From the NCBI GenBank assembly GCA_904502095.1, contig CAJGDG010000001.1:2242-66241 (forward strand): a stretch of DNA of 64,000 bases, given 5' to 3'. This document shows, piece by piece, positions 1 to 64,000 of this stretch. Positions within the stretch are counted from its first letter, which is position 1. Each line of letters starts with the position of its first letter. Below the pieces are notes generated by a model. That model did no database searches and was not told the DNA's origin. It saw only the letters and a list, made by a program, of their open reading frames with translations. The translations under genes were made by a program, and so were the position numbers. Origin of the DNA: an uncultured Alphaproteobacteria bacterium. Its GTDB lineage: Bacteria; Pseudomonadota; Alphaproteobacteria; Rs-D84.

Positions 1-1392
1 ACCGCTTGTTATTCTTCCGCTTATGGTGAAGATACTCAGGCTCAAGAAGATTATATTTATTCTGTTGCACAAGGTTTAATCCTAAATGTCGATAATGAAA
101 TGCTGGCTCAATGCCAAAAGGCTGCTAATGAAGCTATGATTAAAGTGTGTGGCAGTACAGAAAGCTGTGATGCAATGACAATCGCAGATGGTGTTGGCGC
201 ACATGCATTGGAATACAAGATATGTGAATATGCAGTAGGAACTGAAGGCGAATATGCTTTTTCAAATTGTAAACAAGACATGAATCTGATTATGGACGAG
301 GATTTGTTAGGAACGGTTAAATATGAGCCCGGGGAGATGTTTGAAAATACATTAAATTTTGAAAATCGTTCTGATTATGAAGGTGATATAGAAAAACTGA
401 TTGAAGATGCATCAAAGGCGGTTAATGGGAATAAACGGAGTCGTTTGTATGCCGCAGCAAATAAATTAGAAGAATTAAAAGCATCGGAAGTTGGTAAGTT
501 GAAACAGGACCCGTTGAAATTTAAATATAGAGCATATGAAGGTTATAAACTGTTTGCAGGTGTGTTGGATGGTGTTATTGCATGGAATAAAATAAATGTT
601 TCAATGCAAGACGTTTGCCCGTATAAAATTCCAGCTGTGGATACAGATGGTAAAGAAGTAGAAGAAAAGCAAGAATCGTCTGGTGTTATGAAGTTGTGCA
701 TATCTGGTATTGAAGATGCGGCACTGACAGTGAATGCTGGTCAGAATGAGGCAACAAAACAGGATCAAATCTTGTCAGATTTGGGTGCGTTAAAAAATTC
801 TATTAATAATACAATATATGCGATTGAATCAGACCCAACTGTTCAATTCTGTATGACAGGTCGCAAGGTACAAGGACTGAAAATGGGCAAGGATGGTGCG
901 GCTGAACGGACCGAGGCTCGCTTCCCAGGACTGATTGATTCAATGAAGGTAGTTATTGCACAGTCTGCGGTACAAAAGGCCCAGGCAAACTATAATAAAA
1001 AGTATGCGGAATTAGATGAAAAATTGCGCAAGAATAATGTGGCATTGGCGGAACGTATTGCCAAGGTGCGAGAAGAACGAGAAAGCGCCGATAGAACAGA
1101 GATTGCTGCACGTTCTTGTTTGTCGATGGGGACAAATTCAACATTGCCAGTGCAAACAGGTACAGATAATGCAGAATTACAATCTGCCCAGGGTTATACT
1201 GCGACGAGCAAGAATGATGGGGCGGAATATCGTGAAGTTATTACAACAACGTTTAATCCAACAACGCTGGTTTGTAAGAAGTGTACAGTATCGCAAGATT
1301 GCGCAAAGCTAAAAAGGAAAAACAGCAAGAAAAATAAGCATTGTGTTGATTGGGAAGACCCGGTTGAAAAATGTACAGAAACACAATTTTAA
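1..1392 (+). CDS. 3' portion of a large cysteine-rich secreted protein (paralog P1). Its 5' end lies upstream of the window.
   Basis: Frame 1 is open from base 1, with no stop before the first Met at 100. The product matches the C-terminal halves of the 1371..4292 and 21049..23529 products: an ARFP...NYNKKY segment, paired Cys, and a terminal 4-Cys module (..TTFNP..LVCKKC.VS.DC......C.DWED...KCTETQF). Confidence 0.7.
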   Translation, partial: TACYSSAYGEDTQAQEDYIYSVAQGLILNVDNEMLAQCQKAANEAMIKVCGSTESCDAMTIADGVGAHALEYKICEYAVGTEGEYAFSNCKQDMNLIMDEDLLGTVKYEPGEMFENTLNFENRSDYEGDIEKLIEDASKAVNGNKRSRLYAAANKLEELKASEVGKLKQDPLKFKYRAYEGYKLFAGVLDGVIAWNKINVSMQDVCPYKIPAVDTDGKEVEEKQESSGVMKLCISGIEDAALTVNAGQNEATKQDQILSDLGALKNSINNTIYAIESDPTVQFCMTGRKVQGLKMGKDGAAERTEARFPGLIDSMKVVIAQSAVQKAQANYNKKYAELDEKLRKNNVALAERIAKVREERESADRTEIAARSCLSMGTNSTLPVQTGTDNAELQSAQGYTATSKNDGAEYREVITTTFNPTTLVCKKCTVSQDCAKLKRKNSKKNKHCVDWEDPVEKCTETQF

Positions 1393-4292
1393 TAATGCGT
1401 GTTATTGGTAAATGTTTTTTAATTGTTTTGGCTGTTTGCACCGTCTGGATTGACGGTGCATTTTGTGCAACTGTACGACGGGGTGGGGCGGCGCAATCAT
1501 CTGCGCCGAAAACGACGGCTGCGCGTGCGGCGACCAATTCGCGTACTGCGCCAAAGACGGCAACAACCGCAACAAAAACAGGTGGTCGGACAACTGCGGC
1601 GCGCAGTGGGGTGCCCGCATCGTCTGCGGCCCCCAAGGCGCCGGTTGTTTCAGCCCGTGCAGCTGCAACACAAAAGGTTATTGGTACAGGGACCAAGGTT
1701 GCAGGTGCAACAGAAAATACTGCTGTGGGGTCCGATTGTCAAAATTTGTATAATGCATGTATGGATGCGTTTTGCATTGTTGATAATGTTGATGGCGGCA
1801 GATGCGCATGCAGTGATAAATATAAATCATTTGAAGCATTGTTAACCCAGGTTGATGATTTGAACAATCAAGCGTATAAAATATCGACTGTTGGGATGGA
1901 ATCAGTTGAATCTGTTGTCACAAAAGACGCTGCGTTGCAAGTTGGTAAAATTTCTAATTTGCAAAAAACAGATTTACAAAAAGCGTGGGAAAACGGCGAT
2001 GTTGGTGGTGCCTTGCGCAAAACGGCAATTGATGCCTGTGCGGCAAAATTGCCACAATGTGCGAACGAATTGACCATTTTATCGGGGATGTATTCCGGAA
2101 AAATAAATGGCGATTGTGTTGCGTATGAAAACAGTATAAAAAAGTTGCTGGCTGATGCAAAAGCGCGTTTGAATCAGGCCGAAGTAGATTTGCGCTCGTC
2201 CGCGCTGGATGTGGCAAAAAATGCAAACAAATATGATTTGGGTCAATGTACAATCAAATTCCGTGAATGTATGCAGACAACTGCGGAATGTGGGGCTGAT
2301 TTTACGGGGTGTGTTGATACGACCGAGCAAACAAAATCCAGAATCAAAAAAACACAGGCCGAAGAAATTTTTGTTATTCCAAACACAACCGCAAAATTAA
2401 CGATATCGAAATCAATGTATGATTTATTGATGGCTAAATCAGTTGTTTGTTCGTCTGTATTGGATAATTGCGTTGCCGTTCGTGATTCTGTTTTTGATGC
2501 TTTTCTGCGCGAATCAGCGCCATTGTTGACAATTGCAGAAAATTTGGCGGAATCAAATGCACGCCAAAATTGTATTACCAAGGTTTCTGACTGTTTTCAA
2601 AATGCCTGCCGTGATAACATAGGCCCTGATGATAAAGATGCGTCTTATGATGCGTGTTTGACGCGTCCTGAAACAATGTTGTCCTTTTGTAAAGTCGAAT
2701 TGGACGCGTGTGGTGTTGATACCAGTTCCGCAGCCCAGGCAAAAAAGTCTGAAATATGGGATTATGTTTTGGCCAAGTTGGCTGCGTTAAAGGTTGATGC
2801 CTGTACCGAAGATTTAAAAGATTGCTTAACAGATGAAAGCAGATGTGGCGCAGATTATTCGAATTGCGTGGGATTAAGCACAGAACAAATTATCAGGATG
2901 TGTCCGTATGACAAATTGACAGGCTGCAAAAATGTGTATGATAACGAATTGACTTCGGACCAGGTATACGAAAATTTGACCAATGTTGTCCAGGGTATAA
3001 TATTAAATATTGACAACGAGTTGCTGGCGGTTTGTCAGGCGGCGGTCGATAACGCGGCGGTTCGTGCGTGTGGTGAAAATCTAGATTGTGGAAATTTGAT
3101 AAATTTGGATACCATTGGCACAACATCGCTGGATTATAAAATATGCGCGTACCAGACAGTGGGCCAAGATGTCGCGTTTACAGACTATTGTCATCGTGAT
3201 GTTTCATTGATTCCGGATTCGCATCTGGGACGGGTAGAGGGATCGACCACAGGTGAATTGGGACCGGTTGTTCCGTATGCGGCGTTGTTAGATGTTCCTA
3301 TTTTCTGGGAATCTATCAGTGTTGGGCTGGATGGAAAATTTGTTGGTATTGATAATTACTTGTCAAAGTTGGAAGAAAGAAAAATTGTTATTACAGATGC
3401 ACAAAAAGAACGTTTGATGAACGAGCTGAATACATTTAAATCTGGATTGGATAATGTAATTCAGATAATTGAAAATGATACAGATGTTGATGCGTGCATG
3501 AACGGAAAAAAATTACAGGGGTATGGTTCAAAGAAAATTGCACGATTCCCAAATATTACGCAAAGCACGCGTATGTTAATTGCAGGGAAAATGTTGAACC
3601 GGGCCAAGGAAAATTATTATGCAAAATATGATGAATATAATACGCGTCAATTAAAAGATTATATCGCCATTACTGAACGTCAGGTGAAAATCAGGGGTGA
3701 AAATTTCAAAGATAAACATCGTGAATTGGCGCGGCAAAGTTGTGTCAGTTTGGCAGAAATGTCTGCTATGCCTAAAACGAAAGAACCACCGTCTAGTGTG
3801 CTTGGTGGAATATTGATAGGAATCATTTTGGCGGCGGCGGTTGTTGCTACATGTGTAATGACATTTGGAGCGGGTGCTGTTGCTTGGGCGGAACTTGGTG
3901 TGGCGATGGCGGCTAATTTGGCTGTTTCACAAATAAGTGGGATAGCTGCTGCTGGTATTGCTGGGGCTGTGGCTGTTGCGACTGGTGGTGCCGCGGGCGT
4001 TGTTGCAGCGGGATTGGCGATAAATGATGCGGTTCAGGGCAAAGATGTGTATATTAAATCTTCTGAGTCAACAGGAACTACACAAGAGACAACAAACACT
4101 GGGTCGCACAGTATAAAACATTGGAATTACAAGGAAGACATTACAACTATATTTAATCCAATTGATTTAACATGTGAAAAATGTGTTGTTTCAACCCACT
4201 GTAAAAAAACCAAGGCACCAATGTTTGGGGATCAGTATTGTTTGGAATGGGAAGAATCTTTGCCAAAAAGATGCACCACAATTGAGTTTTAG
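1371..4292 (+). CDS. Large cysteine-rich secreted protein (paralog P2, 973 aa). Alternative start at 1395.
   Basis: Signal-peptide-like N-terminus (..CFLIVLAVCTVWIDGAFCA). An Ala/Thr/Arg/Lys-rich low-complexity linker follows. The N-terminal module is GSDCQNLYNACMDAFC..GGRCACS. Cys pairs recur through the body. About 55% local identity to the 21049..23529 product (VLDNCVAVRDSVFDAFLRESAP.. versus VLNSCVAVRDQVWPAFLREAAP..). A Gly/Ala-rich glycine-zipper hydrophobic segment is present (GGILIGIILAAAVVAT...GIAAAGIAGAVAVATGGAAGVVAAG). The protein ends in a 4-Cys module. Confidence 0.8.
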   Translation: MYRNTILIMRVIGKCFLIVLAVCTVWIDGAFCATVRRGGAAQSSAPKTTAARAATNSRTAPKTATTATKTGGRTTAARSGVPASSAAPKAPVVSARAAATQKVIGTGTKVAGATENTAVGSDCQNLYNACMDAFCIVDNVDGGRCACSDKYKSFEALLTQVDDLNNQAYKISTVGMESVESVVTKDAALQVGKISNLQKTDLQKAWENGDVGGALRKTAIDACAAKLPQCANELTILSGMYSGKINGDCVAYENSIKKLLADAKARLNQAEVDLRSSALDVAKNANKYDLGQCTIKFRECMQTTAECGADFTGCVDTTEQTKSRIKKTQAEEIFVIPNTTAKLTISKSMYDLLMAKSVVCSSVLDNCVAVRDSVFDAFLRESAPLLTIAENLAESNARQNCITKVSDCFQNACRDNIGPDDKDASYDACLTRPETMLSFCKVELDACGVDTSSAAQAKKSEIWDYVLAKLAALKVDACTEDLKDCLTDESRCGADYSNCVGLSTEQIIRMCPYDKLTGCKNVYDNELTSDQVYENLTNVVQGIILNIDNELLAVCQAAVDNAAVRACGENLDCGNLINLDTIGTTSLDYKICAYQTVGQDVAFTDYCHRDVSLIPDSHLGRVEGSTTGELGPVVPYAALLDVPIFWESISVGLDGKFVGIDNYLSKLEERKIVITDAQKERLMNELNTFKSGLDNVIQIIENDTDVDACMNGKKLQGYGSKKIARFPNITQSTRMLIAGKMLNRAKENYYAKYDEYNTRQLKDYIAITERQVKIRGENFKDKHRELARQSCVSLAEMSAMPKTKEPPSSVLGGILIGIILAAAVVATCVMTFGAGAVAWAELGVAMAANLAVSQISGIAAAGIAGAVAVATGGAAGVVAAGLAINDAVQGKDVYIKSSESTGTTQETTNTGSHSIKHWNYKEDITTIFNPIDLTCEKCVVSTHCKKTKAPMFGDQYCLEWEESLPKRCTTIEF

Positions 4293-4340
4293 CATATAAA
4301 ATGGCGGCTTTCGTTATCGCCGGGAAAGCGGCCCCAGAAT

Positions 4341-4710
4341 GACAATTTTTTTTGTTAAAAAAAATTGTCATCCTGGTACTTGATACCAGGACCCAGGTTA
4401 TTAATGCAAATTTGTGTTCGCGTTGCGAACATAGACCTAGGTTCCACGGTCAAGCCGTGGAATGACAGAGTTTTTTGTTTGTTTACCTAGGTTCCACAGG
4501 TCACCCGTGGAATGACAGAGTTTTTAAGTTTTTTTACAAAAAAAATTTTAAAACTATATATGTAAAGTTCTCATCTGTCATCCTGGTACTTGATACCAGG
4601 ACCCAGGTTATTAATGCAAATTTGTGTTCGCGTTGCGAACATAGACCTAGGTTCCACGGTCAAGCCGTGGAATGACAGAGTTTTTAAGTTTTTTTACAAA
4701 AAATTTTTTA
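4341..4710. repeat. Array of palindromic hairpin-rich repeats, RPE/MITE-like. Two near-identical ~115-bp copies plus partial copies.
   Basis: Unit copies at about 4367-4480 and about 4576-4690: tgtcatcctggtacttgataccaggaccc...tgttcgcgttgcgaaca...ttccacggtcaagccgtggaatgacagag. Each unit carries three internal hairpins and imperfect terminal inverted repeats (ctgtcatcc / ggaatgacag). A partial 3' copy sits at about 4486-4530. An upstream hairpin tgacaatttttttt/aaaaaaaattgtca lies at about 4341-4370. Confidence 0.7.
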
Positions 4711-4726
4711 ATTTAAATTTGTGATG

Positions 4727-4987
4727 TTATTTTTTGCTTTTCTTTTTATCGGTTTTGGCGCCCAATATTTGAATTTGCATTTTTAAGATGATGTTTTCTT
4801 TTTCTTTGATTTGTTCCAGTAATCGTTCGTTTTCACTGCGCAATTTTGCCAATTCTTGACGGCTGATTGTCGTTTCACGGGTTATTTGACGGGTGCGTTT
4901 GCGATTTAAAAAAAATGCAAATGTCGCGCCAATAACTGCGCCAATTGTTGCGCTGATTACATCAAAAAGTGTGTCAACTAATGCCAT
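4727..4987 (-). CDS. Small basic membrane/coiled-coil protein, hypothetical
   Basis: ORF trimmed to Met at 4987 (MALVDTLFDVISATIGAVIGATFAFF...). It has an N-terminal hydrophobic helix with a GxxxG motif, then a Lys/Glu-rich coiled-coil tail. Confidence 0.45.
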   Translation of the reverse strand: MALVDTLFDVISATIGAVIGATFAFFLNRKRTRQITRETTISRQELAKLRSENERLLEQIKEKENIILKMQIQILGAKTDKKKSKK

Positions 4988-5022
4988 GTGACACACTGTA
5001 TCAATTTATAATGATGGTTGCA

Positions 5023-5625
5023 TCAGGCTTGTTTTCTTAGGCCTGTTTTAGCATCAATCCAAACCTGTTCAGCGGCGATTTCCATCATTGGCATATCGGC
5101 CGCGCTGTCCGAATAAGCGCGAACAACATTTGGAATTATTTTGTTTTCTTTGGCCCATTCGTCCATAATGCGAACTTTGTTCGCACCCCAACATAAAAAT
5201 TCATATTTCCATGGGCGTGATTTATCCATGCGGGAACAAAATACCGCGTCAAATTTCATATCGCGCACCAGGGCTGGCAACAGATAGTCGGGTGATGCAG
5301 ATATCATTAATACACGGCGGCCGGCGTCACGTTCGCTTTGTACGCGTTCTTTGGCCCAGCCGAAACGGTTTAATTTGTGTTGCTTGATAAAACCAGCACT
5401 GTATTTTTTAACCATTTTTGGTGTCATAAAGCGACGCATATTTTCACGCCACCAAATTCCGCCAGGATTAAATTTGCGACAAATGGCACAAACGCCAATC
5501 AACGGCAAAAACAGCCACGGACGAATGCTGCGACGCATACAATATTTTGCAAATTCAACATTTGAATCAAATGCAGATAATGTGCCGTCGAAGTCAAATA
5601 AAACAACATCGGTTTTTGTCAGCAT
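5023..5625 (-). CDS. HAD-superfamily hydrolase (HAD-IB / phosphoserine-phosphatase-like)
   Basis: N-terminal motif VVLFDFDGTLS is the DxDGT catalytic motif I. The 200-aa length is typical of small HAD phosphatases. Confidence 0.6.
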   Translation of the reverse strand: MLTKTDVVLFDFDGTLSAFDSNVEFAKYCMRRSIRPWLFLPLIGVCAICRKFNPGGIWWRENMRRFMTPKMVKKYSAGFIKQHKLNRFGWAKERVQSERDAGRRVLMISASPDYLLPALVRDMKFDAVFCSRMDKSRPWKYEFLCWGANKVRIMDEWAKENKIIPNVVRAYSDSAADMPMMEIAAEQVWIDAKTGLRKQA

Positions 5626-5688
5626 AAATATACCCCTTTACAAGTTGAAAAAATTATATGGTACAAATGTTGTCCGCGCAAGTGATTA

Positions 5689-6912
5689 TTATTGTTTTTT
5701 GTTTATAGATTCGGCAAGACCAAATAAAGCACCCAATGAAGTAGCAAAGGAGCCTTCGTCGGTTGTATCGAGTGCCTCGGTCGCATCAGTTTCGAGTTTT
5801 GGGTCTTTTTTCGCGATTGCTTTTTTCAGTTCGTCAGAATTAAATTTTTTTATCACGTCGCCCGCATCACTTAAATCCAGTTTGCTTAAATCCAGATCGT
5901 CGACATTTTCCATGCCGGCTTCTTTTAATTTTTTCTTTATTTCGTTTGCGTTTTCTTCGCTTTTCTTGCTGGCTTTTTTAGCCTTTAAATCCTTGATTTT
6001 TTCGCCCAGTTCGCCGTTCAATGCCACATTGCCAATCAGCGATGCTGCGCCACCAACGCCGGCAGTAATTGCACCGGTTTTAACTTTCTTGGCGGCTTCT
6101 TCTTTTTGGGCATCCCACGCAGCGGCCGCGGTCGCGTCACCCTGTAATGCCGCCGCCAACGATGTATATGCGCCACCAGTTTTGCCAACATTTTTATCGT
6201 CGTACAGACCAGCTGTTGCGGCATCAATAATTTCTTCACTTTCGATGCCAGGTTGCATACCCAATGCGTTTTTGCGTGTTTTTAAACTGTTTGCCAGTTC
6301 GCGGTATTGCATAACCAGCGGTGTTAACGCATTTGCGCCAGGTAATTCAATTGCACTTTCGCCACCGGCAATGCGGCCTGAACCGTATTCGCATGTGAAT
6401 GTTGCAAGGTACGCCTTCATTGCAGTTTCGGCTTCTTCATCCGCCTTTTTTTCTGCCAATCCAGATGCCAATTGCATACCACCAATACCCATAGTCGCCA
6501 TACCAGTTGCGCCCAGTATTTTATTTTCCAACGATTGTTCGGTTTCTTTGGCTTCGTCTGCTTTGGCCTTTAAGTCCGCCAACTTTTTTGCCTTGGCTTC
6601 TTCATCGGCCGCGTCCGCGTCGGGGTCGGTGGCGGCTTCATCTCCTGGGGGTGTGTCGCCGGTTTCGTTGCCCGTGGTGGTGGAATTGCCTTTAAGCGCG
6701 GCTATGTTGTCGTCGTTTTGTGTTTTTAATTTTGTTTTTTCTTCCTCTGTTGCGGCACTTGCCCCGCCGATGATTTTTTGGGCTTCGGCTTCGTATGCGG
6801 CGATAATATCGGCCACCTTTGTTTTGCCCGCAAATGGGGAGTTTTCTTCAGCCGATGCCAGGGCAGGGATCATAAATAAAACTAATAAAGATGTCAGGCA
6901 CAGTTTTTTCAT
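5689..6912 (-). CDS. Secreted Ala/Lys/Glu/Asp-rich protein with glycine-zipper segments. Last gene of the minus-strand operon.
   Basis: Signal peptide MKKLCLTSLLVLFMIPALASA. Acidic low-complexity body. GxxxG-rich segments ILGATGMATMGIGGMQLASG and KTGAITAGVGGAASLIGNVALNG. Its start overlaps the upstream stop (ATGA at 6909-6912). Confidence 0.7.
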   Translation of the reverse strand: MKKLCLTSLLVLFMIPALASAEENSPFAGKTKVADIIAAYEAEAQKIIGGASAATEEEKTKLKTQNDDNIAALKGNSTTTGNETGDTPPGDEAATDPDADAADEEAKAKKLADLKAKADEAKETEQSLENKILGATGMATMGIGGMQLASGLAEKKADEEAETAMKAYLATFTCEYGSGRIAGGESAIELPGANALTPLVMQYRELANSLKTRKNALGMQPGIESEEIIDAATAGLYDDKNVGKTGGAYTSLAAALQGDATAAAAWDAQKEEAAKKVKTGAITAGVGGAASLIGNVALNGELGEKIKDLKAKKASKKSEENANEIKKKLKEAGMENVDDLDLSKLDLSDAGDVIKKFNSDELKKAIAKKDPKLETDATEALDTTDEGSFATSLGALFGLAESINKKQ

Positions 6913-8144
6913 GCTTTATCTCCCTCTCCACTTCCTTCTTGTGTCGTTTTTGTTTCCTGTTCTGTCAGTGCGGTTAATGCGGCCTGGGCCTGTTTTAATA
7001 AGTTTTTAAGCGCGTCGGATGCTGTTTTATATGCTTCGCTGGGCAGTTTTACGCATTTGCCGTCAACGGGGGTTGCTTCGTGTGTATTGGTGTCACATGT
7101 GATTGTGCATTTGTTTTCTTTGCCGTCCCATTCGGCCTTTGTGGCGCCTTCGATTTTTTCTTTTTTGCACGCCTCTTGTTCGGCGGCTATATCAGCCTTT
7201 GTTTTTTCAACACAGCCCGTGCCATCTTCCCACTTTTTTGTGCCACAATCGCAATCCGTATCGGGGGAAACGCTGTTTGTGACTTCGCCCTTTGTTTTTA
7301 AACACAATGATTCTTCGCAGGTTTTGTTATCCTTCTTTTTATAACCGCGTTTGCACTGAAGAATTATACATTCGCCGTCGGAGTTATAACGACCGACATC
7401 TATATTTTCAGCGACGCCATTCACGCCACCACGACATTCAGCTGGTTCGCATTTTGATTTGTCTTCGTTAGGTTTTTCGTATTTATTCGTACATTTTGTT
7501 ATTATGCATTTGTTTGATGTCGGGTCATATGCAAGCACTACATTTTTGGGGTCCAGTTTCATTTCTTTTGCATCGCATTTGACATTACACTGGTTTGATT
7601 CCCATTTGGCAGATGATGCGCCCCTGATTTTTTGTTGGTCGCAATTTTTTTCTGCCTGGGTTATACAGCCCTTGCCATCTACCCATACTGTGGCATTTTT
7701 ACATTCGCATGGTATGTCGCGCGTTGGGCGCCACAAGCCATTGGTTTTATCGCATAATTCCCGCTTTGCGGATTGGGCGTCTTTTTGTTGTTGTTTTTCG
7801 TTTGGTGTGCATGCACCTTCTTTCAGTTCATACCCGTTTTTGCAGGTTTTTACGACGCATTCACCATTTTGCATTTCGCCGGTTTTTGCGTATGGGTCCG
7901 TTGGTGTGCATTCACTGACGCATTTATTATTTTTTAACTTGTATTTTGGTTCGTCGCATGCGGTGATTTTGCATTCGCCTTTGTCCCATTTTGCGCCCTT
8001 GATCCCGTTTTTGCCGACTTGATTCTGGCATTTCATAGCAGGGGTTTCAACAAGCGTTTTCATAGGTTCCGCCTGTACAGCCATTGCGCCATAAAACGGT
8101 GCAATCATAAATAGGGCGGTAAAGATTTTTAATATGTTTTTCAA
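6909..8144 (-). CDS. Secreted tandem-repeat cysteine-rich protein (P3). TTG start codon.
   Basis: Signal peptide MKNILKIFTALFMIAPFYGAMAVQA. About 8 repeats of a ~45-aa Cys unit, for example KWDKGECKITACDEP.., KWESNQCNVKCDAKE.., GECIILQCKRGYKKKDNKTCEESLC. Codon 1 is TTG. Confidence 0.7.
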   Translation of the reverse strand: MKNILKIFTALFMIAPFYGAMAVQAEPMKTLVETPAMKCQNQVGKNGIKGAKWDKGECKITACDEPKYKLKNNKCVSECTPTDPYAKTGEMQNGECVVKTCKNGYELKEGACTPNEKQQQKDAQSAKRELCDKTNGLWRPTRDIPCECKNATVWVDGKGCITQAEKNCDQQKIRGASSAKWESNQCNVKCDAKEMKLDPKNVVLAYDPTSNKCIITKCTNKYEKPNEDKSKCEPAECRGGVNGVAENIDVGRYNSDGECIILQCKRGYKKKDNKTCEESLCLKTKGEVTNSVSPDTDCDCGTKKWEDGTGCVEKTKADIAAEQEACKKEKIEGATKAEWDGKENKCTITCDTNTHEATPVDGKCVKLPSEAYKTASDALKNLLKQAQAALTALTEQETKTTQEGSGEGDKA

Positions 8145-8155
8145 AATTTGTGCCT

Positions 8156-9622
8156 TTATTTATTAAATATGCCCCCCAAAATGTCTTTTAATTTGGATTG
8201 GTCAAAATTGTCTTGGTCGCCCCAACTGAAGTTTTCAAAGCCGTTGCTTTCTTTTATTTTTGATAACATATCGCGGCATTCTTCGTCGCTTGAGTCGTCA
8301 GTACAGTTATTATTTTTTAGCCACTTTTTCAGATCGTTTGTACAGCCGGTTTCTTTGTCATATTTTTGTGTCTTTGGACATTTGCACAGTTTTGTTGTTT
8401 TGTTCCATTTCCCACCTGTTTGACCGCATAATTCTTCTTTGTAATCGCGTTCAGCTTTGGCACGGTCAACCGCACGGTCGATGGCGCCCGATGTTACTGC
8501 GCCAGCAGCCATGCCCAATCCAGACCCCAGCATCGCAGAAGACGCAGATGTCTGGGAACGGGTTAAACGAAACGCATTTTCCATAAATGTCGTCACATCA
8601 ACGCCAAACCAGTTTTGATTGCAATCAAATGTTGAACCGGCATACGCCTTTTTAGATGCGTAAATCGAATCGTCTTCGCCTGCATGAAAATTTACAGTGA
8701 ACACACAACTGAATGTGCGTTCGTCAAATGCAGCGCCCAGCCGTTCGCATGTGCTGCGTAATTCATCGCGCAGCGCATATAAACGTTCCATGTCATGTTC
8801 GATTGTGTATTCTGCGGTGTTGCGGGCGGTGCCCATAACCTGCATCGCGCGGGCTGCCAGACCGCTGTCTTGTTCTGTGCATTCTTTGGCGATTTGTTCG
8901 CATTTTTTTATCGCAGCGTCGCCGTCGTTTTTGCCAACACATTTTTCAAATGTTTTTCCACAGGCACCAACAATACAATCGTTATAGCGATTGCCACAGT
9001 TCATAATGCCTTCGTATAATGATAGTTGTTGCATTACGTCACGGTCCGCCGCAATTTCCGGGGCAAATAATGCGTATTCATGACCGGTGCAGGTTGTGTT
9101 GCGACGACACGCGTCCATTTTGTCGCCCCAAATAGTGTCTGTGTCACCGGCACATTTTTGAAAACCGTCGCCGCATTTATTTATCATACATTTGCGTAAT
9201 TCCGCGTCGCATTTGTTTGCATCATGTCTGGTTGATTCGCCGGTGGTGGCAATGTCGTCATTGCTTTTGCCTGCGCGAAACGCCGCAATTCGTGCCAACA
9301 TATCACGGGTTTCGTCATCATCGTCATCGCCATCGCTGCCAAAGGCGTCGCTGAACATATTTGCCTTGTTCGTCAGCGGTTGAGTATAGGTTTCAGTTTC
9401 GGCTTTGGCGACTGTTTCTGTGGTTGTTTCGTTCGCGACAACAGCGGGCTCTGATTTTTTTGTTTTGGATGCGGTGCTGGCACGGGCGGCGTTTTTTGCC
9501 GCAGTTGGTTTGCCACGCGCCGCAACAGATGCAGCGTTTACATCGTTAATGCATATCAAAACAAAGATGCTGATAATGCATTTGAAAAGCTTTTGATAAA
9601 AATGTTTCGTTTTGCTCGTCAT
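8156..9622 (-). CDS. Cysteine-rich secreted protein (P4, 488 aa)
   Basis: Signal peptide ..IISIFVLICINDVNA. Basic Ala/Thr/Lys linker, then an acidic stretch DGDDDDDE. Two copies of the C-x6-C-x4-C-x6-C module (CDAELRKCMINKCGDGFQKC and CGNRYNDCIVGACGKTFEKC). Its start overlaps the upstream stop (ATGA at 9619-9622). Confidence 0.75.
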   Translation of the reverse strand: MTSKTKHFYQKLFKCIISIFVLICINDVNAASVAARGKPTAAKNAARASTASKTKKSEPAVVANETTTETVAKAETETYTQPLTNKANMFSDAFGSDGDDDDDETRDMLARIAAFRAGKSNDDIATTGESTRHDANKCDAELRKCMINKCGDGFQKCAGDTDTIWGDKMDACRRNTTCTGHEYALFAPEIAADRDVMQQLSLYEGIMNCGNRYNDCIVGACGKTFEKCVGKNDGDAAIKKCEQIAKECTEQDSGLAARAMQVMGTARNTAEYTIEHDMERLYALRDELRSTCERLGAAFDERTFSCVFTVNFHAGEDDSIYASKKAYAGSTFDCNQNWFGVDVTTFMENAFRLTRSQTSASSAMLGSGLGMAAGAVTSGAIDRAVDRAKAERDYKEELCGQTGGKWNKTTKLCKCPKTQKYDKETGCTNDLKKWLKNNNCTDDSSDEECRDMLSKIKESNGFENFSWGDQDNFDQSKLKDILGGIFNK

Positions 9623-10632
9623 TTCTTTTCAGATTGTTTTATCAATTCCTTTACTCTATTTTCTGTTTGAATATTAAATTCTTCCGTCTTTTGTTGTTTG
9701 CTAATTGTTTTGGCTGTCCATGAGTCAATTGTTGCGCACGCGGCTTTGTAAAATCCACACAGTGCCGCCGCCGCTGCGTTTTCTGAATTAAATATTTTGT
9801 CCGCATGTTCGGGGTATTCGTCTGTCGCGCGTTCACATTTAAATGTCATATTGTTGGCACAAACGGTTGCAACGCAACGATTGTATGCGCGGTTATCTTT
9901 GCACGAATTTTTTGCATCGTTCAACAGGGTTAAACGCTTGTTCTGGTATGCGGCGACAATGTGTTGAAGCGCGTCTTCGGCACTGTTAACAGCCGTGTCG
10001 CGCGCCGCCAGTAATGTTTCGCGAATTGCAGATATGTGTTCGTCACAGCCGGTGTTTTCAATGCTGCACGATGCAAAGAATTTATCAAAGTCTGAATTTT
10101 CTTTGCAGTTTCGATAATCGGCTGTGCACGCCTTGTCCAATAACATGCATTGAGTGATTAACGATTCGCAAGAGGATTTGGATTTTGATTCAGCCTTGGC
10201 CAATTCGTCCAGTTTTTCGGCACGGTCCATCGAAACCTTGGCAGCAGCACAAGATTGTTCAATCAGTGAATCGTATGATTCTTCGATGTCTTCGTCAGTA
10301 CAGCCGGCAACCTTTTTCATACATTCTGTGCGCGCCCAGACATAGCGTTGACCGGGTTCAGATGGCGCATTTTTCAATTCTTTTTCAGAAATTGTGTATT
10401 TAGAACTGGCCCCAACAGATACATTGCGCATACCTTTCTTGCCGGATGCGGGTGGGGTGCCAGCCTCGCTGGTGCCGCAATATTGACAGCGCGCCAATGG
10501 GTTCGACGAAAAGTTTATGGCACATACAGAATCCAAGCATTTGTTTAAATTTGCACGCGAACATTTAGCCACAGCGTGCGCCCCAGGACACGCTAAGAAA
10601 AAGCTGGCAAAAATTAATGCGTATTTGGTCAT
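9619..10632 (-). CDS. Cysteine-rich secreted protein (P5, 337 aa). First gene of the operon.
   Basis: Signal peptide MTKYALIFASFFLACPGAHA. N-terminal module KCSRANLNKCLDSVCAINFSSNPLARCQYC matches the family module. Paired Cys recur throughout. Confidence 0.75.
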   Translation of the reverse strand: MTKYALIFASFFLACPGAHAVAKCSRANLNKCLDSVCAINFSSNPLARCQYCGTSEAGTPPASGKKGMRNVSVGASSKYTISEKELKNAPSEPGQRYVWARTECMKKVAGCTDEDIEESYDSLIEQSCAAAKVSMDRAEKLDELAKAESKSKSSCESLITQCMLLDKACTADYRNCKENSDFDKFFASCSIENTGCDEHISAIRETLLAARDTAVNSAEDALQHIVAAYQNKRLTLLNDAKNSCKDNRAYNRCVATVCANNMTFKCERATDEYPEHADKIFNSENAAAAALCGFYKAACATIDSWTAKTISKQQKTEEFNIQTENRVKELIKQSEKK

Positions 10633-10702
10633 ATTCTCTCTGTTGAAATAACTATATCATAAAATGAGGTAAGGGCGCAAATAGAAATTTTTGTAAAAAC
10701 AC

Positions 10703-10731
10703 TTGACAAAAGCACTTTGTTTGTCTATATT
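10703..10731 (+). promoter_or_regulatory. Sigma70-type promoter for the 10762 gene, in the divergent intergenic region
   Basis: TTGACA-17 nt-TATATT (cttgacaaaagcactttgtttgtctatatt), about 30 nt upstream of ATG 10762, which has an AAGGA ribosome-binding site. Confidence 0.6.
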
Positions 10732-10761
10732 TATTCTGAAATCATAACAAAAGGATGAAAA

Positions 10762-11274
10762 ATGTTCGTTAAAAAACCGGATTTAAGTAAAATTTCTTTG
10801 GCAGAAGCAAAGGATATTATAAAAAAATGGCACCCAAGATTAAATGCGACCAGTGCTGTTGCGTTGGCGTTTATGCTGTCTACGATTATTTTGGGCGTTA
10901 AAAGCTGTAAATATGAAAAAGAAAACGAAAGCTTGGAAGCAGATAAAAATAAATTGCATGAACAAGTAGTCAGTGCGTTGGATAGTTTACAGAAAACAGC
11001 TGGTGAAACAAAATCCCTTGCAATGGAAGCGTCACAGGTTTGTGGTTTGCGTGAAGAAAACCAAGAATTAAGAGATTCTATTCAAGGATTAAGAGGTTCT
11101 AATCAAGAATTAATAGATTCTATTGGTGTGTTGAATGCAAAATTGAAGAATTGCCAGGCGCGAAAGAAAACAGTTGTGGTTCAGTCTGCGCCAAAAAAGG
11201 CAGAAGCACCAAAAGATACATTTAATGTCGATGTTAAAATAAAAAGAACATATTATTGGACATACGGTCGTTAA
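10762..11274 (+). CDS. Coiled-coil protein with one TM helix, hypothetical
   Basis: AAGGA RBS. Hydrophobic segment AVALAFMLSTIILGV. Heptad-like body with internal tandem repeat NQELRDSIQGLRGSNQELIDSIGVL. Confidence 0.55.
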   Translation: MFVKKPDLSKISLAEAKDIIKKWHPRLNATSAVALAFMLSTIILGVKSCKYEKENESLEADKNKLHEQVVSALDSLQKTAGETKSLAMEASQVCGLREENQELRDSIQGLRGSNQELIDSIGVLNAKLKNCQARKKTVVVQSAPKKAEAPKDTFNVDVKIKRTYYWTYGR

Positions 11275-11295
11275 TAGTTTCTGTTGTCGGTAAAA

Positions 11296-11336
11296 AATCG
11301 GTCTGTTTGAAAAAAATAGACCGATTTTTATTTTTT
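11296..11336 (+). terminator. Intrinsic terminator
   Basis: Hairpin aatcggtct...agaccgatt followed by a T-run, directly after the stop at 11274. Confidence 0.6.
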
Positions 11337-11393
11337 TGGCTGGACAGGTAAGTCATTATTATGATAAGATTTTATTGTCATAAGAGAGTAGGA

Positions 11394-14300
11394 ATGAAAT
11401 TTATCAGAATTTTAATGTTTGCTTTGTTCTTGGTGCCGAGCGTATCGCGTGCTGCATCAAACGAATTTATGGTTGCGGCCCAGTTGTTGGCGGCGGCAAA
11501 AAACGCCGATATTCAGCAGGTGCAAAGTCTGGTAAATGCAGGGGCTGATGTTAATTTTGTGGATTCAACGGGATTGTCTATTGTTTGTACTGCGTTGATG
11601 AATAATGATGTGCGTGCTGCACAAATATTGCAAATGTATGGGGCTGATGCGTCAAAATGTGACAGTCAGATAAAAAGATACAACAATCGAACAAAGCCAA
11701 AGCCGAACGGCGGTCTGTTCAGCGGACTGTCGTCTGCCCAGACAATTGGTTTAGCGGCGGCGGGGGCCGCCGTTGTCGTAGGTGGGTTGTTTTTATTGAC
11801 TGATGTGTTTGACCCGGGAAATGATAATGACAGTTCAGCATCTGGGGGTAATCGCCCAGATAATAACCCAGACAGTGGTGGCGGCGTAAATGGAAACGCA
11901 GCTTTTTCGGTGGCGTACAGTCCGGCGTATCTGGGGGCGGATGGTAAAATGACCACGGATGATTCCGTTTATCAGGAAAATTTAGCGTCTTGGAATCCTG
12001 CTGCTGGTGGTTTGCGTGCGGCAGATTTTAACTATTTTAATCCAAATGAACAACCCGAAAATAATTATTATGTCGATGGCGTTGGTGTGCAGATGCAAAA
12101 TTATTTGCTGATGATGCATGGGTATTCTGCGTTTGCAAATGATTATTTTGGTCAAACTGTTTTCCGTGATAAATCAAATAATAATAATCCTGTGTTGGTC
12201 AGTAATAATGCTGGCGGTGGGGCACCTGTGGCGGTTGGTTTGGTGACTGCTAATGGTTTGAATTCGACTGGGTCGGCGGCGCGTGCAGGCGGTATTGAAT
12301 ATGCCAACAGTGCGGCGGCGGATGCAACAACATATTTGGTTGATAAATATTTGAACTATGCCAACCCTGATGCTGGTGGTGTTGAAATTGCGGGGTTTGA
12401 TTTTTCAGGTTCTGGTACTGCGATGAATCCGTTCGCGACCAGCTATGATAATGCGCTGGGTAAAATCGTCGCAGGTTGGGAGGCGGGCGGTCGTTCATAT
12501 GGTGATTTGATGGGTTTTGTTCCAAATGGTCGCTTGGCAATTTATAAGACAGGCGGTGGTGATGCATTTGTGGATGTTGCAAATCCAACCGATGGGGCGG
12601 TTGTTGCGACTTTGACAGATGTGGATGAAAATAGTGCGCTGGGGGTGGGCGATAAAATTGTGATGGGTGACGTCACATATAATATTGTCAGTGCGCGCGG
12701 TGATGCAACTGTGACAAATCCGACAATTAAAATTGGCAGTACTATATATAGACTGGCAGATGACAGTCAAATGCTGTTAGCGAAATGTGATGGGGATGCG
12801 TGTGATGATGTTTCTGATGTTGCAATTTATCAGGGAACTGACGGATATTATTATCTGAATACAACAGGTGGAAATGCGCCTGATGCAGTTTATGTTTTAA
12901 AAGACAATAATTTTTATGTGCAAAAAGAATTGCAAACAGACGGTGTTGCATACAAGAATTTTGAGGCATTAGATGCGGCGCGTTCATCTGGGGTTAATGT
13001 TTTAGCAAATGTTTCGATAATTGATGCATCGCGTGCAAATGATTATAAATCTGTTGCTGATATGCCTGCATATATTGCAACCAGTTCTTTGGCAGATACA
13101 GAAGATTATCAGAATTTAATTGATAAATACTATGGGGCAGGTCAGGGCGCATTTGCAAACAAGATGTTTAATGCGTATGGCGCGTCATCGCCGGTTTTGG
13201 TTATGCCTGCGGGGGAATTTGTTTTTGATAATAACGCTGCAAAAACAGCGACTTTTGAAAACTATGCCCCACTGTTATATGATACTAATTTAAATCAACG
13301 CTTTATGACTGTTGTGGCAGTTGGACATACCAAGGGTACCAGTGCGGCAACATCTATTTCAGGTTATGGTAATGGGGTTAATGATGCCTATGGCCCATTG
13401 TATTTGTCGATGTATGAAAAAGACGATGTTTCTTATATGTCGCGCACGTGTGGGGTTGCGGGTGTTGGTGGTGGCAATGTCGACCCGTGGTGTTTTGCTG
13501 CGGCGGGCCCAACAACAGAAATGGCGGCGGCATCGGCTGCGGGTGCGTTTGCTTCTTTGCAGGCGGCGTTTGATTATATGTCCAATGCCCAGATTTATCA
13601 GTTGATGGCTTTGACTGCTGATGGGTATTTGCTGGGAACGGCGTCTGACGGTACAGCCTTTACCAAAGATACTTTGGCAACATATTTAAAGCAGATGTAT
13701 GCATTGCCGCCTGAATATAATATAGGGACAATGTCGTCAGAACAATATTTGAACGCGTTTGCCCAGGTTTATGGTTATGGTTTGATTAATCTGGAACGTG
13801 CAATGAAGCCGGGGCGTTCTGTGTATTTCTATGATGGGGCGACAAATAAAATTGTGTCTGCAAATGGAAATGCGTATTGGCGTGCGGCGTCAAATACAGC
13901 GTTTCGTTCATCAGCTGCATTGAATATGCGTGGGGCAACAATCAGCGCACCTTTCTTTGATGTTGTGGAAAGTGTTAATGGCGAAATCTCTTTGCCGCGT
14001 GTTTGGGAAAATGAATTTGCGGTTGGGGCAACTGATTCACATGGATTGTATATGGGCGATGTGTTGGGTGACTTAGATACGCGTCGTGAATCTGCGCAAA
14101 AGACCAAGATTGGCGATATTGATTTTTCTTTGGCGTTGTCAGAACGCGCGTATGTTGATAATATGGGCGGATTGGACAGTTTGAATATTGGATACAAAAA
14201 TGGGAACTGGGGTTTTGGTGCGTCTTATCAGCGTTATTTAACAGACGGTGCGTCGCGTTTTGCGGGGCTGCACAATCCAATTATGGGGTTGGCATCAAAT

Positions 14301-15038
14301 GCGGTTGTGTCCGATGTTGAATATAATTATGGCAAATGGTCGTTTGGTGGACGTGCGTTTTCTGGTATGATTTCAGATGAAGGTCTGTTGGAAAATGATC
14401 CAACCGTATCAGCGCAGTATATGCCTGCAAAACTGGGCTTGGTCCAGGGTGGTGGCGCTGATATCAAATGGGTTGGCGACACTATTTCGTTTAAGTCGTC
14501 GATTGGTGCGGTCACAGAATCTGATACTTTGTTGGGGGCGTATACAGATGGTCTGTTGAATTTGGGTAATGGTAATACGACTTATGTTGATTTTGAATCT
14601 AAATATAATGTTTCTGATTCTGTTAATTTTACAGCGCGTGCGACATTTGCGCATACTGTGTCTGATGCGGTTGGCGGAATCGTGCTGGGGTTAAGCGATA
14701 TCGAGTCTAATTCATTTGCGTTTGGCGCAAATATCGGAAACTTTGAATTCAGTGTTTCCCAGCCTTTGGCAATAACAGATGGTGCGTTAAAATATTCGTA
14801 TGCAAAGTATGATGTTGATGCAACAGGGGCGGTAAATGTTGTTGATGCGCATATTGAAAATCTGTCATTAAAACCAGATGTGCGTGAAACAAGATTTATG
14901 GCAACATATCGTCATAATTTTGGCGAATTTACAGATGGGGCAGTTGGATTTATATATCGCGTTAATCCAAATCATACCGATGATTTCGGGAACGAGTCTG
15001 TATTTATGATGAAGTTAAGCCACAGATTGGGAATTTAG
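11394..15038 (+). CDS. Large secreted protein: N-terminal ankyrin repeats, degenerate subtilase-like central region, C-terminal beta-barrel (autotransporter-like)
   Basis: ORF trimmed to Met 11394 (MKFIRILMFALFLVPSVSRA signal peptide, GAGTAGGA RBS). Two ANK-like repeats (AAQLLAAAKNADIQQVQSLVNAGADVNFVDSTGLSIVCTALMNNDVRAAQILQMYGADAS). Region ..CFAAAGPTTEMAAASAAGAFASLQAAFDYMSNAQIYQLMALTADGY.. parallels the Ser-motif region of the S8 protease at 44942..46795 ([28 protein letters not shown]..), but carries Glu where the catalytic Ser should be. The C-terminal ~300 aa has an alternating beta-strand pattern rich in aromatic and Gly residues. Confidence 0.5.
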   Translation: MKFIRILMFALFLVPSVSRAASNEFMVAAQLLAAAKNADIQQVQSLVNAGADVNFVDSTGLSIVCTALMNNDVRAAQILQMYGADASKCDSQIKRYNNRTKPKPNGGLFSGLSSAQTIGLAAAGAAVVVGGLFLLTDVFDPGNDNDSSASGGNRPDNNPDSGGGVNGNAAFSVAYSPAYLGADGKMTTDDSVYQENLASWNPAAGGLRAADFNYFNPNEQPENNYYVDGVGVQMQNYLLMMHGYSAFANDYFGQTVFRDKSNNNNPVLVSNNAGGGAPVAVGLVTANGLNSTGSAARAGGIEYANSAAADATTYLVDKYLNYANPDAGGVEIAGFDFSGSGTAMNPFATSYDNALGKIVAGWEAGGRSYGDLMGFVPNGRLAIYKTGGGDAFVDVANPTDGAVVATLTDVDENSALGVGDKIVMGDVTYNIVSARGDATVTNPTIKIGSTIYRLADDSQMLLAKCDGDACDDVSDVAIYQGTDGYYYLNTTGGNAPDAVYVLKDNNFYVQKELQTDGVAYKNFEALDAARSSGVNVLANVSIIDASRANDYKSVADMPAYIATSSLADTEDYQNLIDKYYGAGQGAFANKMFNAYGASSPVLVMPAGEFVFDNNAAKTATFENYAPLLYDTNLNQRFMTVVAVGHTKGTSAATSISGYGNGVNDAYGPLYLSMYEKDDVSYMSRTCGVAGVGGGNVDPWCFAAAGPTTEMAAASAAGAFASLQAAFDYMSNAQIYQLMALTADGYLLGTASDGTAFTKDTLATYLKQMYALPPEYNIGTMSSEQYLNAFAQVYGYGLINLERAMKPGRSVYFYDGATNKIVSANGNAYWRAASNTAFRSSAALNMRGATISAPFFDVVESVNGEISLPRVWENEFAVGATDSHGLYMGDVLGDLDTRRESAQKTKIGDIDFSLALSERAYVDNMGGLDSLNIGYKNGNWGFGASYQRYLTDGASRFAGLHNPIMGLASNAVVSDVEYNYGKWSFGGRAFSGMISDEGLLENDPTVSAQYMPAKLGLVQGGGADIKWVGDTISFKSSIGAVTESDTLLGAYTDGLLNLGNGNTTYVDFESKYNVSDSVNFTARATFAHTVSDAVGGIVLGLSDIESNSFAFGANIGNFEFSVSQPLAITDGALKYSYAKYDVDATGAVNVVDAHIENLSLKPDVRETRFMATYRHNFGEFTDGAVGFIYRVNPNHTDDFGNESVFMMKLSHRLGI

Positions 15039-15094
15039 AAAACGCTTGACAAAACCCTTTTGTCAGATAAAATTTGTCAACAAAGGGTTTTTGA

Positions 15095-15526
15095 ATGATA
15101 AATGTATGTAATTTTATATCTGATTATATTACTGATTTTCCGTTAAGAAAAAACATCAAGGCGGAAAAAAGTAAAAATCCAAAATTGGATATGCTGGCGT
15201 TATATTATTTGTCGTGTGGGCGTTTGCATTTTTTGCGTGCCCGCGATAATCGTGTTTATTGGTATTGTATTGTAAATCCGACTTATTTAGATGCGGCAGA
15301 TTATATTTTGCGTGCGAACGGTATGGTGCCATCGCGTCATTTGTCTTATATGTTTTATCCTTGTGCCCAGGTGTTGCGTGTACCAGCCAAAGAAATCCAT
15401 AAAAGCAAAGAGAATATCGATTTTGTAAATCAAACAATGGTTTTGACAGAAGAAAACATAGATTATAATTTGGTTTACAATTATGTACAAGATGTGCAAA
15501 AGCAACTTAATCAAAATGTAAAATAA
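15095..15526 (+). CDS. Hypothetical protein
   Basis: 143-aa ORF between a promoter-like element and a terminator. No recognisable motif. Confidence 0.4.
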   Translation: MINVCNFISDYITDFPLRKNIKAEKSKNPKLDMLALYYLSCGRLHFLRARDNRVYWYCIVNPTYLDAADYILRANGMVPSRHLSYMFYPCAQVLRVPAKEIHKSKENIDFVNQTMVLTEENIDYNLVYNYVQDVQKQLNQNVK

Positions 15527-15555
15527 AAATCCCCAAAATGGGGATTTTTATTTTT
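15524..15555. terminator. Bidirectional intrinsic terminator, family aaaatcccc(N4-5)ggggatttt
   Basis: aaaaatccccaaaatggggatttttattttt between convergent genes. Confidence 0.7.
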
Positions 15556-16285
15556 GAAAGTATTGTGCTTTTTGCTTTTTGGAATTTTTGTACATTTCGT
15601 TCATTATTTCTTTTTGGCTCTCTTCTGTCTTGGAATCTTCTGAAAATTCTGTGCCGTTTAAGATGACAAGTCGTGCCGGCTTAAAGTCTTTGTTGCCTTC
15701 GCCGCCGCAGTCCACATGATATTTAGAAGCGTCATACGGTTTTCCCCAACATTTGCCGTTTTCAACCCCGATGTATCCTTTTTTTTCTAAGAAATCACAT
15801 GTGACTGGTTTGTCTGTAATTTCGCCGTTTTCTGTTTCATCGATTGGGTCTTCTAATATGCCGGTGCACCAAACCTTTACAGGTTTTCCACCAACCATAA
15901 CCTCGGAACCTGTTTTGTTATATTTGCGGCGTACACCAAAACAATCGTCGGTTTTTGATAAAATATTTGTATCAAAGTCGTCAGAGATAGCGTTATTGGT
16001 ATTGTGTTTGATATCGTTACGACTGACCAGTTGTGCTTCGTACGGTTGGGGGGGGTTAAATGCGTTTGGGCAAATGTATTTCATGCCGTAACAGTTTGAA
16101 TCACCGTCCCATTTGTCTGTGTTAAAACCATCGCCCATGTTGACATAGCATTTTGTTTCGTTGACACGACAAACTGTTGGTTGTTCCCACCAGGGGATAT
16201 CGAAAGCCGTGGCTGAATTATCGAAAGCCGTGGCTGAATTTATGCCAATCAAAGATAATACAGAAATTATAAATGCTTTTTTCAT
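15548..16285 (-). CDS. Small cysteine-rich secreted protein (245 aa)
   Basis: Signal peptide MKKAFIISVLSLIGINSATA. 14 Cys. In-frame tandem duplication NSATAFD x2 right after the signal peptide. Confidence 0.6.
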   Translation of the reverse strand: MKKAFIISVLSLIGINSATAFDNSATAFDIPWWEQPTVCRVNETKCYVNMGDGFNTDKWDGDSNCYGMKYICPNAFNPPQPYEAQLVSRNDIKHNTNNAISDDFDTNILSKTDDCFGVRRKYNKTGSEVMVGGKPVKVWCTGILEDPIDETENGEITDKPVTCDFLEKKGYIGVENGKCWGKPYDASKYHVDCGGEGNKDFKPARLVILNGTEFSEDSKTEESQKEIMNEMYKNSKKQKAQYFQK

Positions 16286-16294
16286 TGTCTTTTC

Positions 16295-18439
16295 CTATGG
16301 TGTTTGGGTGTCCGGCCCATCACAGAACCCCCATTTTTTTGATGCGTTTGTTTCGAAATAGAATTTGTCCCATCCTGTTTCTTCTTTTGGGGTGCTGTCC
16401 CATTCTCCGTCTAAGCGTTCGCATTCGCTGGCCAGCGCTTTCAGCATATCTGAACGAATTTCGTCCATAACAACATTAACATCCTGTAATATAATATCTG
16501 GGGTGACTTGGGAATCTGTGGCGCTGGGGCGCATACACATTTGGCGAGCATAACGCACCAATTTATGATGTAGACTGCCAACATATTTGCCGCCTTCCTT
16601 TGTCGGACATGATGGCTGCGATGAACCGTTTTCTGCAACGGTTGTTGTTCCATTGTTCCCTTGGTTCGTCACCGCTATGTTGCAGCCATGTTCTTGTGCA
16701 AAAGTTCTGTCGCCGGGGATATATGTGCGGCATGCGTATGGGTATGTGTGCAGGGTGTCGTTGCTGGGCACGGCGCACAATTTTTTTGCATAATCGCGCA
16801 ATACATTTTGACATTCTTGGGCGATTTGTTGACTGACTATGTCATACATAGCTGTGACCAATGCCGCCAGACCGTCAGGACCGCCCCCGTATAGATTGCT
16901 GCACGCATCCAATTTTTCTTGGCACATTTGTTCAGATAATTCCATGCGTAAACCCAACAACCGTGCTTCGTCGGTATCGCTAAAATCTTTTAATTGTTTG
17001 GTTTGTGTGTCATAGCATGTGTTTATCACCGTTAAACATTCGTTTTTTACCTGGCGGATGCGGTCTTGTTGGCCTTGGTGAATTTCGGTGATTGCCTGGC
17101 GCATGAATTCATCCCACACTTCGTCAGATATATCGCGGCAAGTGTCCAAACCACGGCTGGCAAAACTTTTCATATCATTTAATCTGGCGACGAACATAGT
17201 GTTCGCCTTGTTTTCCAGAATGTTGCCTGATAATGATGTTTGGTTGTTTAATTCAAAGAATTCAGCAGAATATATCGGTTCACCCGTTTCAATGTTTAAA
17301 TAACGGCCCGTCACATCCAGGCAATGAACATAATCTGTGCCGCACGCCATATTAGATGTGATGTCTTGGCGAACCTGGGCAATACAGTCATTGATGGATG
17401 TGGAATTGTGGGTGTTGTAATTTTCGTATCGTGCCTGGCCCATTTCGTTTTCTGTTATACGAATTTCGCTGTTTGCGGCAGTCAGTTTTTTATCCAAACC
17501 GCTGATTAACAAAGAACAATCGTTTTCAATATACATGCCATACGCAGAAACAACCATGGTCTTGGTGGCTGCGTTCGGGCAACTGGCCCCAACCAGTTCA
17601 ATACATTGTGCGTGAACCGCATTATAAAGTGGTTCGCCAGTAAGTGTTGCGATGTTTGCACCATCGGCAAAATCAGTGGTGTTCCATATCTGTTTTATAT
17701 CGCCCGCAATATCCAATGTCCCCTGGGACGACAATGATTTGCTTTTGGTGCCAGATAATATTTTGCTGATATTAGATAATTGGGCTGCGCTGTCAGATGT
17801 GTCTTTGGCGTTTTCCTGGGTCTGTTCGCCGATTGTTGCGGATAACATTGCGCCAACTTCGGCCCCAGATTTGTCGATTGCGTATATGTTTAAATCTTTA
17901 AAGTCTTGGATTTGTGTTGCTGTGTGTCCCAATGCGCGTTCGCGTGATTGGATTTCAGCTAAACGGGAAGAGCATATACATCTGCGATAAGTGTCGTTGG
18001 CTGTGCCGCAAAATTGATCCATACATGTAAAATATGCGTCACGACAAGATGCATAGCTGCTGCCAAAAATGGTGGTGGTGTCGATTTGTTCAGTGCCGCT
18101 GCGTGCAGTTATGTTTTTTATGCTGCGTGTATTTGGTGTAGCGTTGCGTGCAGTTGAAACAGTTTGTGCACCGCGCACAGTAGATACATTTTTCCCGCTG
18201 CGTGCAACAGAAACATTATTGCGTGCGGCGCGTGATGTGACAGTATTGCGTACGGATGTATTCTTTGTGTTTCGACTGGTGATGTTTTTTTTGCTGTCAT
18301 TTGTGCGTGTGTCTGAACGCACAGTCGATGATTGAGATGTGCGAACAGCCGCGTTTGTATCACGAACAGCAGCGTCGGCAAAGCCAACGCCAATAAACAG
18401 GGCTACAATAAACAGCAGTTTCTTTTTCATTCCTTTCAT
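16295..18439 (-). CDS. Large cysteine-rich secreted protein (P6). Start trimmed to MKGMKKK.
   Basis: Signal peptide MKKKLLFIVALFIGVGFADA. Long basic repeat linker (..VRDTNAAVRTSQSSTVRSDTRTNDSKKNITSRNTKNTSVRNTVTSRAARNNVSVARSGKNVSTVRGAQTVSTARNATP..). N-terminal module YASCRDAYFTCMDQFCGTANDTYRRCICSS. Paired Cys recur throughout. Confidence 0.8.
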   Translation of the reverse strand: MKGMKKKLLFIVALFIGVGFADAAVRDTNAAVRTSQSSTVRSDTRTNDSKKNITSRNTKNTSVRNTVTSRAARNNVSVARSGKNVSTVRGAQTVSTARNATPNTRSIKNITARSGTEQIDTTTIFGSSYASCRDAYFTCMDQFCGTANDTYRRCICSSRLAEIQSRERALGHTATQIQDFKDLNIYAIDKSGAEVGAMLSATIGEQTQENAKDTSDSAAQLSNISKILSGTKSKSLSSQGTLDIAGDIKQIWNTTDFADGANIATLTGEPLYNAVHAQCIELVGASCPNAATKTMVVSAYGMYIENDCSLLISGLDKKLTAANSEIRITENEMGQARYENYNTHNSTSINDCIAQVRQDITSNMACGTDYVHCLDVTGRYLNIETGEPIYSAEFFELNNQTSLSGNILENKANTMFVARLNDMKSFASRGLDTCRDISDEVWDEFMRQAITEIHQGQQDRIRQVKNECLTVINTCYDTQTKQLKDFSDTDEARLLGLRMELSEQMCQEKLDACSNLYGGGPDGLAALVTAMYDIVSQQIAQECQNVLRDYAKKLCAVPSNDTLHTYPYACRTYIPGDRTFAQEHGCNIAVTNQGNNGTTTVAENGSSQPSCPTKEGGKYVGSLHHKLVRYARQMCMRPSATDSQVTPDIILQDVNVVMDEIRSDMLKALASECERLDGEWDSTPKEETGWDKFYFETNASKKWGFCDGPDTQTP

Positions 18440-18519
18440 TAACTTAAAATATATTTTATCAAAATCTGGGCTGTTAAACAAGAAAAATGAAACAAAAAAA
18501 CCGCGATTGCGGTTATTTT

Positions 18520-18765
18520 TTATTGTGCGTTTTCAGTGCCGGTGCGCGTGCGTTCAACAAATGTAATGCGGCCCTTGTCCAAATCGTATGGGGTCATTTC
18601 AACACGAACGCGTTCGCCAACGTTGACCCAAATGCGTGCCTTGCGCATTTTTCCGCATACGGTTGCCAAAATTTCATGCCCGTTTTCCAATTTTACACGG
18701 AACATTGTGTTTGGCAGTTTGTCTTCGACTGTGCCACTGAAAACGATAACGTCATCTTTTGCCAT
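18520..18765 (-). CDS. infA: Translation initiation factor IF-1
   Basis: [69 protein letters not shown] is collinear with E. coli IF-1 (..[14 protein letters not shown]...SGKMRK...TPYDLSKGRI..). Confidence 0.9.
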
Positions 18766-18899
18766 ATTTTTTTTCCTTAATATTTTTCGTCAAATATAAT
18801 ATTGCGTATGCCGAAAAAAATCAAGTTGTTTTTATGTGCTTGCGTGCGGGGGAATTATTTGATAAAATAAAACATACTTATTATAGGGTGGAGAGTCCG

Positions 18900-21026
18900 A
18901 TGAGTTTAAGATTTTTTGCAATGTTATTGGTTTTATTCCCAACAGTTGCGCTGTCCGCAACTCGTGGTGATAATGCGCGGGTTGGGGCGATGCGTGCGTC
19001 CGGGGCGCGTGGGGGCGTTGCTGCAAATGCTGCAGCGGCAAATGCTGCGGCTGCGGCAAAAACACAATCGGCCGCGGCGGCAAAAACGGCGGCACCTGCG
19101 ACAGAAGATTCTGTGGAGGTAGAGGCAACGGCCAAGGCGCCAGCGTCAAGTGGCGATTGTCGTGAAGCGTATCGTGCGTGTATGGATGAATTTTGCTTGT
19201 TGGATGAATCCGAGGGGTATCGTTGTGCGTGCTCTTCTAATATAAATGCGTCTAAGTCTTTGATTAAGGAAGTTCAACAAATTCAAGAAGAAGCGGACAA
19301 ATTGTATACAGAAGGTGTCGAACGCGAACAGTTGGGCGCCAAGGCTGCGATTATATTTGGTGAAAGTGATGCCGCCAAGAAAAGTTCGCGTGCTTCTGGC
19401 TTAAGTTTTGCAGAATGGTTAAACAGTGGTTCTGGCGATGGATCCTTGGATGCGGATGAAGATATTGGTGATGGCTTGTATTCTATGGCCGCGGAATATT
19501 GTCAGGCTGAACTGGATGCGTGTGGTGACAAAGCCGAAATGGAAGAAATGTTGTATAGTCGTCAGGTTATCGCAGACTGTAAGGCGTTTACTGTGTATTT
19601 GGATGATCAAAAAAGAAATGCACTGGCGAACAAGCGTATGGCCGAATCGGCTGTGCGTCAGGCGCGTTTGGAAATGTTTGATACGACCAATAAATACAAT
19701 GCGGGTGAATGCTTGATTGCGTTTCGTGCGTGTGTTGCGGACAAGGGTGGTTGTGGCACGAATTTTGAAAACTGTTTAGATAAGGATTTGTTGACGCGTC
19801 GTTCCAAGGCGTGCGAAAATGTGTTGGATCAATGTATGGCGGTAAGAAAGTTGGTGCAACAAGATTGGGAAGAAGAGTCCGAATCGATTTTGGCAGAGGC
19901 TGAAAAATATGCAGATAAATATCGTCGTCAAACTTGTTTGGCGCAAATTCAGGTTTGTTTGGAAGATGGGTGTTCGACATCAACTAATTCTGCGTGCTTG
20001 ACTGATGTCAGGGTGGCCGCGGGTGTTTGTCCTATTATTGATGAATGTAATGAAATGATACCGGGGATAAAGTCTGTTATTAATGACAAGTTGGGGTATC
20101 TGCGTTTGCAGTTCTGTCAAAATGATGTGGATGCGTGTTTGCGCGACAAATGTGGTCAGAATTTTACTGCGCCGGAATGTCTTGGGAAAAATACATCTGA
20201 AATTGTTGCGATGTGTCCGCAAGATATGTTCCCGTCATGCAAAAATGAAACACAATATGATGTTATTGTTAGTGCTGCATTGTTGCAGATGGATTATCAG
20301 ATGATGCAGGGCTGTATGAATCATTTCAGTGAACAGTTGGGCAAAACTTGCGGTACAGATATGGCGTGCCTGCCGACTAGTGCGATTGTATCTGCTTTGT
20401 CCGATTTGCCAGAAGATGAAGCAGGGATGATAGAGTTGCGTGCAAATGTTATTGCAGAATCAAAGACGGCGGTGGATGAATTCTTTAAGCAGTTCGAAAA
20501 GGATAAAACTGTTGCTGCGTGCGCGGATGCAGAAAAACCAAGTGGTCGCAGCAGTTTGGGCGCAAATATCTTTAATACAGCAAAGATAATTGCTGAAATT
20601 GGCGCTGAAAATCGTGCGATTCGTGCATTGGAAGAAAAAATTACAGAAATATCACGCAAAAAGGATGTAAAAGAAGCGGAAGAACTGTGTTTGTCGACTT
20701 ACAAGGTCGAATCGCCAAGTCAGTCAAAGAAAAATTATAGTTATATAAAGAGTGTTTCTTTTGAGCCAAGTTTGCGTAATTGTCATGTTTGTCGTGTACA
20801 ACAGGTTTGTGAAACAGGTGGAGAATCTAAGGCTTCTTCGGCATTAAAGGCTGCGTCTGGCGGTTTGTCTGCTGGGGCGGCGGCAGGTACCATGGTTACA
20901 CCAGGTTGGGGCACTGCAATTGGTGGGGTTGTTGGTGCTGTTGGAGCTGGTGTAATGGGATATATGTCTGGCGGGGAAAAAGAATTCTGTCAGGAAATAT
21001 CAAGCTGTGAAGATATAAATATGTAA
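18900..21026 (+). CDS. Large cysteine-rich secreted protein (P7). Start trimmed to Met 18900.
   Basis: RBS GGTGGAGA. Signal peptide MSLRFFAMLLVLFPTVALSA. Ala-rich linker (AANAAAANAAAAAKTQSAAAAKTAAP). Module SGDCREAYRACMDEFCLLDESEGYRCACSS. Motif KYNAGECLIAFRACVADKGGCGTNFENC shared with P2 and P8. C-terminal glycine zipper AAAGTMVTPGWGTAIGGVVGAVGAGVMGYMSGG. Terminal Cys motif. Confidence 0.8.
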   Translation: MSLRFFAMLLVLFPTVALSATRGDNARVGAMRASGARGGVAANAAAANAAAAAKTQSAAAAKTAAPATEDSVEVEATAKAPASSGDCREAYRACMDEFCLLDESEGYRCACSSNINASKSLIKEVQQIQEEADKLYTEGVEREQLGAKAAIIFGESDAAKKSSRASGLSFAEWLNSGSGDGSLDADEDIGDGLYSMAAEYCQAELDACGDKAEMEEMLYSRQVIADCKAFTVYLDDQKRNALANKRMAESAVRQARLEMFDTTNKYNAGECLIAFRACVADKGGCGTNFENCLDKDLLTRRSKACENVLDQCMAVRKLVQQDWEEESESILAEAEKYADKYRRQTCLAQIQVCLEDGCSTSTNSACLTDVRVAAGVCPIIDECNEMIPGIKSVINDKLGYLRLQFCQNDVDACLRDKCGQNFTAPECLGKNTSEIVAMCPQDMFPSCKNETQYDVIVSAALLQMDYQMMQGCMNHFSEQLGKTCGTDMACLPTSAIVSALSDLPEDEAGMIELRANVIAESKTAVDEFFKQFEKDKTVAACADAEKPSGRSSLGANIFNTAKIIAEIGAENRAIRALEEKITEISRKKDVKEAEELCLSTYKVESPSQSKKNYSYIKSVSFEPSLRNCHVCRVQQVCETGGESKASSALKAASGGLSAGAAAGTMVTPGWGTAIGGVVGAVGAGVMGYMSGGEKEFCQEISSCEDINM

Positions 21027-21048
21027 TTTATAAAAATGGGACGGAGAG

Positions 21049-23529
21049 ATGGTCTTTAAAAAATTATCTTTGTTGTGTGCTTTTGTAATTGCAATCTCGG
21101 GATTGCACAGTGATGCGTTAGCGGCTGTTTCGAAAAAGAAGGAATCGAAACAGTCTGCAATTCAAACCGGGACCAAGGTTCGTACCAAGGTTGAAGTGTC
21201 TGGTTTGTACGACCAGGAATGTTATGATGCGTATTATGGATGTATGGACCAGTTTTGTATTGCCGATAATGAAAATGGTGGCAGTTGCGCATGCAGTGAT
21301 TTAAATGCAAAATATGAAAAAGATTTAGAAGATATAAAAAATATATTGGAAGAAGCGGAACGTATCAGAACGGTTGAAGTAGAAAAAGTTCAGGCTGGGG
21401 CGAATGTAGATATCATTTTTGGTGCCGGCGAGCGTCAATATGATGAAGATGGCAATATTGTAGATTTAGAAGATCGTGAGGATAAAAAATCTGAAATGTT
21501 GGCTTTGTGGAATTCGTCTTTTGATGAAGAAGATGAAGAAGAGGTGGACATATCGGAATTATCGGGAAATGAATTGTATGTTGCTGCAAATGATTTGTGT
21601 CGCGAACAAATTCCAGATAAGTGCGAAACAGATTTTAATTTCTTGGTTCAGGTTTACAAACGTCAAATTGTATCCGATTGCAAAGGTTTTGAAAACAGTA
21701 TTACCAAAAAACGTGGCGAAGCAGAAGCAGCATTGGCAAGTGCAGAAGCTGAGGTTCGTGGCGCATTAAAAGAATCTTTGAACGAAGCAAACAAGTATGA
21801 TTTGGGTACTTGTATGGTTGAATTTAAAAAATGTATGAAAACTGAAGACGCCTGTGGTTCTGATTGGTCGGGTTGCGTTTCGACAATTGCTGATGCTAAT
21901 ATGCAGGGAATTGACGAATCTGCGGTATTTAAAGATGAAAATATGAAAAAGTCTGCGCAAAAGGCGTATGATGGCAGCACATACGGTATTGCTGCGTCGA
22001 CAATGGAAGGATTGGATTCCAAGCGTATAATTTGTGAACGTGTTTTGAATTCTTGTGTTGCGGTTCGTGACCAAGTTTGGCCGGCGTTTTTGCGTGAAGC
22101 GGCGCCGTCAATCAAAGTCGCAGAAACTCTGATTGAATCAAAGATGCGCCAATCTTGTTTGACTGATATTTCAGATTGTATCCAAAAAGCCTGTCGTGAC
22201 GATATTGCGGGTAAGGGCGAGGATACGATGGATGCGTGTTTGGCACGTCCAGAAATGGCACGCAGTTTCTGTAAGATTGAAATTGAAAGATGTGAAAAAA
22301 TGGAACCGCAAATCTGGGCGTATGTGACAGATAAATTAAAGGCAATGCGTGTCGATGTTTGTACCCAGGAAGTAAAAGATTGCTTTACAGCAGATACACG
22401 TTGTGGCGCAAATTTCCAAAACTGTATCGGTATGGATTATGACTATATCCACGATATGTGCCCAATTGATTCATTGGTTGTTTGTAAACAAGGTAATCCA
22501 GGGTTTTCAATGGATGATTTGGATTCTATGTTGATGGGGTTGTATTTGAATATTGATAATTCTGCACTGGATCAATGTCAGGCAACGGTGGACGATTTTA
22601 TGACAGAAATGTGCGGCAGTACATCAGATTGTAATCGTTTTGCAGCTGATGATATTTTAGGAACTGGCAGTATTCGTTCCCAGAAAAATGGACAAAAATA
22701 TATTGTGACCGGTATGATTTCGTTCGGTTCAATCGAAATTGGTAAGGCTGGAACAGATCAGGCGGGTCGGATTAATGTACAGGGGTATATCAAATCATTA
22801 TATGAAAAATATGGTTTGGCACCAGGTTCGACATCTGATAATGCAAATATTATTTTAACGATTGAAGAAGAGTTGAATAATATTGCAGGTACAATTAATC
22901 GGGCAATTGATATGCTGGAATCAAATGAAAAAGTTAAATGGTGTGTCAAAGGTCGCGATTTGACAAATATTACGGGTGATGACGAAATGACCGAAGCGCG
23001 TTTCCCACGTATGTTGGATCAATATAAAGTTCAAATTGCTGTTTCGGCTTTAAGTAAAGCGCAACAGAACTATAATAAAAAGTTGACTGCTGAAATCAGT
23101 AAAGCAACCAAGGATGCGTCTGCTGATATCGCAGAATATATGTGTCATAAAATAGGGGCGACTGGGAATGTGTCGACATCTAATTCGGGTACTTTTGCGA
23201 CAGATACAGAACTGGCAGAACCGTTGGCGATTAAATATGAGGTTGCAGCAGGCCTAAAAACGAGCGAGCTGACACAAAATGGTACCAGCTCAGAAAACTA
23301 TGGCGGTCAAGAATTTAAAAACAAGAAGGGTGAAGTTGTTGCAAAGGCCGGCGGTTCCAGACGCGATGTGTCCGCGATCTTCTCGCGCGAGACAAGAATG
23401 TGTCATGTATGCACAACAATACATATTGAAACATGTAATGTAGAAAAGAAAGGCTTGAACGCAAGAAAGGTTAATACAGAATGTACCCCGACAGTTCAAG
23501 GGCCGACATGCGAAGACATACCAATGTAA
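21049..23529 (+). CDS. Large cysteine-rich secreted protein (P8, 826 aa)
   Basis: RBS GGAGAG. Signal peptide MVFKKLSLLCAFVIAISGLHSDALA. Module DQECYDAYYGCMDQFCIADNENGGSCACSD. Long collinear similarity to P2 (KYDLGTCMVEFKKCMKTEDACGSDWSGCV versus KYDLGQCTIKFRECMQTTAECGADFTGCV; EARFP..NYNKK). Acidic stretch SFDEEDEEEVD. Terminal Cys module. Confidence 0.85.
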   Translation: MVFKKLSLLCAFVIAISGLHSDALAAVSKKKESKQSAIQTGTKVRTKVEVSGLYDQECYDAYYGCMDQFCIADNENGGSCACSDLNAKYEKDLEDIKNILEEAERIRTVEVEKVQAGANVDIIFGAGERQYDEDGNIVDLEDREDKKSEMLALWNSSFDEEDEEEVDISELSGNELYVAANDLCREQIPDKCETDFNFLVQVYKRQIVSDCKGFENSITKKRGEAEAALASAEAEVRGALKESLNEANKYDLGTCMVEFKKCMKTEDACGSDWSGCVSTIADANMQGIDESAVFKDENMKKSAQKAYDGSTYGIAASTMEGLDSKRIICERVLNSCVAVRDQVWPAFLREAAPSIKVAETLIESKMRQSCLTDISDCIQKACRDDIAGKGEDTMDACLARPEMARSFCKIEIERCEKMEPQIWAYVTDKLKAMRVDVCTQEVKDCFTADTRCGANFQNCIGMDYDYIHDMCPIDSLVVCKQGNPGFSMDDLDSMLMGLYLNIDNSALDQCQATVDDFMTEMCGSTSDCNRFAADDILGTGSIRSQKNGQKYIVTGMISFGSIEIGKAGTDQAGRINVQGYIKSLYEKYGLAPGSTSDNANIILTIEEELNNIAGTINRAIDMLESNEKVKWCVKGRDLTNITGDDEMTEARFPRMLDQYKVQIAVSALSKAQQNYNKKLTAEISKATKDASADIAEYMCHKIGATGNVSTSNSGTFATDTELAEPLAIKYEVAAGLKTSELTQNGTSSENYGGQEFKNKKGEVVAKAGGSRRDVSAIFSRETRMCHVCTTIHIETCNVEKKGLNARKVNTECTPTVQGPTCEDIPM

Positions 23530-23532
23530 AAA

Positions 23533-23592
23533 AATGGGGCGATAGGCCCCGTTTTTATTTGCAAAATAAAACGCCTGTGTCAGCGTTTTTCA
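23533..23592. terminator. Two back-to-back intrinsic terminators: for P8 on the plus strand and for ccrM on the minus strand
   Basis: tggggcgataggcccc followed by ttttt on the plus strand. aacgcctgtgtcagcgtt, read on the minus strand, is followed by a T-run. Confidence 0.55.
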
Positions 23593-23612
23593 GGTAGAAA
23601 ATATATATTTTA

Positions 23613-24773
23613 TTAAGCGGCTTGTTTGATTCCTGATTTTATTTTTCTGATATATTTACGCAGTTCATCAATCGCAACCAGTGATCCGTCGCGTTTTTGT
23701 GCAGACCAATAATCCCAACCGTTAAAGCTGACGCTGCGTTGTATTTTTGCAGCCATTACATGGATTGATGCCTTGCCATATAATTGATGGGTCAGGTTGC
23801 CGTCTTGGGTTATCATAACGCGTTCGCCGCGTGGGCTGACCAATGTTTGACCAACATACAGCAGACCGGCTTCGATTAATTCTTTGAATGCAACGCGTAT
23901 TTCATCGCGTTTTGGTTTTGTCACTTCGATATCTGTTAAATCAATTGGTTTAACATTTGCAATCCTTTCGCGTGCAGCTGCGACGTAAGTTTCGTCGCGT
24001 TCAAAGCCAATAAATTGACGCCCCAGTTCAATTGCGGCCGCGGCTGTTGTGCCAGAGCCCATGAATGGGTCTAAAATAATATCGCCTGGTTTTGTTGATG
24101 CCAATATCACACGATGCAATAAATCCAATGGTTTTTGTGTGTTGTGCAGGCTTTTGCCGTCGCTGTCTTTGACGCGTTCTTCGCCCAGACAAATATTCAA
24201 CCCCCAATCCGAGCGCATTTGTTTTCCGCCATTTAATTTTTTCATTGTTTCATAATTAAATGTGTATTTGCCTGTTTTAGTTGGCGTTGCCCAAATAAGT
24301 GTTTCGTGTGCGTTTGTAAAGCGTGTGCCGCGAAAGTTTGGCATAGGATTTGTTTTTACCCATACAATATCATTTAAAATCCAAAAGCCCATATCTTGTA
24401 AAATCGCACCAACGCGGAAAATGTTATGATAGCTGCCGATTGTCCACATTGCGCCATTTGGTTTTAAAATGCGTTTGCATTCAGCCAACCATTGTTTTGT
24501 AAATTCATCGTATTCAGCAGATGATTCAAACGAATCCCATGAATCGCGTACTGCACGTGCAGCAGTTTGATCTTCGGGGCGGTACAATGTTTTTGCCCCC
24601 AGTTGTAAATTATACGGCGGGTCTGCAAAAACAGCGTCGATGGATGCGTCTGGAATTTGGCGCATCATTTCGATACAGTCTCCTTGTAAAATTTGATTCA
24701 GGTATTTTTTCATCTCTCTCTGCGTTCCCGTTGTATACATTTTATCATATTTTGGAGTGTAATTTTTTTGCAT
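23613..24773 (-). CDS. ccrM: N6-adenine DNA methyltransferase, CcrM-like (beta-class, DPPY). Likely true start near 24713 (MKKYLNQILQGDCIE).
   Basis: ILQGDCIEMMRQIPDASIDAVFADPPYNLQLGA... is the canonical CcrM N-terminus. A ~90-aa C-terminal extension is present, as in CcrM. Confidence 0.85.
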   Translation of the reverse strand: MQKNYTPKYDKMYTTGTQREMKKYLNQILQGDCIEMMRQIPDASIDAVFADPPYNLQLGAKTLYRPEDQTAARAVRDSWDSFESSAEYDEFTKQWLAECKRILKPNGAMWTIGSYHNIFRVGAILQDMGFWILNDIVWVKTNPMPNFRGTRFTNAHETLIWATPTKTGKYTFNYETMKKLNGGKQMRSDWGLNICLGEERVKDSDGKSLHNTQKPLDLLHRVILASTKPGDIILDPFMGSGTTAAAAIELGRQFIGFERDETYVAAARERIANVKPIDLTDIEVTKPKRDEIRVAFKELIEAGLLYVGQTLVSPRGERVMITQDGNLTHQLYGKASIHVMAAKIQRSVSFNGWDYWSAQKRDGSLVAIDELRKYIRKIKSGIKQAA

Positions 24774-24882
24774 AACTGAAAAGTTTTTTAAAAAAGCACT
24801 TGATTTTTATAAAAAGTGTAATTTTTTATCACATAAAATATACTTGCCAATGTTGGATAAGATTGCTAACCTTAATATCACT

Positions 24883-25383
24883 ATGAGATGTCCTTATTGT
24901 AATTCAACTGACAGTCGTGTGACGGATTCGCGCCCTGATATCGAAGACGCGATTATTCGTCGTCGTCGTGTTTGCGAACAATGTGGCGCAAAATTTACAA
25001 CTGTTGAACGTGTTCAAATGCGCGATTTAATGGTGCGTAAAAATAGTGGAAAGTTAGAGGCGTTTGATCGTGAAAAACTGCGTCGCAGTATCAAATTGGC
25101 GTGCCGTAATCGTGAAGTTGGTGATGAACAAATTGAACGATTAGTGACATCTATTCACAGACGCTTGGAAACAGAAACTGCAGATGATACGGTCAGCAGC
25201 GCGTTAGTTGGACAGATGGTTTCAGATTCTTTGCTGAATTTGGATCCGATTGCGTTTGTGCGTTTCGTTTCTGTTTATCGCAAGTTTTCGCGCGTGTCGG
25301 ATTTTAAAAAGATTATTGATAAAATACCAGAAGATGAAGAAAATGCAGTTGTATGCAAATTGCCAAAAAATTCGCTGTTCTGA
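24883..25383 (+). CDS. nrdR: Transcriptional repressor NrdR
   Basis: MRCPYCNSTDSRVTDSRP...RRRRVCEQCGAKFTTVER is the NrdR zinc ribbon followed by an ATP-cone. Trimmed from the ORF start at 24844. Confidence 0.9.
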   Translation: MRCPYCNSTDSRVTDSRPDIEDAIIRRRRVCEQCGAKFTTVERVQMRDLMVRKNSGKLEAFDREKLRRSIKLACRNREVGDEQIERLVTSIHRRLETETADDTVSSALVGQMVSDSLLNLDPIAFVRFVSVYRKFSRVSDFKKIIDKIPEDEENAVVCKLPKNSLF

Positions 25384-25392
25384 TAAATCAAA

Positions 25393-27117
25393 ATGAAAAA
25401 AATTTTTGCATTTTTATTTTCTGTTTTGCTGCCAGTTTCTGCGTTGGCGGTGGATATGCCACAGGTTTTATCTGATATTGACGCCAGTTTATATCGTCAG
25501 ATATTTAAATTACAGGACAAAGAACGTATCGATACTGCGATAAATGCACAAAATCAAATCGCAGATAGATTATTGATGAATGAGGTTTTGTATCAGCGCT
25601 ATATTTCTGATACTTATCATACACGGGGCAGGGAAATTGCGGATTGGATGGAAAAATATTACGATATGCCCGGCGCCCAGCGTATGGAAAAGTTGGCGAA
25701 AATAAAAAAGGCAACAGTGCGTCGCGCCAAAGTGCCAAATATGATAAGTGGTTCTGAATCAATTGAAACCGCAAAATCTGAAACTTGGACTCAGAAAAAA
25801 TATAGCGGCAAAATAAATAAAAATATTGATGCGTTTAAGCGTGCGATTCGCAGCGGTTCAACCAAGGTTGCTCGACAAATATTAGAAGATAAAAATTTTA
25901 AAAAAGGAATTACAGAATCGGATTATGGCCGTTTGGCGGGGCGTTTGGCTTATTTATATTATACAAATGGCGAAATGGAATTGGCAAAAAAGTGGGGGTT
26001 TGTTGCGTCTGATGCAAATTCTGAATATGGTTTGTGGGCGATGGGATTGTTGTATTTCAAAGAAGAAAATTATATAGAGTCACAGAAATATTTCAGCCGA
26101 ATCCTGGATTTGCCACAAATTAATAACGCGCGTAAGACAGAGGCGGCTTTTTGGGCAGGACGCGCCGCTGATTTCAAAGGCGATATTGAAAATGCAAAGC
26201 GGTATTGGCGAATTGCTGCGACATATCCTATGGCTTTTTATGGTGCGTTGTCCGCAACAATGTTGGGTCAGCAGCCTAAATACGAATTTTTTGAAAATAA
26301 TGTGACTGCAGAAGATATTGTAGAGTTGGTTAATACAAAATATGGAAAAATGGCGTTGGCTTTGTTGCAGGTTGGACGAAAAGACAGGGCCGAAGAATAC
26401 TTAAAATATTTGATTACACCCAAGGTTTCAGACAGGGTTTTGCATGCGGTAAATTCTGTGGCGTCGGCGTATAATTTGCCACGCGTTTCAATTCAATCGG
26501 CCAGTGTTATAAAAGATAGAGGAATTTTGGAAATTGATGATGATATTATATATTCTGCGCAATATCCTTTGCCTGATTGGGAACCGTTGGGTGGTTGGTC
26601 TATTGACAGGGCGTTATTGTTAGCAATTACAAAGCAAGAAAGTAATTTTAGGGTTTCGGCTAAATCGGGGGTCGGCGCAAATGGATTAATGCAAATTATG
26701 CCAAGTACAGCGAAACGCGTCGCGCGTGCAAACAAGGTTGATTTTTCGCAGATTGACATGTCGAATCCAGAACACAATATGTTTCTGGGCCAGCAATATA
26801 TTGTTGATTTGTTGCAACATCAAAATGTTGAAAATAACATAATAAAAATGTTGGCGGCATATAATGCAGGAATGGGAACGATGGTAAAGTTTGAAAAATC
26901 TTTCTATACATATGATCCATTGTTGTATATTGAAAGTTTCCCCGCTTATGAAACGCGCAGTTATATAAAACGCGTTATGTCGAATTTGTGGCTGTATCGC
27001 GCGCGATTGGGGCAGCCTTTGAATTCTATGCAGGAATTGGCACATGGAAATTGGCCATTATATAACAGCGAAGATGCCTATGTTCAGCAACAGATGGCGG
27101 ACCGTATGATGATTTAA
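25393..27117 (+). CDS. slt: Soluble lytic murein transglycosylase (SLT domain protein)
   Basis: Signal peptide. Superhelical N-terminal region. SLT catalytic motif LLLAITKQESNFRVSAKSGVGANGLMQIMPSTA. Confidence 0.8.
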   Translation: MKKIFAFLFSVLLPVSALAVDMPQVLSDIDASLYRQIFKLQDKERIDTAINAQNQIADRLLMNEVLYQRYISDTYHTRGREIADWMEKYYDMPGAQRMEKLAKIKKATVRRAKVPNMISGSESIETAKSETWTQKKYSGKINKNIDAFKRAIRSGSTKVARQILEDKNFKKGITESDYGRLAGRLAYLYYTNGEMELAKKWGFVASDANSEYGLWAMGLLYFKEENYIESQKYFSRILDLPQINNARKTEAAFWAGRAADFKGDIENAKRYWRIAATYPMAFYGALSATMLGQQPKYEFFENNVTAEDIVELVNTKYGKMALALLQVGRKDRAEEYLKYLITPKVSDRVLHAVNSVASAYNLPRVSIQSASVIKDRGILEIDDDIIYSAQYPLPDWEPLGGWSIDRALLLAITKQESNFRVSAKSGVGANGLMQIMPSTAKRVARANKVDFSQIDMSNPEHNMFLGQQYIVDLLQHQNVENNIIKMLAAYNAGMGTMVKFEKSFYTYDPLLYIESFPAYETRSYIKRVMSNLWLYRARLGQPLNSMQELAHGNWPLYNSEDAYVQQQMADRMMI

Positions 27118-27118
27118 A

Positions 27119-27745
27119 ATGCAAAAATGTGTGCCTGATTTTAGTTTGGAAAATTTAACCGGTTTCAATTTGGTGGCTGGTGTTGATGAAGCAGGGCGGG
27201 GACCATTGTGTGGACCTGTGGTTGCGGCTGCGGTAATTTTTCCGCAACGCGATGTTGAAATTCCAATTGTTATTCGTGATTCTAAACAGATGACACCGCG
27301 TATGCGTGCAGTTGCATACGATTGGATTGTAAATAATACGATTTGGGCTGTTGCGCAGGCGTCGGTTTCAGAAATTGATGAATTAAATATTTTGTGGGCG
27401 TCTATGTTGGCGATGACACGTGCGGTAAATTCACTAAGTGTTACGCCACAGCATTGTTTAATTGATGGTAATCGGGTGCCGGCGGATTTAAGCGGTACAC
27501 CTGTGGTGCGTGGGGATGCGCGTTCGTTGTCGATTGCGGCGGCGTCCATTGTCGCCAAGGAAACACGTGACAGAATAATGACTGATTTAGCGTTGCAATT
27601 CCCGCAATATGGGTGGGATAAAAATGCGGGTTATCCAACAAAATCTCATTTGCAGGCGATTGAAATATATGGTATAAATCAACATCATAGAAAAAGCTTT
27701 GGACCAATCAAGGAAAGGATAAAAAATGAAGTTGCGCAGAATTGA
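27119..27745 (+). CDS. rnhB: Ribonuclease HII
   Basis: GVDEAGRGPLCGPVVAAAVIF is the RNase HII active-site motif. 208 aa. Confidence 0.9.
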   Translation: MQKCVPDFSLENLTGFNLVAGVDEAGRGPLCGPVVAAAVIFPQRDVEIPIVIRDSKQMTPRMRAVAYDWIVNNTIWAVAQASVSEIDELNILWASMLAMTRAVNSLSVTPQHCLIDGNRVPADLSGTPVVRGDARSLSIAAASIVAKETRDRIMTDLALQFPQYGWDKNAGYPTKSHLQAIEIYGINQHHRKSFGPIKERIKNEVAQN

Positions 27746-28895
27746 AAATTTAGATGTTCGTGGAAAATATGTCTTGTTGCGTGATGATTTTAATGTACAA
27801 ATTGTTGATGGACAAATAACGGATTCTTTTCGTATTGATCAAAGTATGCCTACAATTAATGCGCTGCGTGCGGCAGGTGCACGAATTGCAATTGTTGCAC
27901 ATCGTGGTCGTCCAAAGGGCGCGCGCAATATGGAATATACTTTACAGCCAATTGCAGACTTTATGAAAATAAAGTTAATCCCAGATTGTTTGGATAAAGA
28001 CTTTTTAAAAGATATGCATGATGGTGATGTTGTTTTACTGGAAAATGTGCGTTTTTATGAAGGCGAAGAAAAAAATGATCCTGCGTTTTCTGCTGAATTG
28101 GCGCGTGGATTCGATTTGTTTGTAAATGATGCTTTTGCTGTTTCGCATCGTGCGCACGCCAGTACAGTTGGCGTAGCAGAAATTTTGCCAAGTTATGCAG
28201 GCAGTTTGTTGGCAAACGAAATAGAACATTTATCCAATGTTATGGAAAACCCAAAGCGTCCATTGTTGTCAATTGTTGCAGGCAGCAAGGTGTCTACAAA
28301 AATAGGCGTATTAAAAGCGTTGGCAAAATTGTCTGATACGCTGATTATCGGTGGTGCGTTGGGTACTACATTTAATTATGCAACAGGGGCGCGTGTTGGG
28401 AATTCTTTGTATGAAGCAGACCAGAAAGATATTGCGCTGGAAATTTTAGATTATGCGCGTCAGCATGATTGTAATGTTTTGTTGCCGTTGGATAAAGGCG
28501 TTGCCAAAGAATTTGCACGTGATGCAGTGCGTGTTAACAAAGGGTTTTCAGAAATCGAAGACGATGATGTAATTATTGATGCGGGCGTTCAGACGACTGC
28601 GCGTGATATAGATGCAATAAAGCAGGCAAAAACTGTTATTTGGAACGGTACGGTCGGTATGGCAGAATGGCAGCCAACTTGGTCGTATGGGTCGTTTGCG
28701 CTGGCAAATGAAATTGCAGCCCAGACGCGTGCAGGAAAGTTAGAAAGTATTGTTGGTGGCGGTGATACGGTTGCTGCATTAGAAGCGTGTGGTGTCAAAG
28801 ATGATATTACATATGTTTCAACCGGTGGTGGGGCATTTCTGGAATTTATCGAGGGACGCACTTTGCCGGGTGTTGCAATTCTGGAAGACAAGTAA
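27726..28895 (+). CDS. pgk: Phosphoglycerate kinase
   Basis: N-terminal ..VLLRDDFNV...SMPTINAL..AGARIAIVAHRGRPKG and the 389-aa length are typical of PGK. Confidence 0.9.
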   Translation: MKLRRIENLDVRGKYVLLRDDFNVQIVDGQITDSFRIDQSMPTINALRAAGARIAIVAHRGRPKGARNMEYTLQPIADFMKIKLIPDCLDKDFLKDMHDGDVVLLENVRFYEGEEKNDPAFSAELARGFDLFVNDAFAVSHRAHASTVGVAEILPSYAGSLLANEIEHLSNVMENPKRPLLSIVAGSKVSTKIGVLKALAKLSDTLIIGGALGTTFNYATGARVGNSLYEADQKDIALEILDYARQHDCNVLLPLDKGVAKEFARDAVRVNKGFSEIEDDDVIIDAGVQTTARDIDAIKQAKTVIWNGTVGMAEWQPTWSYGSFALANEIAAQTRAGKLESIVGGGDTVAALEACGVKDDITYVSTGGGAFLEFIEGRTLPGVAILEDK

Positions 28896-28920
28896 AAAAT
28901 CCCCAGTTGGGGATTTTGTT
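28895..28920. terminator. Bidirectional intrinsic terminator (aaaatcccc..ggggatttt family)
   Basis: aaaaatccccagttggggattttgtt lies between convergent pgk and the 28919 gene. Confidence 0.65.
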
Positions 28921-30532
28921 ATCTGGATTTTGTCATTGCAAGATATTGTGCGTCTTGGGTCTGGGGGCCTGTTTTAGCCAGTCGGCGTAACGCGCGTTGT
29001 TGGAATGTCAGTGCGCGTGCCTGTTGGTATAATGTAGAATCAATTTTTTTAAATGTTTCGTATGGGTTCAGTGGGCCGTTGGCAACGTCTGGGTATGAAA
29101 TTTTGTCGGAAGTCATTATTTGTATGTCCGGTAAGTTGATAGAATATTGCCCCAACATTGCGCGATATGTATTTACTTGTTTTTGACAATCGCTCAATAT
29201 CATTTGTATTTCTGGTGGAATTTTTTGCTTTTTGTCGGATTGTGTGGCGTGAATAGATGTTATAAAATTTAAAAATTTATCATAATTATCAGTGTTGACA
29301 TAGATGTTTGAAAAATATGGGTCCAGCAGACTTATTTCAGGATATTTTTGTGTTAACTGGGATAATCTGTCGCGTTGTGCATCGGTTATTTTTTTGTTGC
29401 GTGCGCGGGTCAGTAATTCTATTGCCTCTATGTAATCGCTGTATAACTGTTGGATGGCAGGGTGGTTAAATTTTTGCCGGTTGGATTTGTATTTGTTTGT
29501 TAAAAAAGCATAATACGCTTCGTTATAAATTTTAGTCATATTTATTCGGTGTGTTATATCCTGATACTCGTTAAGAACGAAGTCGCGTGGGCTTTTAATT
29601 TTGATTTCCTGGTCCAGAACAGAATTTGGAATAATTTCGCGGTTAAACTTTTCAATCGCCAATGACATTTGGTTGATAGATTCCAGGTGGATGTTTTCTT
29701 TGTCTTTGTCTGCATCAAATTGACGGATGATGTTTGTTGTGGCAATGAAAATTTTCATATACAAATCCGCCATCGTTGAGTTGTCTTGGTGTTTTAATGT
29801 ATATTCCATTGTGTTGGTCAAACATTCCATTTTTCGCGGATTTGTAAAAATAGAATCCAGATTTTGCAGTGCGATGTTTAATGATTTTTCAATGACGCGT
29901 TCGGGTTTTTTCATAATGTTTAAAATGTGCCCGTCGGCGATGAAGTTAAAGGCTTCTTCATCAGTTAAAACTTCGGGTTTCTTTTCAAGAGAAGTGGTTA
30001 AAATGTCATTTTTGTCCTTGATGTGAAGTTTTTCCTGTAATTCCGGAGAGATAACGTCAGTTAAAATAATTGCGTGACGGATTGGAATTTCCAGACGATC
30101 GTACAATTCAAACGGGTCAGTCATTAAATTAAACAACTGCAACATCTTGTCAAAATTGTGCGCGTATGGATTTTTGTTATAGCTTTCCACCAGTGGCGTT
30201 ATGACATCTTCTTCGGGTTCTTCTTCTTCGACTTCAAGGGGAATGATTTGCGTCGCGGTGTCGATGGGTGTTGCCTTGGTTGTGGTGTCCGGCGGTGTCA
30301 GTTTTGGTGTTTGAAGTCGTTCGATAATTTTGTTCAGTATAGTATCGTTTTTTATCGCTTCGGCAACATTGAAAGCTTTAGTCGTGTCAGGCGTTGCCGT
30401 GTTGGGGGTGGCGATAATTTCAAATTTTTTATTTGCCACAGAATCATTTTCTGCGGGTTGTGTTTGTTGGGCCTTGGCCGTTGGGGTCAGGCTTAAAAAA
30501 CTTAGAGGTAAAATAATGTTTTTCAATTTCAT
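28919..30532 (-). CDS. Secreted hypothetical protein with Thr/Pro-rich N-terminal linker (537 aa)
   Basis: Signal peptide MKLKNIILPLSFLSLTPTAKA, then TPDTT/TPPDTTTKATPIDTAT repeats. Strong promoter upstream. Confidence 0.55.
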   Translation of the reverse strand: MKLKNIILPLSFLSLTPTAKAQQTQPAENDSVANKKFEIIATPNTATPDTTKAFNVAEAIKNDTILNKIIERLQTPKLTPPDTTTKATPIDTATQIIPLEVEEEEPEEDVITPLVESYNKNPYAHNFDKMLQLFNLMTDPFELYDRLEIPIRHAIILTDVISPELQEKLHIKDKNDILTTSLEKKPEVLTDEEAFNFIADGHILNIMKKPERVIEKSLNIALQNLDSIFTNPRKMECLTNTMEYTLKHQDNSTMADLYMKIFIATTNIIRQFDADKDKENIHLESINQMSLAIEKFNREIIPNSVLDQEIKIKSPRDFVLNEYQDITHRINMTKIYNEAYYAFLTNKYKSNRQKFNHPAIQQLYSDYIEAIELLTRARNKKITDAQRDRLSQLTQKYPEISLLDPYFSNIYVNTDNYDKFLNFITSIHATQSDKKQKIPPEIQMILSDCQKQVNTYRAMLGQYSINLPDIQIMTSDKISYPDVANGPLNPYETFKKIDSTLYQQARALTFQQRALRRLAKTGPQTQDAQYLAMTKSR

Positions 30533-30559
30533 TGATTTTACAGTGTTTTCTTTGGGGAA

Positions 30560-30589
30560 ATTATATCATTTTAATGTGTTTTTTGTCAA
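30560..30589 (-). promoter_or_regulatory. Sigma70 promoter for the 28919..30532 gene
   Basis: Minus-strand TTGACA-18 nt-TATAAT about 25 nt upstream of the ATG at 30532. Confidence 0.6.
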
Positions 30590-30625
30590 TGATATAACCC
30601 CATGATTTTTTCATGGGGTTATTTT

Positions 30626-31705
30626 TTAATCGATTTTTACAGAAAATATAGTTTGTTGTTTTTCTGTGTCCAATGGGTGGTATTGAAATGGCACAGATGC
30701 AAAGTCTATGGTTTTCATATCGATACTGCGAATAGTCCGATTGTACATTGTGTGATAATAAATGACTTTGTTTTTTAAATCTGTCGCGATTGTCCATTGG
30801 GTTGCTGCGGGAATATTTGTTGGCGATTTGCCGACCGCGAATTGTACCCCTGATGGTACATCGACATTGTTTAAAATATGAAAAGCTTGTTCTGCGGATT
30901 TTTCGCCGGTTGGTTGGGTCTGTGCAAATGTTTTTAAAAACGCTGCACGAACAAAACGGGAAGGTGGTGTAAAATCGCCCGGCAGCCCCAAGAACCCAGA
31001 ACCAGAACCAAAAGAACGTAATGTAATTGGGCCGAATTGTGTTGGACCTGCGCCGCCTGGGTGCAGATTGACATAGTTGTTCAAGTTTGTCATTTGCCAT
31101 GGAAAGCCCGGAGAATTTGTTAAAACCCCAATTTCGTTTTCATAAAAGTTTGGACGTCCGTCTACGATTTCCAGTACAACTTGGCGGCCCGATGGTTCGG
31201 TTATACGCCAGTGAACGGTTGATGCACTGGGGTCGACGTTTATGATTCTGACATCGTTTATCGCGGCTTTTACTTGGTCAATAGTTGAAAAGCGTGACAG
31301 TATCCATGATACAACTTGGAAGTCCGCCAAAGAAATATCTTTGGAATTTTCGTTGTATTCTTGATATTTACCGTAATTTGGGAAATAGAACAGGGCAGCA
31401 GACAGACCTGCTTCGTTTGTACCGTCAACGATAAATTCTGGTTCGGCGGCCGCCAGTCCTGCGTACCCATACAGCGAAACAAATGACAGGCCGTCCATAG
31501 TGCCGTCTGGCAACAGTGATTGTTGATTGTGTCCACGTGGCACAACTACGTACATATTGTTGTTTTCTGCGCGCGACCAATCCATTGTTCGTGCGACGAC
31601 GGTTGCGTTATCTTCGGATTTAAGTGTAATGCCTGTACAGGCATTCGCGTTTTGAATCAGTGCGATACACGCGGCAAGTGTTGCAAAAAGTTTAATTTTA
31701 TTCAT
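30626..31705 (-). CDS. Choloylglycine hydrolase / penicillin V acylase family Ntn-hydrolase (linear amide C-N hydrolase)
   Basis: Trimmed to Met 31705 (AAGGAGG RBS). Signal peptide MNKIKLFATLAACIALIQNANA, followed directly by the nucleophile Cys in CTGITLKSEDNATVVARTMDW (family pattern C-T...R-x-MDW). Confidence 0.7.
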   Translation of the reverse strand: MNKIKLFATLAACIALIQNANACTGITLKSEDNATVVARTMDWSRAENNNMYVVVPRGHNQQSLLPDGTMDGLSFVSLYGYAGLAAAEPEFIVDGTNEAGLSAALFYFPNYGKYQEYNENSKDISLADFQVVSWILSRFSTIDQVKAAINDVRIINVDPSASTVHWRITEPSGRQVVLEIVDGRPNFYENEIGVLTNSPGFPWQMTNLNNYVNLHPGGAGPTQFGPITLRSFGSGSGFLGLPGDFTPPSRFVRAAFLKTFAQTQPTGEKSAEQAFHILNNVDVPSGVQFAVGKSPTNIPAATQWTIATDLKNKVIYYHTMYNRTIRSIDMKTIDFASVPFQYHPLDTEKQQTIFSVKID

Positions 31706-31813
31706 GGCAAAGCCTCCTTTGGTCTTATATAAATTATTTATAAGTTGGGTATTATTCGCCATAGGAACCTTTTGGCTGTTAAATTTCTGCGTGCAAAATG
31801 TATTCGTGATGCA

Positions 31814-31870
31814 TATAATACGCGGTGCTTGGGGCATAGTTTAATGGTAGAACTCCGGACTCTGACTCCA
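31814..31870 (+). pseudogene. Truncated duplicate of the tRNA-Gln promoter (-10) plus the tRNA 5' half through the anticodon loop
   Basis: tataatacgcggtgcttggggcatagtttaatggtagaactccggactctgactcc versus 35015..35071 tataatccgcggtgcttggggcatagtttaacggtagaactccggactctgactcc (2 mismatches). The sequence diverges after the anticodon stem. No T-arm or acceptor 3' strand follows. Confidence 0.75.
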
Positions 31871-32055
31871 CATATGCTACACAACAAAAAAATCCCAGAT
31901 TTCTGCGTATTTTAGCCTGATTTACTAGCAAAATGGCCGTTTAACATTTGTGCATATCACTGCATACAGGTTGGTTTAAGTTGGTTTGTATATGGTTTCA
32001 GTTTTACATATTTTTTACACACAAATTTTGGACTTTATTTTATATCAACAAACAA

Positions 32056-32083
32056 TTGACCTTTGCTAAAAATATGGTATAAA
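32056..32083 (+). promoter_or_regulatory. Candidate sigma70 promoter for valS
   Basis: TTGACC-16 nt-TATAAA, about 40 nt upstream of ATG 32124 (AGGTGG RBS). An AT-rich upstream block contains ttttacatattttttacac, which also occurs upstream of tRNA-Gln. Confidence 0.5.
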
Positions 32084-32123
32084 AGACAAGCAGTTTAACA
32101 ATTAAAAAACTAGGTGGAAAAAA

Positions 32124-34730
32124 ATGAAATACAAAACACAAAAAGAATTAGACAGCCGCCTAGATATTTGCGCAATTGAAAATAGATGCGCAAATTTCTG
32201 GGAGAATACGAACACGTATGCATACGATGCAACTGCTTCTCGCGTCAATTCTTTTGTCGTCGATACTCCACCACCAACCGTATCTGGTTCTTTACATGTC
32301 GGGCATATTTTTAGTTATACACAAACAGATTTAATTGCGCGCTTTCAGCGCATGTGTGGCAAATCCGTATTTTATCCAATCGGTTGGGATGATAATGGTT
32401 TGCCAACAGAAAGACGCGTTCAAAATTACTATAATATCGCATGTAATCCAAAACTGCCTTATGACCCGGATTTTACCCCAGCGCATAATCCAGATGATAA
32501 ATCGCCACGTCGCGAGGTTTCACGCCGCAATTTTATAGAGGCTTGTAAAATATTGACCGAACAAGATGAAAAGGTTTTTGAAGATTTATTCCGTAGAATT
32601 GGGCATTCTTATGATTGGAACTTGAAATATTCAACAATTAGTGATGAGGCAATTAAATTATCACAGGCATCGTTTATTGATTTGTTTAATAAAGGACATA
32701 CACGTTCTGTTTATGCGCCAACAATGTGGGATGTGACCTTTAGGTCTGCGATTGCACAGGCAGAGGTTGAAGACCGCGAAGTTGATGGTTTTTTTCATGA
32801 CTTGGAATTCAAAGTTCAAGGATCAGATAAAACATTTGTTATTGCAACAACAAGACCAGAATTATTACCTGCTTGTATTGCAATTGTTGCACATCCAGAT
32901 GATGAAAGATATGCGGATTTATTTGGTAAAAATGCGATAGTTCCATTGTTTGATGTGATTGTTCCTATTGTACCATCTGAACATGCAGAAAAAGATAAAG
33001 GTACAGGTATTATGATGGTCTGCACATTTGGTGATGCCGCAGACGTTGCGTGGTGGAAACAATCTGGCTTGCCAATTAAACAAATTATTGGACTAGATGG
33101 TCATTTGATGGATGTTAAATTTGGCGAAGATGCATTTGAAACATTAAACGAAGATAAAGCCAATAAAAATTATTCTCAGTTGACTGGATTGTCTGCCGCA
33201 GATGCAAAACGTAAAATCGTTGAGTTATTACGTGCTGATGGTGCTTTGTTAGGCGAACCACGACCAATCAAGCATTTTGTAAAGTTTTATGAAAAAGGCA
33301 ATTTGCCATTAGAATTTGTATCTTCGCGCCAATGGTTTATAAAACTGTTGGAACATAAAGATGAATTAGTTGATGCAGGTATGAAAATCAACTGGAAACC
33401 ATCTTTTATGCAGGCGCGTTTTGTTGATTGGGCAAAGAATTTGAATCAAGATTGGTGTATCAGTCGTCAAAGATTTTTTGGTGTGCCGTTCCCTGTTTGG
33501 TATAAGTTAGATAATGCTGGCAACCCAGATTTTGATAATCCAATTATTGCAGATTTAGACCAGTTGCCTGTTGACCCAATGAGTATGGCACCACGTGGTT
33601 ATACAGAAGATATGCGCGGAAAAAATGGTGGGTTTATCGGTGACCCAGATGTTATGGATACTTGGGCAACCAGTTCATTGACACCACAGTTGGCAATGTC
33701 TATTGCGCCAAAGGGGTCGGATTTGTCTTTGCCAATGGATATCAGACCACAGGCGCACGAAATTATCCGGACGTGGGCATTTTATACCGTAGCCAAAGCA
33801 CTATTACATGAAAATAAATTGCCATGGTACAATGCTTTGATAAGTGGCTTTATCTTGGACCCAGATAGAAAGAAAATGAGTAAGTCCAAAGGCAATGTGG
33901 TGACACCTGCACACTTGATAGACCAATATTCTGCAGATGCGGTTCGGTATTGGGCGGCCAAGGCGCGTTTGGGTATGGATACTGCATTTGATGAAAAAAT
34001 GATGTCACAGGGGCATAAGTTTATCGTCAAATTGTTTAATGCCAGTAGATTTGTGTTCGGTATAGTCGGCAATAGTTCTGTTGTTGCAGAATCTGACTAT
34101 AAGAAATATATCACAAACCCAATGGATAAGTCTTGGTTGCATACTGTGGCGGATGCGTCTGCAATGGCAACACGTGCATTCAATGATTATGATTATGCAA
34201 CCGCGTTGGATGTAATGGAATCACGTTTTTGGAATTTTTGTGATAACTATTTAGAAATAGTAAAGACCCGTGCGTATTCAGATGATAGTTCTTCTGCAAT
34301 TGCGACACTGATGTTCACGATTGATGTATTTGTAAAGCATTTTGCACCATTCTGTCCGTTTATTACCGAAGAAATCTTTCAATCTAGACCATGGGGAACA
34401 AGTGAAAAATCTTTACACAACCAATCGTGGATTATGGAAGAAGACTTTGTTGGCATAACCGCAGATGATAGTGTTTTATATGATTCAACAGTAAAAGTTG
34501 TTTCAGATATTCGTGGTGCAAAATCTGAAAATGGCAAATCTCAGAAAACACCTGTATTATCCATAACAATATCTGCGCCAGCACAAATCTGTGATATCTT
34601 ACGTACAGGCGAAACAGATTTGATAAATGTGGGTAGTGTTGTCCCATCGGGTATAAAATATGTAGATGCGCCTGAATTTGCGACATCTGATATTGTACTT
34701 GATATGGATTTTGTTCAGATAAAAAAATAA
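32124..34730 (+). CDS. valS: Class I aminoacyl-tRNA synthetase, most likely valine--tRNA ligase of the archaeal/Rickettsiales type
   Basis: DTPPPTVSGSLHVGHIFSYTQTDLIARFQRMCGKSVFYPIGWDDNGLPTE is the PPP(T/N)V(S/T)G..H.GH signature of ValRS. KMSKSKGN motif. Compact 868-aa length. Confidence 0.6.
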   Translation: MKYKTQKELDSRLDICAIENRCANFWENTNTYAYDATASRVNSFVVDTPPPTVSGSLHVGHIFSYTQTDLIARFQRMCGKSVFYPIGWDDNGLPTERRVQNYYNIACNPKLPYDPDFTPAHNPDDKSPRREVSRRNFIEACKILTEQDEKVFEDLFRRIGHSYDWNLKYSTISDEAIKLSQASFIDLFNKGHTRSVYAPTMWDVTFRSAIAQAEVEDREVDGFFHDLEFKVQGSDKTFVIATTRPELLPACIAIVAHPDDERYADLFGKNAIVPLFDVIVPIVPSEHAEKDKGTGIMMVCTFGDAADVAWWKQSGLPIKQIIGLDGHLMDVKFGEDAFETLNEDKANKNYSQLTGLSAADAKRKIVELLRADGALLGEPRPIKHFVKFYEKGNLPLEFVSSRQWFIKLLEHKDELVDAGMKINWKPSFMQARFVDWAKNLNQDWCISRQRFFGVPFPVWYKLDNAGNPDFDNPIIADLDQLPVDPMSMAPRGYTEDMRGKNGGFIGDPDVMDTWATSSLTPQLAMSIAPKGSDLSLPMDIRPQAHEIIRTWAFYTVAKALLHENKLPWYNALISGFILDPDRKKMSKSKGNVVTPAHLIDQYSADAVRYWAAKARLGMDTAFDEKMMSQGHKFIVKLFNASRFVFGIVGNSSVVAESDYKKYITNPMDKSWLHTVADASAMATRAFNDYDYATALDVMESRFWNFCDNYLEIVKTRAYSDDSSSAIATLMFTIDVFVKHFAPFCPFITEEIFQSRPWGTSEKSLHNQSWIMEEDFVGITADDSVLYDSTVKVVSDIRGAKSENGKSQKTPVLSITISAPAQICDILRTGETDLINVGSVVPSGIKYVDAPEFATSDIVLDMDFVQIKK

Positions 34731-34745
34731 TAAGAAAACAATATG

Positions 34746-34772
34746 AAAGGCGACCTTTTGGTCGTCTTTTTT
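34746..34772 (+). terminator. Intrinsic terminator after valS
   Basis: aaaggcgaccttttggtcgtctttttt. Confidence 0.7.
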
Positions 34773-34991
34773 ATTAAAAAGTAGTGTTCTTTTGAGTGTT
34801 TTCCAGACCGGCGGACTAGCGGAACAATGGTCTGGCAAAATTAAAAGTGTTGGAAAAGTGGCGGTTTTAATGTAAAATCAAGGCGATGGCAGTTGTTTTT
34901 GTACATATTAAATACATATTTTACATGTGTAAAAGTGCTTTCGTTTTGCAAAAAATTTTACATATTTTTTACACGAGTATTAACTTTCTAC

Positions 34992-35020
34992 TTGCATTGA
35001 AAATAAAAAAGCCTTATAAT
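34992..35020 (+). promoter_or_regulatory. tRNA-Gln promoter
   Basis: TTGCAT-17 nt-TATAAT, ending 10 nt before the tRNA 5' end. Confidence 0.65.
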
Positions 35021-35030
35021 CCGCGGTGCT

Positions 35031-35104
35031 TGGGGCATAGTTTAACGGTAGAACTCCGGACTCTGACTCCGTCGGTGTTGGTTCGAATCCAGCTGCCCCA
35101 ACCA
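35031..35104 (+). tRNA. tRNA-Gln (anticodon CUG)
   Basis: Cloverleaf. Acceptor TGGGGCA/TGCCCCA with U1-A72 as in bacterial tRNA-Gln. D-stem GTTT/GAAC. Anticodon loop CTCTGAC. T-arm GTTGG-TTCGAAT-CCAGC. Discriminator A. Encoded CCA. Confidence 0.85.
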
Positions 35105-35141
35105 AAAATTCAACCCGTCACAAGACGGGTTTAATTTTTGG
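35105..35141 (+). terminator. Intrinsic terminator after tRNA-Gln
   Basis: aacccgtcacaagacgggtttaattttt. Confidence 0.65.
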
Positions 35142-35335
35142 TTCTGTGGTGCGTTGGTTTGTATCATGCAACAAAATTTGTTGCGCTGGTTCGACAATGA
35201 GTAAGCGAGAACAAACAAAGTGCAGTTCGAGTGCTAACGAATGCCCCGCAGGCATTTTTATGCCGAGGGAATCCAGCTGCGGCCGACCAAGATAAACAAC
35301 CCCACCAACAAAGGCGGGTTTTTGTTTGGATGCTA
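35141..35335 (+). ncRNA. Candidate small RNA or structured intergenic element (unassigned family)
   Basis: No credible ORF. Internal hairpins (aatgccccgcaggcatt). It ends in a terminator-like module gaccaagataaacaaccccaccaacaaaggcgggttttt. That 3' module recurs at 36075..36125. Strand and ends are uncertain. Confidence 0.3.
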
Positions 35336-35396
35336 ATAATTTCACCGAGTTCGAAAGTTTAAATAAAAAAAGTGGTGAAAAACCACCACTTTCGAA

Positions 35397-35825
35397 CTAT
35401 TTTGTTTTTGTTTGTTTGTGTTTCGCTAAAATTTCACGTCTAACTAACTGTTCTCGTGCCATATAAAAACCAAAATAGTGATTTTCTAGGTTCTTTGTGT
35501 CAGAGAAATAAAACTGATTTCCGGAACCACCACGAGATACACCTGTTACTGCGATTTCTTGTTCTTCTAGTTTGTCCGAAGAATCAAATGTAACATTTTC
35601 AACAAAGGCGTCCCATTCGATGTTTGGGTAGATTTTAGTTGCCAAATATAGGTTCGCACTATTTACGTCAGTGAAGTGTAACTTTGGCATATCTGCAAAT
35701 TTTTGTTTATTTCTATTTTTATTGAAAATATTGTATGCAGAATATGCAATACTGGGTTTGTTGTCTTTATCTATATACAAGACAACAAAATAAAATTTGG
35801 TAAAAAACGGAATTGTTTTTTTCAT
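35397..35825 (-). CDS. Hypothetical protein (142 aa)
   Basis: ORF with a hairpin terminator downstream (agtggtgaaaaaccaccact at about 35372-35395, read on the minus strand). A minus-strand TTGACA-17-TATCTT promoter lies upstream. Confidence 0.45.
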   Translation of the reverse strand: MKKTIPFFTKFYFVVLYIDKDNKPSIAYSAYNIFNKNRNKQKFADMPKLHFTDVNSANLYLATKIYPNIEWDAFVENVTFDSSDKLEEQEIAVTGVSRGGSGNQFYFSDTKNLENHYFGFYMAREQLVRREILAKHKQTKTK

Positions 35826-35909
35826 TTGGTTTCCTTTATGTTTGTTGCTGTATTTACAAGATAATGTATAAACAATGTGTTGTCAAGCAGTGATTGACAA
35901 ATAAATAAC

Positions 35910-35938
35910 TTGACAACCGTTTGCAAATGTGTACAATT
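35910..35938 (+). promoter_or_regulatory. Sigma70 promoter driving a non-coding leader or sRNA
   Basis: TTGACA-16 nt-TACAAT (cttgacaaccgtttgcaaatgtgtacaat). Confidence 0.5.
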
Positions 35939-35945
35939 GTAGTGC

Positions 35946-36125
35946 GAAGAGAATAAAAGTTGCTGGCAGTTGCCAGATTTTTTTATTTCTGTGCATATTT
36001 CTTGAAATTTTAAATGTCTAATCACTTTGCTAATCTCTTGTCCAAATTCCATCAATTCGGCTCGCGAATTGCATGACGAGCACAACCAAGATAGACAAGC
36101 CCGCCAATAAAGGTGGGGGGCTTTG
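35946..36125 (+). ncRNA. Candidate sRNA or structured 5' leader
   Basis: Starts downstream of the promoter at 35910. Early terminator-like hairpin gctggcagttgccag followed by T7. Ends with the module caaccaagatagacaagcccgccaataaaggtggggggcttt followed by a T-run, paralogous to the 3' end of 35141..35335. No ORF. Confidence 0.35.
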
Positions 36126-36176
36126 TCTTTCTTGTTTTTTTGTGATATAATTCACATAAATAACAAAGGTAGAAAC

Positions 36177-36587
36177 ATGAAAAGATGGCAAGAATTTTTG
36201 TTTTGGGTTGTATGTATTTCTTTGATTGATGTCTTTTTTTTGGGTGTGAAAAATTTGACAGGAATCGTTCTGTTAAATAAATGGGCGCCTGTTGTGGCTT
36301 CGTTTATAATGTTTGTTATTGGATGGATTGGTGTCTGGTTTGCTGTAAAGTCATTAAAGCACAAGCGTACAAATACTGAAAAAAAGAATCGGCTGATAAC
36401 GGGTTTTGTTTGTGTAGTAGAGGTTTGGTCAGTCTTTTTGGTGTTTGATACAGTAGAATATTTCCTGGAAAATGATATGTTGCGAAAATCTTATTTTGGC
36501 ATCATTATCATTGTGTCAATGTTTCTGGGGTGGGCTGCGGCGCGGGTGGAGCCTGTTTTATTCAAACAAAAGAAAAAACGAAAGTAA
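36177..36587 (+). CDS. Integral membrane protein, hypothetical (4 TM helices). ORF trimmed to MKRWQEF.
   Basis: Hydrophobic helices throughout. Extended -10 TGTGATATAAT about 25 nt upstream. AAAGGTAG RBS. Confidence 0.5.
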   Translation: MKRWQEFLFWVVCISLIDVFFLGVKNLTGIVLLNKWAPVVASFIMFVIGWIGVWFAVKSLKHKRTNTEKKNRLITGFVCVVEVWSVFLVFDTVEYFLENDMLRKSYFGIIIIVSMFLGWAAARVEPVLFKQKKKRK

Positions 36588-36623
36588 TATAGGGGTGTTA
36601 GGTTTTAGGCCGAATGTTGTGTT

Positions 36624-36650
36624 AAAAAACGCCCGTTGGGGCGTTTTTTA
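36624..36650. terminator. Bidirectional terminator (aacgccc..gggcgtt family)
   Basis: aaaaaacgcccgttggggcgtttttta. Confidence 0.65.
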
Positions 36651-36875
36651 ACGTTCTTTGCCGTCGTATTTATAAAGCGCCAAACCCACCAGCATTGCGG
36701 CGCCGCCTGCAAGTGCCGTCTTTGCGATTGTTTCGTCGCTGGCGCAATCTTCGGTGCTGATGCCTTGGGATTGTGCTTCTAATTTATAGTCGTCTGTTCC
36801 CGCAGCAAACAGGGCTGCAAAACCGCCGCCAGAAATCAAAATAATACCAAGTGCTTTACGAAATTTCTTTTTCAT
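36648..36875 (-). CDS. Small glycine-zipper membrane protein (75 aa)
   Basis: AAGGAG RBS. Two GxxxG-rich helices (ILISGGGFAALFAAG and LAGGAAMLVGLAL). Consensus promoter (TTGACA-16-TATATT) at about 36903-36931 on the minus strand. Confidence 0.55.
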   Translation of the reverse strand: MKKKFRKALGIILISGGGFAALFAAGTDDYKLEAQSQGISTEDCASDETIAKTALAGGAAMLVGLALYKYDGKER

Positions 36876-37022
36876 GTTTATTGCTCCTTAAATTTCACAT
36901 TTAAATATAGTACAATAAATCGGTTTGTCAAGTGTGTTTTTGTGATATTTTGTGTTGATAATTTTTTATTATGTGGTACAAATTCCTATAAGGAAGGATT
37001 TTTTAAAAAAGGAGATGTTTTT

Positions 37023-40000
37023 ATGTCTTGCCCAAAGAATTTATCTGATTTGTTAAAGGTTTGCAGTGTTTTGCCTGTGTTCGCGGTTTTGCCTGCGATG
37101 GCGGAATCGGTGACCGGCCGTCAAGTGATTACAACAGATACGTCTTATACAGATTTGGTGGCGCAAAACATTGCGTCAACAACAGCGAATAATGGCGGTG
37201 TGTTTTATATGCAAGATGTGCCAGATGTTTCTTTGACATTTAATGGCGCGACATTGTTTTCTGGAAATTCTTTGAATAATGGTGGTATGGGTGGCGCGAT
37301 TGGTAATGGGTGGCTGTCTTCTTTGACCGGTTCTGGATATACCCAGGGTGGCAAGATAACTTTTGCCGGGGCATCAACTTTTGTTAATAACAGCACCAAT
37401 AACGCAAATGGTGGCGGGGCAATATTTAACTATGGATTGGGCGATGCAAAATCCCCGGATATTGTTTTTAACGGTGACGCCAAATTTGATGGAAACAAGG
37501 TGACAAAATCTTCAAACAGTGTTTTTTCTGGTGGTGGGGCGATTAATCATCGTGACGGTATGATTGTTTTTAATGCCGGTGCAAGTTTTACAGGGAATCA
37601 GTCTGCCAGCCAGGGCGGGGCAATTATGTCTGCTGGTGATGTTGCGTTCAAATCAGATGCGTCGTTTGATAATAACAGCGCAACAAAAAATGGTGGTGCG
37701 CTGGCGATATTGGGCGGAAATGCGACTTTTGAAAAAGGGGCAATTTTTACCAATAATAATGCAGGTGGCGCATCTGCGGTTTATATCGCCCAGGCAACAG
37801 ATATGGTCAAGTTTAATGGCGCAGCAAGTTTTGTTGAAAATACGGGTGTTGGCACATTGTTAAACAGTGCAACAAATGCGACGGTTTTGTTCGCAGATGG
37901 TGTTGCGTTTGATAAAAACACAAATAAGTCTAATGGCGCGCTGGTAAATGCGGGAAGTGTGCTGTTAACCGGTGGTGATATGTTGTTTTCAAATAACATT
38001 GGTACTAATGGTGGCGGACTGAAAAATTCAGGGAATGTTAGTGTAAACACGGTTGGAAATGTGTTGTTCGATTCAAATAGTACGGCTAGCAGTGCTGGTG
38101 CATTTGATAACGGTGGAACAGTACAGTTTGTTGCGCCCAATATTGTGTTTACAGGGAACAAGTCTGATGCAGGATACGGTGGCGCAATCTTTAATTCCGG
38201 CGATTTAACAATTGGGGGCGCGGTAAATACTTTTGATAATAATATCGCGGCGGATATTGGCGCAACCAAAAGTGGTGGTGGTGCAATACATAATCGCGGT
38301 AATACCAATACAACCACTTTGATTATTGGTGAACGGGGCAGTATTAATACTTTTACTGCAAATAAATCCAGTGCGCATGGTGGTGCAATTGTGGCGCGGG
38401 CTTTTGATGGAGCGACCGCAAATTCAGAAGTTGTTATAAATGGAGCGACAACTTTTGCTGATAACACAGCGGATATGAACGGTGGCGCAATTTGGAATGT
38501 GGCAATGCCCAAAGGAGACACAATTGGTAAAACTTCAATTGTGTTTAATGGTGATACTGTTTTTCGCGGCAATTCTGCAAATGGATTTGGGGGCGCGTTA
38601 TACAATAATGATACCGTTGAATTTAATGGAAAAATTGCTTTTTCAGGAAACAGTGCGGGCGAAAATGGTGGGGCGATTTATAATGCCGGTACATTAGAAA
38701 TCAATGGCGGTGAATTTATTGGTAATTTCGCAAAAAAATCTGCCGGTGCGATTTATAATGGCGATGGTGGTTCTTTGATAGTTGATGGGGCGACTTTTAC
38801 AGAAAATAAGTCGGCTGGTTCTTTTGGTGCGGTTGTGTCGGGTACTGGTGCTGTAAAGACAGAGATTTCAAACACCGTATTTCGCGATAATTCAGCAGGT
38901 GATGTGGGTGCGTTGGGGTTGTTTTCTGGGGCAACACTGACAAATGTCACATTTGATGATAACGAGTCTGCTTTACGCGGTGGCGCAATTTCAACACTCG
39001 GTGCAGACATTGCTGATAACAAAGATGCGCGTTTGGATATCTTGAAATCAAATTTTGTTGAAAATGAAGCAAAAACAACAGGTGGCGCAATCGATAATTA
39101 TCTGTACAGCAGTGTCAAAGATATGACGGCGGTTTATATTGCGGATACTGCGTTTTCAAAAAATCTGGCAACGGCGGGTGGCGCAATTTATAACCATGGT
39201 GATGCAGACAAATCAGGAAATATTGCGTCAATGCGTTTGGAAAATGTGAACTTTACCGGGAACAAGGCCAGCGATAAAGGTGGGGCCGTTTATAACGAAG
39301 CGGGCGCCGGTATCGTTTTAAGTGGTAAAAACATCTTTTTGGGTAATGCAGCAGGAAAATCCAAGAACGATATTTATAATGATGGCGCAATAAAAATTGA
39401 AGGTGGCGAAACATCTATCAGTGGTGGTATTTTGGGCGATGGCGTTTTGGATATTGCCAGTGGTGCAGTATTAAATATCGGGACTGCTACGGTTAATCAA
39501 TCTTTGATAAACATTGATGGAACGATTAATGCGTCTGTTTTAAACAGCAATGTTCGTGATAATGGAAAATTGTTTGGTGAAATAACAGGGTCGGGCGTAA
39601 TTAATTTGGATGTTTCTTCGGTTGGAACTTATAATATATTCAGCGAAGATAACGACATCACAATAAATGTAGGCAAAGCGTATTTGGTCGAAAACCGTGG
39701 TGCAGATGGGGTCGTTGTTTCGACAAAGCCAATCGATACCTTGGTTAAAGATACGGGCGTTTCGGAATCGGCTGCGGCTACATTGGTTGGCTTGGCAAAT
39801 TCAACGGATAAAAATGTCCAAAGAATTTCACTGTTGGCACAGCAGGCGTTGAATTCTGGCAAAACAGATGTTTTGGAAAAAGAATCTGCAAAATTGAATC
39901 CTGATGACAATGTTGTTGTTCAGTCTGTTGCGACCGCAACGCATAACCAGGTGTTGTCGTTGGCGGCGGGGCGTATGGCTGGCGGTGCATCACAGGCGTT

Positions 40001-40862
40001 GCCATCTGTTCGTAATACAACTTCACAATATGGCAGCGGTTATTATTCTTATTATGGTGGCGGCCGTTCCGGTGGTGATGAAATGGCTCAGGAAAATGGG
40101 TTCTGGATACAGGGGCTGTTTAATAAATCTAAATATGATGAACAGTTCCACAGCTATACACGTGGGTTCGCTGTTGGTGCAGATACGCTGATTGATAAAA
40201 AGTATACATTGGGTGCAGGGTTTGCCTATAACAGCGCAGATGTTCATTCGACAACCCGTGATACAGATGTAGATAACAAGACATTGTTTGTTTATGGGCA
40301 GTATAAGCCAAACAAATGGTTCTTGAATGGTACATTTGCGTATACTATGTCTGAATATACAGAACATTCAAATCCATACGGCATAATGCTGGAATCGGCA
40401 TATGATGTTGATATGTTTGGTGCCCAGATGACAACGGGTTATGAATTTGCATCTGGTTTTGTACCAAGTTTGGGCCTGCGTTATTTGCATACATCACAGG
40501 ATGAATATTCAAATGGCGTTAATACAATCAAGGCGATGGATACAGATTATTTGACTGGTGTTGCTGGGTTCAGTTATTCGTTCTTGGCAAAGAACAGTCA
40601 GAATTTCCAATTGCGTCCAGAACTGCGTGCGGCCGCAACATACGATATCGTCAGTGATGATGCTGAAACGACAGTTGTTATCCCAGGTGTTGGTTCGTCA
40701 TATGCTGTTGCAGGCGAAGGTTTGGCAGAATTGGGTGGCGAATTTGGCATTGGGTTGAATATGCGATATAAAGGTATGGAAATATCTTTGATGTATGATT
40801 TGGGGCTGCGTCAGGATTATACATCACAAACTGGAATGATAAAGATTCGCAGTTATTTCTAA
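37023..40862 (+). CDS. Autotransporter with polymorphic-membrane-protein (Pmp) type GGA(I/L/V) repeats and a C-terminal beta-barrel translocator
   Basis: AGGAG RBS. Signal peptide MSCPKNLSDLLKVCSVLPVFAVLPAMA. More than 20 repeats of ...GGAI(Y/F/W)N... and FxxN (for example NANGGGAIFNYG, QSASQGGAIMSAGDVAF, ENGGAIYNAGTLE). The last ~280 aa have an alternating beta pattern and end in a terminal Phe (..IKIRSYF). Confidence 0.8.
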   Translation: MSCPKNLSDLLKVCSVLPVFAVLPAMAESVTGRQVITTDTSYTDLVAQNIASTTANNGGVFYMQDVPDVSLTFNGATLFSGNSLNNGGMGGAIGNGWLSSLTGSGYTQGGKITFAGASTFVNNSTNNANGGGAIFNYGLGDAKSPDIVFNGDAKFDGNKVTKSSNSVFSGGGAINHRDGMIVFNAGASFTGNQSASQGGAIMSAGDVAFKSDASFDNNSATKNGGALAILGGNATFEKGAIFTNNNAGGASAVYIAQATDMVKFNGAASFVENTGVGTLLNSATNATVLFADGVAFDKNTNKSNGALVNAGSVLLTGGDMLFSNNIGTNGGGLKNSGNVSVNTVGNVLFDSNSTASSAGAFDNGGTVQFVAPNIVFTGNKSDAGYGGAIFNSGDLTIGGAVNTFDNNIAADIGATKSGGGAIHNRGNTNTTTLIIGERGSINTFTANKSSAHGGAIVARAFDGATANSEVVINGATTFADNTADMNGGAIWNVAMPKGDTIGKTSIVFNGDTVFRGNSANGFGGALYNNDTVEFNGKIAFSGNSAGENGGAIYNAGTLEINGGEFIGNFAKKSAGAIYNGDGGSLIVDGATFTENKSAGSFGAVVSGTGAVKTEISNTVFRDNSAGDVGALGLFSGATLTNVTFDDNESALRGGAISTLGADIADNKDARLDILKSNFVENEAKTTGGAIDNYLYSSVKDMTAVYIADTAFSKNLATAGGAIYNHGDADKSGNIASMRLENVNFTGNKASDKGGAVYNEAGAGIVLSGKNIFLGNAAGKSKNDIYNDGAIKIEGGETSISGGILGDGVLDIASGAVLNIGTATVNQSLINIDGTINASVLNSNVRDNGKLFGEITGSGVINLDVSSVGTYNIFSEDNDITINVGKAYLVENRGADGVVVSTKPIDTLVKDTGVSESAAATLVGLANSTDKNVQRISLLAQQALNSGKTDVLEKESAKLNPDDNVVVQSVATATHNQVLSLAAGRMAGGASQALPSVRNTTSQYGSGYYSYYGGGRSGGDEMAQENGFWIQGLFNKSKYDEQFHSYTRGFAVGADTLIDKKYTLGAGFAYNSADVHSTTRDTDVDNKTLFVYGQYKPNKWFLNGTFAYTMSEYTEHSNPYGIMLESAYDVDMFGAQMTTGYEFASGFVPSLGLRYLHTSQDEYSNGVNTIKAMDTDYLTGVAGFSYSFLAKNSQNFQLRPELRAAATYDIVSDDAETTVVIPGVGSSYAVAGEGLAELGGEFGIGLNMRYKGMEISLMYDLGLRQDYTSQTGMIKIRSYF

Positions 40863-40868
40863 AAAGAA

Positions 40869-40897
40869 TAAAAGCCCCAAGTTCGGGGCTTTTTATT
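40869..40897 (+). terminator. Intrinsic terminator
   Basis: aaaagccccaagttcggggctttttattt. Confidence 0.7.
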
Positions 40898-40971
40898 TGA
40901 TTGTCGCCTTGCAAGTTTTAAAAATAGGTGTTATTATCTGTTGTGTTGTATGAAAAATAAAAGGTTTTAAA

Positions 40972-42186
40972 ATGTCACAGAAATTATTTGATATGTTACA
41001 AGAACGTGGATTTGTCAAAGATATGACTCACCCAGAACAAATAAAAAATTTGTTAAATGGGGATAAAAAAATAACCTTTTATTTAGGTATTGACCCAACT
41101 GCGGATAGTCTGCATATTGGACATTTTTTTGCATTGCGTATGTTTCGACATTTGCAAAATGCAGGTCATCGTGGAATCTTGGTTATTGGTGGTGCAACCA
41201 GCTTGGTGGGCGACCCAACAGGAAAATCTGATATGCGTAAAATGTTGACCAAAGAACAGGTGCAACATAACTTGGAAGAAGTAAAACAATTAGCGGGTCA
41301 TTTCGTGTTGCCAGGGACAGAAATTGTCAATAATGCAGATTGGATAAATAAATTTACATATGTTGATTTTATGCGATTGGTTTGTGTGCATTTCAATGTA
41401 AATACTATGTTGGCCAGCGAGGCTTATGCGCGTCGTCGTGAAAATGGTGGATTAACTTTCTTGGAAATGGGATATATGCCAATGCAGGCGTATGATTTCG
41501 TGCATTTATATAATGACAAGGGGTGTGTGCTGGAAATTGGCGGCAGCGACCAATGGGGAAATATTGTCGCAGGGACCGAGTTGTTTAGAAAAATGAATCT
41601 GGAACAAGGCAATGCAAAATCAGAAATATATGGTTTGACATCACCGTTGTTAATGACTGCAGACGGAAAAAAGATGGGCAAAACAGAAAAGGGTACATTG
41701 TGGGTCGCGCGCGACAAGACGACACCGTTTGATTTCTATCAGTATTTTTACAACACGGCTGATGAAAATACAGAACTGTTATTGTCGTTGTTTACAGATA
41801 TTCCAATGGATGAAATTAAATCTATGTGCAAGGCTGATATTATCGCTGCGAAAAAACGTATGGCTTTTGAAGTGACAAAATTGATTCATGGGCATGATTT
41901 GGCACAATCTGCAGTTGATACGGCGGCTGCGTTGTTTGGTGGTGGGGCGGATATGTCGAATGTGCCAAGTGCTGAAATCGAAATGTCAGGCGATATGGGG
42001 GTTTTAGATTTCTTGGTTGCAACAGGCTTGTTCCCGTCAAAGTCTGAAGCGCGTCGTATGGTTGAACAGGGTGGTGTTCAAATCGATGGGGATAAAATAA
42101 CTGATATAAAATATGTTGTATCCCCGGCGGACGAATATATGGTTCAAAAAGGAAAAAAGACTTTCTTGAAAGTTATAAGAAAATAA
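40972..42186 (+). CDS. tyrS: Tyrosine--tRNA ligase
   Basis: HIGH motif region GIDPTADSLHIGHF. KMGKT (KMSKS). C-terminal S4-like domain. Confidence 0.9.
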   Translation: MSQKLFDMLQERGFVKDMTHPEQIKNLLNGDKKITFYLGIDPTADSLHIGHFFALRMFRHLQNAGHRGILVIGGATSLVGDPTGKSDMRKMLTKEQVQHNLEEVKQLAGHFVLPGTEIVNNADWINKFTYVDFMRLVCVHFNVNTMLASEAYARRRENGGLTFLEMGYMPMQAYDFVHLYNDKGCVLEIGGSDQWGNIVAGTELFRKMNLEQGNAKSEIYGLTSPLLMTADGKKMGKTEKGTLWVARDKTTPFDFYQYFYNTADENTELLLSLFTDIPMDEIKSMCKADIIAAKKRMAFEVTKLIHGHDLAQSAVDTAAALFGGGADMSNVPSAEIEMSGDMGVLDFLVATGLFPSKSEARRMVEQGGVQIDGDKITDIKYVVSPADEYMVQKGKKTFLKVIRK

Positions 42187-42218
42187 AAAAAACAGGGCGA
42201 TGCCCTGTTTTTTTATTT
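42186..42218. terminator. Bidirectional terminator
   Basis: aaaaaacagggcgatgccctgttttttt. Confidence 0.7.
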
Positions 42219-42707
42219 TGATTGATTGATATAATTGATTACTGTATCCATATAATTCCAGCAGGCTTCAACTGTTTCGTTGTCCGGAAAATTATGTGAT
42301 GGATTTATTTTAATCAGGTGTTTGTATGCCTGGTTCATATCGCTGAAATACATAACTGTTGTATTGTTTTGTGCCAATTTTTTGTTCAGCGATAATAATT
42401 TTTGTTTGTCGATGTCAGCAATGTTTATGATGTTGATGTTTAATTTTAAATCCAATGTTTCAGTTATTATGTCGTTTGTTTTTTGTGCAACTGTTTCAAT
42501 AACAGATGTTGGTGCACCAAATGTTGCCAACCAAATTTGTTCTGTTTTTTTGTCAAATGCTACACAGAATGAATACTGTTTGTTTCCAGAATTAATTAAT
42601 ATTGGGGTATTCAATGTATACAGGTATCCTTCGCACAGCATATGCGCCAGTGCGAAAAATGACGATATAGAATTAATCGGCGTGTTTGGGTCTTGTTGTT
42701 TTTCCAT
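42213..42707 (-). CDS. Hypothetical cytoplasmic protein (165 aa after trimming to the Met with a GGAGG RBS)
   Basis: Strong RBS cacggagggaacaa before ATG 42707. No motif recognised. Confidence 0.45.
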   Translation of the reverse strand: MEKQQDPNTPINSISSFFALAHMLCEGYLYTLNTPILINSGNKQYSFCVAFDKKTEQIWLATFGAPTSVIETVAQKTNDIITETLDLKLNINIINIADIDKQKLLSLNKKLAQNNTTVMYFSDMNQAYKHLIKINPSHNFPDNETVEACWNYMDTVINYINQSK

Positions 42708-42788
42708 TTGTTCCCTCCGTGTTGAGATACAGTGTATCAAAATTAGACATTGTTTGCAACTTGGTTTACTTTTTGATAATATACAAGT

Positions 42789-43862
42789 ATGCGATTTATA
42801 ATTGTGTTGTTGTCTTTTTTTATTTTGTGTGTGGGGCATAATGGATATGCCGCAACTGAGTTGTCAAAAATAAATGCGCAAATTAAGCAGACCGAACAGC
42901 AAAATAAAAAATTGGAACAGCAGGTTAAAACATCTGAACGGGATGTCGCAAAAACAAAAAAACAATTGGTGAAAACTGCGGACAAGGTATCTTCGTTGGA
43001 AGATGAACGCAGTGCGTTGGTAAAAAAAATTGCAGATTTGGATGAAAAAATTGAAAAAAATAGTGTCGAGTTGAAAAAAAATCAAGCGCGTGTTGCGGAT
43101 GCTGCGTCTGGGATTTTGTTTGTGGCATCACACCCGAATTTCGACAGTGAAGATATGCGTGATTATGTCTTGATGTCTGCGGTATTGTCGGGTGCCGCTG
43201 AACAGTTAAATGAACAAATTAGCCGTGCCGAAGAAAAAATCAAGGACTTGGCTCAGGTGCGCGATGAACGGGCAGCCGAAAAAGAAAAATTGGACAGGAC
43301 TGCCAAAAAATATACGCGTGAAAAAATTGAATTAGACAAATTGTTGCGTACGCGCAGCGCGCAAAACGAAAAGTTAAAGACAAAACAGGCGGCGCTGCAG
43401 AAAAAATTAAGTGAATTGTCTGCGCGCGCAAAAAGTATTTCTGAATTGTCTGCGGGCGTTGGCAGTTCGGAAATGTCGGCAGATTCCAGTTTTTCGCGTC
43501 GTAAACTGAATTTGCCCGTGCGGGGACGTGTGGTTGTTCGGTTCGGTGAAAAGACCGCGCTGGGGTTAAAGTCTGACGGGTGGCGTGTGCGTACGCGTGG
43601 TGATGCGTTGGTGATGGCGCCAGCGGATGGGGTTATAAAATTTGCAGACAGTTTCCGTGGGTTTGGGCGCGTTGTGATTATGTCACATAAAAATGGGTAT
43701 AATACTGTTATGACAAATTTAGGTAATATTGATGTTGCCTTGGGGCAAGAGGTTTTGGCTGGCGAACCAATTGGTCGTATGAATCCAGATAAACCAGAAA
43801 TGTATCTGGAGGTAAGGCGTGGTAATAGTGCTGTTGACCCGGCGCGTTTGTTTAAAGAGTAA
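42789..43862 (+). CDS. M23/LytM-domain protein with long N-terminal coiled coil (EnvC-like murein hydrolase activator)
   Basis: Signal peptide. About 200 aa of heptad coiled coil. C-terminal LytM-like domain ..GRVVVRFGEK...VMAPADGVIKFADSFRGFGRVVIMSHKNGYNTVMTNLGNIDVALGQEVLAGEPIG. Confidence 0.6.
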   Translation: MRFIIVLLSFFILCVGHNGYAATELSKINAQIKQTEQQNKKLEQQVKTSERDVAKTKKQLVKTADKVSSLEDERSALVKKIADLDEKIEKNSVELKKNQARVADAASGILFVASHPNFDSEDMRDYVLMSAVLSGAAEQLNEQISRAEEKIKDLAQVRDERAAEKEKLDRTAKKYTREKIELDKLLRTRSAQNEKLKTKQAALQKKLSELSARAKSISELSAGVGSSEMSADSSFSRRKLNLPVRGRVVVRFGEKTALGLKSDGWRVRTRGDALVMAPADGVIKFADSFRGFGRVVIMSHKNGYNTVMTNLGNIDVALGQEVLAGEPIGRMNPDKPEMYLEVRRGNSAVDPARLFKE

Positions 43863-43892
43863 AAAAAATCCCCCAAACGGGGGATTTTTATT
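43862..43892. terminator. Bidirectional terminator (aaatcccc..ggggattt family)
   Basis: aaaaaaaatcccccaaacgggggatttttatt. Confidence 0.7.
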
Positions 43893-44325
43893 GTTCAGAT
43901 GTGCTGGCGATTAATTTTTTTGCCAGTTCTAATTTGGCTGCATCGATTTTTTCAGAAACTGTGTTTTTGATTGTTTCTTTGGTTGTGGCAGCGTCTGTTT
44001 TTGCTGCATCTGTTTTTTCTGTGGCGACCGATTTAATTTGGTTTGTGTATTCTGTAATTTCTGCGCTGTTTTCTGTGACAGATTTTTTTACATATGTGAT
44101 ACATTTGTCAGAAACGCTTTTAATATTATCTGTCAAACATTCCAGCAATGTTTTTTCGCCCAGTATTATTTCAGGACATACAGATTTGATTTTTTCCAAA
44201 TCGCATGCTTCTTGTAATGTTTGTGGTTCTGCTTCTTTTTTGGAAAACAAATCAGAAAACCACCCGGCGTTTGCGGTTGTGGCTGTGCAGATTGCGATTG
44301 TGCTGATAGCTAACATTTTTTTCAT
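43888..44325 (-). CDS. Secreted Lys/Thr/Ala-rich hypothetical protein (trimmed to MKKMLAI)
   Basis: Signal peptide MKKMLAISTIAICTATTANA. Repeats KTDAAKTDAATTKE. Confidence 0.45.
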   Translation of the reverse strand: MKKMLAISTIAICTATTANAGWFSDLFSKKEAEPQTLQEACDLEKIKSVCPEIILGEKTLLECLTDNIKSVSDKCITYVKKSVTENSAEITEYTNQIKSVATEKTDAAKTDAATTKETIKNTVSEKIDAAKLELAKKLIASTSEQ

Positions 44326-44412
44326 TTTCCTGTCCTTTGTTTTGTACAGGAAAATAATAGGATTAAAGTCCGTTTGGGTCAAATAAAAAAACGCCCAATT
44401 GGGCGTTTAGAT

Positions 44413-44865
44413 TTAAAATGGAATATCGTCACCAATTTCAGATACAGATATTTCTTCGCGTGGTTGTGGTGCAGGTGCACCGCCAAAATCACCAGATGTG
44501 CCATCCATTGTTTTGGCACCGCTTAAAATAACCATCTGACCTGCGAATTGATTCAATACAACTTCGGTTGTAAAGACATCTGCCCCAGATTGATTTTGCC
44601 ATTTGCGTGTGCGCAAAGAACCTTCGATATATAATTTTGTGCCTTTCTGCAACATACGTTCCGCAACTTCAACCAAGTTTGAGTTAAAGACAACAACACG
44701 ATGCCATTCTGTTTGTTCTTTTTGTTCGCCGGTTGCACGGTCGCGCCAACGATCCGATGTCGCCAATGAAAAACTGACAACTTTTTGACCGTTGCCCATT
44801 GTGCGAACCTGAGGTTCCTGTCCAATATTGCCAACAAGTATAACTTTATTAATGCTGCCTGCCAT
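44413..44865 (-). CDS. ssb: Single-stranded DNA-binding protein
   Basis: [21 protein letters not shown]... OB fold. Gly-rich tail ending in the acidic tip DDIPF. AAGGAAG RBS. Terminator aaacgcccaattgggcgttt downstream. Confidence 0.9.
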
Positions 44866-44941
44866 AATCGCTTCCTTTGTTTTTTTTATTATTTTCTCTT
44901 TTTTTATTTGAGCAATTATGGCGCAAAAATGCAAGGCTTTT

Positions 44942-46795
44942 TTAAAATTGGAATTTGGTTTTTGCCAGCATATAAATTTCGTCTGTGCCAATCGGATTGT
45001 CGACAAAACCCGCTGTCATAAATTTGTAAGATATGCTATATTCTATTGATGGGGCGCTTGCCATATCAATTGAATGTTGTGCAAATAAATATCTTCCGTC
45101 ATCAGCGCGTCCATTAGATGTGTTCAGGTACATGTTGCCATGAATAATTGTGTCTGGGGTGCCAACTGATAATGTCAAATCTTTATATTTTGCGCCAATT
45201 TTTACAGATGCTGTGTACAGGTTTGAAAATCCTGATACCATTGAATCTGGGGTGGTTCGTGGTTTCATTACACCAAATGTTGTGTTGAAAAACACGCTGC
45301 CGTTGCCGATTCGGATTTCATCGCTGTGACCGATAAAGCTTAATAATGTTTTTTCATTTGTTTTCAAAAATCCTGATGCTGATAACATATCTGTCTGCTT
45401 AAAGCCGATTTCAGTGTTGCCAAGTTTTGCAGTTTTTAATTCGTCTTCACGCAGGCGTTCAAACCCCAGACCGCGATTTTTGACGGAAATGTTGTCGTTC
45501 ATATTTGTTTCAAATGAACGACCGAACGAGTCGACAAAAGAAAACTTTATATCCGCTGATTTGATTTGTTGACCGATTGTTCCGCTGACGCGTGCCGTTT
45601 GCATTGGGGTGTTGCCACCATTGTTCATAGGAATTGTTTGTGCACCAACAGGGCGTGTTGCGCGTTCCATATCTAACATCCCGTGACCGTATATTTCGTC
45701 AACGCCTGCTGCGCCGATATCGCGTGCAGTTGCGAACAGCAGGTTTGTAATTTCATTTGATTTCATATATGGGAAAGCTTCGCGAATGACTGCAATTGCT
45801 GCTGAAACAATTGGGGCAGCAAAACTGGTGCCGTTAAGTGATATGCTGGATTCGGAAGATTTAAGACCAGCGCCGGGGGCTGTTATGCAGTAATCTTTGG
45901 TGACGCCACACGCGTTGCTGAATTCAGCCAGCGCGCCTGTGTTGTTGTCCCATGCAACTACATTTACAAAGTGGCCGTTTAATTCTGGTACAACGCGGGG
46001 CAGGGCAGATAACGCACTGGATTGACTGTGAAATTCGTTTCCAGCGGCCCAAACCAAGATAGCATCATGTGTGACAGCTGCGTTTGTTAATGCGTCTATA
46101 AAATGTGCGTCAGTCATCTGTTCTATTTGTGTGCGTGAATAAACTTGGTTGGCATAGGAGTTTGATGCCGACCAACTGAAATTATAAATGTTTGCGTTTT
46201 GGGCGCTGTTGATTGTGTCTCCGATTTCATAAAAAGATTTGAATTTGTCTTGATCGTTTGTGATTTGATATGAATTGATGTTTGCGTTCGGGGCAACTTG
46301 GTCAGATGCGATTGCTGCAACATTTTTACCGTGCCATGTTGTCGCGGCGGAATCAAAAACTGCGATTGTTGAATCGCGTCCTGTAAAACCGCGTGCCAAA
46401 GAATAACCCAGACGAATTTCGTCATATTGTGTGGCGTTGCGAATATAATTTGTTTGGTTTGTCATTGTCGCAACACGTGCCATATCGATATCGTTGCCAA
46501 TTTCGTTATAAGAATCGCGACTGGTTGTGGATAATGTTGTGGTCGCGGGCGCGGTTGTAGAATCGCCGCTGGACGATGTGCCGGATAATAATGCGATTGT
46601 GCCACCAATAAACGCTGCTGCGCCACCTGCGACTAATGCGCCTGTTGCAAAAGACGTTTTGTGTGTGATAGAGCATTTGTCTGGATTTTGACGGCGATAT
46701 ATTTCGCTGGCACAATTATTTGTTTGTGCCAAAGCAGGCGTGCATAAAAGCACACAAGACATAATCAGCGATAAAAATCTGTTATACAGCGTCAT
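44942..46795 (-). CDS. Subtilisin-like (S8) serine protease autotransporter
   Basis: Signal peptide [23 protein letters not shown]. Asp, His, Asn and Ser motifs (..AVFDSA.., [31 protein letters not shown]). C-terminal beta-domain ending ..AKTKFQF. Consensus promoter TTGACA-16-TATATT at about 46836-46872 on the minus strand. Confidence 0.75.
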
Positions 46796-46939
46796 TTTTT
46801 CTCCGTTTTCGTGGGGACTACGCCCTCACACTATAAATATAGTACAAACAAACACTTTGTCAACCGTTTGATAATGTTCCTGTATAATTCATTTTTTTGT
46901 CGTGGTATAATCTTTTTGATTAACCAGCAAGGGGGAAAT

Positions 46940-47338
46940 ATGAAAAAAATATCAGTATTTGCAATTGGTGCGATGTTGGCAACAGGTGCCGCATTTGCAG
47001 AATTTGAAGAAACGGTCGTTGCGGTGGTACAACCCGTGGTTCAAACAACAAATACCAAGGGCGGTTTTGTTTCGGGCAATGAAACAATTGTGACGGTAAA
47101 GCAGGTAAATGAAATGCGTGATGATGTGCCTGTGATAGTAAAAGGAAAAATTGTCCAGCGTATGGGAGATGATAAATTCTTGTTTGAAGACGGGACGGGT
47201 TCCATCACTGTTGAGATAGATGATGACGCGTGGCGTGGTCAAACTGTGTCAGCAACCGATACTGTCAAATTATATGGTGATGTTGACAGAGGGATTTTCA
47301 AAACAGAAATAGATGTTGATTATATCGAAAAGTTATAA
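46940..47338 (+). CDS. Periplasmic OB-fold protein, BOF/YgiW family
   Basis: GGGGGAAAT RBS. Signal peptide MKKISVFAIGAMLATGAAFA. TVKQVNEMRDDVPVIVKGKIVQRMGDDKFLFEDGTGSITVEID resembles YgiW/YdeI. Confidence 0.5.
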   Translation: MKKISVFAIGAMLATGAAFAEFEETVVAVVQPVVQTTNTKGGFVSGNETIVTVKQVNEMRDDVPVIVKGKIVQRMGDDKFLFEDGTGSITVEIDDDAWRGQTVSATDTVKLYGDVDRGIFKTEIDVDYIEKL

Positions 47339-47410
47339 ACTGTATCAGGGTTGAAAAAACAAAAGACGCAAAAATTTGCGTCTTTTTTATGTTATGGTTA
47401 TAATGTTGTT

Positions 47411-47821
47411 ATGAATAAAATTTTATGTGCTTTGTTTTGTGTTTTATTTTATGGGACAGCGAATGCCGTCCCTGCGGTTGTTGACTATGTATTAGATGGT
47501 GATACATTTGCTGCGGCTGTAAAGTTGGAAGATGATATCAGTATTACGGTCCGTGTGCGTTTGATAAATGTGGATACGCCAGAGATGAGCGGCGAATGCG
47601 CGCGTGAAATTGATTTGGCAAATCAAGCCAAAGAATATGTGACAGATTTGTTGCCGACAGGTTCAGTTGTTGATTTGCAAAATATCAAAGACGATAAATA
47701 TTTGGGGCGTATCGATGCTAATGTAATTTTGCCTGATGGTCGCGATTTGGGTGATGTATTGGTTGATAAAAAATTAGCACGAAAATATAACGGTGGCCGC
47801 AGGGCAGGATGGTGTAAATAA
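47411..47821 (+). CDS. Thermonuclease (SNase-like) family protein
   Basis: Signal peptide. VVDGDTF...VRVRLINVDTPE...LGRIDANV...LVDKKLAR. ORF opens at 47351. Confidence 0.6.
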   Translation: MNKILCALFCVLFYGTANAVPAVVDYVLDGDTFAAAVKLEDDISITVRVRLINVDTPEMSGECAREIDLANQAKEYVTDLLPTGSVVDLQNIKDDKYLGRIDANVILPDGRDLGDVLVDKKLARKYNGGRRAGWCK

Positions 47822-47852
47822 AAAATCCCCAAACGGGGATTTTTTTATTTTA
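47821..47852. terminator. Bidirectional terminator (aaatcccc..ggggattt family)
   Basis: aaaaatccccaaacggggatttttttatttt. Confidence 0.7.
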
Positions 47853-47856
47853 AATT

Positions 47857-48426
47857 TTATTTTGCGCGTTCAACATATTCCAATGTTTCGGTGTTAACAA
47901 CAATTTTTTCACCTTGTTCGATAAACAATGGTACCTGGACACGAACGCCGTTATCCAAAATCGCAGGTTTGCCGCCGCTGCTGGATACTGTTTGGCCCTT
48001 TAATGCAGGTTCTGTTTCTTCAACGGTTGCAACAACTGTTTTTGGCAATGAAATAGATACTGGTTGACCTTCAACAAAGTTGGCCTTTACAACCATTTCA
48101 GGGGCCAAAAATTTCATTGATTCGCCTAATGAATCGACCGGCATTGTAAATTGTTCATAATCAGACAGGTTCATAAAGAACGCGTCTGTGCCGTCTGCAT
48201 ACAAATATTGGCAATCAAAATCTTCGACCATCAATTTTTCAACCTTGTCTTCGGCGCGCCAGCGGTCGCCACCTTTGTTGCCCGAATCAATGTCGCGCAG
48301 GTCTGCCTGGACAAATGCGCCGCCTTTGCCAGGTTTAACCTTGGTAATAGATGTGACGGAATAACGTTTGCCATTGTGTGAAATAACCCAGCCCACACGC
48401 ATATCATTTGCAATATATGATGCCAT
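47857..48426 (-). CDS. efp: Elongation factor P
   Basis: MASYIANDMRVG...KPGKGGAFV... is the EF-P KPGKG loop. About 190 aa. Confidence 0.9.
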   Translation of the reverse strand: MASYIANDMRVGWVISHNGKRYSVTSITKVKPGKGGAFVQADLRDIDSGNKGGDRWRAEDKVEKLMVEDFDCQYLYADGTDAFFMNLSDYEQFTMPVDSLGESMKFLAPEMVVKANFVEGQPVSISLPKTVVATVEETEPALKGQTVSSSGGKPAILDNGVRVQVPLFIEQGEKIVVNTETLEYVERAK

Positions 48427-48494
48427 TATAAATACCCCTTGGTTTAAATTAGTCTTGTGATTATACGAACCAATTGTTTGAACGCAAGTTTTTT

Positions 48495-49037
48495 TTATTG
48501 TGCGCCGCGTTTGTGTGCCCAATATCTGTCAATACTGTCCGCGATAATTTTGTCGGCAGATTCACGATTTGCCCACCCCAGTACTTTGGACCACGCATTT
48601 GGTTGCAGGTCTTTGTAATGTTGGAAGAAATATTTTATTTTAGAACGCAAAATCGCCGGCAATTGGTCAATGTATTCTGTTTCTGTATAAAATGGGTCGA
48701 CTTTGTCCAGTGGAACGCAGATGATTTTTTCGTCACCACCAGCCTGGTCTTCCATTAACAGGGCGCCAATCGGGCGGACTTCAATTAAAATACCAGGACG
48801 CAGTGGTGCGTTGCAGACAACAACGCAATCCAATGGGTCGCCGTCATCGCCCAATGTGCCAGGAAAATAACCATAGTTTGCAGGATATGCCATCGGAGCG
48901 TGCAATATACGGTCTGCTTTTAATAGACCTGTTTCTTTGTCAATTTCATATTTAACATAGCCGCCTTCGGGTACTTCGATAATGGCGTTCATTTGTTTTG
49001 GTGGCATTGCCCCTGCGGTAATTTTTTCAAGAGTCAT
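48495..49037 (-). CDS. ppa: Inorganic pyrophosphatase
   Basis: ..IIEVPEGGYVKYEIDKETGLL..DRIL..YPANYGYFPGTLGDDGDPLD.. Confidence 0.9.
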   Translation of the reverse strand: MTLEKITAGAMPPKQMNAIIEVPEGGYVKYEIDKETGLLKADRILHAPMAYPANYGYFPGTLGDDGDPLDCVVVCNAPLRPGILIEVRPIGALLMEDQAGGDEKIICVPLDKVDPFYTETEYIDQLPAILRSKIKYFFQHYKDLQPNAWSKVLGWANRESADKIIADSIDRYWAHKRGAQ

Positions 49038-49068
49038 AGTTTTCCTTTATTCTTTGTTTTTGTTGTGT

Positions 49069-50064
49069 TTATACAACTTCGGTCACAGCGCGCAGTGCGC
49101 CGTCACGCGATAGTTGAACAACACGTATTTTCTTTTTCATTTCTGCAATTAGATCTGTGCGATCGTATGCAGGCTGTGTGTGTAAAATTCGGTCCGCGAA
49201 TGCAGCGTATGCTGCCTCGGCACTTTCGGCGTGGATTGTCGTATAGAAGTGATCGTGCCCAGTGCCCAGCATTTCCCATAAAACAGCCGCATTGTCTGTT
49301 GATATTTCCCCGCCGATAATTACATCAGGTGTCATGCGAACAACCAAGTCTAACAGGCGCGCATAGTTAAAGTCGTTGTTTTGTTCCGTGCGCGATAAAA
49401 CAAAGTGAACCCGATTCGCCTGGGGGACGCGGATTTCACGTGCGTCTTCAACGGTTATAACACGACTGTTTTGATTAATCAAGGTTAACATATGATTTAA
49501 AAAGGTTGTTTTCCCGGTCGAAGTTGCGCCGCTGATTAAAATAGGACTGCCATCATTGATTGCAGTCATCAGACGTTCATACGGGTCGTCTGGCCGTTGT
49601 TTTTCGCGTGGTTTAACCTTTAATAATTTTTCCCCACGGCGCAGATGATAATTTTCAAAACTGGTTTCGTGTACACCGCCACCACGGATGTTCATAGCCA
49701 CACCACCCGTCACATCATCTTCGTCGTATTGAACATTTGGACCCGCAATTGCAGAAAAACGATGGTTGCCAGGCAGTGTTGCGTAAACGACAGGTATGCC
49801 GTGTGTCGGATTAAATGGGCGGTCATATATATTTGCCACAGTATGTATTAAATCAACCAAGTACTGTTTGCTTAAAGTTTCTGATTTGTGTGAAACCCAT
49901 GGAACGCGCGCGCCGTGCAGACGCATCCATACTTCGCCTGCGCGGTTAATCGCAATTTCTTCGACGAATGACGGCGAATAATATTCTTCCAATGGTTTTA
50001 ATAAAGATTCTAGAACTATGTTTGCCATTAATATGATTTTATCATAAATCCTGACTTGAATCAA
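49069..50064 (-). CDS. VirB11/TrbB-family secretion ATPase (orphan). Alternative start at 50028.
   Basis: Walker A ILISGATSTGKTTFLN. Asp box VITVEDAREI. His box TGHDHFYTTIHAESA. About 330 aa, as for VirB11. Confidence 0.6.
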   Translation of the reverse strand: MIQVRIYDKIILMANIVLESLLKPLEEYYSPSFVEEIAINRAGEVWMRLHGARVPWVSHKSETLSKQYLVDLIHTVANIYDRPFNPTHGIPVVYATLPGNHRFSAIAGPNVQYDEDDVTGGVAMNIRGGGVHETSFENYHLRRGEKLLKVKPREKQRPDDPYERLMTAINDGSPILISGATSTGKTTFLNHMLTLINQNSRVITVEDAREIRVPQANRVHFVLSRTEQNNDFNYARLLDLVVRMTPDVIIGGEISTDNAAVLWEMLGTGHDHFYTTIHAESAEAAYAAFADRILHTQPAYDRTDLIAEMKKKIRVVQLSRDGALRAVTEVV

Positions 50065-50105
50065 AACAGTTTATTTGATAAAATTAAAAAAAAAGAGAGA
50101 TACAT

Positions 50106-50669
50106 ATGAAATCAAAATTTTTATTCGCAGTATTGTCGGTCTTGACTTTGGTGGGTTGTGCAACAGATAACACAATGCCATACAATGAAAAAGACTTTGC
50201 ACAGGGTGGCGCAGATGCGCCGCTGTATAATGAACGCACCAGTGAATTTATGCAGGCAAACAATCAATATTCTAATATCGATTCGTTTAAACCGAAAACT
50301 GCGGCAGAAAAAGAACAAACCAGTAATCGTTGGAATACTTCGCGCAAAGAAACTCGTTGGCAAGAATATAAGGGTACAATGGTGCGTGTTGAAATTTTGC
50401 TGGGTAATACTGATATGCGTGAAATGCGTCTGCGTATGATGCAAAATGCAGATGGTATGGATATCGATGGTGATGCGCGTTCTGTTCTGGCTGCGGTTGC
50501 AGATTATGAAATGAAACGTATTTGTGGTCGTAATGCGGACAGTATTGTAATGGTGTACGATGCTCCATCGTTTGATGTTATGCGCCCAACGCCTTATTTT
50601 GATTATAGGATAGAGGCAGAAGGTACAACAATGCGTGAATATGGTTTCAGGTGTGTTTATAACAAATAA
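50106..50669 (+). CDS. Lipoprotein, hypothetical
   Basis: Lipobox MKSKFLFAVLSVLTLVGC. Confidence 0.5.
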   Translation: MKSKFLFAVLSVLTLVGCATDNTMPYNEKDFAQGGADAPLYNERTSEFMQANNQYSNIDSFKPKTAAEKEQTSNRWNTSRKETRWQEYKGTMVRVEILLGNTDMREMRLRMMQNADGMDIDGDARSVLAAVADYEMKRICGRNADSIVMVYDAPSFDVMRPTPYFDYRIEAEGTTMREYGFRCVYNK

Positions 50670-50686
50670 AAAGAAAGGGGTGAAAA

Positions 50687-51016
50687 ATGAAAAAAATTGT
50701 TTCTGTTTTGGGTTTGTTGTCTGTTGTCGGTTTGACAGGTTGCGATTCGAAAGTTGTTGCAGAAAATGGTGATACAGTTGTTATTAATTTTGCGGGCTTT
50801 TTGGATGGTGTTCAATTCCCTGGTGGTACAGCTGAAAATTTTGAATTGAAATTGGGTAGCGGTATGTTTGTACCTGGCTTTGAAGAACAGGTTGTTGGTA
50901 TGGCCGAAGGTGAAGAGCGTGATGTTAATATCACTTTCCCCGAAAAATATGTAGAAGGTTTAGCAGGAAAACCTGTTGTGTTCAAAGTTAAAGTGGTTGA
51001 TGTTTTAAATAAATAA
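50687..51016 (+). CDS. FKBP-type peptidyl-prolyl cis-trans isomerase (lipoprotein)
   Basis: Lipobox LTGC. FKBP fold motifs [41 protein letters not shown]. Confidence 0.75.
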
Positions 51017-51045
51017 AAAAAACCGCCATTTGGCGGTTTTTTGTT
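51014..51045 (+). terminator. Intrinsic terminator (aaccgcca..tggcggtt family)
   Basis: aaaaaaaaccgccatttggcggttttttgttt. Confidence 0.7.
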
Positions 51046-51060
51046 TATAATACGATTCGT

Positions 51061-51702
51061 ATGAAATTGGAATCTGATGGAATCTTAATTGGTATTAAAC
51101 CGTTCAGTGAACGCGATTCGGTTGCGCGTATTTTTACACGCGACTTTGGTGTGCTGGTTGGAATGTTGCGGGGCGCAAATGTTGCCAAAATCAACAAACC
51201 GTTGGTTGGACAAATTGGTGGCTGTGTGTGGAACGCGCGGCTGGATTCGCAATTGGGGGTCTTTCATTGGGGGGCAGAGAAAAATTTAGTAGCGCCATTG
51301 ATGACACAAAGTTCTGTGTTGATGCGTGCTAATTCTGCGTTTGATTTGTTGTGTGCGTTATTGCCGGAACGCGAATCGTATGCACAGTTGTATGACGATA
51401 CGCTTTGTTTGCTTCGAAATTTGTTGTTTGATGATGCTGCATATTTAAAGTGGGAAATTAATTTATTACGTGAATTAGGGTATGCCTTGGATTTAAGCCG
51501 GTGTTCTGGGTGTGGGACGACTGACAATTTAAACTTTTTATCGCCGCGAACTGGGCGTGCGGTGTGTGATGTATGCGCTGCGCCATATATAAATAAATTG
51601 TATAAATTGCCAGTGGATTTGACTGTGACGGGACGTTTTTTGGATGCTGTATGTGTGGGGCAGGGTATACAAATGCCTGTGATGCGAAAACTGTTAAAAT
51701 AA
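51061..51702 (+). CDS. recO: DNA repair protein RecO
   Basis: N-terminal OB region (..GIKPFSERDSVARIFTRDFG..). C-terminal 4-Cys zinc motif CSGCG..CDVC. 213 aa. Confidence 0.6.
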   Translation: MKLESDGILIGIKPFSERDSVARIFTRDFGVLVGMLRGANVAKINKPLVGQIGGCVWNARLDSQLGVFHWGAEKNLVAPLMTQSSVLMRANSAFDLLCALLPERESYAQLYDDTLCLLRNLLFDDAAYLKWEINLLRELGYALDLSRCSGCGTTDNLNFLSPRTGRAVCDVCAAPYINKLYKLPVDLTVTGRFLDAVCVGQGIQMPVMRKLLK

Positions 51703-51773
51703 TCGTATTTATTCCTTGCGATTTTCTGTGGATTTGCTATTGTTGTCTTGTTCAAACAGAAAAGGAGAAAAAC

Positions 51774-52595
51774 ATGACTTGGACAATTTTGGTACTGGTA
51801 TTGGGTATCGCATTGTATGTCTTTTCTGGCAAACTGGTAAAACAGAATGCAAAAAAGGCTGCAGATATTTCATACACAAAAAAAGCAATTAATGTTGTTG
51901 CATGGTTGTTGATGGCTGGTGCGGTTTGCCGCTTGGTTGTCCCAACTTACTTGGTTGATGTAAACCCGTCTATCATTCAAGAAATGGTTGAAAGCATGCA
52001 GGAAAAACAGCAGGCTGAAAAAAATAAATTGGTTCGCAAATATGTTCGTGAACACGCCGATGAAATGAGTGCAGATGCGCCAATTTTGGGTAATGAATCT
52101 GCTGAAAAAACAATCTATGTATGGACTGCTGCTTCTTGTGGCTATTGCCGTCGTGTACATGGTGAATTGGAAAGCGTTTTGTCAGAACGTGATGATGTTC
52201 GCGTTGTTATCAAAAACTTCTCTATCCATGGTGTAATGAGTGACGCACCAGCACGCGCAATGATTGCTGCTAAATTACAGGGCAATGACAAAGCTGCAAA
52301 GTTGGTTGATATGATTATGACACGTGAATATCGTCCACAGGGCAAGTCAGAAGATCCTGCAAAATTAGCAAAAGAAATTGAAAGCAATATTATGAAATTT
52401 GCAAAAGAAGCAGGTTTGGATACAGAAAAGCTGAAACAAGATATGAATGGCGAAGTTGTTGCACGCGAATTGAAAAATGTTCGTGACTTGGCACAACAGT
52501 TCGAAATTTCTGGCACACCGTTCTTGATTATCAATGAACAGGCGTTCCCAGGTGCTGTTCCAGCCAGCCAAATCAAAGCTGCTTTGGATAAATAA
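51774..52595 (+). CDS. DsbA-family thiol:disulfide oxidoreductase with N-terminal TM anchor
   Basis: AAAGGAG RBS. TM helix. Thioredoxin CxxC active site WTAASCGYCRR. C-terminal ..FEISGTPFLIINEQAFPGAVP. Confidence 0.7.
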   Translation: MTWTILVLVLGIALYVFSGKLVKQNAKKAADISYTKKAINVVAWLLMAGAVCRLVVPTYLVDVNPSIIQEMVESMQEKQQAEKNKLVRKYVREHADEMSADAPILGNESAEKTIYVWTAASCGYCRRVHGELESVLSERDDVRVVIKNFSIHGVMSDAPARAMIAAKLQGNDKAAKLVDMIMTREYRPQGKSEDPAKLAKEIESNIMKFAKEAGLDTEKLKQDMNGEVVARELKNVRDLAQQFEISGTPFLIINEQAFPGAVPASQIKAALDK

Positions 52596-52609
52596 TAATT
52601 TGTCTGAAA

Positions 52610-52640
52610 ATAAAAAAACCGCCAATTGGCGGTTTTTTGT
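52610..52640. terminator. Bidirectional terminator (aaccgcca..tggcggtt family)
   Basis: aaaaaaaccgccaattggcggttttttgtt. Confidence 0.7.
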
Positions 52641-52978
52641 TATCTTTGTTTAATTTTTATTTCTAAATAAGCCAATTCTTCGGCAAAGTCGACCAATGTT
52701 TCGCCCATTAAAAAACTGTTAGATTGGGCGGCACTGTAATCGTTGCGATTGGCGTCCAACATTTTAAATGCCTCAGATACGGCGTCTTTGCGCATAAACA
52801 GGTTGCGTAATGCCTCGTTAAAAGCGGCCGGGTTATAGCCAGATTTTTTTACTGTTTCTAATAATTGCTGTGCTTGTCCGCGACATTTTTTTGCCAATTC
52901 AATGCGTTTTTCGGTGTCTTTACGGGCTGCGCGTGCGCGTTCAGCTTCTATCAAATAAAATCCAGGTGTGTGTGTCAT
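52640..52978 (-). CDS. Hypothetical helical protein (112 aa)
   Basis: ORF with a promoter-like TTGACA..TATATT element immediately upstream. The leader is very short or absent. Confidence 0.4.
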   Translation of the reverse strand: MTHTPGFYLIEAERARAARKDTEKRIELAKKCRGQAQQLLETVKKSGYNPAAFNEALRNLFMRKDAVSEAFKMLDANRNDYSAAQSNSFLMGETLVDFAEELAYLEIKIKQR

Positions 52979-53122
52979 AGTGGATTAAATATAGTATAAA
53001 ATTGTCATTTGTCAATGTTTTTTGCAGGGGTTGTTTTTTTATGGTTTTTTATTATATATATGTTAAATTTGCGAACCGATGAAAAATGTGATATAATTTC
53101 ACAGAAAATAAAGGATTTTATT

Positions 53123-53704
53123 ATGGCACTTATTCCAATGGTTATCGAAGAGTCGCCACGTGGTGAACGTTCTTTTGATATTTATTCGCGTTTATTGCGT
53201 GACAGAATTGTTATGGTTAATGGTCAGATTGAACCAACAATGGCAAACAGTATTGTGGCACAATTGTTATTTTTGGAATCTGAAAATCCAAATGCTGATA
53301 TTTCTATGTATATCAACAGCCCTGGGGGTGATGTGTCTGCGGGTTGGGCGATTATGGATACTATGCAGTATATCAAGGCGCCTGTATCAACAATTGGTAT
53401 GGGGTTGGTTGCGTCTATGGGCTCTGTGCTGTTGGCGGCGGGTGAAAAAGGCAAACGCTTTGTTTTGCCAAATACCCAGATTATGATTCATCAGCCGTTG
53501 GCCGGCGCCGAAGGGCAAATTACTGATATGGAAATCAGAATGGCGCAATATCAAAAAAATAAAAAGACCCTTATTAAACAAATGTCGGAATTCACAGGTC
53601 GCAAAGAAAAAGAACTGTTCGATGCGATGGAGCGTGATAATTGGATGAACCCGACCGAGGCTAAAGATTTCGGCTTGATTGACGGTATTTTGGAAAGAAA
53701 ATAA
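53123..53704 (+). CDS. clpP: ATP-dependent Clp protease proteolytic subunit
   Basis: [30 protein letters not shown]... GLVASMGS is the catalytic Ser region. AAAGGA RBS. Confidence 0.9.
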
Positions 53705-53727
53705 TTTAAAAATCTTGGGGATGGATA

Positions 53728-54990
53728 ATGAGCGACGATAAAACAACACAAAGCCCGGATAATAATCAGCAGTTTTGCAGTTTTTGTGGCAAGGCTGTGT
53801 ATGAAGTAAAAAAACTGGTCAGCGGTCGTAATGTTTGCATTTGCGATGAATGTATCAATCTGTGTAATGATATTATGGCAGATGATAATCGTCGTGAAGT
53901 CAGCAAAGATGCAGAAAAATTACCAACGCCATCGCAAATATATGAATTTTTAAATGAATATATTATTGGACAAGATGCGGCAAAGCGTACCCTGGCAGTG
54001 GCGGTTTATAACCACTTTAAGCGCCATAGTGTCGCGTTGGCAAATAATGTTGAAATTCAAAAATCAAATGTTTTGCTGATTGGGTCAACAGGTACTGGGA
54101 AAACCCTGATCGCGCAAACATTGGCGCGCATTCTGGATGTGCCATTTGCGATTGCGGACGCTACAACATTGACCGAAGCAGGTTATGTTGGCGATGATGT
54201 GGAAAGCGTTTTAACGCGTTTGTTGCAAAATGCGAATTTTGATGTTGAACGCGCCAGTCGTGGAATTATCTATATCGACGAAATCGACAAGATTTCGCGC
54301 AAATCTGAAAACCCATCTTTGACACGTGATGTGTCTGGCGAAGGTGTGCAACAGGCTTTGTTAAAATTAATCGAAGGTACTGTTGCAAATGTGCCGGCCG
54401 GTGGCGCAGGGCGCAAGCATCCAGGCGAAGCGACTGTTCAATTGGATACCAGCAAGATTTTGTTCATTTGTGGCGGGGCGTTCGATGGGCTGAACAAAAT
54501 TATTGGTAATCGTACATGTGAAAGACGCGGCATTGGTTTTGGGGCGCATGTAGAATCCAAGGCTGAACGCGAATCAAAAGACTTTTTGAAAGATGTTGAA
54601 CCAGAAGATTTGGTTAAATTTGGCATTATTCCAGAATTAATTGGTCGATTGCCGGTAATTACGACTTTGCAAGAATTGGATGAAGACGCATTGGTTAAAA
54701 TTTTGACAGAACCAAAAAATGCGATTGTAAAACAGTTTACTGCAATGTTGGCGATGGACGATGTTAAATTGAATATCACAGATGATGGTTTGCGCGAAAT
54801 TGCAAAAATGGCGGTTGCGCGTAAAACAGGGGCTCGTGGTTTGCGCAGTATTTTGGAGCGCATTTTGATGCAACCTATGTTTGATGCACCAGACAAAGAT
54901 GATTTGGCTGAAATTATCATTGATGCTGATGTTGTCCGTGGTACCAAGGCGCCCGTGGAAAAGTTAAAAGAAGCAAAGAAAGCCGCTTGA
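53728..54990 (+). CDS. clpX: ATP-dependent Clp protease ATP-binding subunit ClpX
   Basis: Zinc-binding CSFCGK..C..C. Walker A GSTGTGKT. ClpX-specific motifs. Confidence 0.9.
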
Positions 54991-54991
54991 G

Positions 54992-55016
54992 AAAATCCCC
55001 GTTTGGGGATTTTTTA
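54992..55016 (+). terminator. Intrinsic terminator (aaatcccc..ggggattt family)
   Basis: gaaaatccccgtttggggatttttt. Confidence 0.7.
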
Positions 55017-55160
55017 AATTCTTGGCCTTTTTACCGCCGCATTTTGTGTCATCTTCGATTGATGTGCCACAAATAAATCCGTATTCATAGTAGGTGTTGC
55101 GATAACAATTGCCGCTGCCTTTCTATTGTTGAATATTACGATTTTTTGCAATATAAAATT

Positions 55161-56084
55161 TTATTTTTCAAATACAGAAAATATTTCCCAATGTGCGCTG
55201 CCACAAAATTGGTCCACGGGTATCAATGTTTTTAGTTCGTATCCACCGCGGCTCAAGATTTCCGCGTCGCTTTTAAATGTGTTTGGATTGCACGATATAT
55301 ATACTATGCGTTTAATATTGCTGCGAATTAATTCGCGACATTGTGCGTTTGCGCCTGCACGTGGTGGGTCCATTATCACACAATCATACTGATTCAACAT
55401 ACCGACGGTTAATGGATGTGTGAATAAATTCCTTGTCACGCCTGTACCAACAATATCAAATCCAGTTGCGTTGGTCGCAAATGTAAAATTGCCCAGCCCA
55501 CAAAATAAATCTGCCACGCGTGAATAATTGTGCGTATGCTTCTTTACCAATTCGCGCAGCGTGTCCGCGCCAACAATGCTGGGTTGTAAAAAAGCACCTG
55601 ATGGGTAATCAACTGTTTTATCCCCGAACTTTATTTGTGGGGTCGCAGTTTGCTTTATAACTTTGTCATTCCAGGTTATGCGTATAGCAGGCAATTCGTT
55701 TGCTGCCATACGAAATTCGTTGGTAAAATACGGTACATCTGATGTTATTGCAATGTCGATGCCGTTTTCACACTCGGTTATTAAACAGGCGCCCGCACAG
55801 CTCCATGGTAATGCCGCCATTTGTGGTAAAATCTTATTTATCTTTTCAGACAGGTTTGGACAATTTGTAATTGGCACTATGTTTTTAGATTGGGCCTGAA
55901 AAAAACCAAACGCATTTGGCGCAAAGCAAAAATCAGCCCGTCTGCGTGTGCCAGGCGCGACCCAGATTGCATCATCTGTTGTGGGGACGCCACGCAATGT
56001 CGCCAATTTTTTTTCACGATAATCTGGGGATGTAAAATCATATTTACAGCCGCCACATTTGCCAAACAGTGGACAGGTTTTCAT
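55161..56084 (-). CDS. RNA (uracil-C5)-methyltransferase, TrmA/RlmD family. No TRAM domain.
   Basis: N-terminal Fe-S Cys cluster MKTCPLFGKCGGCKY. SAM motif DPPRAGA. Catalytic Cys region VDQFCGSAH. Confidence 0.55.
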   Translation of the reverse strand: MKTCPLFGKCGGCKYDFTSPDYREKKLATLRGVPTTDDAIWVAPGTRRRADFCFAPNAFGFFQAQSKNIVPITNCPNLSEKINKILPQMAALPWSCAGACLITECENGIDIAITSDVPYFTNEFRMAANELPAIRITWNDKVIKQTATPQIKFGDKTVDYPSGAFLQPSIVGADTLRELVKKHTHNYSRVADLFCGLGNFTFATNATGFDIVGTGVTRNLFTHPLTVGMLNQYDCVIMDPPRAGANAQCRELIRSNIKRIVYISCNPNTFKSDAEILSRGGYELKTLIPVDQFCGSAHWEIFSVFEK

Positions 56085-56098
56085 TATTTTTTCACCCG

Positions 56099-56761
56099 TT
56101 AAAAATGAACACGTGCGCCTGCGCGAAATGTGTGTGCAAATGGCGAAAAGTCAGAAACTGTATTGGTCGATGCGTCAAATATATATGTATATCTGTATCC
56201 GAAATCCAGTGCAAATATGTCGTTGAATTCAACGCCAACACCCGCCAATGCCGCCATGGCAAATGATGTATTGCTGTCCATTTTTATGCCATTATCGCTG
56301 TCGTTCCACGCCAGACCCGCGCCTGCACCGACATACGGTACAAATGCTTGTGTGCGGAATAATCTGTACAGACCATCAATGCGCGCATCAAAAATTGCGT
56401 TTATAAATGCTGTGTTAGATGTAAACGACAATGTGTCCCATTTTGCATCGTTTTTGACATAGTTCGCTTCAACCCTGAAAGTGTCTGTTGCGCGAACGCC
56501 CGCCACCAATTCAAATGAAGATGCGTTTTTGCCGCTTAATTTGATGTTTTGGTCGTTGGTATAATCAGACCACATGGAATAATTATACATCCCGCCAATG
56601 TAAAAACGGCGGCGCTGTGCCAATGTTTGTTCAAACGAATCGGTTTCAGATATCTTGGTTTGTTCAACGCGGTAAATTATGCCCGCATTTGATTCAAAAA
56701 AAGGTAATGCAATTAATAATAATGGTAATAAAAATTTTGTTTTCATTTTTGTATCCCCCAA
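56099..56761 (-). CDS. Outer-membrane beta-barrel protein (OmpA-like / OmpW-like small barrel)
   Basis: Signal peptide. Alternating aromatic beta-strands. C-terminal ..GARVHF. Confidence 0.6.
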   Translation of the reverse strand: MGDTKMKTKFLLPLLLIALPFFESNAGIIYRVEQTKISETDSFEQTLAQRRRFYIGGMYNYSMWSDYTNDQNIKLSGKNASSFELVAGVRATDTFRVEANYVKNDAKWDTLSFTSNTAFINAIFDARIDGLYRLFRTQAFVPYVGAGAGLAWNDSDNGIKMDSNTSFAMAALAGVGVEFNDIFALDFGYRYTYIFDASTNTVSDFSPFAHTFRAGARVHF

Positions 56762-56764
56762 ACC

Positions 56765-57538
56765 TTAGAAATTAGCACGAACACTGGCGATTATATTGCT
56801 GATGCTGTTGACGCCGCCGTTTGATGCGTCCCAACCAAAGCCGTTGCCAATCATCATCTGATACTGGTATGCAATGTCAACACCTATTAAATCGGTTAAT
56901 GCGATGTTCAGCCCCAATGTTGCACGTGGTGCCGCAATAACTGCGCCGTCTGCACCATTTGCGCCTTGGAACCCATACGCGCCAAATGCAACACCTAATC
57001 CCATAAATGGCACAAATGTGCGGCGTTTGGTAATGTCGCCAGTTTGTACATAGCGACGCGCAAAGTCGAAATACAATGTGCCACCAACTGTATTATAGTT
57101 TGCAGATTGTTTTGGCATATCTTTGAAATTCAGGGTCATGTGTTGAAAATCAATTTCTGTGCGTACATATGATGATAAATTCCAGCCCAGACCAATTTGT
57201 GTGGTATAACTGTTTGATTTCGTGGCGCGCGTTGATCCAAAATAATCCGCAGAATCAGTCAAAAATCCCAGGTTTAATCCGCCCCCCATGCGCACATACA
57301 TTGATGTTGGGATAAACATTTGCATATCATCAGGGTTAACAGCGTCCGCTGTTTCATATACTGCAACGCCCAGTTCGCCAGGGGCAGGGGTTGGTTCTTC
57401 TTCAACAACTGTTTGAACTGTTGCGATGTCCAGACCCGTTAAAACTTCGCCTTTAAATTTTTGGTCGCTGTATTCAGCAAATGCGTTCGACGCAATTAAA
57501 ACAGCTGTCAATGATATTGCATATGATATTTTTTTCAT
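56765..57538 (-). CDS. Outer-membrane beta-barrel protein (paralog of the previous gene)
   Basis: Signal peptide MKKISYAISLTAVLIASNAFA. Beta-strand pattern. Terminal ..VRANF. Confidence 0.6.
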   Translation of the reverse strand: MKKISYAISLTAVLIASNAFAEYSDQKFKGEVLTGLDIATVQTVVEEEPTPAPGELGVAVYETADAVNPDDMQMFIPTSMYVRMGGGLNLGFLTDSADYFGSTRATKSNSYTTQIGLGWNLSSYVRTEIDFQHMTLNFKDMPKQSANYNTVGGTLYFDFARRYVQTGDITKRRTFVPFMGLGVAFGAYGFQGANGADGAVIAAPRATLGLNIALTDLIGVDIAYQYQMMIGNGFGWDASNGGVNSISNIIASVRANF

Positions 57539-57627
57539 TTTTTTACCTGATATTTTTATTTCTTTTTACTGATTTTATCATAAATTGCAACTTGATTCCA
57601 GTCTGTTTTATGCGTACCATAGTAATT

Positions 57628-58455
57628 ATGAAAAACAAAAATACAGATAAAAAAATAGCAGTTATTGCAGGTGCGTTGGATTTACCGTTCTTGACGCGTG
57701 ATGCGCTGAAACGCGCAGGCTGGGATGTGTTTGTCATAGGGCTAAAGAATTTTTATGACCCGCGTTTAAATCCTGATATGGTAATCAGACTGGGTGGGGC
57801 GGGGCCTGCGGTGCGTATGGCGCGAAAATTAGGAATAAAAAAGATTACATTTGTTGGCGCGTTGGGGCATCCTGATTTGTCTGATTTGCGTCCTGATTTT
57901 TGGACTTTGCGCGCATTGTTAAAAATAATTAAACATCAACGGGGGTATGATTCAATGGCTGTGGCTGTAAATAAAGTTTTGGAAAAACAAGGATTCGAAG
58001 TTGTAGCGGCCCAGGATTTGGCGCCTGAATTGGCGTTTCAAAATGCTGGGGTTCAGACTAAAAAGAAGCCAAGCGCGGCAGATAAAAAGAATATTGAACG
58101 CGCGATAGAGGTTTCGCATACTATTGGTGCGGCTGATATTGGTGCGTCTGTTGTAGTTGATAAAATGGTCGTTGCAGTCGAAGCGGCCGAAGGTACTGCA
58201 AAAATGTTGGAACGCGTGGTTGATATGCGTAAAAATAAAAGAAAAGTATCTGGCGTGTTTGCAAAAATGACCAAGCCGGGTCAGGATTTGCGTATTGATA
58301 TTCCTGCAATTGGGGTTGATACGGTAAATGCGGTCGCGGCGGCAAAATTGCGCGGGATTGTTGTTAATACCAAGACTTGCTTTGTTGTTAATCGTGACGC
58401 TGTGATAAAGCAGGCAGATAAATTGGGAATATTTATTGTGGCATTAGACGAATAA
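57628..58455 (+). CDS. lpxI: UDP-2,3-diacylglucosamine pyrophosphatase LpxI
   Basis: Collinear with Caulobacter LpxI: IAVIAGALDLP.., DIGASVVVDKMVVAVEAAEGTAKML, KPGQDLRIDIPAIGVDTV. Confidence 0.85.
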   Translation: MKNKNTDKKIAVIAGALDLPFLTRDALKRAGWDVFVIGLKNFYDPRLNPDMVIRLGGAGPAVRMARKLGIKKITFVGALGHPDLSDLRPDFWTLRALLKIIKHQRGYDSMAVAVNKVLEKQGFEVVAAQDLAPELAFQNAGVQTKKKPSAADKKNIERAIEVSHTIGAADIGASVVVDKMVVAVEAAEGTAKMLERVVDMRKNKRKVSGVFAKMTKPGQDLRIDIPAIGVDTVNAVAAAKLRGIVVNTKTCFVVNRDAVIKQADKLGIFIVALDE

Positions 58456-58456
58456 G

Positions 58457-58485
58457 AAAAACGCCCGTTTGGGCGTTTTTTTATT
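58457..58485. terminator. Bidirectional terminator (aacgccc..gggcgtt family)
   Basis: aaaaacgcccgtttgggcgtttttttattt. Confidence 0.7.
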
Positions 58486-58487
58486 TC

Positions 58488-59579
58488 TTATCTGTTGGTT
58501 AATTGTAATTCGATACGGCGATTCTTTTGCAGGCTGGCTGCATCTGTGCCGGCTGAAACAGGATACATTTCGCCAAAGCCTGTTGGTATCAGACGAAGTT
58601 TTGAAACACCTGCATTTGCCAACGCTTCGGCAACGGCGGCGGCGCGCAACATAGATAATTGTGTATTGTTGCGATATGCGCGCGTGCCAGATATTACAGC
58701 CTTGTTATCTGTATGGCCGTCAATGCGTACAATCCAATCGATATCTGATGGGATTTTTGTTTCCATATCTTTAATGGCGTTTGCAATTAATTGTAATTGC
58801 TTTTTCCCGTCCGCAGTCAGTTTGTATGAACCGCTGGCGAATAAGATGTCGCTGTTTATTATAAATCTGTCGCCGTCTGATGTGACACTGGTCATGTCGC
58901 CCAATGCTAATTTGATAGCCTTGTAAAATTCAGATTGATATTTTGAAACATCGTTTAATTTTGCAACGGTGTCATTTAATTCGGCGACTTTGTCTGCCAG
59001 CGCCTTGTTTAATCGGGTTGACATTTCAACATATTCTATTTCTTGGGCGCGTGATTTTTCTTCGGCTGCGTCCAATGCCGCCTGTAATTGTGCCAGACGC
59101 GCATTCAGTTCGGCGGTTTGTACACCGATTTGTTCCTGTAATGCTTTGCGTTCTTGTTCCAAAATCGCTGATTGTTCCGCGTTGATTGTCGCTTGTTCGG
59201 CGATCAGTGTTGTTTGGTTTAATTGTTCTGTCAGCGCATCTATTTCAGCCTGTTTTTCAGCAATTTTATTTTCGTACGCTGTGATTAAATCTTCGGTGCT
59301 GTTATCCACATTAACCAATTCATCGTGCGCCAGCATCAGCAATCGATTGGCTTCGCGTTTATAGGTTTCCATTTCTTCGATTGTTTGTGCTTGCTCTGCA
59401 TTTGCCTGTTTTAAATCAGCAACTGTTTTTGCCCCAGATTGTTTATTAAATATGCTGGTCGTGGTCCATAAAAATACGAACATAATTAACAGAAATATCA
59501 ATATGATAACCAGATTGGAAAACAAGTCCACAAAACCTGGCCATACATTTGTTTGATTACGATATCTGATGTTTAACAT
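58488..59579 (-). CDS. OmpA/MotB-family peptidoglycan-binding protein with N-terminal TM helix and a ~200-aa coiled coil
   Basis: TM helix VIILIFLLIMFVFLWTT. Long heptad region. C-terminal OmpA-like domain ..RIDGHTD........NTQLSMLRAAAVAEAL. Confidence 0.7.
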   Translation of the reverse strand: MLNIRYRNQTNVWPGFVDLFSNLVIILIFLLIMFVFLWTTTSIFNKQSGAKTVADLKQANAEQAQTIEEMETYKREANRLLMLAHDELVNVDNSTEDLITAYENKIAEKQAEIDALTEQLNQTTLIAEQATINAEQSAILEQERKALQEQIGVQTAELNARLAQLQAALDAAEEKSRAQEIEYVEMSTRLNKALADKVAELNDTVAKLNDVSKYQSEFYKAIKLALGDMTSVTSDGDRFIINSDILFASGSYKLTADGKKQLQLIANAIKDMETKIPSDIDWIVRIDGHTDNKAVISGTRAYRNNTQLSMLRAAAVAEALANAGVSKLRLIPTGFGEMYPVSAGTDAASLQKNRRIELQLTNR

Positions 59580-59604
59580 GGTATTCTCTCTCTTCTTTTT
59601 TTAT

Positions 59605-60378
59605 TTATCTGTCCGAAATATGGTTTTCCAGTGCCTGGACACTTTTTGTTAATTCGTGTGTTGCCAAGTTGATTTTTGGCAGAATCTTTACAACTTCATC
59701 CGCGGTTGATATTTTTGTCCGTGCAGATAAAAAGTCTATCAATTCATTAAAGATAGCGTTTTGGGCGATTTGTACTTGTAAGCTTAAGAAATTTACAATT
59801 AAACTGGCCGCCAGCCCCAACAAAGAACTGGTAAATGCGGTGGTCATACCTGATAAAGGCTTTGAAATGCCAATCTGCATAGATTGTAAAACTGTTTCAT
59901 CAGAAAAGTTTAATCCACCAATTAATTCTGCAAAGCCGCCAACCGTTAATATCAGCCCCCAAAATGTACCCAACAATCCCAAAAATATCAGCGTGTTTGT
60001 AATATAGCGAACCGATTCGCGCGCATCTTCAAACCGAACGATAATCATATTTGTCACACTGTCCAGCGCATCTGCCGTTATGCGGCGTGGGTGCGAAGAT
60101 AACAATTGTGCCACAGGGCGCAATAACCGCGGGGGCAGGGCAACCATGCGATTGCCGTGTGTGTATCCGTGCAGCCATTTATATTCGGGCAACAGTTGAA
60201 AAATCTGGATAAAACAAAGCCCAATACCAAACAGCGATGCCCCAATAATTACACCGTTTAACCATATGTTTGCGGTCGCAATTTGCATAAATTCAGCGTT
60301 AAAATAAATGACGCCAGCCGCAACAAGTGCGGTAAACAAAGCCATACGGTTAAGAGCGGCGTGAAAATATCTGGTCAT
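59605..60378 (-). CDS. MotA/TolQ/ExbB-family proton-channel protein
   Basis: Four TM helices. Family signature ..IFLGLLGTFWGLI.. and ..MTTAFTSSLLGLAASLIVNF.. Confidence 0.7.
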   Translation of the reverse strand: MTRYFHAALNRMALFTALVAAGVIYFNAEFMQIATANIWLNGVIIGASLFGIGLCFIQIFQLLPEYKWLHGYTHGNRMVALPPRLLRPVAQLLSSHPRRITADALDSVTNMIIVRFEDARESVRYITNTLIFLGLLGTFWGLILTVGGFAELIGGLNFSDETVLQSMQIGISKPLSGMTTAFTSSLLGLAASLIVNFLSLQVQIAQNAIFNELIDFLSARTKISTADEVVKILPKINLATHELTKSVQALENHISDR

Positions 60379-60559
60379 TTATATATAATCCCTGCCTGTT
60401 ATAAAAATGATAGTAAATTTTCAGGAACTGTGTCAATAGGGATTTGTTTGGTTCTTTTTGTTTAAAAAATGCTTGATTTTTGTTTGAAAATCGCCATAAT
60501 ATGGTCTGTTCCTGCTGATGGCAATGGTGCTGTCGGCTGTATAAACCAAAGGAAATAAA

Positions 60560-60898
60560 ATGGCTTATTATGAAAGCGTCTTGGTTTTCCGCCAGGACTT
60601 GACTGAACCGCAGGTAAAAGAAAAAGCGGCTAAGTTCACAGAAATCATCAAAGAACTGGGTGGCGATGTTAAATCCACAGAATTCTGGGGATTGAAAAAT
60701 TTGGCATACGTAATTCGTAAAAACCGCAAGGCTCACTATGTTATGCTGAATATCGAATTGCCTGGGGCACAAATCACAGAATTGGAACGCCGTTCACGTA
60801 TCGATGAAGACGTTATCCGTTTCTTGAATGTTCGTGTAGAGGAATTGTCCAAAACACCTTCTATCATGATGAAAAAGAACGCAGAGGAGGCAGAATAA
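60560..60898 (+). CDS. rpsF: 30S ribosomal protein S6
   Basis: [21 protein letters not shown]... Confidence 0.9.
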
Positions 60899-61125
60899 TG
60901 GCAGTTCGTGCAGCAATTTATCGTAAAAAATCAAACCCTTTAAAGGGCAAGGTTATTGATTACAAAGATGTTAAGACTTTGTCACACTATATCACAGAAC
61001 GTGGTAAAATCGTGCCAAGTCGCATCAGTGGTGTTTCCCAGAAGGATCAGCGCGCATTGGCAACCGCTATCAAACGCGCACGTCATTTGGGGTTGATGCC
61101 ATTTGTTCGTAACAATCTGGGCTAA
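60898..61125 (+). CDS. rpsR: 30S ribosomal protein S18
   Basis: ..[50 protein letters not shown]. Overlaps the rpsF stop (ATAATG). Confidence 0.9.
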
Positions 61126-61289
61126 AAATAAATTCTGTGGTCGTTGGTTGTGTTCTCTGGTTCTTATGTAGCATTTGTACACGGCGAACCATTGAACACT
61201 TCCCACCGCCGCACATAATTTATTTTTATTCGTATGTATAAATATTTGGGATTTATCCCTAACTTATAAAAAAACAATAAGGACAGATT

Positions 61290-61880
61290 ATGAAAGTTAT
61301 TTTGACAGAAAAAATTACAAAACTGGGTAATATCGGTGATACAGTTGAAGTAAAAACTGGTTATGCGCGTAATTACTTGTTGCCAAACGGCAAAGCAATG
61401 CGTTTCACACGTGAAAATGTCGCATTGTTCGAAGCGAAAAAAGCAGAATTGACAGCGCGTCAAGAAGCGGCTAAGAAAAACGCTGAATCAAATGTTGATG
61501 CGGTCAAGAATGCGAAACTGCATATGATTCGCCAGGCTGGTGACACAGGCCAATTGTATGGTTCTGTATCAACACGCGATATCGCACGTATGTTGAAAGA
61601 AGTTGCAAATGTTAATGTTGAATCTGCACAGGTTATGTTGGGCGCACCAATCAAATCTGTTGGCGCATTCGATACAAAAGTTGCTTTGCACCCAGATGTT
61701 ATCGTTCCTGTAAAGGTTTTCGTTGCACAATCACAAGACGAAATCGATGCATTGGTTGCAGGTAAAGTTTTGACTTTTGGTACTAAAAAGACAGAAGAAG
61801 TCGAAGAAGCAAAAGCAGAAGAAGTTGCAACAGAAGAAAAAGCAGAAGTTGTTGAAGAACCAGCAGCTGATGCAGAATAA
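61290..61880 (+). CDS. rplI: 50S ribosomal protein L9
   Basis: MKVILTEKITKLGNIGDTVEVKTGYARNYLLPNGKA.. Confidence 0.9.
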   Translation: MKVILTEKITKLGNIGDTVEVKTGYARNYLLPNGKAMRFTRENVALFEAKKAELTARQEAAKKNAESNVDAVKNAKLHMIRQAGDTGQLYGSVSTRDIARMLKEVANVNVESAQVMLGAPIKSVGAFDTKVALHPDVIVPVKVFVAQSQDEIDALVAGKVLTFGTKKTEEVEEAKAEEVATEEKAEVVEEPAADAE

Positions 61881-61895
61881 TTTTTCTGAAATCAA

Positions 61896-61930
61896 TAAAA
61901 AAACCGCCAATTGGCGGTTTTTTATTTTTT
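61896..61930. terminator. Bidirectional terminator (aaccgcca..tggcggtt family)
   Basis: aaaaaaaccgccaattggcggttttttatttttt. Confidence 0.7.
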
Positions 61931-62590
61931 ATATTTTGGAATTCTTATTATAACACCGCCGTCTGGTGTTCCGCTGGTAGTAGTTATATCATCGTGGCAA
62001 AGATAGTATTTATCTTCTTCACTAAGCTGAACTGGTAGACCTTTGCATGTAAATGTGTCAGGACAAATAAAGGTGGCCCAAATGCGGTCGTATGGGCAAT
62101 ATTTTGCAACTATCGCTTCTTTGACTTCTTGTTTGAAATCAGAATATAGTTTTATTTCGTTATTAGGGTTGCCAAAAACGTTGTGAAATTCGTTGTATGG
62201 TACCGATTTTGTCATATTAGAAATATCGACATCTGTTTTTACTGAGTTGTGTATATGAGACAATATTGCTTGGTTTTCTAAAACCTTTGTTGCGTATTGT
62301 GCAGCTTTGTTTTGGTCGTTTGGGTTCAATAATTGATAAGCGCTGGCCAGTTCCAACAGGTCTAATCTGAATACATTTTTTTTCGTATCGTATGCGTCTG
62401 GGAAATTGTCAAACAGGGTGCTCATCAAAAGCGTGACGCCTGATTTGTCTGGAAAATAACCAGGTACATACAGCGAGCTGCTGCTGATATCAAATTTGTC
62501 GTTAATGGTTGATACAGTATCTGTTTCAGCAAAAGAACTTGCAACCGAAATCAAAGATAGCGTTATTGCGGTTAAAAAAATCTTTTTCAT
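61922..62590 (-). CDS. Secreted hypothetical protein (222 aa). Translationally coupled to the upstream gene.
   Basis: GAGGAGG RBS. Signal peptide MKKIFLTAITLSLISVASSFA. Its ATG overlaps the upstream TAA (TAATG). Confidence 0.5.
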   Translation of the reverse strand: MKKIFLTAITLSLISVASSFAETDTVSTINDKFDISSSSLYVPGYFPDKSGVTLLMSTLFDNFPDAYDTKKNVFRLDLLELASAYQLLNPNDQNKAAQYATKVLENQAILSHIHNSVKTDVDISNMTKSVPYNEFHNVFGNPNNEIKLYSDFKQEVKEAIVAKYCPYDRIWATFICPDTFTCKGLPVQLSEEDKYYLCHDDITTTSGTPDGGVIIRIPKYKK

Positions 62591-63606
62591 TATTTTAATG
62601 CCTCCTCGCACTGTTCTGCGGTTTCAATTACGCGCTTGGCCGCGGATATTTGGGTCGCGTTAAATACGGTCGATGTTAATGATGCAGCCGTGGTCACGCC
62701 CGCCAATACATTTGATGCAGTGTTTAAATTTTTCGCTTTTTCTGCGTTTTTACGCGTCTGGTCTGTGTTTGCAACCCCAGATGTTATTGTGCCCGCTAAA
62801 CCTGTCGCCGCACCAATACCGCTGGCCACTGTTGCACCAGTTGCACGATTGTTGATTTTTTCAACATCTGTGATGTTATATTTATTACACGCAGAAACAA
62901 TTTTGTCTGCCTGGGCAATTTCTTCGCTTGTTGCGGAACCGTTCAGACTGGCTTGGATTTTTGTGTTTGATAATAATTGAACAGAACCCAAGCACGCGCC
63001 AATTTGTGTGGCAAAATCGTCATCGATTTTGTTTGTTCCCGAAATAACCGCGCCCGCAATGTTTGCAGCCGTTGCAGTTGCCATCAGCCCTGTGCGCGCA
63101 TCGCCCAGTTTTTTTGACTTTTCATCCAGTGCATCTTTTTGTTCTTTCATATATTCGATGTTCTCGTTTGAATGTTGCAAACTTTTGTCAGATGGGGTAT
63201 GGTTTTTTAATTTATACTTTTTATCTTCATCATTAAGCGCCATGGCAAGTCGTGTTGTCAGGTTATGAATTTCCACGTGATCAATGTTGTTTGGTTGGCC
63301 CTTATCTTTTGTGTATTTATCGATTGCCTGTTGAAGCTCTGCGGATAATTTATCTGTTTTTGATTTTATAATCCCGGTTGCAGCAGCGCCGCCACCAACC
63401 GCAGTACCAACCGCAGCCACGGCCGTACCAACGCCCGCCATTTTTTTGATGTCATTTAATTTTTCGGATATGCCACTGCAATTTTTGCGCACGTTTGCCA
63501 TTGCATCTGTCAAAGACATTTCGTTTGCCAACGCAGGTGTTGCCAATAAAATTATTGGTAAAACAAGTAATTTTCTCACTTTTTCCCCCTGGGTACTGTA
63601 ATACAA
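62590..63606 (-). CDS. Secreted glycine-zipper protein (338 aa)
   Basis: Signal peptide ..LLVLPIILLATPALA. GxxxG-rich segments MAGVGTAVAAVGTAVGGGAAATGII, LMATATAANIAGAVISG, ATGATVASGIGAATGLAGTITSG, resembling those of the 5689..6912 product. Confidence 0.55.
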   Translation of the reverse strand: MYYSTQGEKVRKLLVLPIILLATPALANEMSLTDAMANVRKNCSGISEKLNDIKKMAGVGTAVAAVGTAVGGGAAATGIIKSKTDKLSAELQQAIDKYTKDKGQPNNIDHVEIHNLTTRLAMALNDEDKKYKLKNHTPSDKSLQHSNENIEYMKEQKDALDEKSKKLGDARTGLMATATAANIAGAVISGTNKIDDDFATQIGACLGSVQLLSNTKIQASLNGSATSEEIAQADKIVSACNKYNITDVEKINNRATGATVASGIGAATGLAGTITSGVANTDQTRKNAEKAKNLNTASNVLAGVTTAASLTSTVFNATQISAAKRVIETAEQCEEALK

Positions 63607-63658
63607 TCTTGATACATTATATCATAAAAACGGGGCGCAAACAAGTGTGTTATATCAT

Positions 63659-63712
63659 AAAACAAAAAAAATCCCCAAATGGGGATTTTAAATCTGGTGG
63701 CCCTGGTCGGAC
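63659..63712. repeat. Direct repeat copy A: terminator hairpin plus the last 19 nt of tRNA-Leu
   Basis: aaaacaaaaaaaatccccaaatggggattttaaatctggtggccctggtcggact matches 63836..63890, apart from a 1-nt difference in a T-run. Confidence 0.8.
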
Positions 63713-63835
63713 TGTAAATTCCCATCTGTGGCGCGTCGCCACGATGGGCCCCTTTCTCTGCGTAAGGTTCAAACGGCGCGTTCGCTTGTTTTCACCAACT
63801 GACGGTTCGAACCTTCGGTCCTCGTCCGACGCAGG

Positions 63836-63890
63836 CAAAACAAAAAAAATCCCCAAATGGGGATTTTTAAATCTGGTGGCCCTGGTCGGA
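63836..63890. repeat. Direct repeat copy B. It overlaps the genuine 3' end of tRNA-Leu and its terminator.
   Basis: Same 55-bp sequence as 63659..63712. It continues into the intact T-arm of the tRNA. Confidence 0.8.
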
Positions 63891-63958
63891 CTCGAACCGA
63901 CACTCCTTGCAGAACTTGATTTTGAGTCAAGCGCGTCTACCAATTCCGCCACGGGGCC
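63874..63958 (-). tRNA. tRNA-Leu (anticodon CAA), type II with long variable arm
   Basis: Minus-strand sequence GGCCCCG-TG-GCGGAATTGGTAGACGCG-CTTGA-CTCAAAA-TCAAG-(13-nt variable arm)-GTCGG-TTCGAGT-CCGAC-CAGGGCC-A-CCA. The D-loop AATTGGTAGA is typical of Leu. One C6·A67 mismatch in the acceptor stem. Confidence 0.8.
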
Positions 63959-64000
63959 GTGGCATCCGAAAACCGATTAAGCGGCTTTCTTTGCTTCAAC

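Follow-up and report, generated by a model that had tools for sequence, protein, structure and literature searches.

A previously undescribed family of exported, cysteine-rich proteins encoded at a conserved locus of uncultured Alphaproteobacteria

Cysteine-rich exported proteins are known from several unrelated systems. In Chlamydia, OmcB and OmcA probably make up a disulfide-linked layer on the periplasmic side of the outer membrane, and OmcB has a basic N-terminal region and binds heparan sulfate. The Sel1-like proteins Hcp of Helicobacter and EnhC and LpnE of Legionella are exported helical-repeat paralogs of host-associated bacteria, with cysteine pairs at regular intervals that staple the repeats. 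In CHCH-type hairpins, neighbouring helices are locked together by disulfide pairs that form in an oxidising compartment. Finally, glycine-zipper hairpins anchor small outer-membrane lipoproteins.

Here we analyse a stretch of 64,000 nucleotides (the window) from an uncultured alphaproteobacterium, in which one locus encodes a previously undescribed protein family with Sec-type signal peptides and a fixed framework of 20–36 cysteines. A sequence-only reading of this DNA had announced six related genes and listed seven; its ORF coordinates were all confirmed, and the tandem (P1–P2, P7–P8) and operon layout is as it described. The genes of the locus, and one gene unlinked to it, are as follows.

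P1, 1..1392, plus strand: the last 463 aa of a paralog that is 1012 aa at full length.
P2, 1371..4292, plus strand: 973-aa paralog, or 965 aa if the start is the ATG at 1395.
g5689, 5689..6912, minus strand: 407-aa exported Ala/Glu/Lys-rich protein with Gly-rich segments.
g6909, 6909..8144, minus strand: 411-aa exported protein with 30 cysteines and repeat-like sequence, in the P5–P4 operon.
P4, 8156..9622, minus strand: 488 aa, with two copies of a six-cysteine unit and a Gly-rich segment.
P5, 9619..10632, minus strand: 337-aa compact relative that has a signal peptide and 20 conserved cysteines but lacks a linker.
g11361, 11361..15038, plus strand: 1225-aa protein that carries a signal peptide and, at aa 36-103, two ankyrin repeats.
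g15548, 15548..16285, minus strand: 245-aa exported protein with nine invariant cysteines, immediately downstream of P6 and in the P6 operon.
P6, 16295..18439, minus strand: the most divergent of the full-length paralogs.
P7, 18900..21026, plus strand: 708-aa paralog with 36 invariant cysteines.
P8, 21049..23529, plus strand: 826-aa paralog, 22 bp after P7, with 36 invariant cysteines.
DsbA-like protein, 51651..52595, plus strand: thioredoxin fold, membrane anchor and CGYC active site.

P1 is truncated by the start of the window; its own start lies upstream, directly after rpoA–rplQ, and the full gene is present in locus L082 (14234-17272). P4 and the stop of P5 share 4 bp, placing the two genes in one operon, which ends with g5689 and is followed by a HAD hydrolase gene. 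g5689 has no Pfam match, and other species also have it beside P4–P5, frequently in a longer form; g6909 found no match in a Pfam search and no counterpart in 80 related loci, and is genome-specific. P6 has its own promoter-like site, with a terminator (18514-18499) between it and infA. Another terminator lies at g15548 (15554-15520), which is found in 67 of the 80 loci and whose AlphaFold model has a pLDDT of 38. The start of P7 at 18900 agrees with the gene call in locus L081. Adjacency to ccrM, to which attention had been drawn, is incidental, as this gene occurs in only 8 of the 80 related loci. The gene g11361, which is divergent from P5 and keeps its position in other species, had been taken to encode an ankyrin/pseudo-subtilase beta-barrel protein. 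Its ankyrin part stands: a phmmer search of the PDB matched DARPins over aa 44-102 (E 6.7e-13), with a Pfam ankyrin match below threshold. The subtilase likeness is faint (Peptidase_S8, E 0.058, 13 bits versus a cut-off of 21.8); g11361 has one 16-aa motif in common with the window's true S8 gene, and the searches detected no beta-barrel family.

By sequence comparison, P1, P2, P6, P7 and P8 are true paralogs, related to one another in hhalign with probabilities of 99–100%. BLASTP aligns P2 and P8 over 711 aa at 32% identity (E about 1e-99), in keeping with the earlier claim of collinearity over more than 600 aa, and matches P2 to P7 at 5e-46 and P6 to the other full-length paralogs at 1e-16 to 1e-18. 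P1 shares 50% identity with P2 (over 650 aa) and 37% with P8, and P1 and P2 also contain tracts of 222 bp and 77 bp (window positions 1487-1708 and 2218-2294) at about 99% DNA identity. All five proteins combine a collinear cysteine framework, in which a six-cysteine unit recurs (C-x6-C-x4/6-C-x6-8-C-x10-12-C-x5-7-C), with the N-terminal module that had been recognised before, here in the exact form C-x6-C-x4-C-x9-C-x-C. This framework is non-random: at least four of the five sequences have cysteine in 32 columns of the five-paralog alignment, against a mean of 0.01 and a maximum of 1 in 500 shuffles of that alignment.

P4 and P5, previously listed as paralogs, appear to share the cysteine framework alone with the full-length proteins and are best viewed as putative compact versions. 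Neither has a significant BLASTP or HMM match to the full-length paralogs. In hhalign, P4 aligns locally with P2 (82%, aa 472-570, one cysteine unit only) and P5 aligns by use of a deep profile (43%, E 2.4e-4, one six-cysteine unit only). The framework itself is nevertheless collinear. The 20 conserved cysteines of P5 correspond in order to the first 20 of P7 and P8, and their spacing equals that of P7 in 18 of 19 gaps, which none of 20,000 shuffles reaches. P4 agrees in 12 of 14 gaps, as do 34 of 20,000 shuffles, and its 15 core cysteines are kept in all eight sequences (8/8). The 339 homologs of P5 are all unnamed or 'hypothetical'. With five full-length and two compact members, the lineage-specific family is expanded, as had been suggested, to a modest degree.

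Searches of described families placed none of these proteins. A Pfam-A hmmscan of all paralogs, at E values up to 0.1, matched neither Chlam_OMP6 nor Chlam_OMP3 (PF03504, PF03503), and tblastn against plasmids and phages found no match to the family. A TraN-type conjugation protein (PF06986) was rejected, as Pfam gives no match and the genes belong to the chromosomal core, where their synteny is conserved. A Sel1-like repeat/Hcp protein (PF08238) was rejected for want of a Sel1 or TPR match in Pfam and because cysteine spacings differ. The type V autotransporter domain (PF03797) gave no match in any P protein, and the identical search found it in the neighbouring gene at 36942-40862 (2.4e-26).

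Signal peptides of the signal peptidase I type, judged by eye, are present in all groups and in their orthologs, as proposed for each protein at the outset. Two other features had been assigned to every member and hold for part of the family. Basic linkers occur in P1, P2 and P6 (pI about 12) and in P7 and P8 (pI 9.7–9.9), versus acidic bodies with a pI of 4.6–4.9; P5 has no linker and the linker of P4 is acidic overall. These low-complexity linkers differ in sequence and length between species, and that of P6, which follows the signal peptide, comprises ~100 aa rich in T, A, S, R and N. The terminal four-cysteine module has five cysteines in P1, P2 and P8, is shorter in P7 and is absent from P6, which has 22 conserved cysteines and also lacks one six-cysteine unit. 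In P2, the signal peptide and basic linker precede a cysteine-rich helical body, after which come a pair of hydrophobic Gly/Ala-rich segments (aa 806-885) and the C-terminal five-cysteine module, with F as the last residue. P7 has a glycine-zipper-like segment near its C-terminus and ends in CEDINM; a hydrophobic end of the form C-x-[D/E]-[I/V]-x-[M/F] is common to many family members. No hydrophobic anchor was found in P1 and no membrane segment in P8. The P7 segment approaches the profiles Gly-zipper_YMGG and Gly-zipper_Omp (PF13441, PF13488; E 0.007 and 0.012) at 16 bits, below the cut-offs of 25–29, and the P2 and P4 segments match no glycine-zipper profile in Pfam.

The family proteins are predicted to be mostly alpha-helical. 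The AlphaFold2 model of P8, which is of moderate confidence (pLDDT 68.9, pTM 0.40), is dominated by helices of 35–58 residues, with long helices across aa 56-704 and a C-terminal beta domain at aa 729-825, and no solved structure in the PDB matches it significantly. Such an outline might suggest a conduit or pore that crosses the envelope and serves uptake or exchange, replacing missing classical transporters, in which helical rods would span the periplasm and the glycine-zipper segments and C-terminal beta domain would insert into membranes. For example, standard importers for sugars, amino acids and peptides are reported missing (PMC12306168), the modelled helices reach about 58 residues before the beta-hairpin domain, P2 has hydrophobic hairpin segments, and the hydrophobic C-terminal end is shared. 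However, the beta domain is polar and cysteine-rich rather than amphipathic, the module has no conserved ATPase or inner-membrane partner, and neither sequence nor fold resembles TolC, membrane-fusion proteins, secretins or pore-forming toxins, a single PilQ alignment being non-significant (E 2.5). We therefore regard a conduit, and with it the insertion scheme, as improbable.

The cysteines are the most constant feature of the family. Across ~40 orthologs per group, they are conserved at 95–100% at nearly every site, and P7 and P8 have exactly 36 in almost all species. All 29 core cysteines are kept in 126 of 199 family members, and 23 members lack exactly two, with the same fixed pairs lost repeatedly: 445+471 eight times, 382+397 seven times and 370+415 five times, along with single instances of 522+528, 58+65 and 262+329, all counted over cluster representatives that are not fully independent in phylogeny. 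Losses of one core cysteine are rare, numbering eight in total, seven of them at one site. Paired loss is a signature of disulfides and points to intramolecular bonds.

Alternatively, the cysteines could be metal ligands (Zn, Cu, Fe) or a thiol redox buffer absorbing oxidants in the periplasm of an anaerobe. This idea would account for the C-x-C and C-x2-C motifs of the N- and C-terminal modules and for the loss of the N-terminal five-cysteine module as a block in some members, and the organism, a non-respiring anaerobe, has no obvious way to re-oxidise DsbA. Yet the core cysteines disappear in fixed pairs rather than four-ligand groups, the mature proteins have even counts (36 in P7 and P8, 20 in P5), no metal-binding family was matched in Pfam, and a DsbA-like oxidase has been retained in a genome of <1 Mb, all of which makes a metal or thiol-buffer role very improbable. 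The oxidase matches Pfam DSBA (2e-16) and Thioredoxin_4 (1.3e-17), probably starts at the methionine of MTWTILV, near 51771, and has orthologs in 15 related loci (cluster c10). Its gene is unlinked to the P locus, and we infer that it encodes the oxidant of the family.

Named relatives of the family all come from uncultured Alphaproteobacteria, the closest genomes being those of the gut bacterium Candidatus Enterousia (order Rs-D84). The core module, g15548–P6 | P7–P8, recurs with conserved synteny in ~80 species genomes, essentially all 80, and every paralog is a single-copy ortholog within it. The median identity of orthologs is 69.5% for P7, 65% for P8, 54% for P6 and 48% for g15548, as compared with 43% for a Pmp-type surface autotransporter when identical pairs of genomes are used. 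The conservation of P7 and P8 equals that of housekeeping proteins of the envelope and cytoplasm (RNase HII, DsbA and MscS), and P6 and g15548 evolve faster. These results largely refute the suggestion that the paralogs form a variable surface-antigen repertoire, diversifying or switching to evade host immunity or phage, which we now find scarcely credible. The tandem arrangement, the near-identical gene-conversion tracts of P1 and P2, and linkers that vary between species would fit such a repertoire. By contrast, the core module has a constant copy number and gene order, orthologs are one-to-one with median identities of 54–70% per paralog, the cysteine framework is invariant, conservation is well above that of the autotransporter, and the window outside the locus contains no silent cassettes or further copies.

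The same data bear on a surface-exposed attachment apparatus, consisting of adhesins or a contact complex directed towards host mucus, epithelium or a partner microbe. The basic tails would then bind polyanionic glycans or membranes, and the disulfides would guard against gut proteases. A basic N-terminus followed by a cysteine-rich body recalls the heparan-sulfate-binding OmcB, neighbouring genes often encode surface proteins (the Pmp-type autotransporter and the giant ankyrin-bearing protein), P6 and g15548 are the faster-evolving members, and members of the lineage are predicted to rely on other cells and to be without standard transporters (PMC12306168). Nevertheless, no secretion domain or outer-membrane route was found in the P proteins, and P7 and P8 show a degree of conservation typical of internal proteins, far above that of a bona fide surface autotransporter. 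We judge attachment, including the glycan-binding and protease-guarding roles, to be rather unlikely. Between two roles suggested earlier, envelope structural proteins and adhesins, the evidence leans towards an internal role in the envelope.

LpxI, an OMP barrel, an OmpA-like protein and the autotransporter point to an envelope with an outer membrane. We tentatively propose that the family consists of Sec-exported, DsbA-oxidised helical proteins that assemble into a periplasm- and outer-membrane-associated scaffold. After export, the membrane-anchored DsbA-like protein would oxidise the cysteines to intramolecular disulfides, generating rigid, rod-like helical bodies. Since the searches yielded neither an autotransporter domain nor a dedicated route of export across the outer membrane, the proteins would probably stay in the periplasm; a type II secretion route to the surface would be a possible alternative. 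In each tandem pair, one protein, P2 or P7, could be fixed to a membrane by its glycine-zipper-like hairpin, with the partners P1 and P8 soluble. The N-terminal tails, strongly basic and disordered, may attach to anionic components of the envelope or to the acidic bodies of adjacent subunits. Retention, anchoring and hetero-oligomer formation could together yield a disulfide-stabilised scaffold under or at the outer membrane that stiffens or organises the envelope of a reduced-genome symbiont. The moderate-confidence P8 model and the below-threshold glycine zipper are weak points of the scaffold reading, as is the reported lack of any respiratory chain in the lineage, which leaves DsbA with no obvious means of re-oxidation. 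The organism, a predicted obligate symbiont or parasite, has a genome of <1 Mb (PMC12306168), so the ~18 kb devoted to the family, about 2% of genome DNA, is a large investment. The genome also encodes peptidoglycan and rod-shape machinery, and an extra skeleton is therefore not obviously needed.

In function, the proposed scaffold would resemble the chlamydial cysteine-rich outer-membrane complex. The glycine-zipper hairpins of SlyB/Pcp and the Rickettsia 17-kDa antigen resemble the G-x3-G-rich hydrophobic segments of P7 and, by eye, those of P2, P4 and g5689, but P7 remains below the Gly-zipper_YMGG threshold (16 versus 28.9 bits) and, in the family, the segment takes up little of chains that are very large and are not lipoproteins. 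The twin-CX9C and twin-CX3C (CHCH) hairpins of the mitochondrial intermembrane space are an analogy only: cysteines lie on one helix face (here i, i+7), whereas spacing, size and organism all differ, and the sole CHCH-like match, COX6B, is at noise level (E 0.68). Like Hcp, EnhC and LpnE, the family comprises exported paralogs with predicted alpha-helical repeats and regular cysteines. However, its unit has six cysteines with C-x6-C spacing instead of one pair per ~36 aa, and its members are much larger (700–1000 aa), with basic disordered tails and a C-terminal beta domain.

OmcB and OmcA share with the family Sec export, a high cysteine content and a host-dependent bacterium with a reduced genome, but have no sequence likeness to it by Pfam. 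Moreover, OmcB is beta-rich and the family predicted helical, the chlamydial complex is detergent-insoluble and cross-linked between molecules whereas paired cysteine loss here suggests bonds within them, and Enterousia keeps its peptidoglycan machinery. In its boldest form, which we consider doubtful, our proposal is of a disulfide-stapled helical 'periplasmic skeleton' unique to Rs-D84, with a new fold and convergent with the chlamydial complex, in a strictly fermentative anaerobe that has DsbA and belongs to a lineage reported to be without any respiratory chain. If correct, assembly in such an organism would imply that periplasmic proteins fold oxidatively by a route not yet described.

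Five of the cysteine-rich proteins encoded in the window, P1, P2, P6, P7 and P8, are by sequence comparison unambiguous paralogs. Their reading frames, and those of two compact relatives, lie where the sequence-only reading had placed them, and no additional family copies were found elsewhere in the window.

1-1392, + strand: P1, full-length paralog, cut by the window start
1371-4292, + strand: P2, full-length paralog
8156-9622, - strand: P4, compact relative
9619-10632, - strand: P5, compact relative
16295-18439, - strand: P6, full-length paralog
18900-21026, + strand: P7, full-length paralog
21049-23529, + strand: P8, full-length paralog

With complete P1 (1012 aa) recovered from the source contig, a 141-kb ENA assembly, BLASTP similarity is strongest between P2 and P8 (32% identity over 711 aa, E 1e-99) and weakest between P6 and the other paralogs (E ~1e-16), and profile-profile probabilities among the five are 99-100%. 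The N-terminal cysteine module recognized earlier is present in all five as exactly C-x6-C-x4-C-x9-C-x-C. Cysteine occupies 32 alignment columns in at least four of the five sequences, compared with a mean of 0.01 and a maximum of 1 after residue shuffling. Moreover, nearly every cysteine is 95-100% conserved among the ~40 orthologs of each group (identity 50-75%), and P7 and P8 of nearly all species contain exactly 36. The shuffle control and the ortholog conservation therefore rule out a compositional artefact as the source of the shared motifs. The only internal repeat detected by hhalign was a 23-column repeat of a C-x6-C-x6-C-x6-C motif (81%).

The inclusion of P4 and P5 in the family survives in part: BLASTP and HMM searches did not connect them to the paralogs, but their cysteine spacing is collinear with the common framework. 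Of the 19 gaps between the 20 cysteines of P5, 18 agree with those separating the first 20 cysteines of P7, a score that no shuffle in 20,000 attained. For P4, with 15 cysteines and 14 gaps, 12 gaps agree with part of the framework, a score attained by 34 shuffles in 20,000. By hhalign, each has a single unit in common with the family, at 82% for P4 and, despite the use of a 41-sequence profile, at 43% for P5 (E 2.4e-4). A six-cysteine unit, C-x6-C-x4/6-C-x6-8-C-x10-12-C-x5-7-C, is found in three copies in P7 and P8 and in two copies each in P4 and P5, which we read from their spacing as probable compact, very divergent relatives made of this same unit. The P5-P4 operon also contains g6909 (6909-8144, - strand), an exported protein of 411 aa whose 30 cysteines follow a repeat-like pattern. 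It has no counterpart in 80 related loci and no Pfam match.

Patterns of cysteine loss bear on the chemistry of these residues. When 199 family members were aligned to the family profile, 126 proved to have the complete set of 29 core cysteines and 23 to lack exactly two, the missing pairs being 445+471 (eight times), 382+397 (seven), 370+415 (five) and, once each, 522+528, 58+65 and 262+329. Single losses are rare (eight in total, seven at one site), and the mature proteins mostly have an even number of cysteines. In an alignment, paired loss of this kind is a classic signature of disulfide partners and speaks against metal-cluster ligands; a family dedicated to metal or redox buffering is very improbable given that core cysteines disappear as fixed pairs. 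Also encoded in the window is a DsbA-like, thioredoxin-fold protein (51651-52595, + strand) that has a membrane anchor and a CGYC active site and is conserved in related genomes. It is kept in a lineage reported to lack a respiratory chain to re-oxidise DsbA, and no DsbB-like gene was evident among the subset of window ORFs scanned against Pfam.

The proposal that this is an unassigned, lineage-specific family was borne out. No locus protein had a meaningful match in Pfam, NCBIfam or PADLOC, searches of PDB sequences with phmmer and the family profile returned nothing below E 0.1, and no test of membership in a known cysteine-rich or envelope family gave a clear assignment. A metagenome scan with P2 gave no match. 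Using P8, tblastn found no relative in plasmid and phage collections, and a mobile-element origin was rejected on that ground. Exhaustive profile searching across 1.84 billion representatives recovered 1047 clusters. Ten sampled members were all metagenomic, the sole named one being a hypothetical protein of an uncultured alphaproteobacterium, and the best 150 of the 1047 cluster representatives share 27-68% identity with the window proteins, with ~34-46 cysteines if full length. Literature searches covering Enterousia, Rs-D84 and cysteine-rich periplasmic proteins of reduced-genome Alphaproteobacteria turned up no account of the family. The family is undescribed and the initial observation largely correct; we claim novelty for a protein family and fold that, by these searches, appear to lie outside everything searched, and we infer function.

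The family genes and their neighbors are arranged in the following units.

Transcription units of the locus
rpoA-rplQ, then P1-P2
P5-P4-g6909-g5689(-HAD), divergent from g10762-g11361-g15095
P6-g15548 (an exported P6 partner), which has a promoter-like site and a terminator of its own
P7-P8, 22 bp apart

In the source contig record L082, rpoA-rplQ (L082:17486-19334, upstream of the window start) directly precedes P1-P2 in the same orientation. Between the starts of P6 (~18439) and P7 (18900) lie infA (18520-18765, - strand) and then a hairpin terminator (18514-18499), with P6 downstream of infA; both family operons thus adjoin translation/transcription genes. In 80 species-level genomes, the divergent g15548-P6/P7-P8 module is essentially invariant, and the P5-P4/g11361 module is also conserved but varies in genomic position. 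Genes flanking the conserved modules differ between genomes. For example, ccrM, a neighbor here, adjoins the locus in just 8 of the 80 cases, and a functional link to it was rejected.

Median identity over identical genome pairs for all proteins compared
RNase HII, 72%
DsbA-like protein, 71%
P7, 69.5%
P8, 65%
MscS, 63%
P6, 54%
g15548, 48%
Pmp-type autotransporter, 43%

The fixed modules, together with this ranking, therefore indicate fixed orthologs under purifying selection. The earlier suggestion of a variable surface repertoire was wrong, and a variable antigen repertoire is scarcely credible as an explanation for a module that is invariant in 80 genomes and for P7 and P8 sequences conserved far above the Pmp-type autotransporter. 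P1 and P2 are ~50% identical overall, yet they share two stretches, one of 222 bp and one of 77 bp, at ~99% DNA identity (1487-1708 and 2218-2294 in P2, matching parts of P1 in L082:14234-17272), which looks like recent local gene conversion spanning the basic linker and the KYDLGQC motif. Elsewhere in the locus, g11361 (11361-15038, + strand) has two ankyrin repeats right behind its signal peptide and a faint, probably degenerate, subtilase-like region; a true S8 subtilase is encoded at 44942-46795 (- strand).

Signal peptides, judged by eye, are canonical in every group, orthologs included. The basic linker is present in P1, P2 and P6 (pI ~12) and in P7 and P8 (pI 9.7-9.9), but the original description does not extend to P5, which has none, or to P4, whose linker is acidic overall. 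The protein bodies are acidic (pI 4.6-4.9), and the P6 linker varies in sequence across species while its T/A/S/R/N composition and charge (+12.7 per 100 aa) are maintained. Directly after the predicted signal-peptidase site, P1, P2, P4, P6, P7 and their orthologs carry A-(A/S/T)-V-(x)-R-(G/D), for example in the 18370 region for P6 and the 18960 region for P7, and ARVGVxR comes next in P7 orthologs; this motif at the mature N-termini could act as a tag for sorting or anchoring. In many family members the C-terminus is C-x-[D/E]-[I/V]-x-[M/F].

An AlphaFold2 model of P8 (42-sequence alignment, pLDDT 68.9, pTM 0.40) has helices of up to 58 residues within aa 56-704, together with a beta-hairpin domain (aa 729-825), which contains the C-terminal cysteine module. 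P2 has two hydrophobic Gly/Ala-rich segments N-terminal to the region matching this domain, and a glycine-rich segment of P7 matches a glycine zipper below threshold. Neither type of segment occurs in P1 or P8, and each tandem pair thus comprises one putatively anchored and one soluble member. The g15548 model was too poor (pLDDT 38) for use in fold comparison.

The window has a G+C content of ~41%, and its nearest protein relatives belong to MAGs labelled Candidatus Enterousia, 'Alphaproteobacteria bacterium' or 'uncultured Rickettsiales', from human, ruminant, horse, chicken and mouse guts. Enterousia is placed in the uncultured order Rs-D84, with genomes of ~0.75-1.0 Mb, a fermentative metabolism without a TCA cycle or respiratory chain, no flagella, retained RodA, MreB and MrdA, no standard importers and a predicted obligate symbiont or parasite lifestyle (PMC12306168). 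Genes for LpxI, an OMP barrel, an OmpA-like protein and an autotransporter indicate an organism with an outer membrane. Other notable genes of the window are as follows.

30626-31837, - strand: choloylglycine hydrolase family gene (bile-salt hydrolase or penicillin acylase type), still present in a gut bacterium whose genome is <1 Mb
36942-40862, + strand: 1306-aa autotransporter with Chlamydia-type polymorphic membrane protein (Pmp) repeats; in other species, a related, fast-evolving autotransporter (43% median identity) is often just upstream of the g15548-P6 module
49069-50064, - strand: type II/IV secretion ATPase family member (Pfam T2SSE), read as VirB11-like, which may hint at type IV secretion or a related system
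58488-60378, - strand: gene with a weak, below-threshold MotA/TolQ/ExbB match paired with an OmpA-domain (MotB-like) gene, conserved in 22 related loci of a lineage reported without flagella

The P proteins emerge as a fixed multi-paralog set, exported as predicted from their signal peptides, disulfide-rich and, as modelled, helical. Neither an autotransporter domain nor a dedicated route of outer-membrane export was found for them, and their conservation resembles that of internal proteins; periplasmic retention is therefore most likely. We propose, tentatively, that the P proteins stay in the periplasm and build a hetero-oligomeric scaffold stiffened by disulfides. P2, P7 (and P4) would be fixed by glycine-zipper-like hairpins, and the basic tails could touch anionic components of the envelope or neighboring subunits at their acidic bodies. 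A surface apparatus for attachment to a host or partner cell is rather unlikely in view of the internal-protein-like conservation, and a trans-envelope conduit seems improbable.

More broadly, Candidatus Enterousia and the wider Rs-D84 are uncultured, common in human, livestock and rodent guts, and have genomes <1 Mb. A family that takes up ~2% of such a genome and is conserved like housekeeping genes must have a central function. A contact apparatus, if that were the answer, would offer a clue to how these symbionts exploit partner cells, and under either reading metaproteomics, antibodies and FISH-guided cryo-ET gain concrete protein targets in this opaque lineage. The periplasmic scaffold, if correct, would raise the question of how disulfides form without a quinone-linked oxidase and would constitute a second, independent disulfide-built bacterial envelope layer. 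Although it shares no homology with the chlamydial cysteine-rich envelope complex, the proposed scaffold would resemble that complex in function.

Follow-up and report, generated by a model that had tools for sequence, protein, structure and literature searches.

A mosaic array of Ssn-related hairpin motifs in an uncultured gut alphaproteobacterium, probably targeted by the host's own GIY-YIG nuclease

The 64-kb stretch of uncultured alphaproteobacterial DNA analysed here (the window) carries an array of palindromic repeats that is a mosaic of Ssn-related motif (SRM) hairpins and a member of the NTS/SRM–Ssn system, with a NIME- or BIME-like structure. We place it there because its hairpins match the published motif, are dispersed in many copies, lie outside genes and are associated with ssn genes encoding small GIY-YIG proteins. 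Judging from sequence, the array is probably one of the NTS/SRM–Ssn type that the host's own Ssn targets. The first description of Ssn nucleases dates from 2025 (Chenal et al., Nat Commun 2025, PMC11893778), and their biochemistry is taken here from the literature; the anatomy of the array, the motif match, stem covariation, dispersion, extragenic position, ssn association and ssn presence or absence were computed in this work.

Results

Anatomy of the array

The array spans positions 4331–4711 between two convergent genes, the 3′ ends of both of which face it (Table 1). A Pfam search of the upstream product P2 and of the flanking large proteins gave no domain match. Repeat detection resolves two copies of about 105–119 nt, A (4366–4484) and B (4576–4694), which are 97% identical and lie 210 nt apart, together with one more repetition of the 3′ module near 4485–4551; the period-50 repeat that Tandem Repeats Finder reports at 4435–4537 is the same 3′-module repetition. 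The two near-identical copies, partial 3′ copy and end remnant of the preliminary description are all present, as are the three hairpins that it had named within each unit. On either strand the unit folds much better than shuffles do, at −45.3 kcal/mol as RNA (z = −5.6) and −25.3 kcal/mol as DNA (z = −6.3).

The ends of the unit, TGTCATCC and GGAATGACA, are mutual inverted repeats. They had been read as 9-bp imperfect terminal inverted repeats, but the real ends are hairpin-bearing motifs of about 31 nt, and the loops of the two inverted ends, CTTGA and TCAAG, are reverse complements. Each end motif is strand-specific and consists of TGTCAT, a 7-bp stem, the loop CTTGA, the return stem and ACCYAG, 31 nt in all. 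Each element of about 100 nt is an inverted SRM pair, one motif per strand, flanking a 40-nt spacer with a hairpin of its own. The spacer of copy A starts with GGTTATTAATGC, which is similar to the ssn leader GGTTATGTATGC.

Table 1. Features of the array and of its immediate context (window positions)
Feature	Position	Strand	Basis or remark
Upstream gene P2, 973 aa	1371–4292	+	ORF list; context, outside the element
Truncated SRM remnant, 15 nt	4331–4345	−	Sequence; reverse complement TTGTCATTCTGGGGC comprises the GTCAT box and left stem arm only
A/T palindrome T8-GTT-A8, linker module	4346–4364		Inverted repeat; DNA fold −15.2 kcal/mol, z = −6.6
Copy A, L-type SRM half-site TGTCAT-CCTGGTA-CTTGA-TACCAGG-ACCCAG	4366–4396	+	Published SRM pattern; ssDNA hairpin −7.4 kcal/mol
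Copy A, central hairpin TGTTCGC-GTT-GCGAACA	4415–4431		Folds; within the 40-nt spacer 4397–4436
Copy A, R-type SRM half-site TGTCAT-TCCACGG-CTTGA-CCGTGGA-ACCTAG	4437–4467	−	SRM pattern; ssDNA hairpin −9.1 kcal/mol, z = −4.6
Degenerate R-type half-site (the partial 3′ copy)	4487–4517	−	Repeat detection; stem TCCACGGG/CCTGTGGA, one mismatch, loop TGA
Linker module GAGTTTTTAAGTTTTTTTACAAAAAAAATTTTAAAACTATATATGTAAAGTTCTCATC	4518–4575		Linker differing by a few bases occurs elsewhere
Copy B, L-type SRM half-site, as in copy A	4576–4606	+	Repeat detection; SRM pattern
Copy B, central hairpin	4625–4641		Sequence, repeat detection, fold
Copy B, R-type SRM half-site	4647–4677	−	SRM pattern
Right-hand A/T-rich linker GAGTTTTTAAGTTTTTTTACAAAAAATTTTTTAA	4678–4711		Repeat of 4518–4551; repeat families D2 and D4
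Downstream small ORF, 86 aa in the assembly	4727–4996	−	ORF list; 3′ end toward the array; context only

The smaller pieces of the mosaic recur elsewhere. The remnant at the left edge matches exactly the initial 15 nt of an intact variant, TTGTCATTCTGGGGCTTGACCCCAGAACCCAGG, at positions 7063–7095 of locus L228, and part of it (GAATGACAA, 4337–4345) forms with the start of copy A a 20-nt inverted repeat that spans the T8-GTT-A8 palindrome; similar T/A palindromes adjoin many motif copies elsewhere. The composite of a full element and this degenerate half-site is seen again at L011, L017, L023, L032 and L033. A linker like that between the degenerate half-site and copy B connects an R-type half-site to the SRM preceding ssn at L229, and is also found at L009, L021, L080 and L102. 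The stem CCTGGTA/TACCAGG is restricted to copies A and B among 441 motifs. Because the two copies have this private, compensated stem variant in common, we agree with the preliminary description that they are recent duplicates, and the variant points to local duplication or gene conversion as their origin. Three independent assemblies break within the array.

The half-sites match the Ssn-related motif

The published SRM pattern, HGTCWYN(0-2)YYVSBRHN(0-5)WNVSBRGN(0-2)RNCYNB (PMC11893778), has exactly four matches in the window, and these are the half-sites of copies A and B, against a mean of 0.04 in 50 order-1 Markov random sequences. By hand check the degenerate half-site misses the pattern at one position. 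The CCTGTGG stem variant, common elsewhere in the species, also misses it, at one S position, which suggests a pattern somewhat too stringent for this lineage. A looser detector returned four extra half-sites in the window (28932, 47197, 49565 and 63019) with 6-bp mismatched stems and long loops; we take these as noise, since the chance expectation was 1.1 and the maximum 4. The GTC that precedes the palindrome and the C that follows it are both present in the half-sites; in the characterised system the C is crucial for binding and the GTC for cleavage (PMC11893778). Folded as single-stranded DNA, the motifs form hairpins of −6.8 to −9.1 kcal/mol.

Covariation in the stems was assessed on motifs chosen by their anchors alone, with the stem unconstrained, which gave 65 stem variants. 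Standard pairs fill 90.3% of the pair cells in this set as against 63% in shuffles, and double changes occur at all seven stem pairs. The covariation score of 0.747 (0.262 in shuffles) was reached by none of 500 shuffles, and slid-partner controls stayed at or below 0.14. The pairing of half-sites was likewise evident in 69 environmental sites selected by the sequence of the R half alone: 37 of them have a GTCAT-hairpin-RNCY partner no more than 212 nt upstream, while the downstream control gave 2 of 69.

The repeats are dispersed and almost wholly extragenic

The host is a gut alphaproteobacterium close to "Candidatus Enterousia". Pmp-like GGAI repeats are also present; nucleotide matches point to Enterousia genomes, and the idea of a chlamydial origin was dropped. 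There are zero further copies of the unit in the window outside the array, but copies do occur elsewhere on its contig, in many other genomes and in the host species, for which the sequence pieces fetched hold ten or more separate arrays. Metagenome-assembled genomes of gut "Candidatus Enterousia" commonly carry the family; a reference-genome scan found at least 113 matching stretches, mostly in such genomes, and some of the relatives carrying the motifs are labelled "Rickettsiales". A 20-mer from inside the R-type half-site of copy A is present at 100 metagenome loci; a reference-genome scan with the 21-mer CCGTGGAATGACAGAGTTTTT gave no match among species representatives.

Open frames of at least 150 aa cover about 79% of the sequence, yet just 5 of 294 motifs are placed deep within one, and the five frames concerned are short. 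Some copies sit upstream of genes, among them rpoA. Half-sites often occur singly or in same-orientation tandems, and a single genome holds two or more stem types, including CCTGKGG and TCCACGG. Adjacent convergent SRM pairs mostly have a spacer below 100 nt (n = 56), with fewer at 100–199 nt (n = 8) and 300–399 nt (n = 9); the ssn gene occupies convergent pairs of about 340–350 nt, and no second recurrent cargo size was found between convergent pairs. Target-site duplications were seen at 0 of 49 pair elements, the flanks being symmetric in the inverted sense and not direct repeats. A locus orthologous to the window array was sought in JAEIGA01 as a clean empty site, with none among the fetched loci.

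An ssn gene bracketed by the same motifs

The sample from which the window derives contains a gene for a 98-aa protein, P0122, on contig ERZ27234997:k141_500183; the gene is absent from the window and from the window's contig. The two contigs are linked, and P0122 thereby placed in the window's species, through JAEIGA010000453 (99.4% and 99.1% identity). This bridge comes from another assembly and means that sequence has been rearranged, or else mis-joined, at the repeats, the two gene orders being rpoA-array-411aa and 862aa-ssn-array-411aa. SRMs lie directly upstream of the P0122 gene and an array directly downstream. The GIY-YIG (PF01541) assignment of P0122's own gene is a precomputed match on its record; a direct Pfam scan of the L032 protein, with 98% identity to P0122, places PF01541 over residues 3–77 of 98 (E = 1e-16). 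Homologues of P0122 are named "GIY-YIG nuclease family protein" in their sources, no NCBIfam model covers the Ssn protein, and its relatives in the PDB are only UPF0213 proteins, at a weak and distant level (5e-5). Mutation of Y6, Y17 or E64 abolished the nuclease activity of Neisseria meningitidis SsnA (PMC11893778); by residue numbering, unaligned, P0122 has Y7, Y18 and E65, each one position further on.

Among 18 ssn ORFs fetched from the Enterousia group, 11 have an SRM on both sides, and the others, most of them on short contigs, have one detected on one side only. In the two-sided layout a sense-strand SRM immediately precedes the start codon and an inverted SRM follows the stop, as at L032, L106, L113, L114, L139, L150, L159 and L182. 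The resulting SRM-ssn-SRM unit is about 400 bp long, has the conserved ends TTGTCAT...ATGACAA and occurs in at least six species. At L228 the SRM directly upstream of ssn is imperfect, with one stem mismatch and one wobble.

The presence of ssn varies between strains. It is present or absent at one locus whose flanks are 97% identical, and near-identical strains carry it at different loci. At the rarA locus the same species lacks ssn in another sample, and one strain retains only the ssn leader; the nuclease may therefore be missing from some strains, in which the array could be a relic. N. meningitidis SsnA lost its activity when the stem was given another sequence that still formed the hairpin (PMC11893778). 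Given this sensitivity and the coexistence of two stem types, a single Ssn may not recognise both.

Discussion

Relation to known repeat systems

The closest counterpart is the system of NTS and SRM repeats with SsnA, which includes the dRS3 elements and NIME mosaics of Neisseria (PMC11893778). The likeness extends from the SRM pattern itself, with GTCAT before and C after the palindrome, to strand-oriented hairpins, many extragenic copies, mosaic arrays and the SRM-ssn-SRM layout, and the single-domain GIY-YIG nuclease-family protein of about 98 aa falls within the size of about 94–100 aa of the Ssn family (CDD cd10448, GIY-YIG_unchar_3). The stems and the CTTGA loop differ from those of the Neisseria NTS, and, unlike there, tight inverted pairs predominate here, with a spacer of 30–49 nt that, in this species, carries a hairpin. 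The survey in PMC11893778 drew on RefSeq reference and representative genomes; the lineage of this host, uncultured gut Alphaproteobacteria represented by MAGs, probably fell outside it.

Rfam at its gathering thresholds reports only two tRNAs in the window. Under relaxed thresholds the best and only informative resemblance, a weak one, is to WsnRNA46 (Wolbachia sRNA 46, RF02625), whose consensus of about 150 nt shares the inverted layout of the array, GUCAU-hairpin-AUCCAG...CUGGAU-hairpin-AUGAC; the two copies score 25.0 and 16.5 bits (best E = 0.01) against a gathering threshold of 65.3 and are not members of that family. The relaxed snoRNA and miRNA matches fall on the A/T palindrome, and we take them as noise. 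The SRMs of Wolbachia are cut by a Wolbachia Ssn (PMC11893778).

Alternative explanations

The array had at first been likened to Rickettsia palindromic elements (RPEs) or miniature inverted-repeat elements (MITEs). What holds of that comparison is a dispersed, multi-copy family of palindromic elements and a MITE-like outline, with inverted ends about a short spacer; the labels themselves are not supported. As a classical MITE the unit would be a DDE-type insertion sequence reduced by deletion to a non-autonomous form, whose terminal inverted repeats serve for cut-and-paste movement. Its short length, its many dispersed copies, the inverted ends TGTCAT...ATGACA and the breaking of assemblies within it all suit such an element, but we consider the reading very improbable: the search for target-site duplications, proposed with the original comparison, found none at the pair elements, and the ends are hairpins that covary in the stem but are constant in loop and flanks, which is unexpected for sites read by a transposase in double-stranded DNA. 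These ends also bracket no transposase gene, the sole recurrent cargo being a GIY-YIG gene of about 100 aa, and solo half-sites and same-orientation tandems are frequent. We give equally little credence to the array being an RPE or a direct relative of one. The alphaproteobacterial host, the "Rickettsiales" label of some relatives, the similar size (about 100–120 nt here; RPEs are dispersed palindromic repeats of 100–150 nt) and the palindromic fold speak for it in a comparison made by description only. The hallmark of RPEs, however, is in-frame insertion into protein-coding genes, and the motifs here are almost wholly extragenic (5 of 294 deep within open frames, above). None of the papers searched links RPEs to GIY-YIG proteins. 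Rickettsia is among the SRM-rich genomes (PMC11893778), so some RPE families may contain SRMs.

The same logic of extragenic hairpins with a conserved 5′ box, inverted doublets, mosaics and recognition in single-stranded DNA is found in the REP, BIME and REPIN sequences of Escherichia coli and Pseudomonas, which are moved by RAYTs (REP-associated tyrosine transposases of the IS200/IS605 type) and likewise include a small, flanked cognate gene. That the array is such a RAYT-moved system seems to us the least probable of the readings. The conserved box of REPs is GTAG or GTGG, whereas it is GTCAT here; the gene bracketed by the repeats encodes a GIY-YIG nuclease in place of an HUH/Y1 transposase, and no cargo of the size of a Y1 transposase recurs between convergent motifs. 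It is also unlikely, if a little less remote, that we are dealing with a locally duplicated cluster of terminators or a small structured RNA gene unrelated to any nuclease. The position between two convergent 3′ ends, the strong hairpins adjoining T and A runs, one terminator-like site on the minus strand (4392–4370), the weak resemblance to a reported Wolbachia sRNA and the status of A and B as local duplicates would fit this. Against it, the terminator scan finds one site where shuffled sequence yields 1.2, GACAGAG separates the T runs from the stems, and the ordinary terminators of the window look different (AAAAACCGCCAATTGGCGGTTTTTT, repeat family D1); it would also leave unexplained why GTCAT and ACCYAG are conserved, why pairing is strand-specific, and why the motifs are linked to ssn and occur upstream of genes such as rpoA. 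The array could conceivably have a side role in termination.

A proposed mechanism and a possible mobile unit

In an SRM array targeted by the host's Ssn, each SRM, when single-stranded, would fold into a hairpin of 7–8 bp with a conserved GTCAT on its 5′ side and ACCYAG on its 3′ side. By homology with the characterised system, the host's single-domain GIY-YIG Ssn of about 98 aa would bind this hairpin and introduce a nick into the single strand, a few nucleotides before GTCAT on its 5′ side, ignoring double-stranded DNA and RNA. By the same analogy P0122 in particular may cut these particular sites, and the cellular role, drawn from Neisseria only, may be to limit incoming single-stranded DNA or to shape recombination. 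Arrays would grow through recombination, gene conversion or local duplication, the course that copies A and B appear to have taken, and the short SRM pairs may be non-autonomous relatives of the SRM-ssn-SRM unit of about 400 bp.

A further, tentative possibility, and to us a rather doubtful one, is that this unit is an autonomous mobile element whose sole protein is a GIY-YIG single-strand nuclease, the pairs of about 100 nt being its non-autonomous, MITE-like derivatives. The conserved ends, the occurrence of ssn at differing loci, the rarA strain with only the leader, the leader-like sequence GGTTATKWATGC with which the short pairs open and the single class of cargo suggest it. A resemblance of the SRM-ssn unit to insertion sequences was raised only as a hypothesis in PMC11893778.

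Significance

These results extend the SRM/Ssn system to abundant uncultured gut Alphaproteobacteria, "Candidatus Enterousia" and its relatives. Contigs of these genomes often end within a few hundred bases of the motifs, and the frequency of motifs and arrays would explain why they end there. P0122 and the 31-nt motifs make up a defined candidate pair of enzyme and substrate with a possibly new specificity for cutting single-stranded DNA. The natural variation seen here, in the presence or absence of ssn, in coexisting stem types and in compensated stems, bears on whether the unit is mobile; if it is, the SRM-ssn-SRM unit would be a new kind of insertion sequence.

An array of Ssn-related motifs between two convergent genes

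The 434-nt intergenic stretch between the stops of two convergent genes consists almost wholly of repeats. Repeat detection recovered two 119-nt copies, A and B, that are 97% identical and 210 nt apart, together with a 3' module present in three copies, which Tandem Repeats Finder reported as a period-50 repeat. A remnant forms an inverted-repeat pair with the start of copy A, which it mirrors across a T8-GTT-A8 palindrome. Each unit is predicted to fold as a four-way junction in which a TGTCAT/ATGACA stem closes three hairpins, with z = -5.4 to -6.5 relative to shuffled sequence on either strand and as RNA or DNA. The repeats of the preliminary description (two copies, remnant, a partial 3' copy and three hairpins) were thus all accurately observed; additional copies of the unit were not found within the 64-kb window. 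Since hairpins 1 and 3 have reverse-complementary loops (CTTGA and TCAAG), both ends of the unit are one motif of about 31 nt on opposite strands, with the layout T-GTCAT, 7-bp stem, CTTGA, return stem, ACCYAG.

Features of the array and of related or neighboring sequences (window positions unless a locus or contig is named)
Feature	Position	Strand	Remark
973-aa gene	1371-4292	+	stop faces array
Remnant	4331-4345		mirrors start of copy A
Copy A	4366-4484
SRM half-site, copy A	4366-4396	+	matches published pattern
SRM half-site, copy A	4437-4467	-	matches published pattern
Variant half-site between copies	4487-4517		recurs at other arrays
Linker between copies	4518-4575		recurs at other arrays
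Copy B	4576-4694
SRM half-site, copy B	4576-4606	+	matches published pattern
SRM half-site, copy B	4647-4677	-	matches published pattern
Small gene	4727-4996	-	stop faces array
Shared segment of large genes	1734-1835 vs 21217-21318
Shared segment of large genes	2793-2856 vs 22351-22414
56-nt direct repeat	31814-31869 vs 35015-35070		96% identical
tRNA-Gln(CTG)	35031-35104		intact
Coding repeats	38349-39093		five, ~43 nt each
411-aa gene, conflicting arrangements	L228 10648-11625; L047; L001 17694-19725
Second palindromic family	L001 about 19455-19510; L032 917-950; L229 3' end; flanks in L139, L192

A full-text search with motif fragments traced this motif to a published family (Chenal et al. 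2025, PMC11893778), in which the Neisseria Transformation Sequence (CGTCATTCCCGCGMAVGCGGGAATCYRG) includes the older dRS3 repeat and the Ssn-related motif (SRM) generalizes such repeats in degenerate form. The 94-aa Neisseria enzyme SsnA, which has GIY-YIG as its single domain, binds the hairpin solely as single-stranded DNA, cuts a few nucleotides upstream of it and is inactive on the complementary strand, duplex DNA and RNA; the GTC before the palindrome is decisive for cleavage and the C after it for binding (PMC11893778). A Wolbachia motif is likewise cut by the Wolbachia enzyme, SRMs typically lie on both sides of ssn genes, and symbionts are over-represented among species with more than 300 SRMs (PMC11893778). 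The published SRM pattern has four matches in the window, exactly the four half-sites, as against 0.04 in random sequences of the same composition, and these half-sites carry both the GTC and the C. In a relaxed Rfam scan the sole meaningful likeness was to Wolbachia sRNA 46, at 25 bits far below the threshold of 65.3; its consensus has the same inverted layout as the window element. We conclude that the array adds a new member to the SRM/Ssn system of Chenal et al. (2025); its host lineage was probably not covered by their RefSeq reference/representative survey.

Covariation of the hairpin stem

Motifs were gathered by their anchors alone (GTCAT, N7, CTTGA, N7, RNCY), which avoids circularity, and yielded 441 sites, among them 164 different sequences and 65 different stem pairs; covariation was computed on one representative per stem pair. 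Standard pairs filled 90.3% of the pair cells in these 65, compared with 63.2% after shuffling, and two-sided changes occurred at all seven stem pairs (138 cells). The covariation score of 0.747 (shuffled, 0.262) was reached by none of 500 shuffles, and sliding the partner by 1-3 columns gave scores of at most 0.14. The hairpin itself is under selection. Such covariation is a prediction of folded single-strand recognition and is not predicted by binding to a fixed duplex site.

A full copy also lies elsewhere on the same contig, upstream of rpoA; in its first stem CCTGTGG/CCACAGG replaces CCTGGTA/TACCAGG, with three base pairs changed on both sides. Two or three stem types coexist in one genome, even bracketing a single ssn gene (locus L150), whereas altering the stem sequence abolished activity in Neisseria (PMC11893778). 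The loop is dispensable there (PMC11893778) but CTTGA is strongly conserved here, a conservation that is overstated because the scans selected for CTTGA.

Distribution and the SRM-ssn-SRM unit

One 20-mer of the right-hand motif was matched by 100 metagenome contigs, which differ widely in base composition, and by 2 contigs from a viral collection. In register these share a common layout: GTCAT, variable hairpin, ATCCAG; short spacer; CTGGAT, hairpin, ATGAC. Among 69 distinct environmental sites picked by the right half only, 37 have an inverted GTCAT-hairpin partner no more than 212 nt upstream, compared with 2 of 69 in the downstream control. The IMG/VR contigs L104 and L105, classified there as viral, each carry an SRM pair that shares this right half.

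The window is part of contig k141_1004475 (141 kb) of ENA assembly ERZ27234997. A degenerate motif scan of species-representative genomes returned at least 113 stretches; among the matches listed, nearly all are from gut MAGs (goat, human, rabbit, deer and chicken) labelled "Candidatus Enterousia", which NCBI places in Alphaproteobacteria incertae sedis, or "Alphaproteobacteria bacterium". Window genes share 70-88% nucleotide identity with these genomes. The available pieces of the same species hold at least 10 separate arrays, the contigs of assembly JAEIGA01 being taken as conspecific because one is 99.1% identical to the window's contig. By this count the family is dispersed, contrary to the possibility, considered in the preliminary description, that the unit occurs only here. 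As expected of a multi-copy repeat, three independent assemblies are interrupted within the array of the window or within its sister array.

In 764 kb of Enterousia-group loci we counted 375 half-sites, which is not a density estimate since the loci were preselected for at least one. The commonest arrangement, also that of the window, comprises two convergent half-sites 30-49 nt apart (48 cases); a second spacer class of about 345 nt is the ssn gene. When all adjacent convergent pairs were counted, spacers fell below 100 nt (n = 56), at 100-199 nt (n = 8) or at 300-399 nt (n = 9), with no other recurrent size. At ~400 bp, the SRM-ssn-SRM unit has the ends TTGTCAT...ATGACAA, which are conserved across at least six species. 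In the window, the spacer opens with a dozen bases (GGTTATTAATGC) that resemble the ssn leader (GGTTATGTATGC).

An HMM built on GIY-YIG ORFs abutting the motif in environmental contigs matched related ORFs beside SRMs in many loci. At locus L032 a window-type element lies beside ssn, whose product matches Pfam GIY-YIG at 1e-16. Homology search and inspection of cluster members identified P0122, a 98-aa protein 98% identical to that of L032, whose gene lies on contig k141_500183 of ERZ27234997. The window comes from this sample too. Identity is 99.4% between k141_500183 and a contig of JAEIGA01, and 99.1% between the latter and the end of the window contig, a chain which indicates that the window's organism encodes this predicted Ssn. 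Just upstream of the P0122 gene are two sense-strand SRMs, and downstream is a 560-nt array. Compared by residue numbering only, Y7, Y18 and E65 of P0122 are one position past Neisseria Y6, Y17 and E64, mutation of which abolished nuclease activity (PMC11893778). In environmental contigs L048, L065 and L076 the last ~9 ssn codons (…SGFPGQAVE*) are encoded by an SRM hairpin, so that repeat and gene overlap at the gene's 3' end.

History of the array

Among the 441 motifs the CCTGGTA/TACCAGG stem is confined to copies A and B, the rest of the species having CCTGTGG/CCACAGG; local duplication or gene conversion, not two independent arrivals, therefore accounts for the pair. The intervening modules recur at other arrays (in L229 a linker with few base differences connects an R-type (right-hand) half-site to the SRM preceding ssn), so the array is a mosaic of shared modules, as are the NIMEs of Neisseria. 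In L003, from a strain 95.5% identical, an R-type motif occupies the same position beside the small gene, and at least this edge of the array thus predates the split of the two strains.

At the rarA locus of two strains with flanks 97% identical, one carries SRM-ssn-array and the other retains only mosaic modules and a remnant of the leader; the gene next to ssn is a different one in the window's sample. These differences fit movement or loss of the unit, and recombination between arrays would give the same result. A 411-aa gene is found as rpoA-array-411aa in JAEIGA01 but as 862aa-ssn-array-411aa in ERZ27234997, reflecting either recombination between the SRM arrays of different strains or a mis-assembly joined at the repeats.

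Alternative readings of the array

The preliminary description likened the array to Rickettsia palindromic elements or miniature inverted-repeat transposable elements. A dispersed, recently duplicated palindromic repeat it is, but its family is SRM/Ssn. None of 49 pair elements showed target-site duplications; their flanks conserve only TT before GTCAT, AA after ATGAC and a general A/T richness, and tend toward inverted, not direct, repeats. Nor is in-frame insertion into genes borne out: 5 of 294 motifs lie at least 150 nt inside an open frame of at least 150 aa, while such frames cover 79% of bases, and all five frames in question are short and of doubtful status. Like REP/BIME and NIME repeats, the element thus lies outside genes, which sets it apart from Rickettsia palindromic elements. 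Its hairpins and T/A runs could have a side role in terminating transcription of the two convergent genes, but a terminator scan was at chance level and ordinary terminators of the window look different.

Other repeats and neighboring proteins

In another lineage, represented by freshwater-sediment contigs (Ga0315xxx; L014, L018, L031, L038, L040, L041, L045, L046, L049 and others), a ~75-nt SRM pair is embedded in a larger repeat that has outer inverted repeats of its own (TTACTAATGCGGTCATTAGTAAGG ... CTTACTTATGAACTCCTTAGTAA); the pair is thus nested in a second repeat layer. A second palindromic family (CCTGCACTACGAAG...CTTCGTAGTGCAGG; variants e.g. CTACTTCGCCAAGGCTTCGTAG) repeatedly adjoins SRM arrays directly in this species and its relatives.

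One copy of a 56-nt direct repeat spans 16 nt upstream and the first ~40 nt of tRNA-Gln; the other, 3.2 kb before the intact gene and not called as tRNA, looks like a truncated 5' duplicate and may be an insertion or duplication scar. Five coding repeats with spacings in steps of about 102 nt specify the pattern F-x-x-N ... G-G-A-I and resemble polymorphic membrane protein or autotransporter passenger domain repeats. No Pfam domain was found in the large proteins adjoining the array (regions 100-4292 and 19000-23000). DNA segments with 74-88% identity recur among their genes and in another gene that lies about 19.5 kb downstream, which indicates a lineage-specific paralogous family of large proteins.

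Proposed mechanism

By analogy with the Neisseria and Wolbachia enzymes, a strand exposed as single-stranded, for example during replication, repair or DNA uptake, would fold its motif and present GTCAT, hairpin and C to Ssn, which would nick just 5' of the motif; the inverted pair would ensure one cleavable site whichever strand is exposed. In Neisseria the Ssn system limits integration of transforming DNA (PMC11893778). The array would gain further interest if the 400-bp unit were mobile and its movement depended on a GIY-YIG single-stranded nuclease.

Follow-up and report, generated by a model that had tools for sequence, protein, structure and literature searches.

What kind of protein is encoded at positions 11394 to 15035 of this window, the stretch of 64,000 nucleotides of Alphaproteobacterial DNA that was analysed here, and can a product whose public-database label is just 'ankyrin repeat domain-containing protein' be assigned a place in the cell and a role? 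The DNA belongs to the Candidatus Enterousia/order Rs-D84 group, which is widespread in the guts of animals and humans. Its members have genomes of less than 1 Mb, with neither respiration nor the standard nutrient transporters (PMC12306168), and presumably depend on other cells. The open reading frame extends over 11361..15038 (+) and probably starts at ATG 11394, which has AGGA 3 nt upstream and gives the MK(F/Y)IR start common to most homologs in the alignment. The resulting protein of 1214 amino acids plus stop codon takes up approximately 0.4% of an Enterousia-type genome. Searched as a whole against Pfam and NCBIfam, it gave a weak ankyrin signal and nothing else, with no S8 or barrel domain found by either library, and PADLOC likewise returned a weak ankyrin match only. 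The modules that we distinguish, in order, are a signal peptide, two ankyrin repeats, a Gly/Ala-rich hydrophobic segment, a linker, a subtilase fold with an insertion, a second linker and a barrel:

11293-11329: terminator-like hairpin, belonging to the upstream gene
11341..11370, + strand: weak promoter-like site (TGGACA-18-TAAGAT with TG; consensus match only), downstream of the terminator-like hairpin
11394..11456, + strand: predicted signal peptide, residues 1-21, MKFIRILMFALFLVPSVSRAA (Sec signal-peptide rules and alignment)
11463..11678, + strand: two ankyrin repeats, residues 24-95
11679..11810, + strand: Gly/Ala-rich hydrophobic segment GGLFSGLSSAQTIGLAAAGAAVVVGGLFLLTDVF with the basic stretch KRYNNRTKPKP before it, together residues 96-139
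11811..11915, + strand: Gly/Asn/Asp/Ser-rich low-complexity linker, residues 140-174 (pLDDT < 50)
11916..13823, + strand: subtilase-fold (S8-derived) domain, most likely a pseudoprotease, residues 175-810, approximately 640 amino acids (AlphaFold, Foldseek, hhalign)
12531..12908, + strand: beta-rich insertion inside the subtilase fold, residues 380-505, boundaries approximate (DSSP of models, alignment)
13500-13547, + strand: Ser-motif region AAGPTTEMAAASAAGA
13518..13520, + strand: codon of Glu709, at the catalytic Ser position, TTE replacing GTS (hhalign)
13824..14099, + strand: linker between the subtilase-fold domain and the barrel, residues 811-902, containing two strands of low confidence and the conserved stretch IVSANGNAYWRAASNT
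14100..15035, + strand: predicted C-terminal outer-membrane beta-barrel, residues ~903-1214, ending in HRLGI (AlphaFold, Foldseek)
44942..46795, - strand: S8-barrel paralog with intact triad, used as comparator (Pfam S8, E 6e-27)

The N-terminal modules agree with a preliminary description of this DNA, which had proposed a secreted protein with two N-terminal ankyrin repeats. Residues 1-21 are predicted to form a signal peptide, the A-x-A-type cleavage site of which is kept in the aligned homologs. In the protein itself, residues 31-87 give sub-threshold matches to Ank_2/Ank_4 (E 0.004; 18 bits, against Pfam cut-offs of 27.3 and 22.7), and these models were found in all 24 aligned homologs with a best E of 1.3e-5. 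The protein matched DARPins in a search of PDB sequences (E 5e-13), DARPin matches dominated when the whole-protein profile was compared with the same sequences, and the ankyrin region aligned with that of distant ankyrin-S8 proteins (hhalign E 4e-11). The AlphaFold model has two helix pairs here at a low pLDDT of 28-44. On these sequence matches, we assign the pair to the ankyrin repeats. Cys65 and Cys89, a pair conserved within the repeats, form one of the three conserved Cys pairs of the protein. Because of the signal peptide, these Cys pairs and a barrel that matches outer-membrane proteins, the protein is expected to be extracytoplasmic.

The conserved Gly/Ala-rich segment between the ankyrin pair and the passenger had been omitted from the preliminary description. 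It is also present in the S8 paralog of the window and in the distant ankyrin-S8 proteins. Its Kyte-Doolittle value of 2.2 scores as a transmembrane helix and its N-flank is positive, whereas its Hessa-scale sum is approximately zero. A true inner-membrane anchor at residues 106-139 is disfavoured, since the Hessa-scale sum makes translocation plausible; such an anchor would leave the barrel stranded in the cytoplasm. The topology that we propose depends on this point and would fail if the segment stopped transfer. We propose that Sec exports the protein, that the marginally hydrophobic segment passes the inner membrane rather than being retained there, and that the barrel inserts into the outer membrane.

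The large central domain has the alpha/beta fold of subtilisin. The AlphaFold model of residues 160-815 reached a pLDDT of 86.9 and a pTM of 0.91, and the best 50 Foldseek matches in the PDB were all subtilases, led by the autotransporter subtilases Ssp (8e7f, E 9.6e-5) and fusolisin, with a TM-score to subtilisin BPN' of up to 0.64. Sequence comparison shows homology with the S8 family for the C-half of the domain. The passenger profile aligned with the family of the S8 paralog over 139 columns (hhalign Prob 96.6%, E 6.7e-10), in keeping with the collinearity with the protein at 44942..46795 that had been proposed earlier. An hhalign comparison with 18 ankyrin-S8-barrel proteins with intact triad extended over 449 columns (Prob 99.9%, E 1.3e-36), from the S8 C-half through the last barrel strand. 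The relation to the S8 paralog was clear only with the passenger-only profile. Pfam S8 (PF00082) failed on every family member tested (best E 0.75), phmmer found no matches of residues 521-830 among PDB sequences, and profiles of the passenger, the barrel and the broad barrel family returned nothing relevant from these sequences. BLASTP against the S8 protein of the window found no more than YGYGLINLERA (E 0.002). The whole-protein profile aligned just with the barrel end of the single S8 paralog sequence, and against subtilisin BPN', for which an approximate sequence was used, with no more than 12 columns (E 0.08). Of the S8 region previously placed at residues 550-800, the subtilase assignment stands, but the extent does not, the fold spanning residues ~175-810 with a remodelled N-half and the insertion at residues 380-505. 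Two hairpin motifs resembling GDTITLNG.TY and the pair Cys465/Cys470 lie within this insertion; CBM_5_12 matches in it, found in 4 of 24 members with a best E of 0.023, were not significant.

The domain has lost the catalytic Ser and the oxyanion-hole Asn of subtilases. In the hhalign alignment, MAAASAAGA pairs with FAAPIVSAA and Glu709 directly precedes it, at the Ser of GTS, so that instead of the G-T-S-x-A-x-P motif with its catalytic Ser the protein reads TTE(M)AAAS. The exchange of this Ser for Glu had been noted before, and we found Glu at position 709 in 79 of 80 genomes, the remaining one having Gln. The oxyanion-hole Asn of the AAGN strand is also missing: ILVMPAGE aligns to ILVWAAGN, which puts Glu608 at the Asn position, and the 80 genomes have Glu (59), Ala (11), Asp (6), Gly (3) or Ser (1) there. 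The hairpin preceding the Ser motif is deleted in all family members and kept by the true S8 relatives. For the N-half, the hhalign alignments are weak (E 0.006-0.04); the candidate triad positions that they suggest carry T285 or N271 and Gly/Ser/Thr, with neither Asp nor His found. Two other assignments were considered and rejected. MHGYSAF is probably not the catalytic His motif, as the weak N-half alignments place its invariant H242 on the pre-Asp helix AYxRGYTG, and ILVMPAGE does not correspond to VINMSLG, as hhalign puts it on the AAGN strand.

A subtilase scaffold with a new carboxylate-based active site, built on Glu709 and possibly Glu608, would be an alternative to simple loss of function. 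Glu709 is nearly invariant, Glu608 occupies the oxyanion-hole position, and a cluster of polar residues nearby in sequence (E622, N623, R684, D697, D743 and R802) is invariant in the Enterousia clade; together with Glu709, this set would be compatible with a conserved ligand site as well as with new chemistry. However, 15 of the 80 genomes have Ala, Gly or Ser at position 608, the weak N-half alignments provide no His or Asp partner, and divergent family members have Glu, Ala, Gly, Thr, Gln, Leu, Pro, Asp or Ser at the Ser position. Because of this variation, we favour a pseudoprotease over a Glu-based enzyme, the latter being highly improbable in our view. Judged by its sequence, the subtilase-fold domain is most likely a non-catalytic S8 fold under purifying selection. 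CspC and CspA of Clostridioides difficile likewise have a subtilase fold with mutated triad and a selected non-proteolytic role in sensing or binding, but they are spore proteins of a Gram-positive bacterium without ankyrin repeats or a membrane barrel (PMC7200643). They are unrelated to the present protein in sequence beyond the S8 fold, which makes the analogy one of principle only. The present protein would extend the few known subtilase pseudoproteases by one from the envelope of a Gram-negative bacterium.

The relatives with intact triad suggest where the protein came from. The S8 paralog shares with it the signal peptide, a Cys-pair segment, the Gly/Ala-rich segment, the linker, the S8 domain and a C-terminal beta domain, with the barrel end aligning at E 3.7e-5. 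It differs in being half the size, without ankyrin repeats, with a shorter C-terminal domain that has a typical ...FQF end, and in being active as judged from its invariant D148, H155, N253 and S324. A further counterpart is provided by ankyrin + Peptidase_S8 + barrel proteins of uncultured Proteobacteria (for example P0332 of 914 and P0325 of 1052 amino acids), which have a signal peptide, ankyrin repeats, a Gly/Ala segment, a poly-Gly/Ser linker, an S8 domain and a homologous barrel. These proteins retain the catalytic D, H and S, the oxyanion N and also the hairpin ahead of the Ser motif (Pfam S8 E 1e-56 to 1e-63), have 3-6 ankyrin repeats and a less hydrophobic Gly/Ala segment, and lack the ~125-amino-acid beta insertion. 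Their database annotation goes no further than 'S8 family serine peptidase', and a literature search for ankyrin-subtilase-barrel proteins found no paper. The layout with intact triad occurs in at least 18 distant protein clusters. The architecture, which had been regarded as unusual, is thus not unique; what is special to the Enterousia lineage is only the inactivated version, which is restricted to Enterousia and close relatives. We consider it probable, on balance, that the protein is an exported, disulfide-containing Enterousia envelope protein that descends from proteases composed of ankyrin repeats, a subtilase (S8) domain and a C-terminal barrel, and that is now a non-catalytic pseudoprotease, likely with a binding role.

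The C-terminal barrel had been called autotransporter-like, and of this claim the outer-membrane barrel is retained and the autotransporter type is not. If the protein were a classical type Va autotransporter adhesin, its pseudo-subtilase and ankyrin repeats would reach the cell surface by way of a 12-strand barrel with pore helix, and the repeats would bind a host protein there. The protein has the corresponding order of signal peptide, passenger and C-terminal barrel, its S8 fold is nearest to those of Ssp and fusolisin, and the S8 paralog has partial NCBIfam matches to the EprS and fusolisin autotransporter peptidases. The known subtilase autotransporters, namely Ssp (Serratia marcescens, 8e7f), fusolisin (Fusobacterium nucleatum, 8axg), EprS, NalP and SphB1, are alike in signal peptide, S8-fold passenger and C-terminal outer-membrane barrel, but their Asp/His/Ser triad is complete and their barrel is of the 12-strand PF03797 type with pore helix, whereas the present protein no longer has the triad, has a larger barrel of unrelated sequence, and carries the ankyrin pair and Gly/Ala segment in addition at its N-terminus. 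PF03797 was absent from the protein, 24 homologs and 18 distant relatives, while it matched the true autotransporter at 36942-40862 of the window, our positive control, with E 2e-26. Barrel profiles showed no similarity to the barrel of this autotransporter (hhalign E 0.32-0.35), and no sequence match was found to solved autotransporter barrels among PDB sequences. The DSSP string of the AlphaFold model has approximately 16 strands without a long pore helix. The linker at residues 811-902, which is modelled at low confidence and has only a 5-residue helix in this string, may be a pore or plug segment. These observations make a type Va adhesin very unlikely.

Foldseek matched the barrel to outer-membrane barrels in the PDB with E 2e-5 to 1e-3, the best fold matches being OmpG, porins (14-16 strands), FadL and BcsC. 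Porins of these types and OprB-family members lack an N-terminal extension of ~880 amino acids of such kind. OprB (PF04966) did not match the protein or the 24 homologs; only some distant homologous barrels passed its Pfam cut-off of 22.9 (P0332 with 39 bits, P0321 with 33 and P0334 with 25), and just 2 of the 18 ankyrin-S8-barrel relatives matched, which also argues against the type Va reading. By any test run on model or sequence, the barrel resembles a porin and not a classical 12-strand autotransporter domain. It is homologous to the barrels of S8-barrel proteins (hhalign), and this domain is common to hundreds of 'S8 family peptidases' in Alpha-, Beta- and Gammaproteobacteria. Our analysis highlights an S8-fused barrel family that is unclassified by current domain libraries.

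The barrel might merely be an outer-membrane anchor, as in SLH-OprB porins, BcsC and PgaA, with the pseudo-subtilase, ankyrin pair and segment in the periplasm, organising or tethering cysteine-rich envelope proteins or contacting the inner membrane. This would suit a porin-like and OprB-like barrel; the N-terminal extensions known on porin/OprB-like barrels are periplasmic. It would also suit the conserved neighbourhood of the gene, which contains genes for secreted, cysteine-rich proteins with Gly/Ala-rich hydrophobic stretches of their own, and the segment, being marginally hydrophobic, could enter one leaflet of a membrane. The proposal, however, is one by analogy; Pfam and NCBIfam detected no peptidoglycan- or inner-membrane-binding domain, and in structure the S8 domain is closest to autotransporter passengers displayed at the surface. 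We regard a periplasmic scaffold as an unlikely, though not far-fetched, arrangement. By analogy with the autotransporter subtilases, to which the S8 domain is nearest, exposure at the cell surface is favoured.

In the envelope protein that we propose, the subtilase-fold body would serve as a rigid scaffold or binding platform for the ankyrin pair and the hydrophobic segment, which in turn would bind a partner, either a host or other-cell protein or the neighbouring cysteine-rich envelope proteins. Over 80 genomes, mean identity is 83% in the ankyrin repeats and 84% in residues 106-139, compared with ~60% in the remainder, and as the most conserved modules these two are likely the business end. 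Full-length orthologs were found in 278 species-level genomes, each of less than 1 Mb (110 clusters), a conservation of architecture far beyond chance. A presumably dead subtilase that is anchored in the outer membrane and strongly conserved at its ankyrin tip is a concrete, testable candidate for partner binding in Enterousia, and the host-protein-binding adhesin suggested in the preliminary description is a reasonable guess. A further possibility, which we consider distinctly unlikely, is that the ~16-strand barrels, which are unrelated in sequence to PF03797 and to all solved structures, are an unrecognised self-exporting class, and that in Enterousia the former protease has become a rigid, non-catalytic stalk on which a disulfide-locked ankyrin pair and a membrane-active, glycine-zipper-like segment are held out towards host or partner cells. 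If true, this would give an obligately dependent bacterium of less than 1 Mb genome size its key means of attachment. The cysteine-rich neighbour genes were kept adjoining in at least 70 of the 80 loci.

From our structural and profile analyses, we consider it probable that the protein encoded at 11394-15038 on the forward strand is an outer-membrane-anchored, non-catalytic subtilase scaffold. Its subtilase-fold body would serve as the anchored scaffold, and its conserved ankyrin pair and hydrophobic segment would bind a partner. The gene is one long open reading frame (11361-15038, + strand). The ATG at 11394 (MKFIRIL...), which is preceded by AGGA, is the start in nearly all homologs and gives a product of 1214 aa with the following modules:

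Residues 1-21: Sec-type signal peptide; its small-x-small site ahead of the mature end is conserved
Residues 24-95: two ankyrin repeats
Residues 96-105: basic stretch
Residues 106-139: Gly/Ala-rich hydrophobic segment
Residues 140-174: Gly/Asn/Asp-rich linker
Residues 175-810: compact subtilase-fold domain (AlphaFold, Foldseek and hhalign)
Residues 811-902: linker from the pseudo-S8 domain to the barrel
Residues ~903-1214: beta-barrel

Domain libraries gave no subtilase signal in the central domain, and PDB sequence searches found no subtilase for it. The AlphaFold model of residues 160-815 was confident (mean pLDDT 86.9, pTM 0.91), and its 50 best Foldseek matches in the PDB were all subtilases, among them the autotransporter Ssp of Serratia (8e7f, E 9.6e-5), fusolisin, mycosin MycP1 and subtilisins. 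For the subtilisins, TM-scores normalised to subtilisin BPN' were as high as 0.64, with about 570 columns aligned. These matches indicate that the fold has both its halves, distributed along a longer chain. A profile of the passenger only also aligned by hhalign with the family of the S8 paralog, the genuine S8 protein at 44945-46795 (Prob 96.6%, E 6.7e-10), which itself matches Pfam S8 with E 6e-27. The elements aligned with the S8 paralog family are:

Residues 600-608: PILVMPAGE, aligned with the oxyanion strand ILVWAAGN
FMTVVAVGH, aligned with the strand following the oxyanion strand
WCFAAAG, aligned with CITAPG
Residues 710-718: MAAASAAGA, aligned with FAAPIVSAA, the residues following the Ser of GTS
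YGYGLINLERA, aligned with a further element of the family

The 13-residue hairpin normally found ahead of GTS is deleted. A beta-rich insertion of the domain (12531-12908, residues 380-505) includes a pair of similar hairpin motifs, GDTITLNG.TY and NPTITINGTTY; weak CBM_5_12 matches to it in four of 24 homologs (best E 0.023) were not significant.

Glu709 (codon 13518-13520), the residue directly ahead of the aligned MAAASAAGA, takes the position of the catalytic Ser; of 80 genomes, 79 have Glu here and the remaining one has Gln. At the oxyanion Asn position, the same 80 genomes have Glu (59), Ala (11), Asp (6), Gly (3) or Ser (1). The N-terminal half is strongly remodelled: its hhalign alignments to S8 are weak and below significance (E 0.006-0.04); in them, the Asp position falls on Thr285 or Asn271, and the His position on Gly, Ser or Thr. 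His242, which is invariant, was rejected as the catalytic His, as it falls in the helix ahead of the Asp strand (AYxRGYTG motif). The preliminary description, which had proposed ankyrin repeats, a subtilase inactivated by Glu in place of Ser and an autotransporter-like barrel in an unusual architecture, was correct in its observation and partly so in its interpretation; the inactivated subtilase was borne out. That the protein is instead a neo-enzyme seems very improbable. Among divergent family members, drawn from a search of 1.84 billion cluster representatives, the Ser position is occupied by E, A, T, Q, G, L, P, D or S, and this variability speaks against a new Glu-based mechanism and argues for a pseudoenzyme. 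All of these divergent members lack the pre-Ser hairpin, whereas the true S8 relatives aligned with them retain both the hairpin and GTS.

The family is narrow, with only 110 representative clusters at E <= 1e-3 and 59 at E < 1e-30 among the 1.84 billion. The weakest matches, which cover the barrel alone, come from genuine S8 peptidases by Pfam (E 1e-23 to 1e-63), of which two (P0325 and P0332) carry ankyrin repeats ahead of S8. A search with P0332 yielded at least 18 clusters of ankyrin-S8 proteins of 890-1050 aa, together with many 'S8 family peptidases' of ~700-950 aa from Noviherbaspirillum, Aromatoleum, Thioglobus and others. In these plain S8 peptidases, the C-terminal domain is the same barrel. 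Eighteen ankyrin-S8 proteins share with our protein the signal peptide, ankyrin repeats, Gly/Ala-rich segment, linker (here poly-Gly/Ser), S8 domain and barrel, but have intact D/H/N/S. They align with its family over 449 columns, from the C-terminal half of S8 through the last strand (hhalign Prob 99.9%, E 1.3e-36). The N-terminal layout of the S8 paralog is the same, except that a 24-residue Cys-pair segment stands where our protein has the ankyrin repeats. From this common layout, we infer that the protein is a degenerate, enlarged derivative of a pre-existing ankyrin-subtilase-barrel architecture and not a new fusion. The architecture proposed as unusual recurs in a small, uncharacterised family with active proteases. 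The relatives P0332, P0325, P0350-P0364 and P0441 form an uncharacterised family from uncultured Proteobacteria, combining ankyrin repeats, intact S8 and a non-PF03797 barrel. The S8 paralog (44942-46795, reverse strand) is an active S8 protease whose N-terminus mirrors that of our protein, with the signal peptide followed by a basic segment of 24 residues that carries a conserved Cys pair, then by a Gly/Ala-rich hydrophobic segment and finally a Ser/Thr linker. For an S8 protease, the spacing of just 7 residues between its proposed Asp148 and His155 is unusually short.

The ankyrin repeats score below the Pfam threshold in the protein itself (E 0.004) and match Pfam in all 24 aligned homologs (best E 1.3e-5). 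Their presence is confirmed by matches to DARPins in the PDB (E 5e-13) and by alignment with the ankyrin region of the distant relatives (hhalign E 4e-11). Over 80 genomes, the Gly/Ala-rich segment (84% mean identity) and the ankyrin repeats (83%) are the best conserved modules, compared with ~60% for the pseudo-S8 domain and barrel. Three conserved Cys pairs (six Cys), 65/89 within the ankyrin repeats, 465/470 and 686/700, would fit an oxidising, extracytoplasmic site for all parts of the protein, the ankyrin repeats included. The cell surface is the favoured, presumed site of display; as an alternative to the main reading, a periplasmic scaffold is appreciably less likely.

The Gly/Ala-rich segment has a Kyte-Doolittle mean of 2.2 over 19 residues, which on that scale denotes a transmembrane helix, and is flanked by basic residues on its N side and acidic residues on its C side. 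As a stop-transfer helix after a cleaved signal peptide, it would leave the barrel in the cytoplasm. Simple sums on the Hessa biological hydrophobicity scale were about 0 kcal/mol for the protein's own family, +0.4 to +2.3 kcal/mol for the S8 paralog family and mostly +2.3 to +3.5 for the distant ankyrin-S8 proteins (outlier P0357, +0.3). By these sums the segment is marginally hydrophobic and plausibly translocated. Candidate roles are insertion into a partner-cell membrane, a barrel plug or a leaflet anchor.

AlphaFold modelled the mature protein with a mean pLDDT of 71.6, and with 60-89 for most barrel blocks; in this model, about 16 long strands lie beyond residue ~903. The best Foldseek PDB matches of the barrel have 14-16 strands: OmpG, OmpU/OmpF-type porins, FadL and BcsC (E 2e-5 to 1e-3). 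PF03797 matched neither the protein nor its 24 homologs or 18 distant relatives; the positive control, a genuine autotransporter at 36942-40862 in the same window, was matched with E 2e-26. Neither the profile of this barrel nor a broad barrel profile aligned significantly with the control's barrel (hhalign E 0.32-0.35) or matched any PDB sequence. The barrel is not the classical autotransporter beta-domain. Autotransporter-like describes the gross layout of the protein but not its barrel type, and a classical type Va adhesin is improbable, if slightly less so than a neo-enzyme. OprB scores above the Pfam threshold occur for some homologous barrels, but for only two of the 18 ankyrin-S8-barrel relatives. 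A barrel of this kind may export the N-terminal part or do no more than anchor it. The control (+ strand, 1306 aa) is a classical autotransporter with an Autotransporter beta-domain and Chlamydia PMP (Chlam_PMP) repeats by Pfam. The segment IVSANGNAYWRAASNT (13851-13898, residues 820-835) is strongly conserved, has pLDDT <50 in the model and is a candidate pore-traversing or plug element.

Full-length relatives occur in 278 genomes (scan of one genome per species), nearly all titled Candidatus Enterousia or 'Alphaproteobacteria bacterium' and from animal and human gut. The source of the window is Candidatus Enterousia, within the uncultured gut alphaproteobacterial order Rs-D84. These bacteria have genomes smaller than 1 Mb, in which respiration, the TCA cycle and the standard nutrient transporters are all missing (PMC12306168). 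Where family members are named at NCBI, they are called 'ankyrin repeat domain-containing protein'. The surroundings of the gene include:

1371-4292, 6909-8144, 8156-9622, 9619-10632, 16295-18481, 18759-21026, 21049-23529: secreted cysteine-rich protein cluster
11293-11329: terminator-like hairpin of the preceding gene, upstream
11341-11370: promoter-like site, upstream
15520-15554: bidirectional terminator-like hairpin, after the gene 15095-15526

The gene looks monocistronic, or co-transcribed solely with the small gene at 15095-15526 (+, 143 aa). The latter has no family match; at least 35 of 80 loci have it immediately downstream in the same orientation (~30% identity). At least 70 of 80 Enterousia loci keep the divergent upstream genes 8156-9622 and 9619-10632, for cysteine-rich secreted proteins, next to our gene, and the product of 8156-9622 also has a Gly/Ala-rich stretch. 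A Pfam scan of three genes of the cluster, 9619-10632, 15548-16285 and 16295-18481, gave no match. Several cluster members have the N-terminal motif C..(A)Y..CMD.FC in common, and several carry Gly/Ala-rich hydrophobic stretches close to the C-terminus. Between the cysteine-rich genes and our gene, 10762-11274 (+) encodes a protein of 170 aa, for which a single membrane segment is predicted and whose tail is coiled-coil-like. It had a tblastn match in none of the 80 related loci, though a similar-sized gap is retained there, and is either fast-evolving or lineage-specific. The gene at 23613-24773 (-) encodes a DNA methyltransferase that combines N6_N4_Mtase and RAMA domains with a DPPY motif and that we take to resemble CcrM-type adenine methylases.
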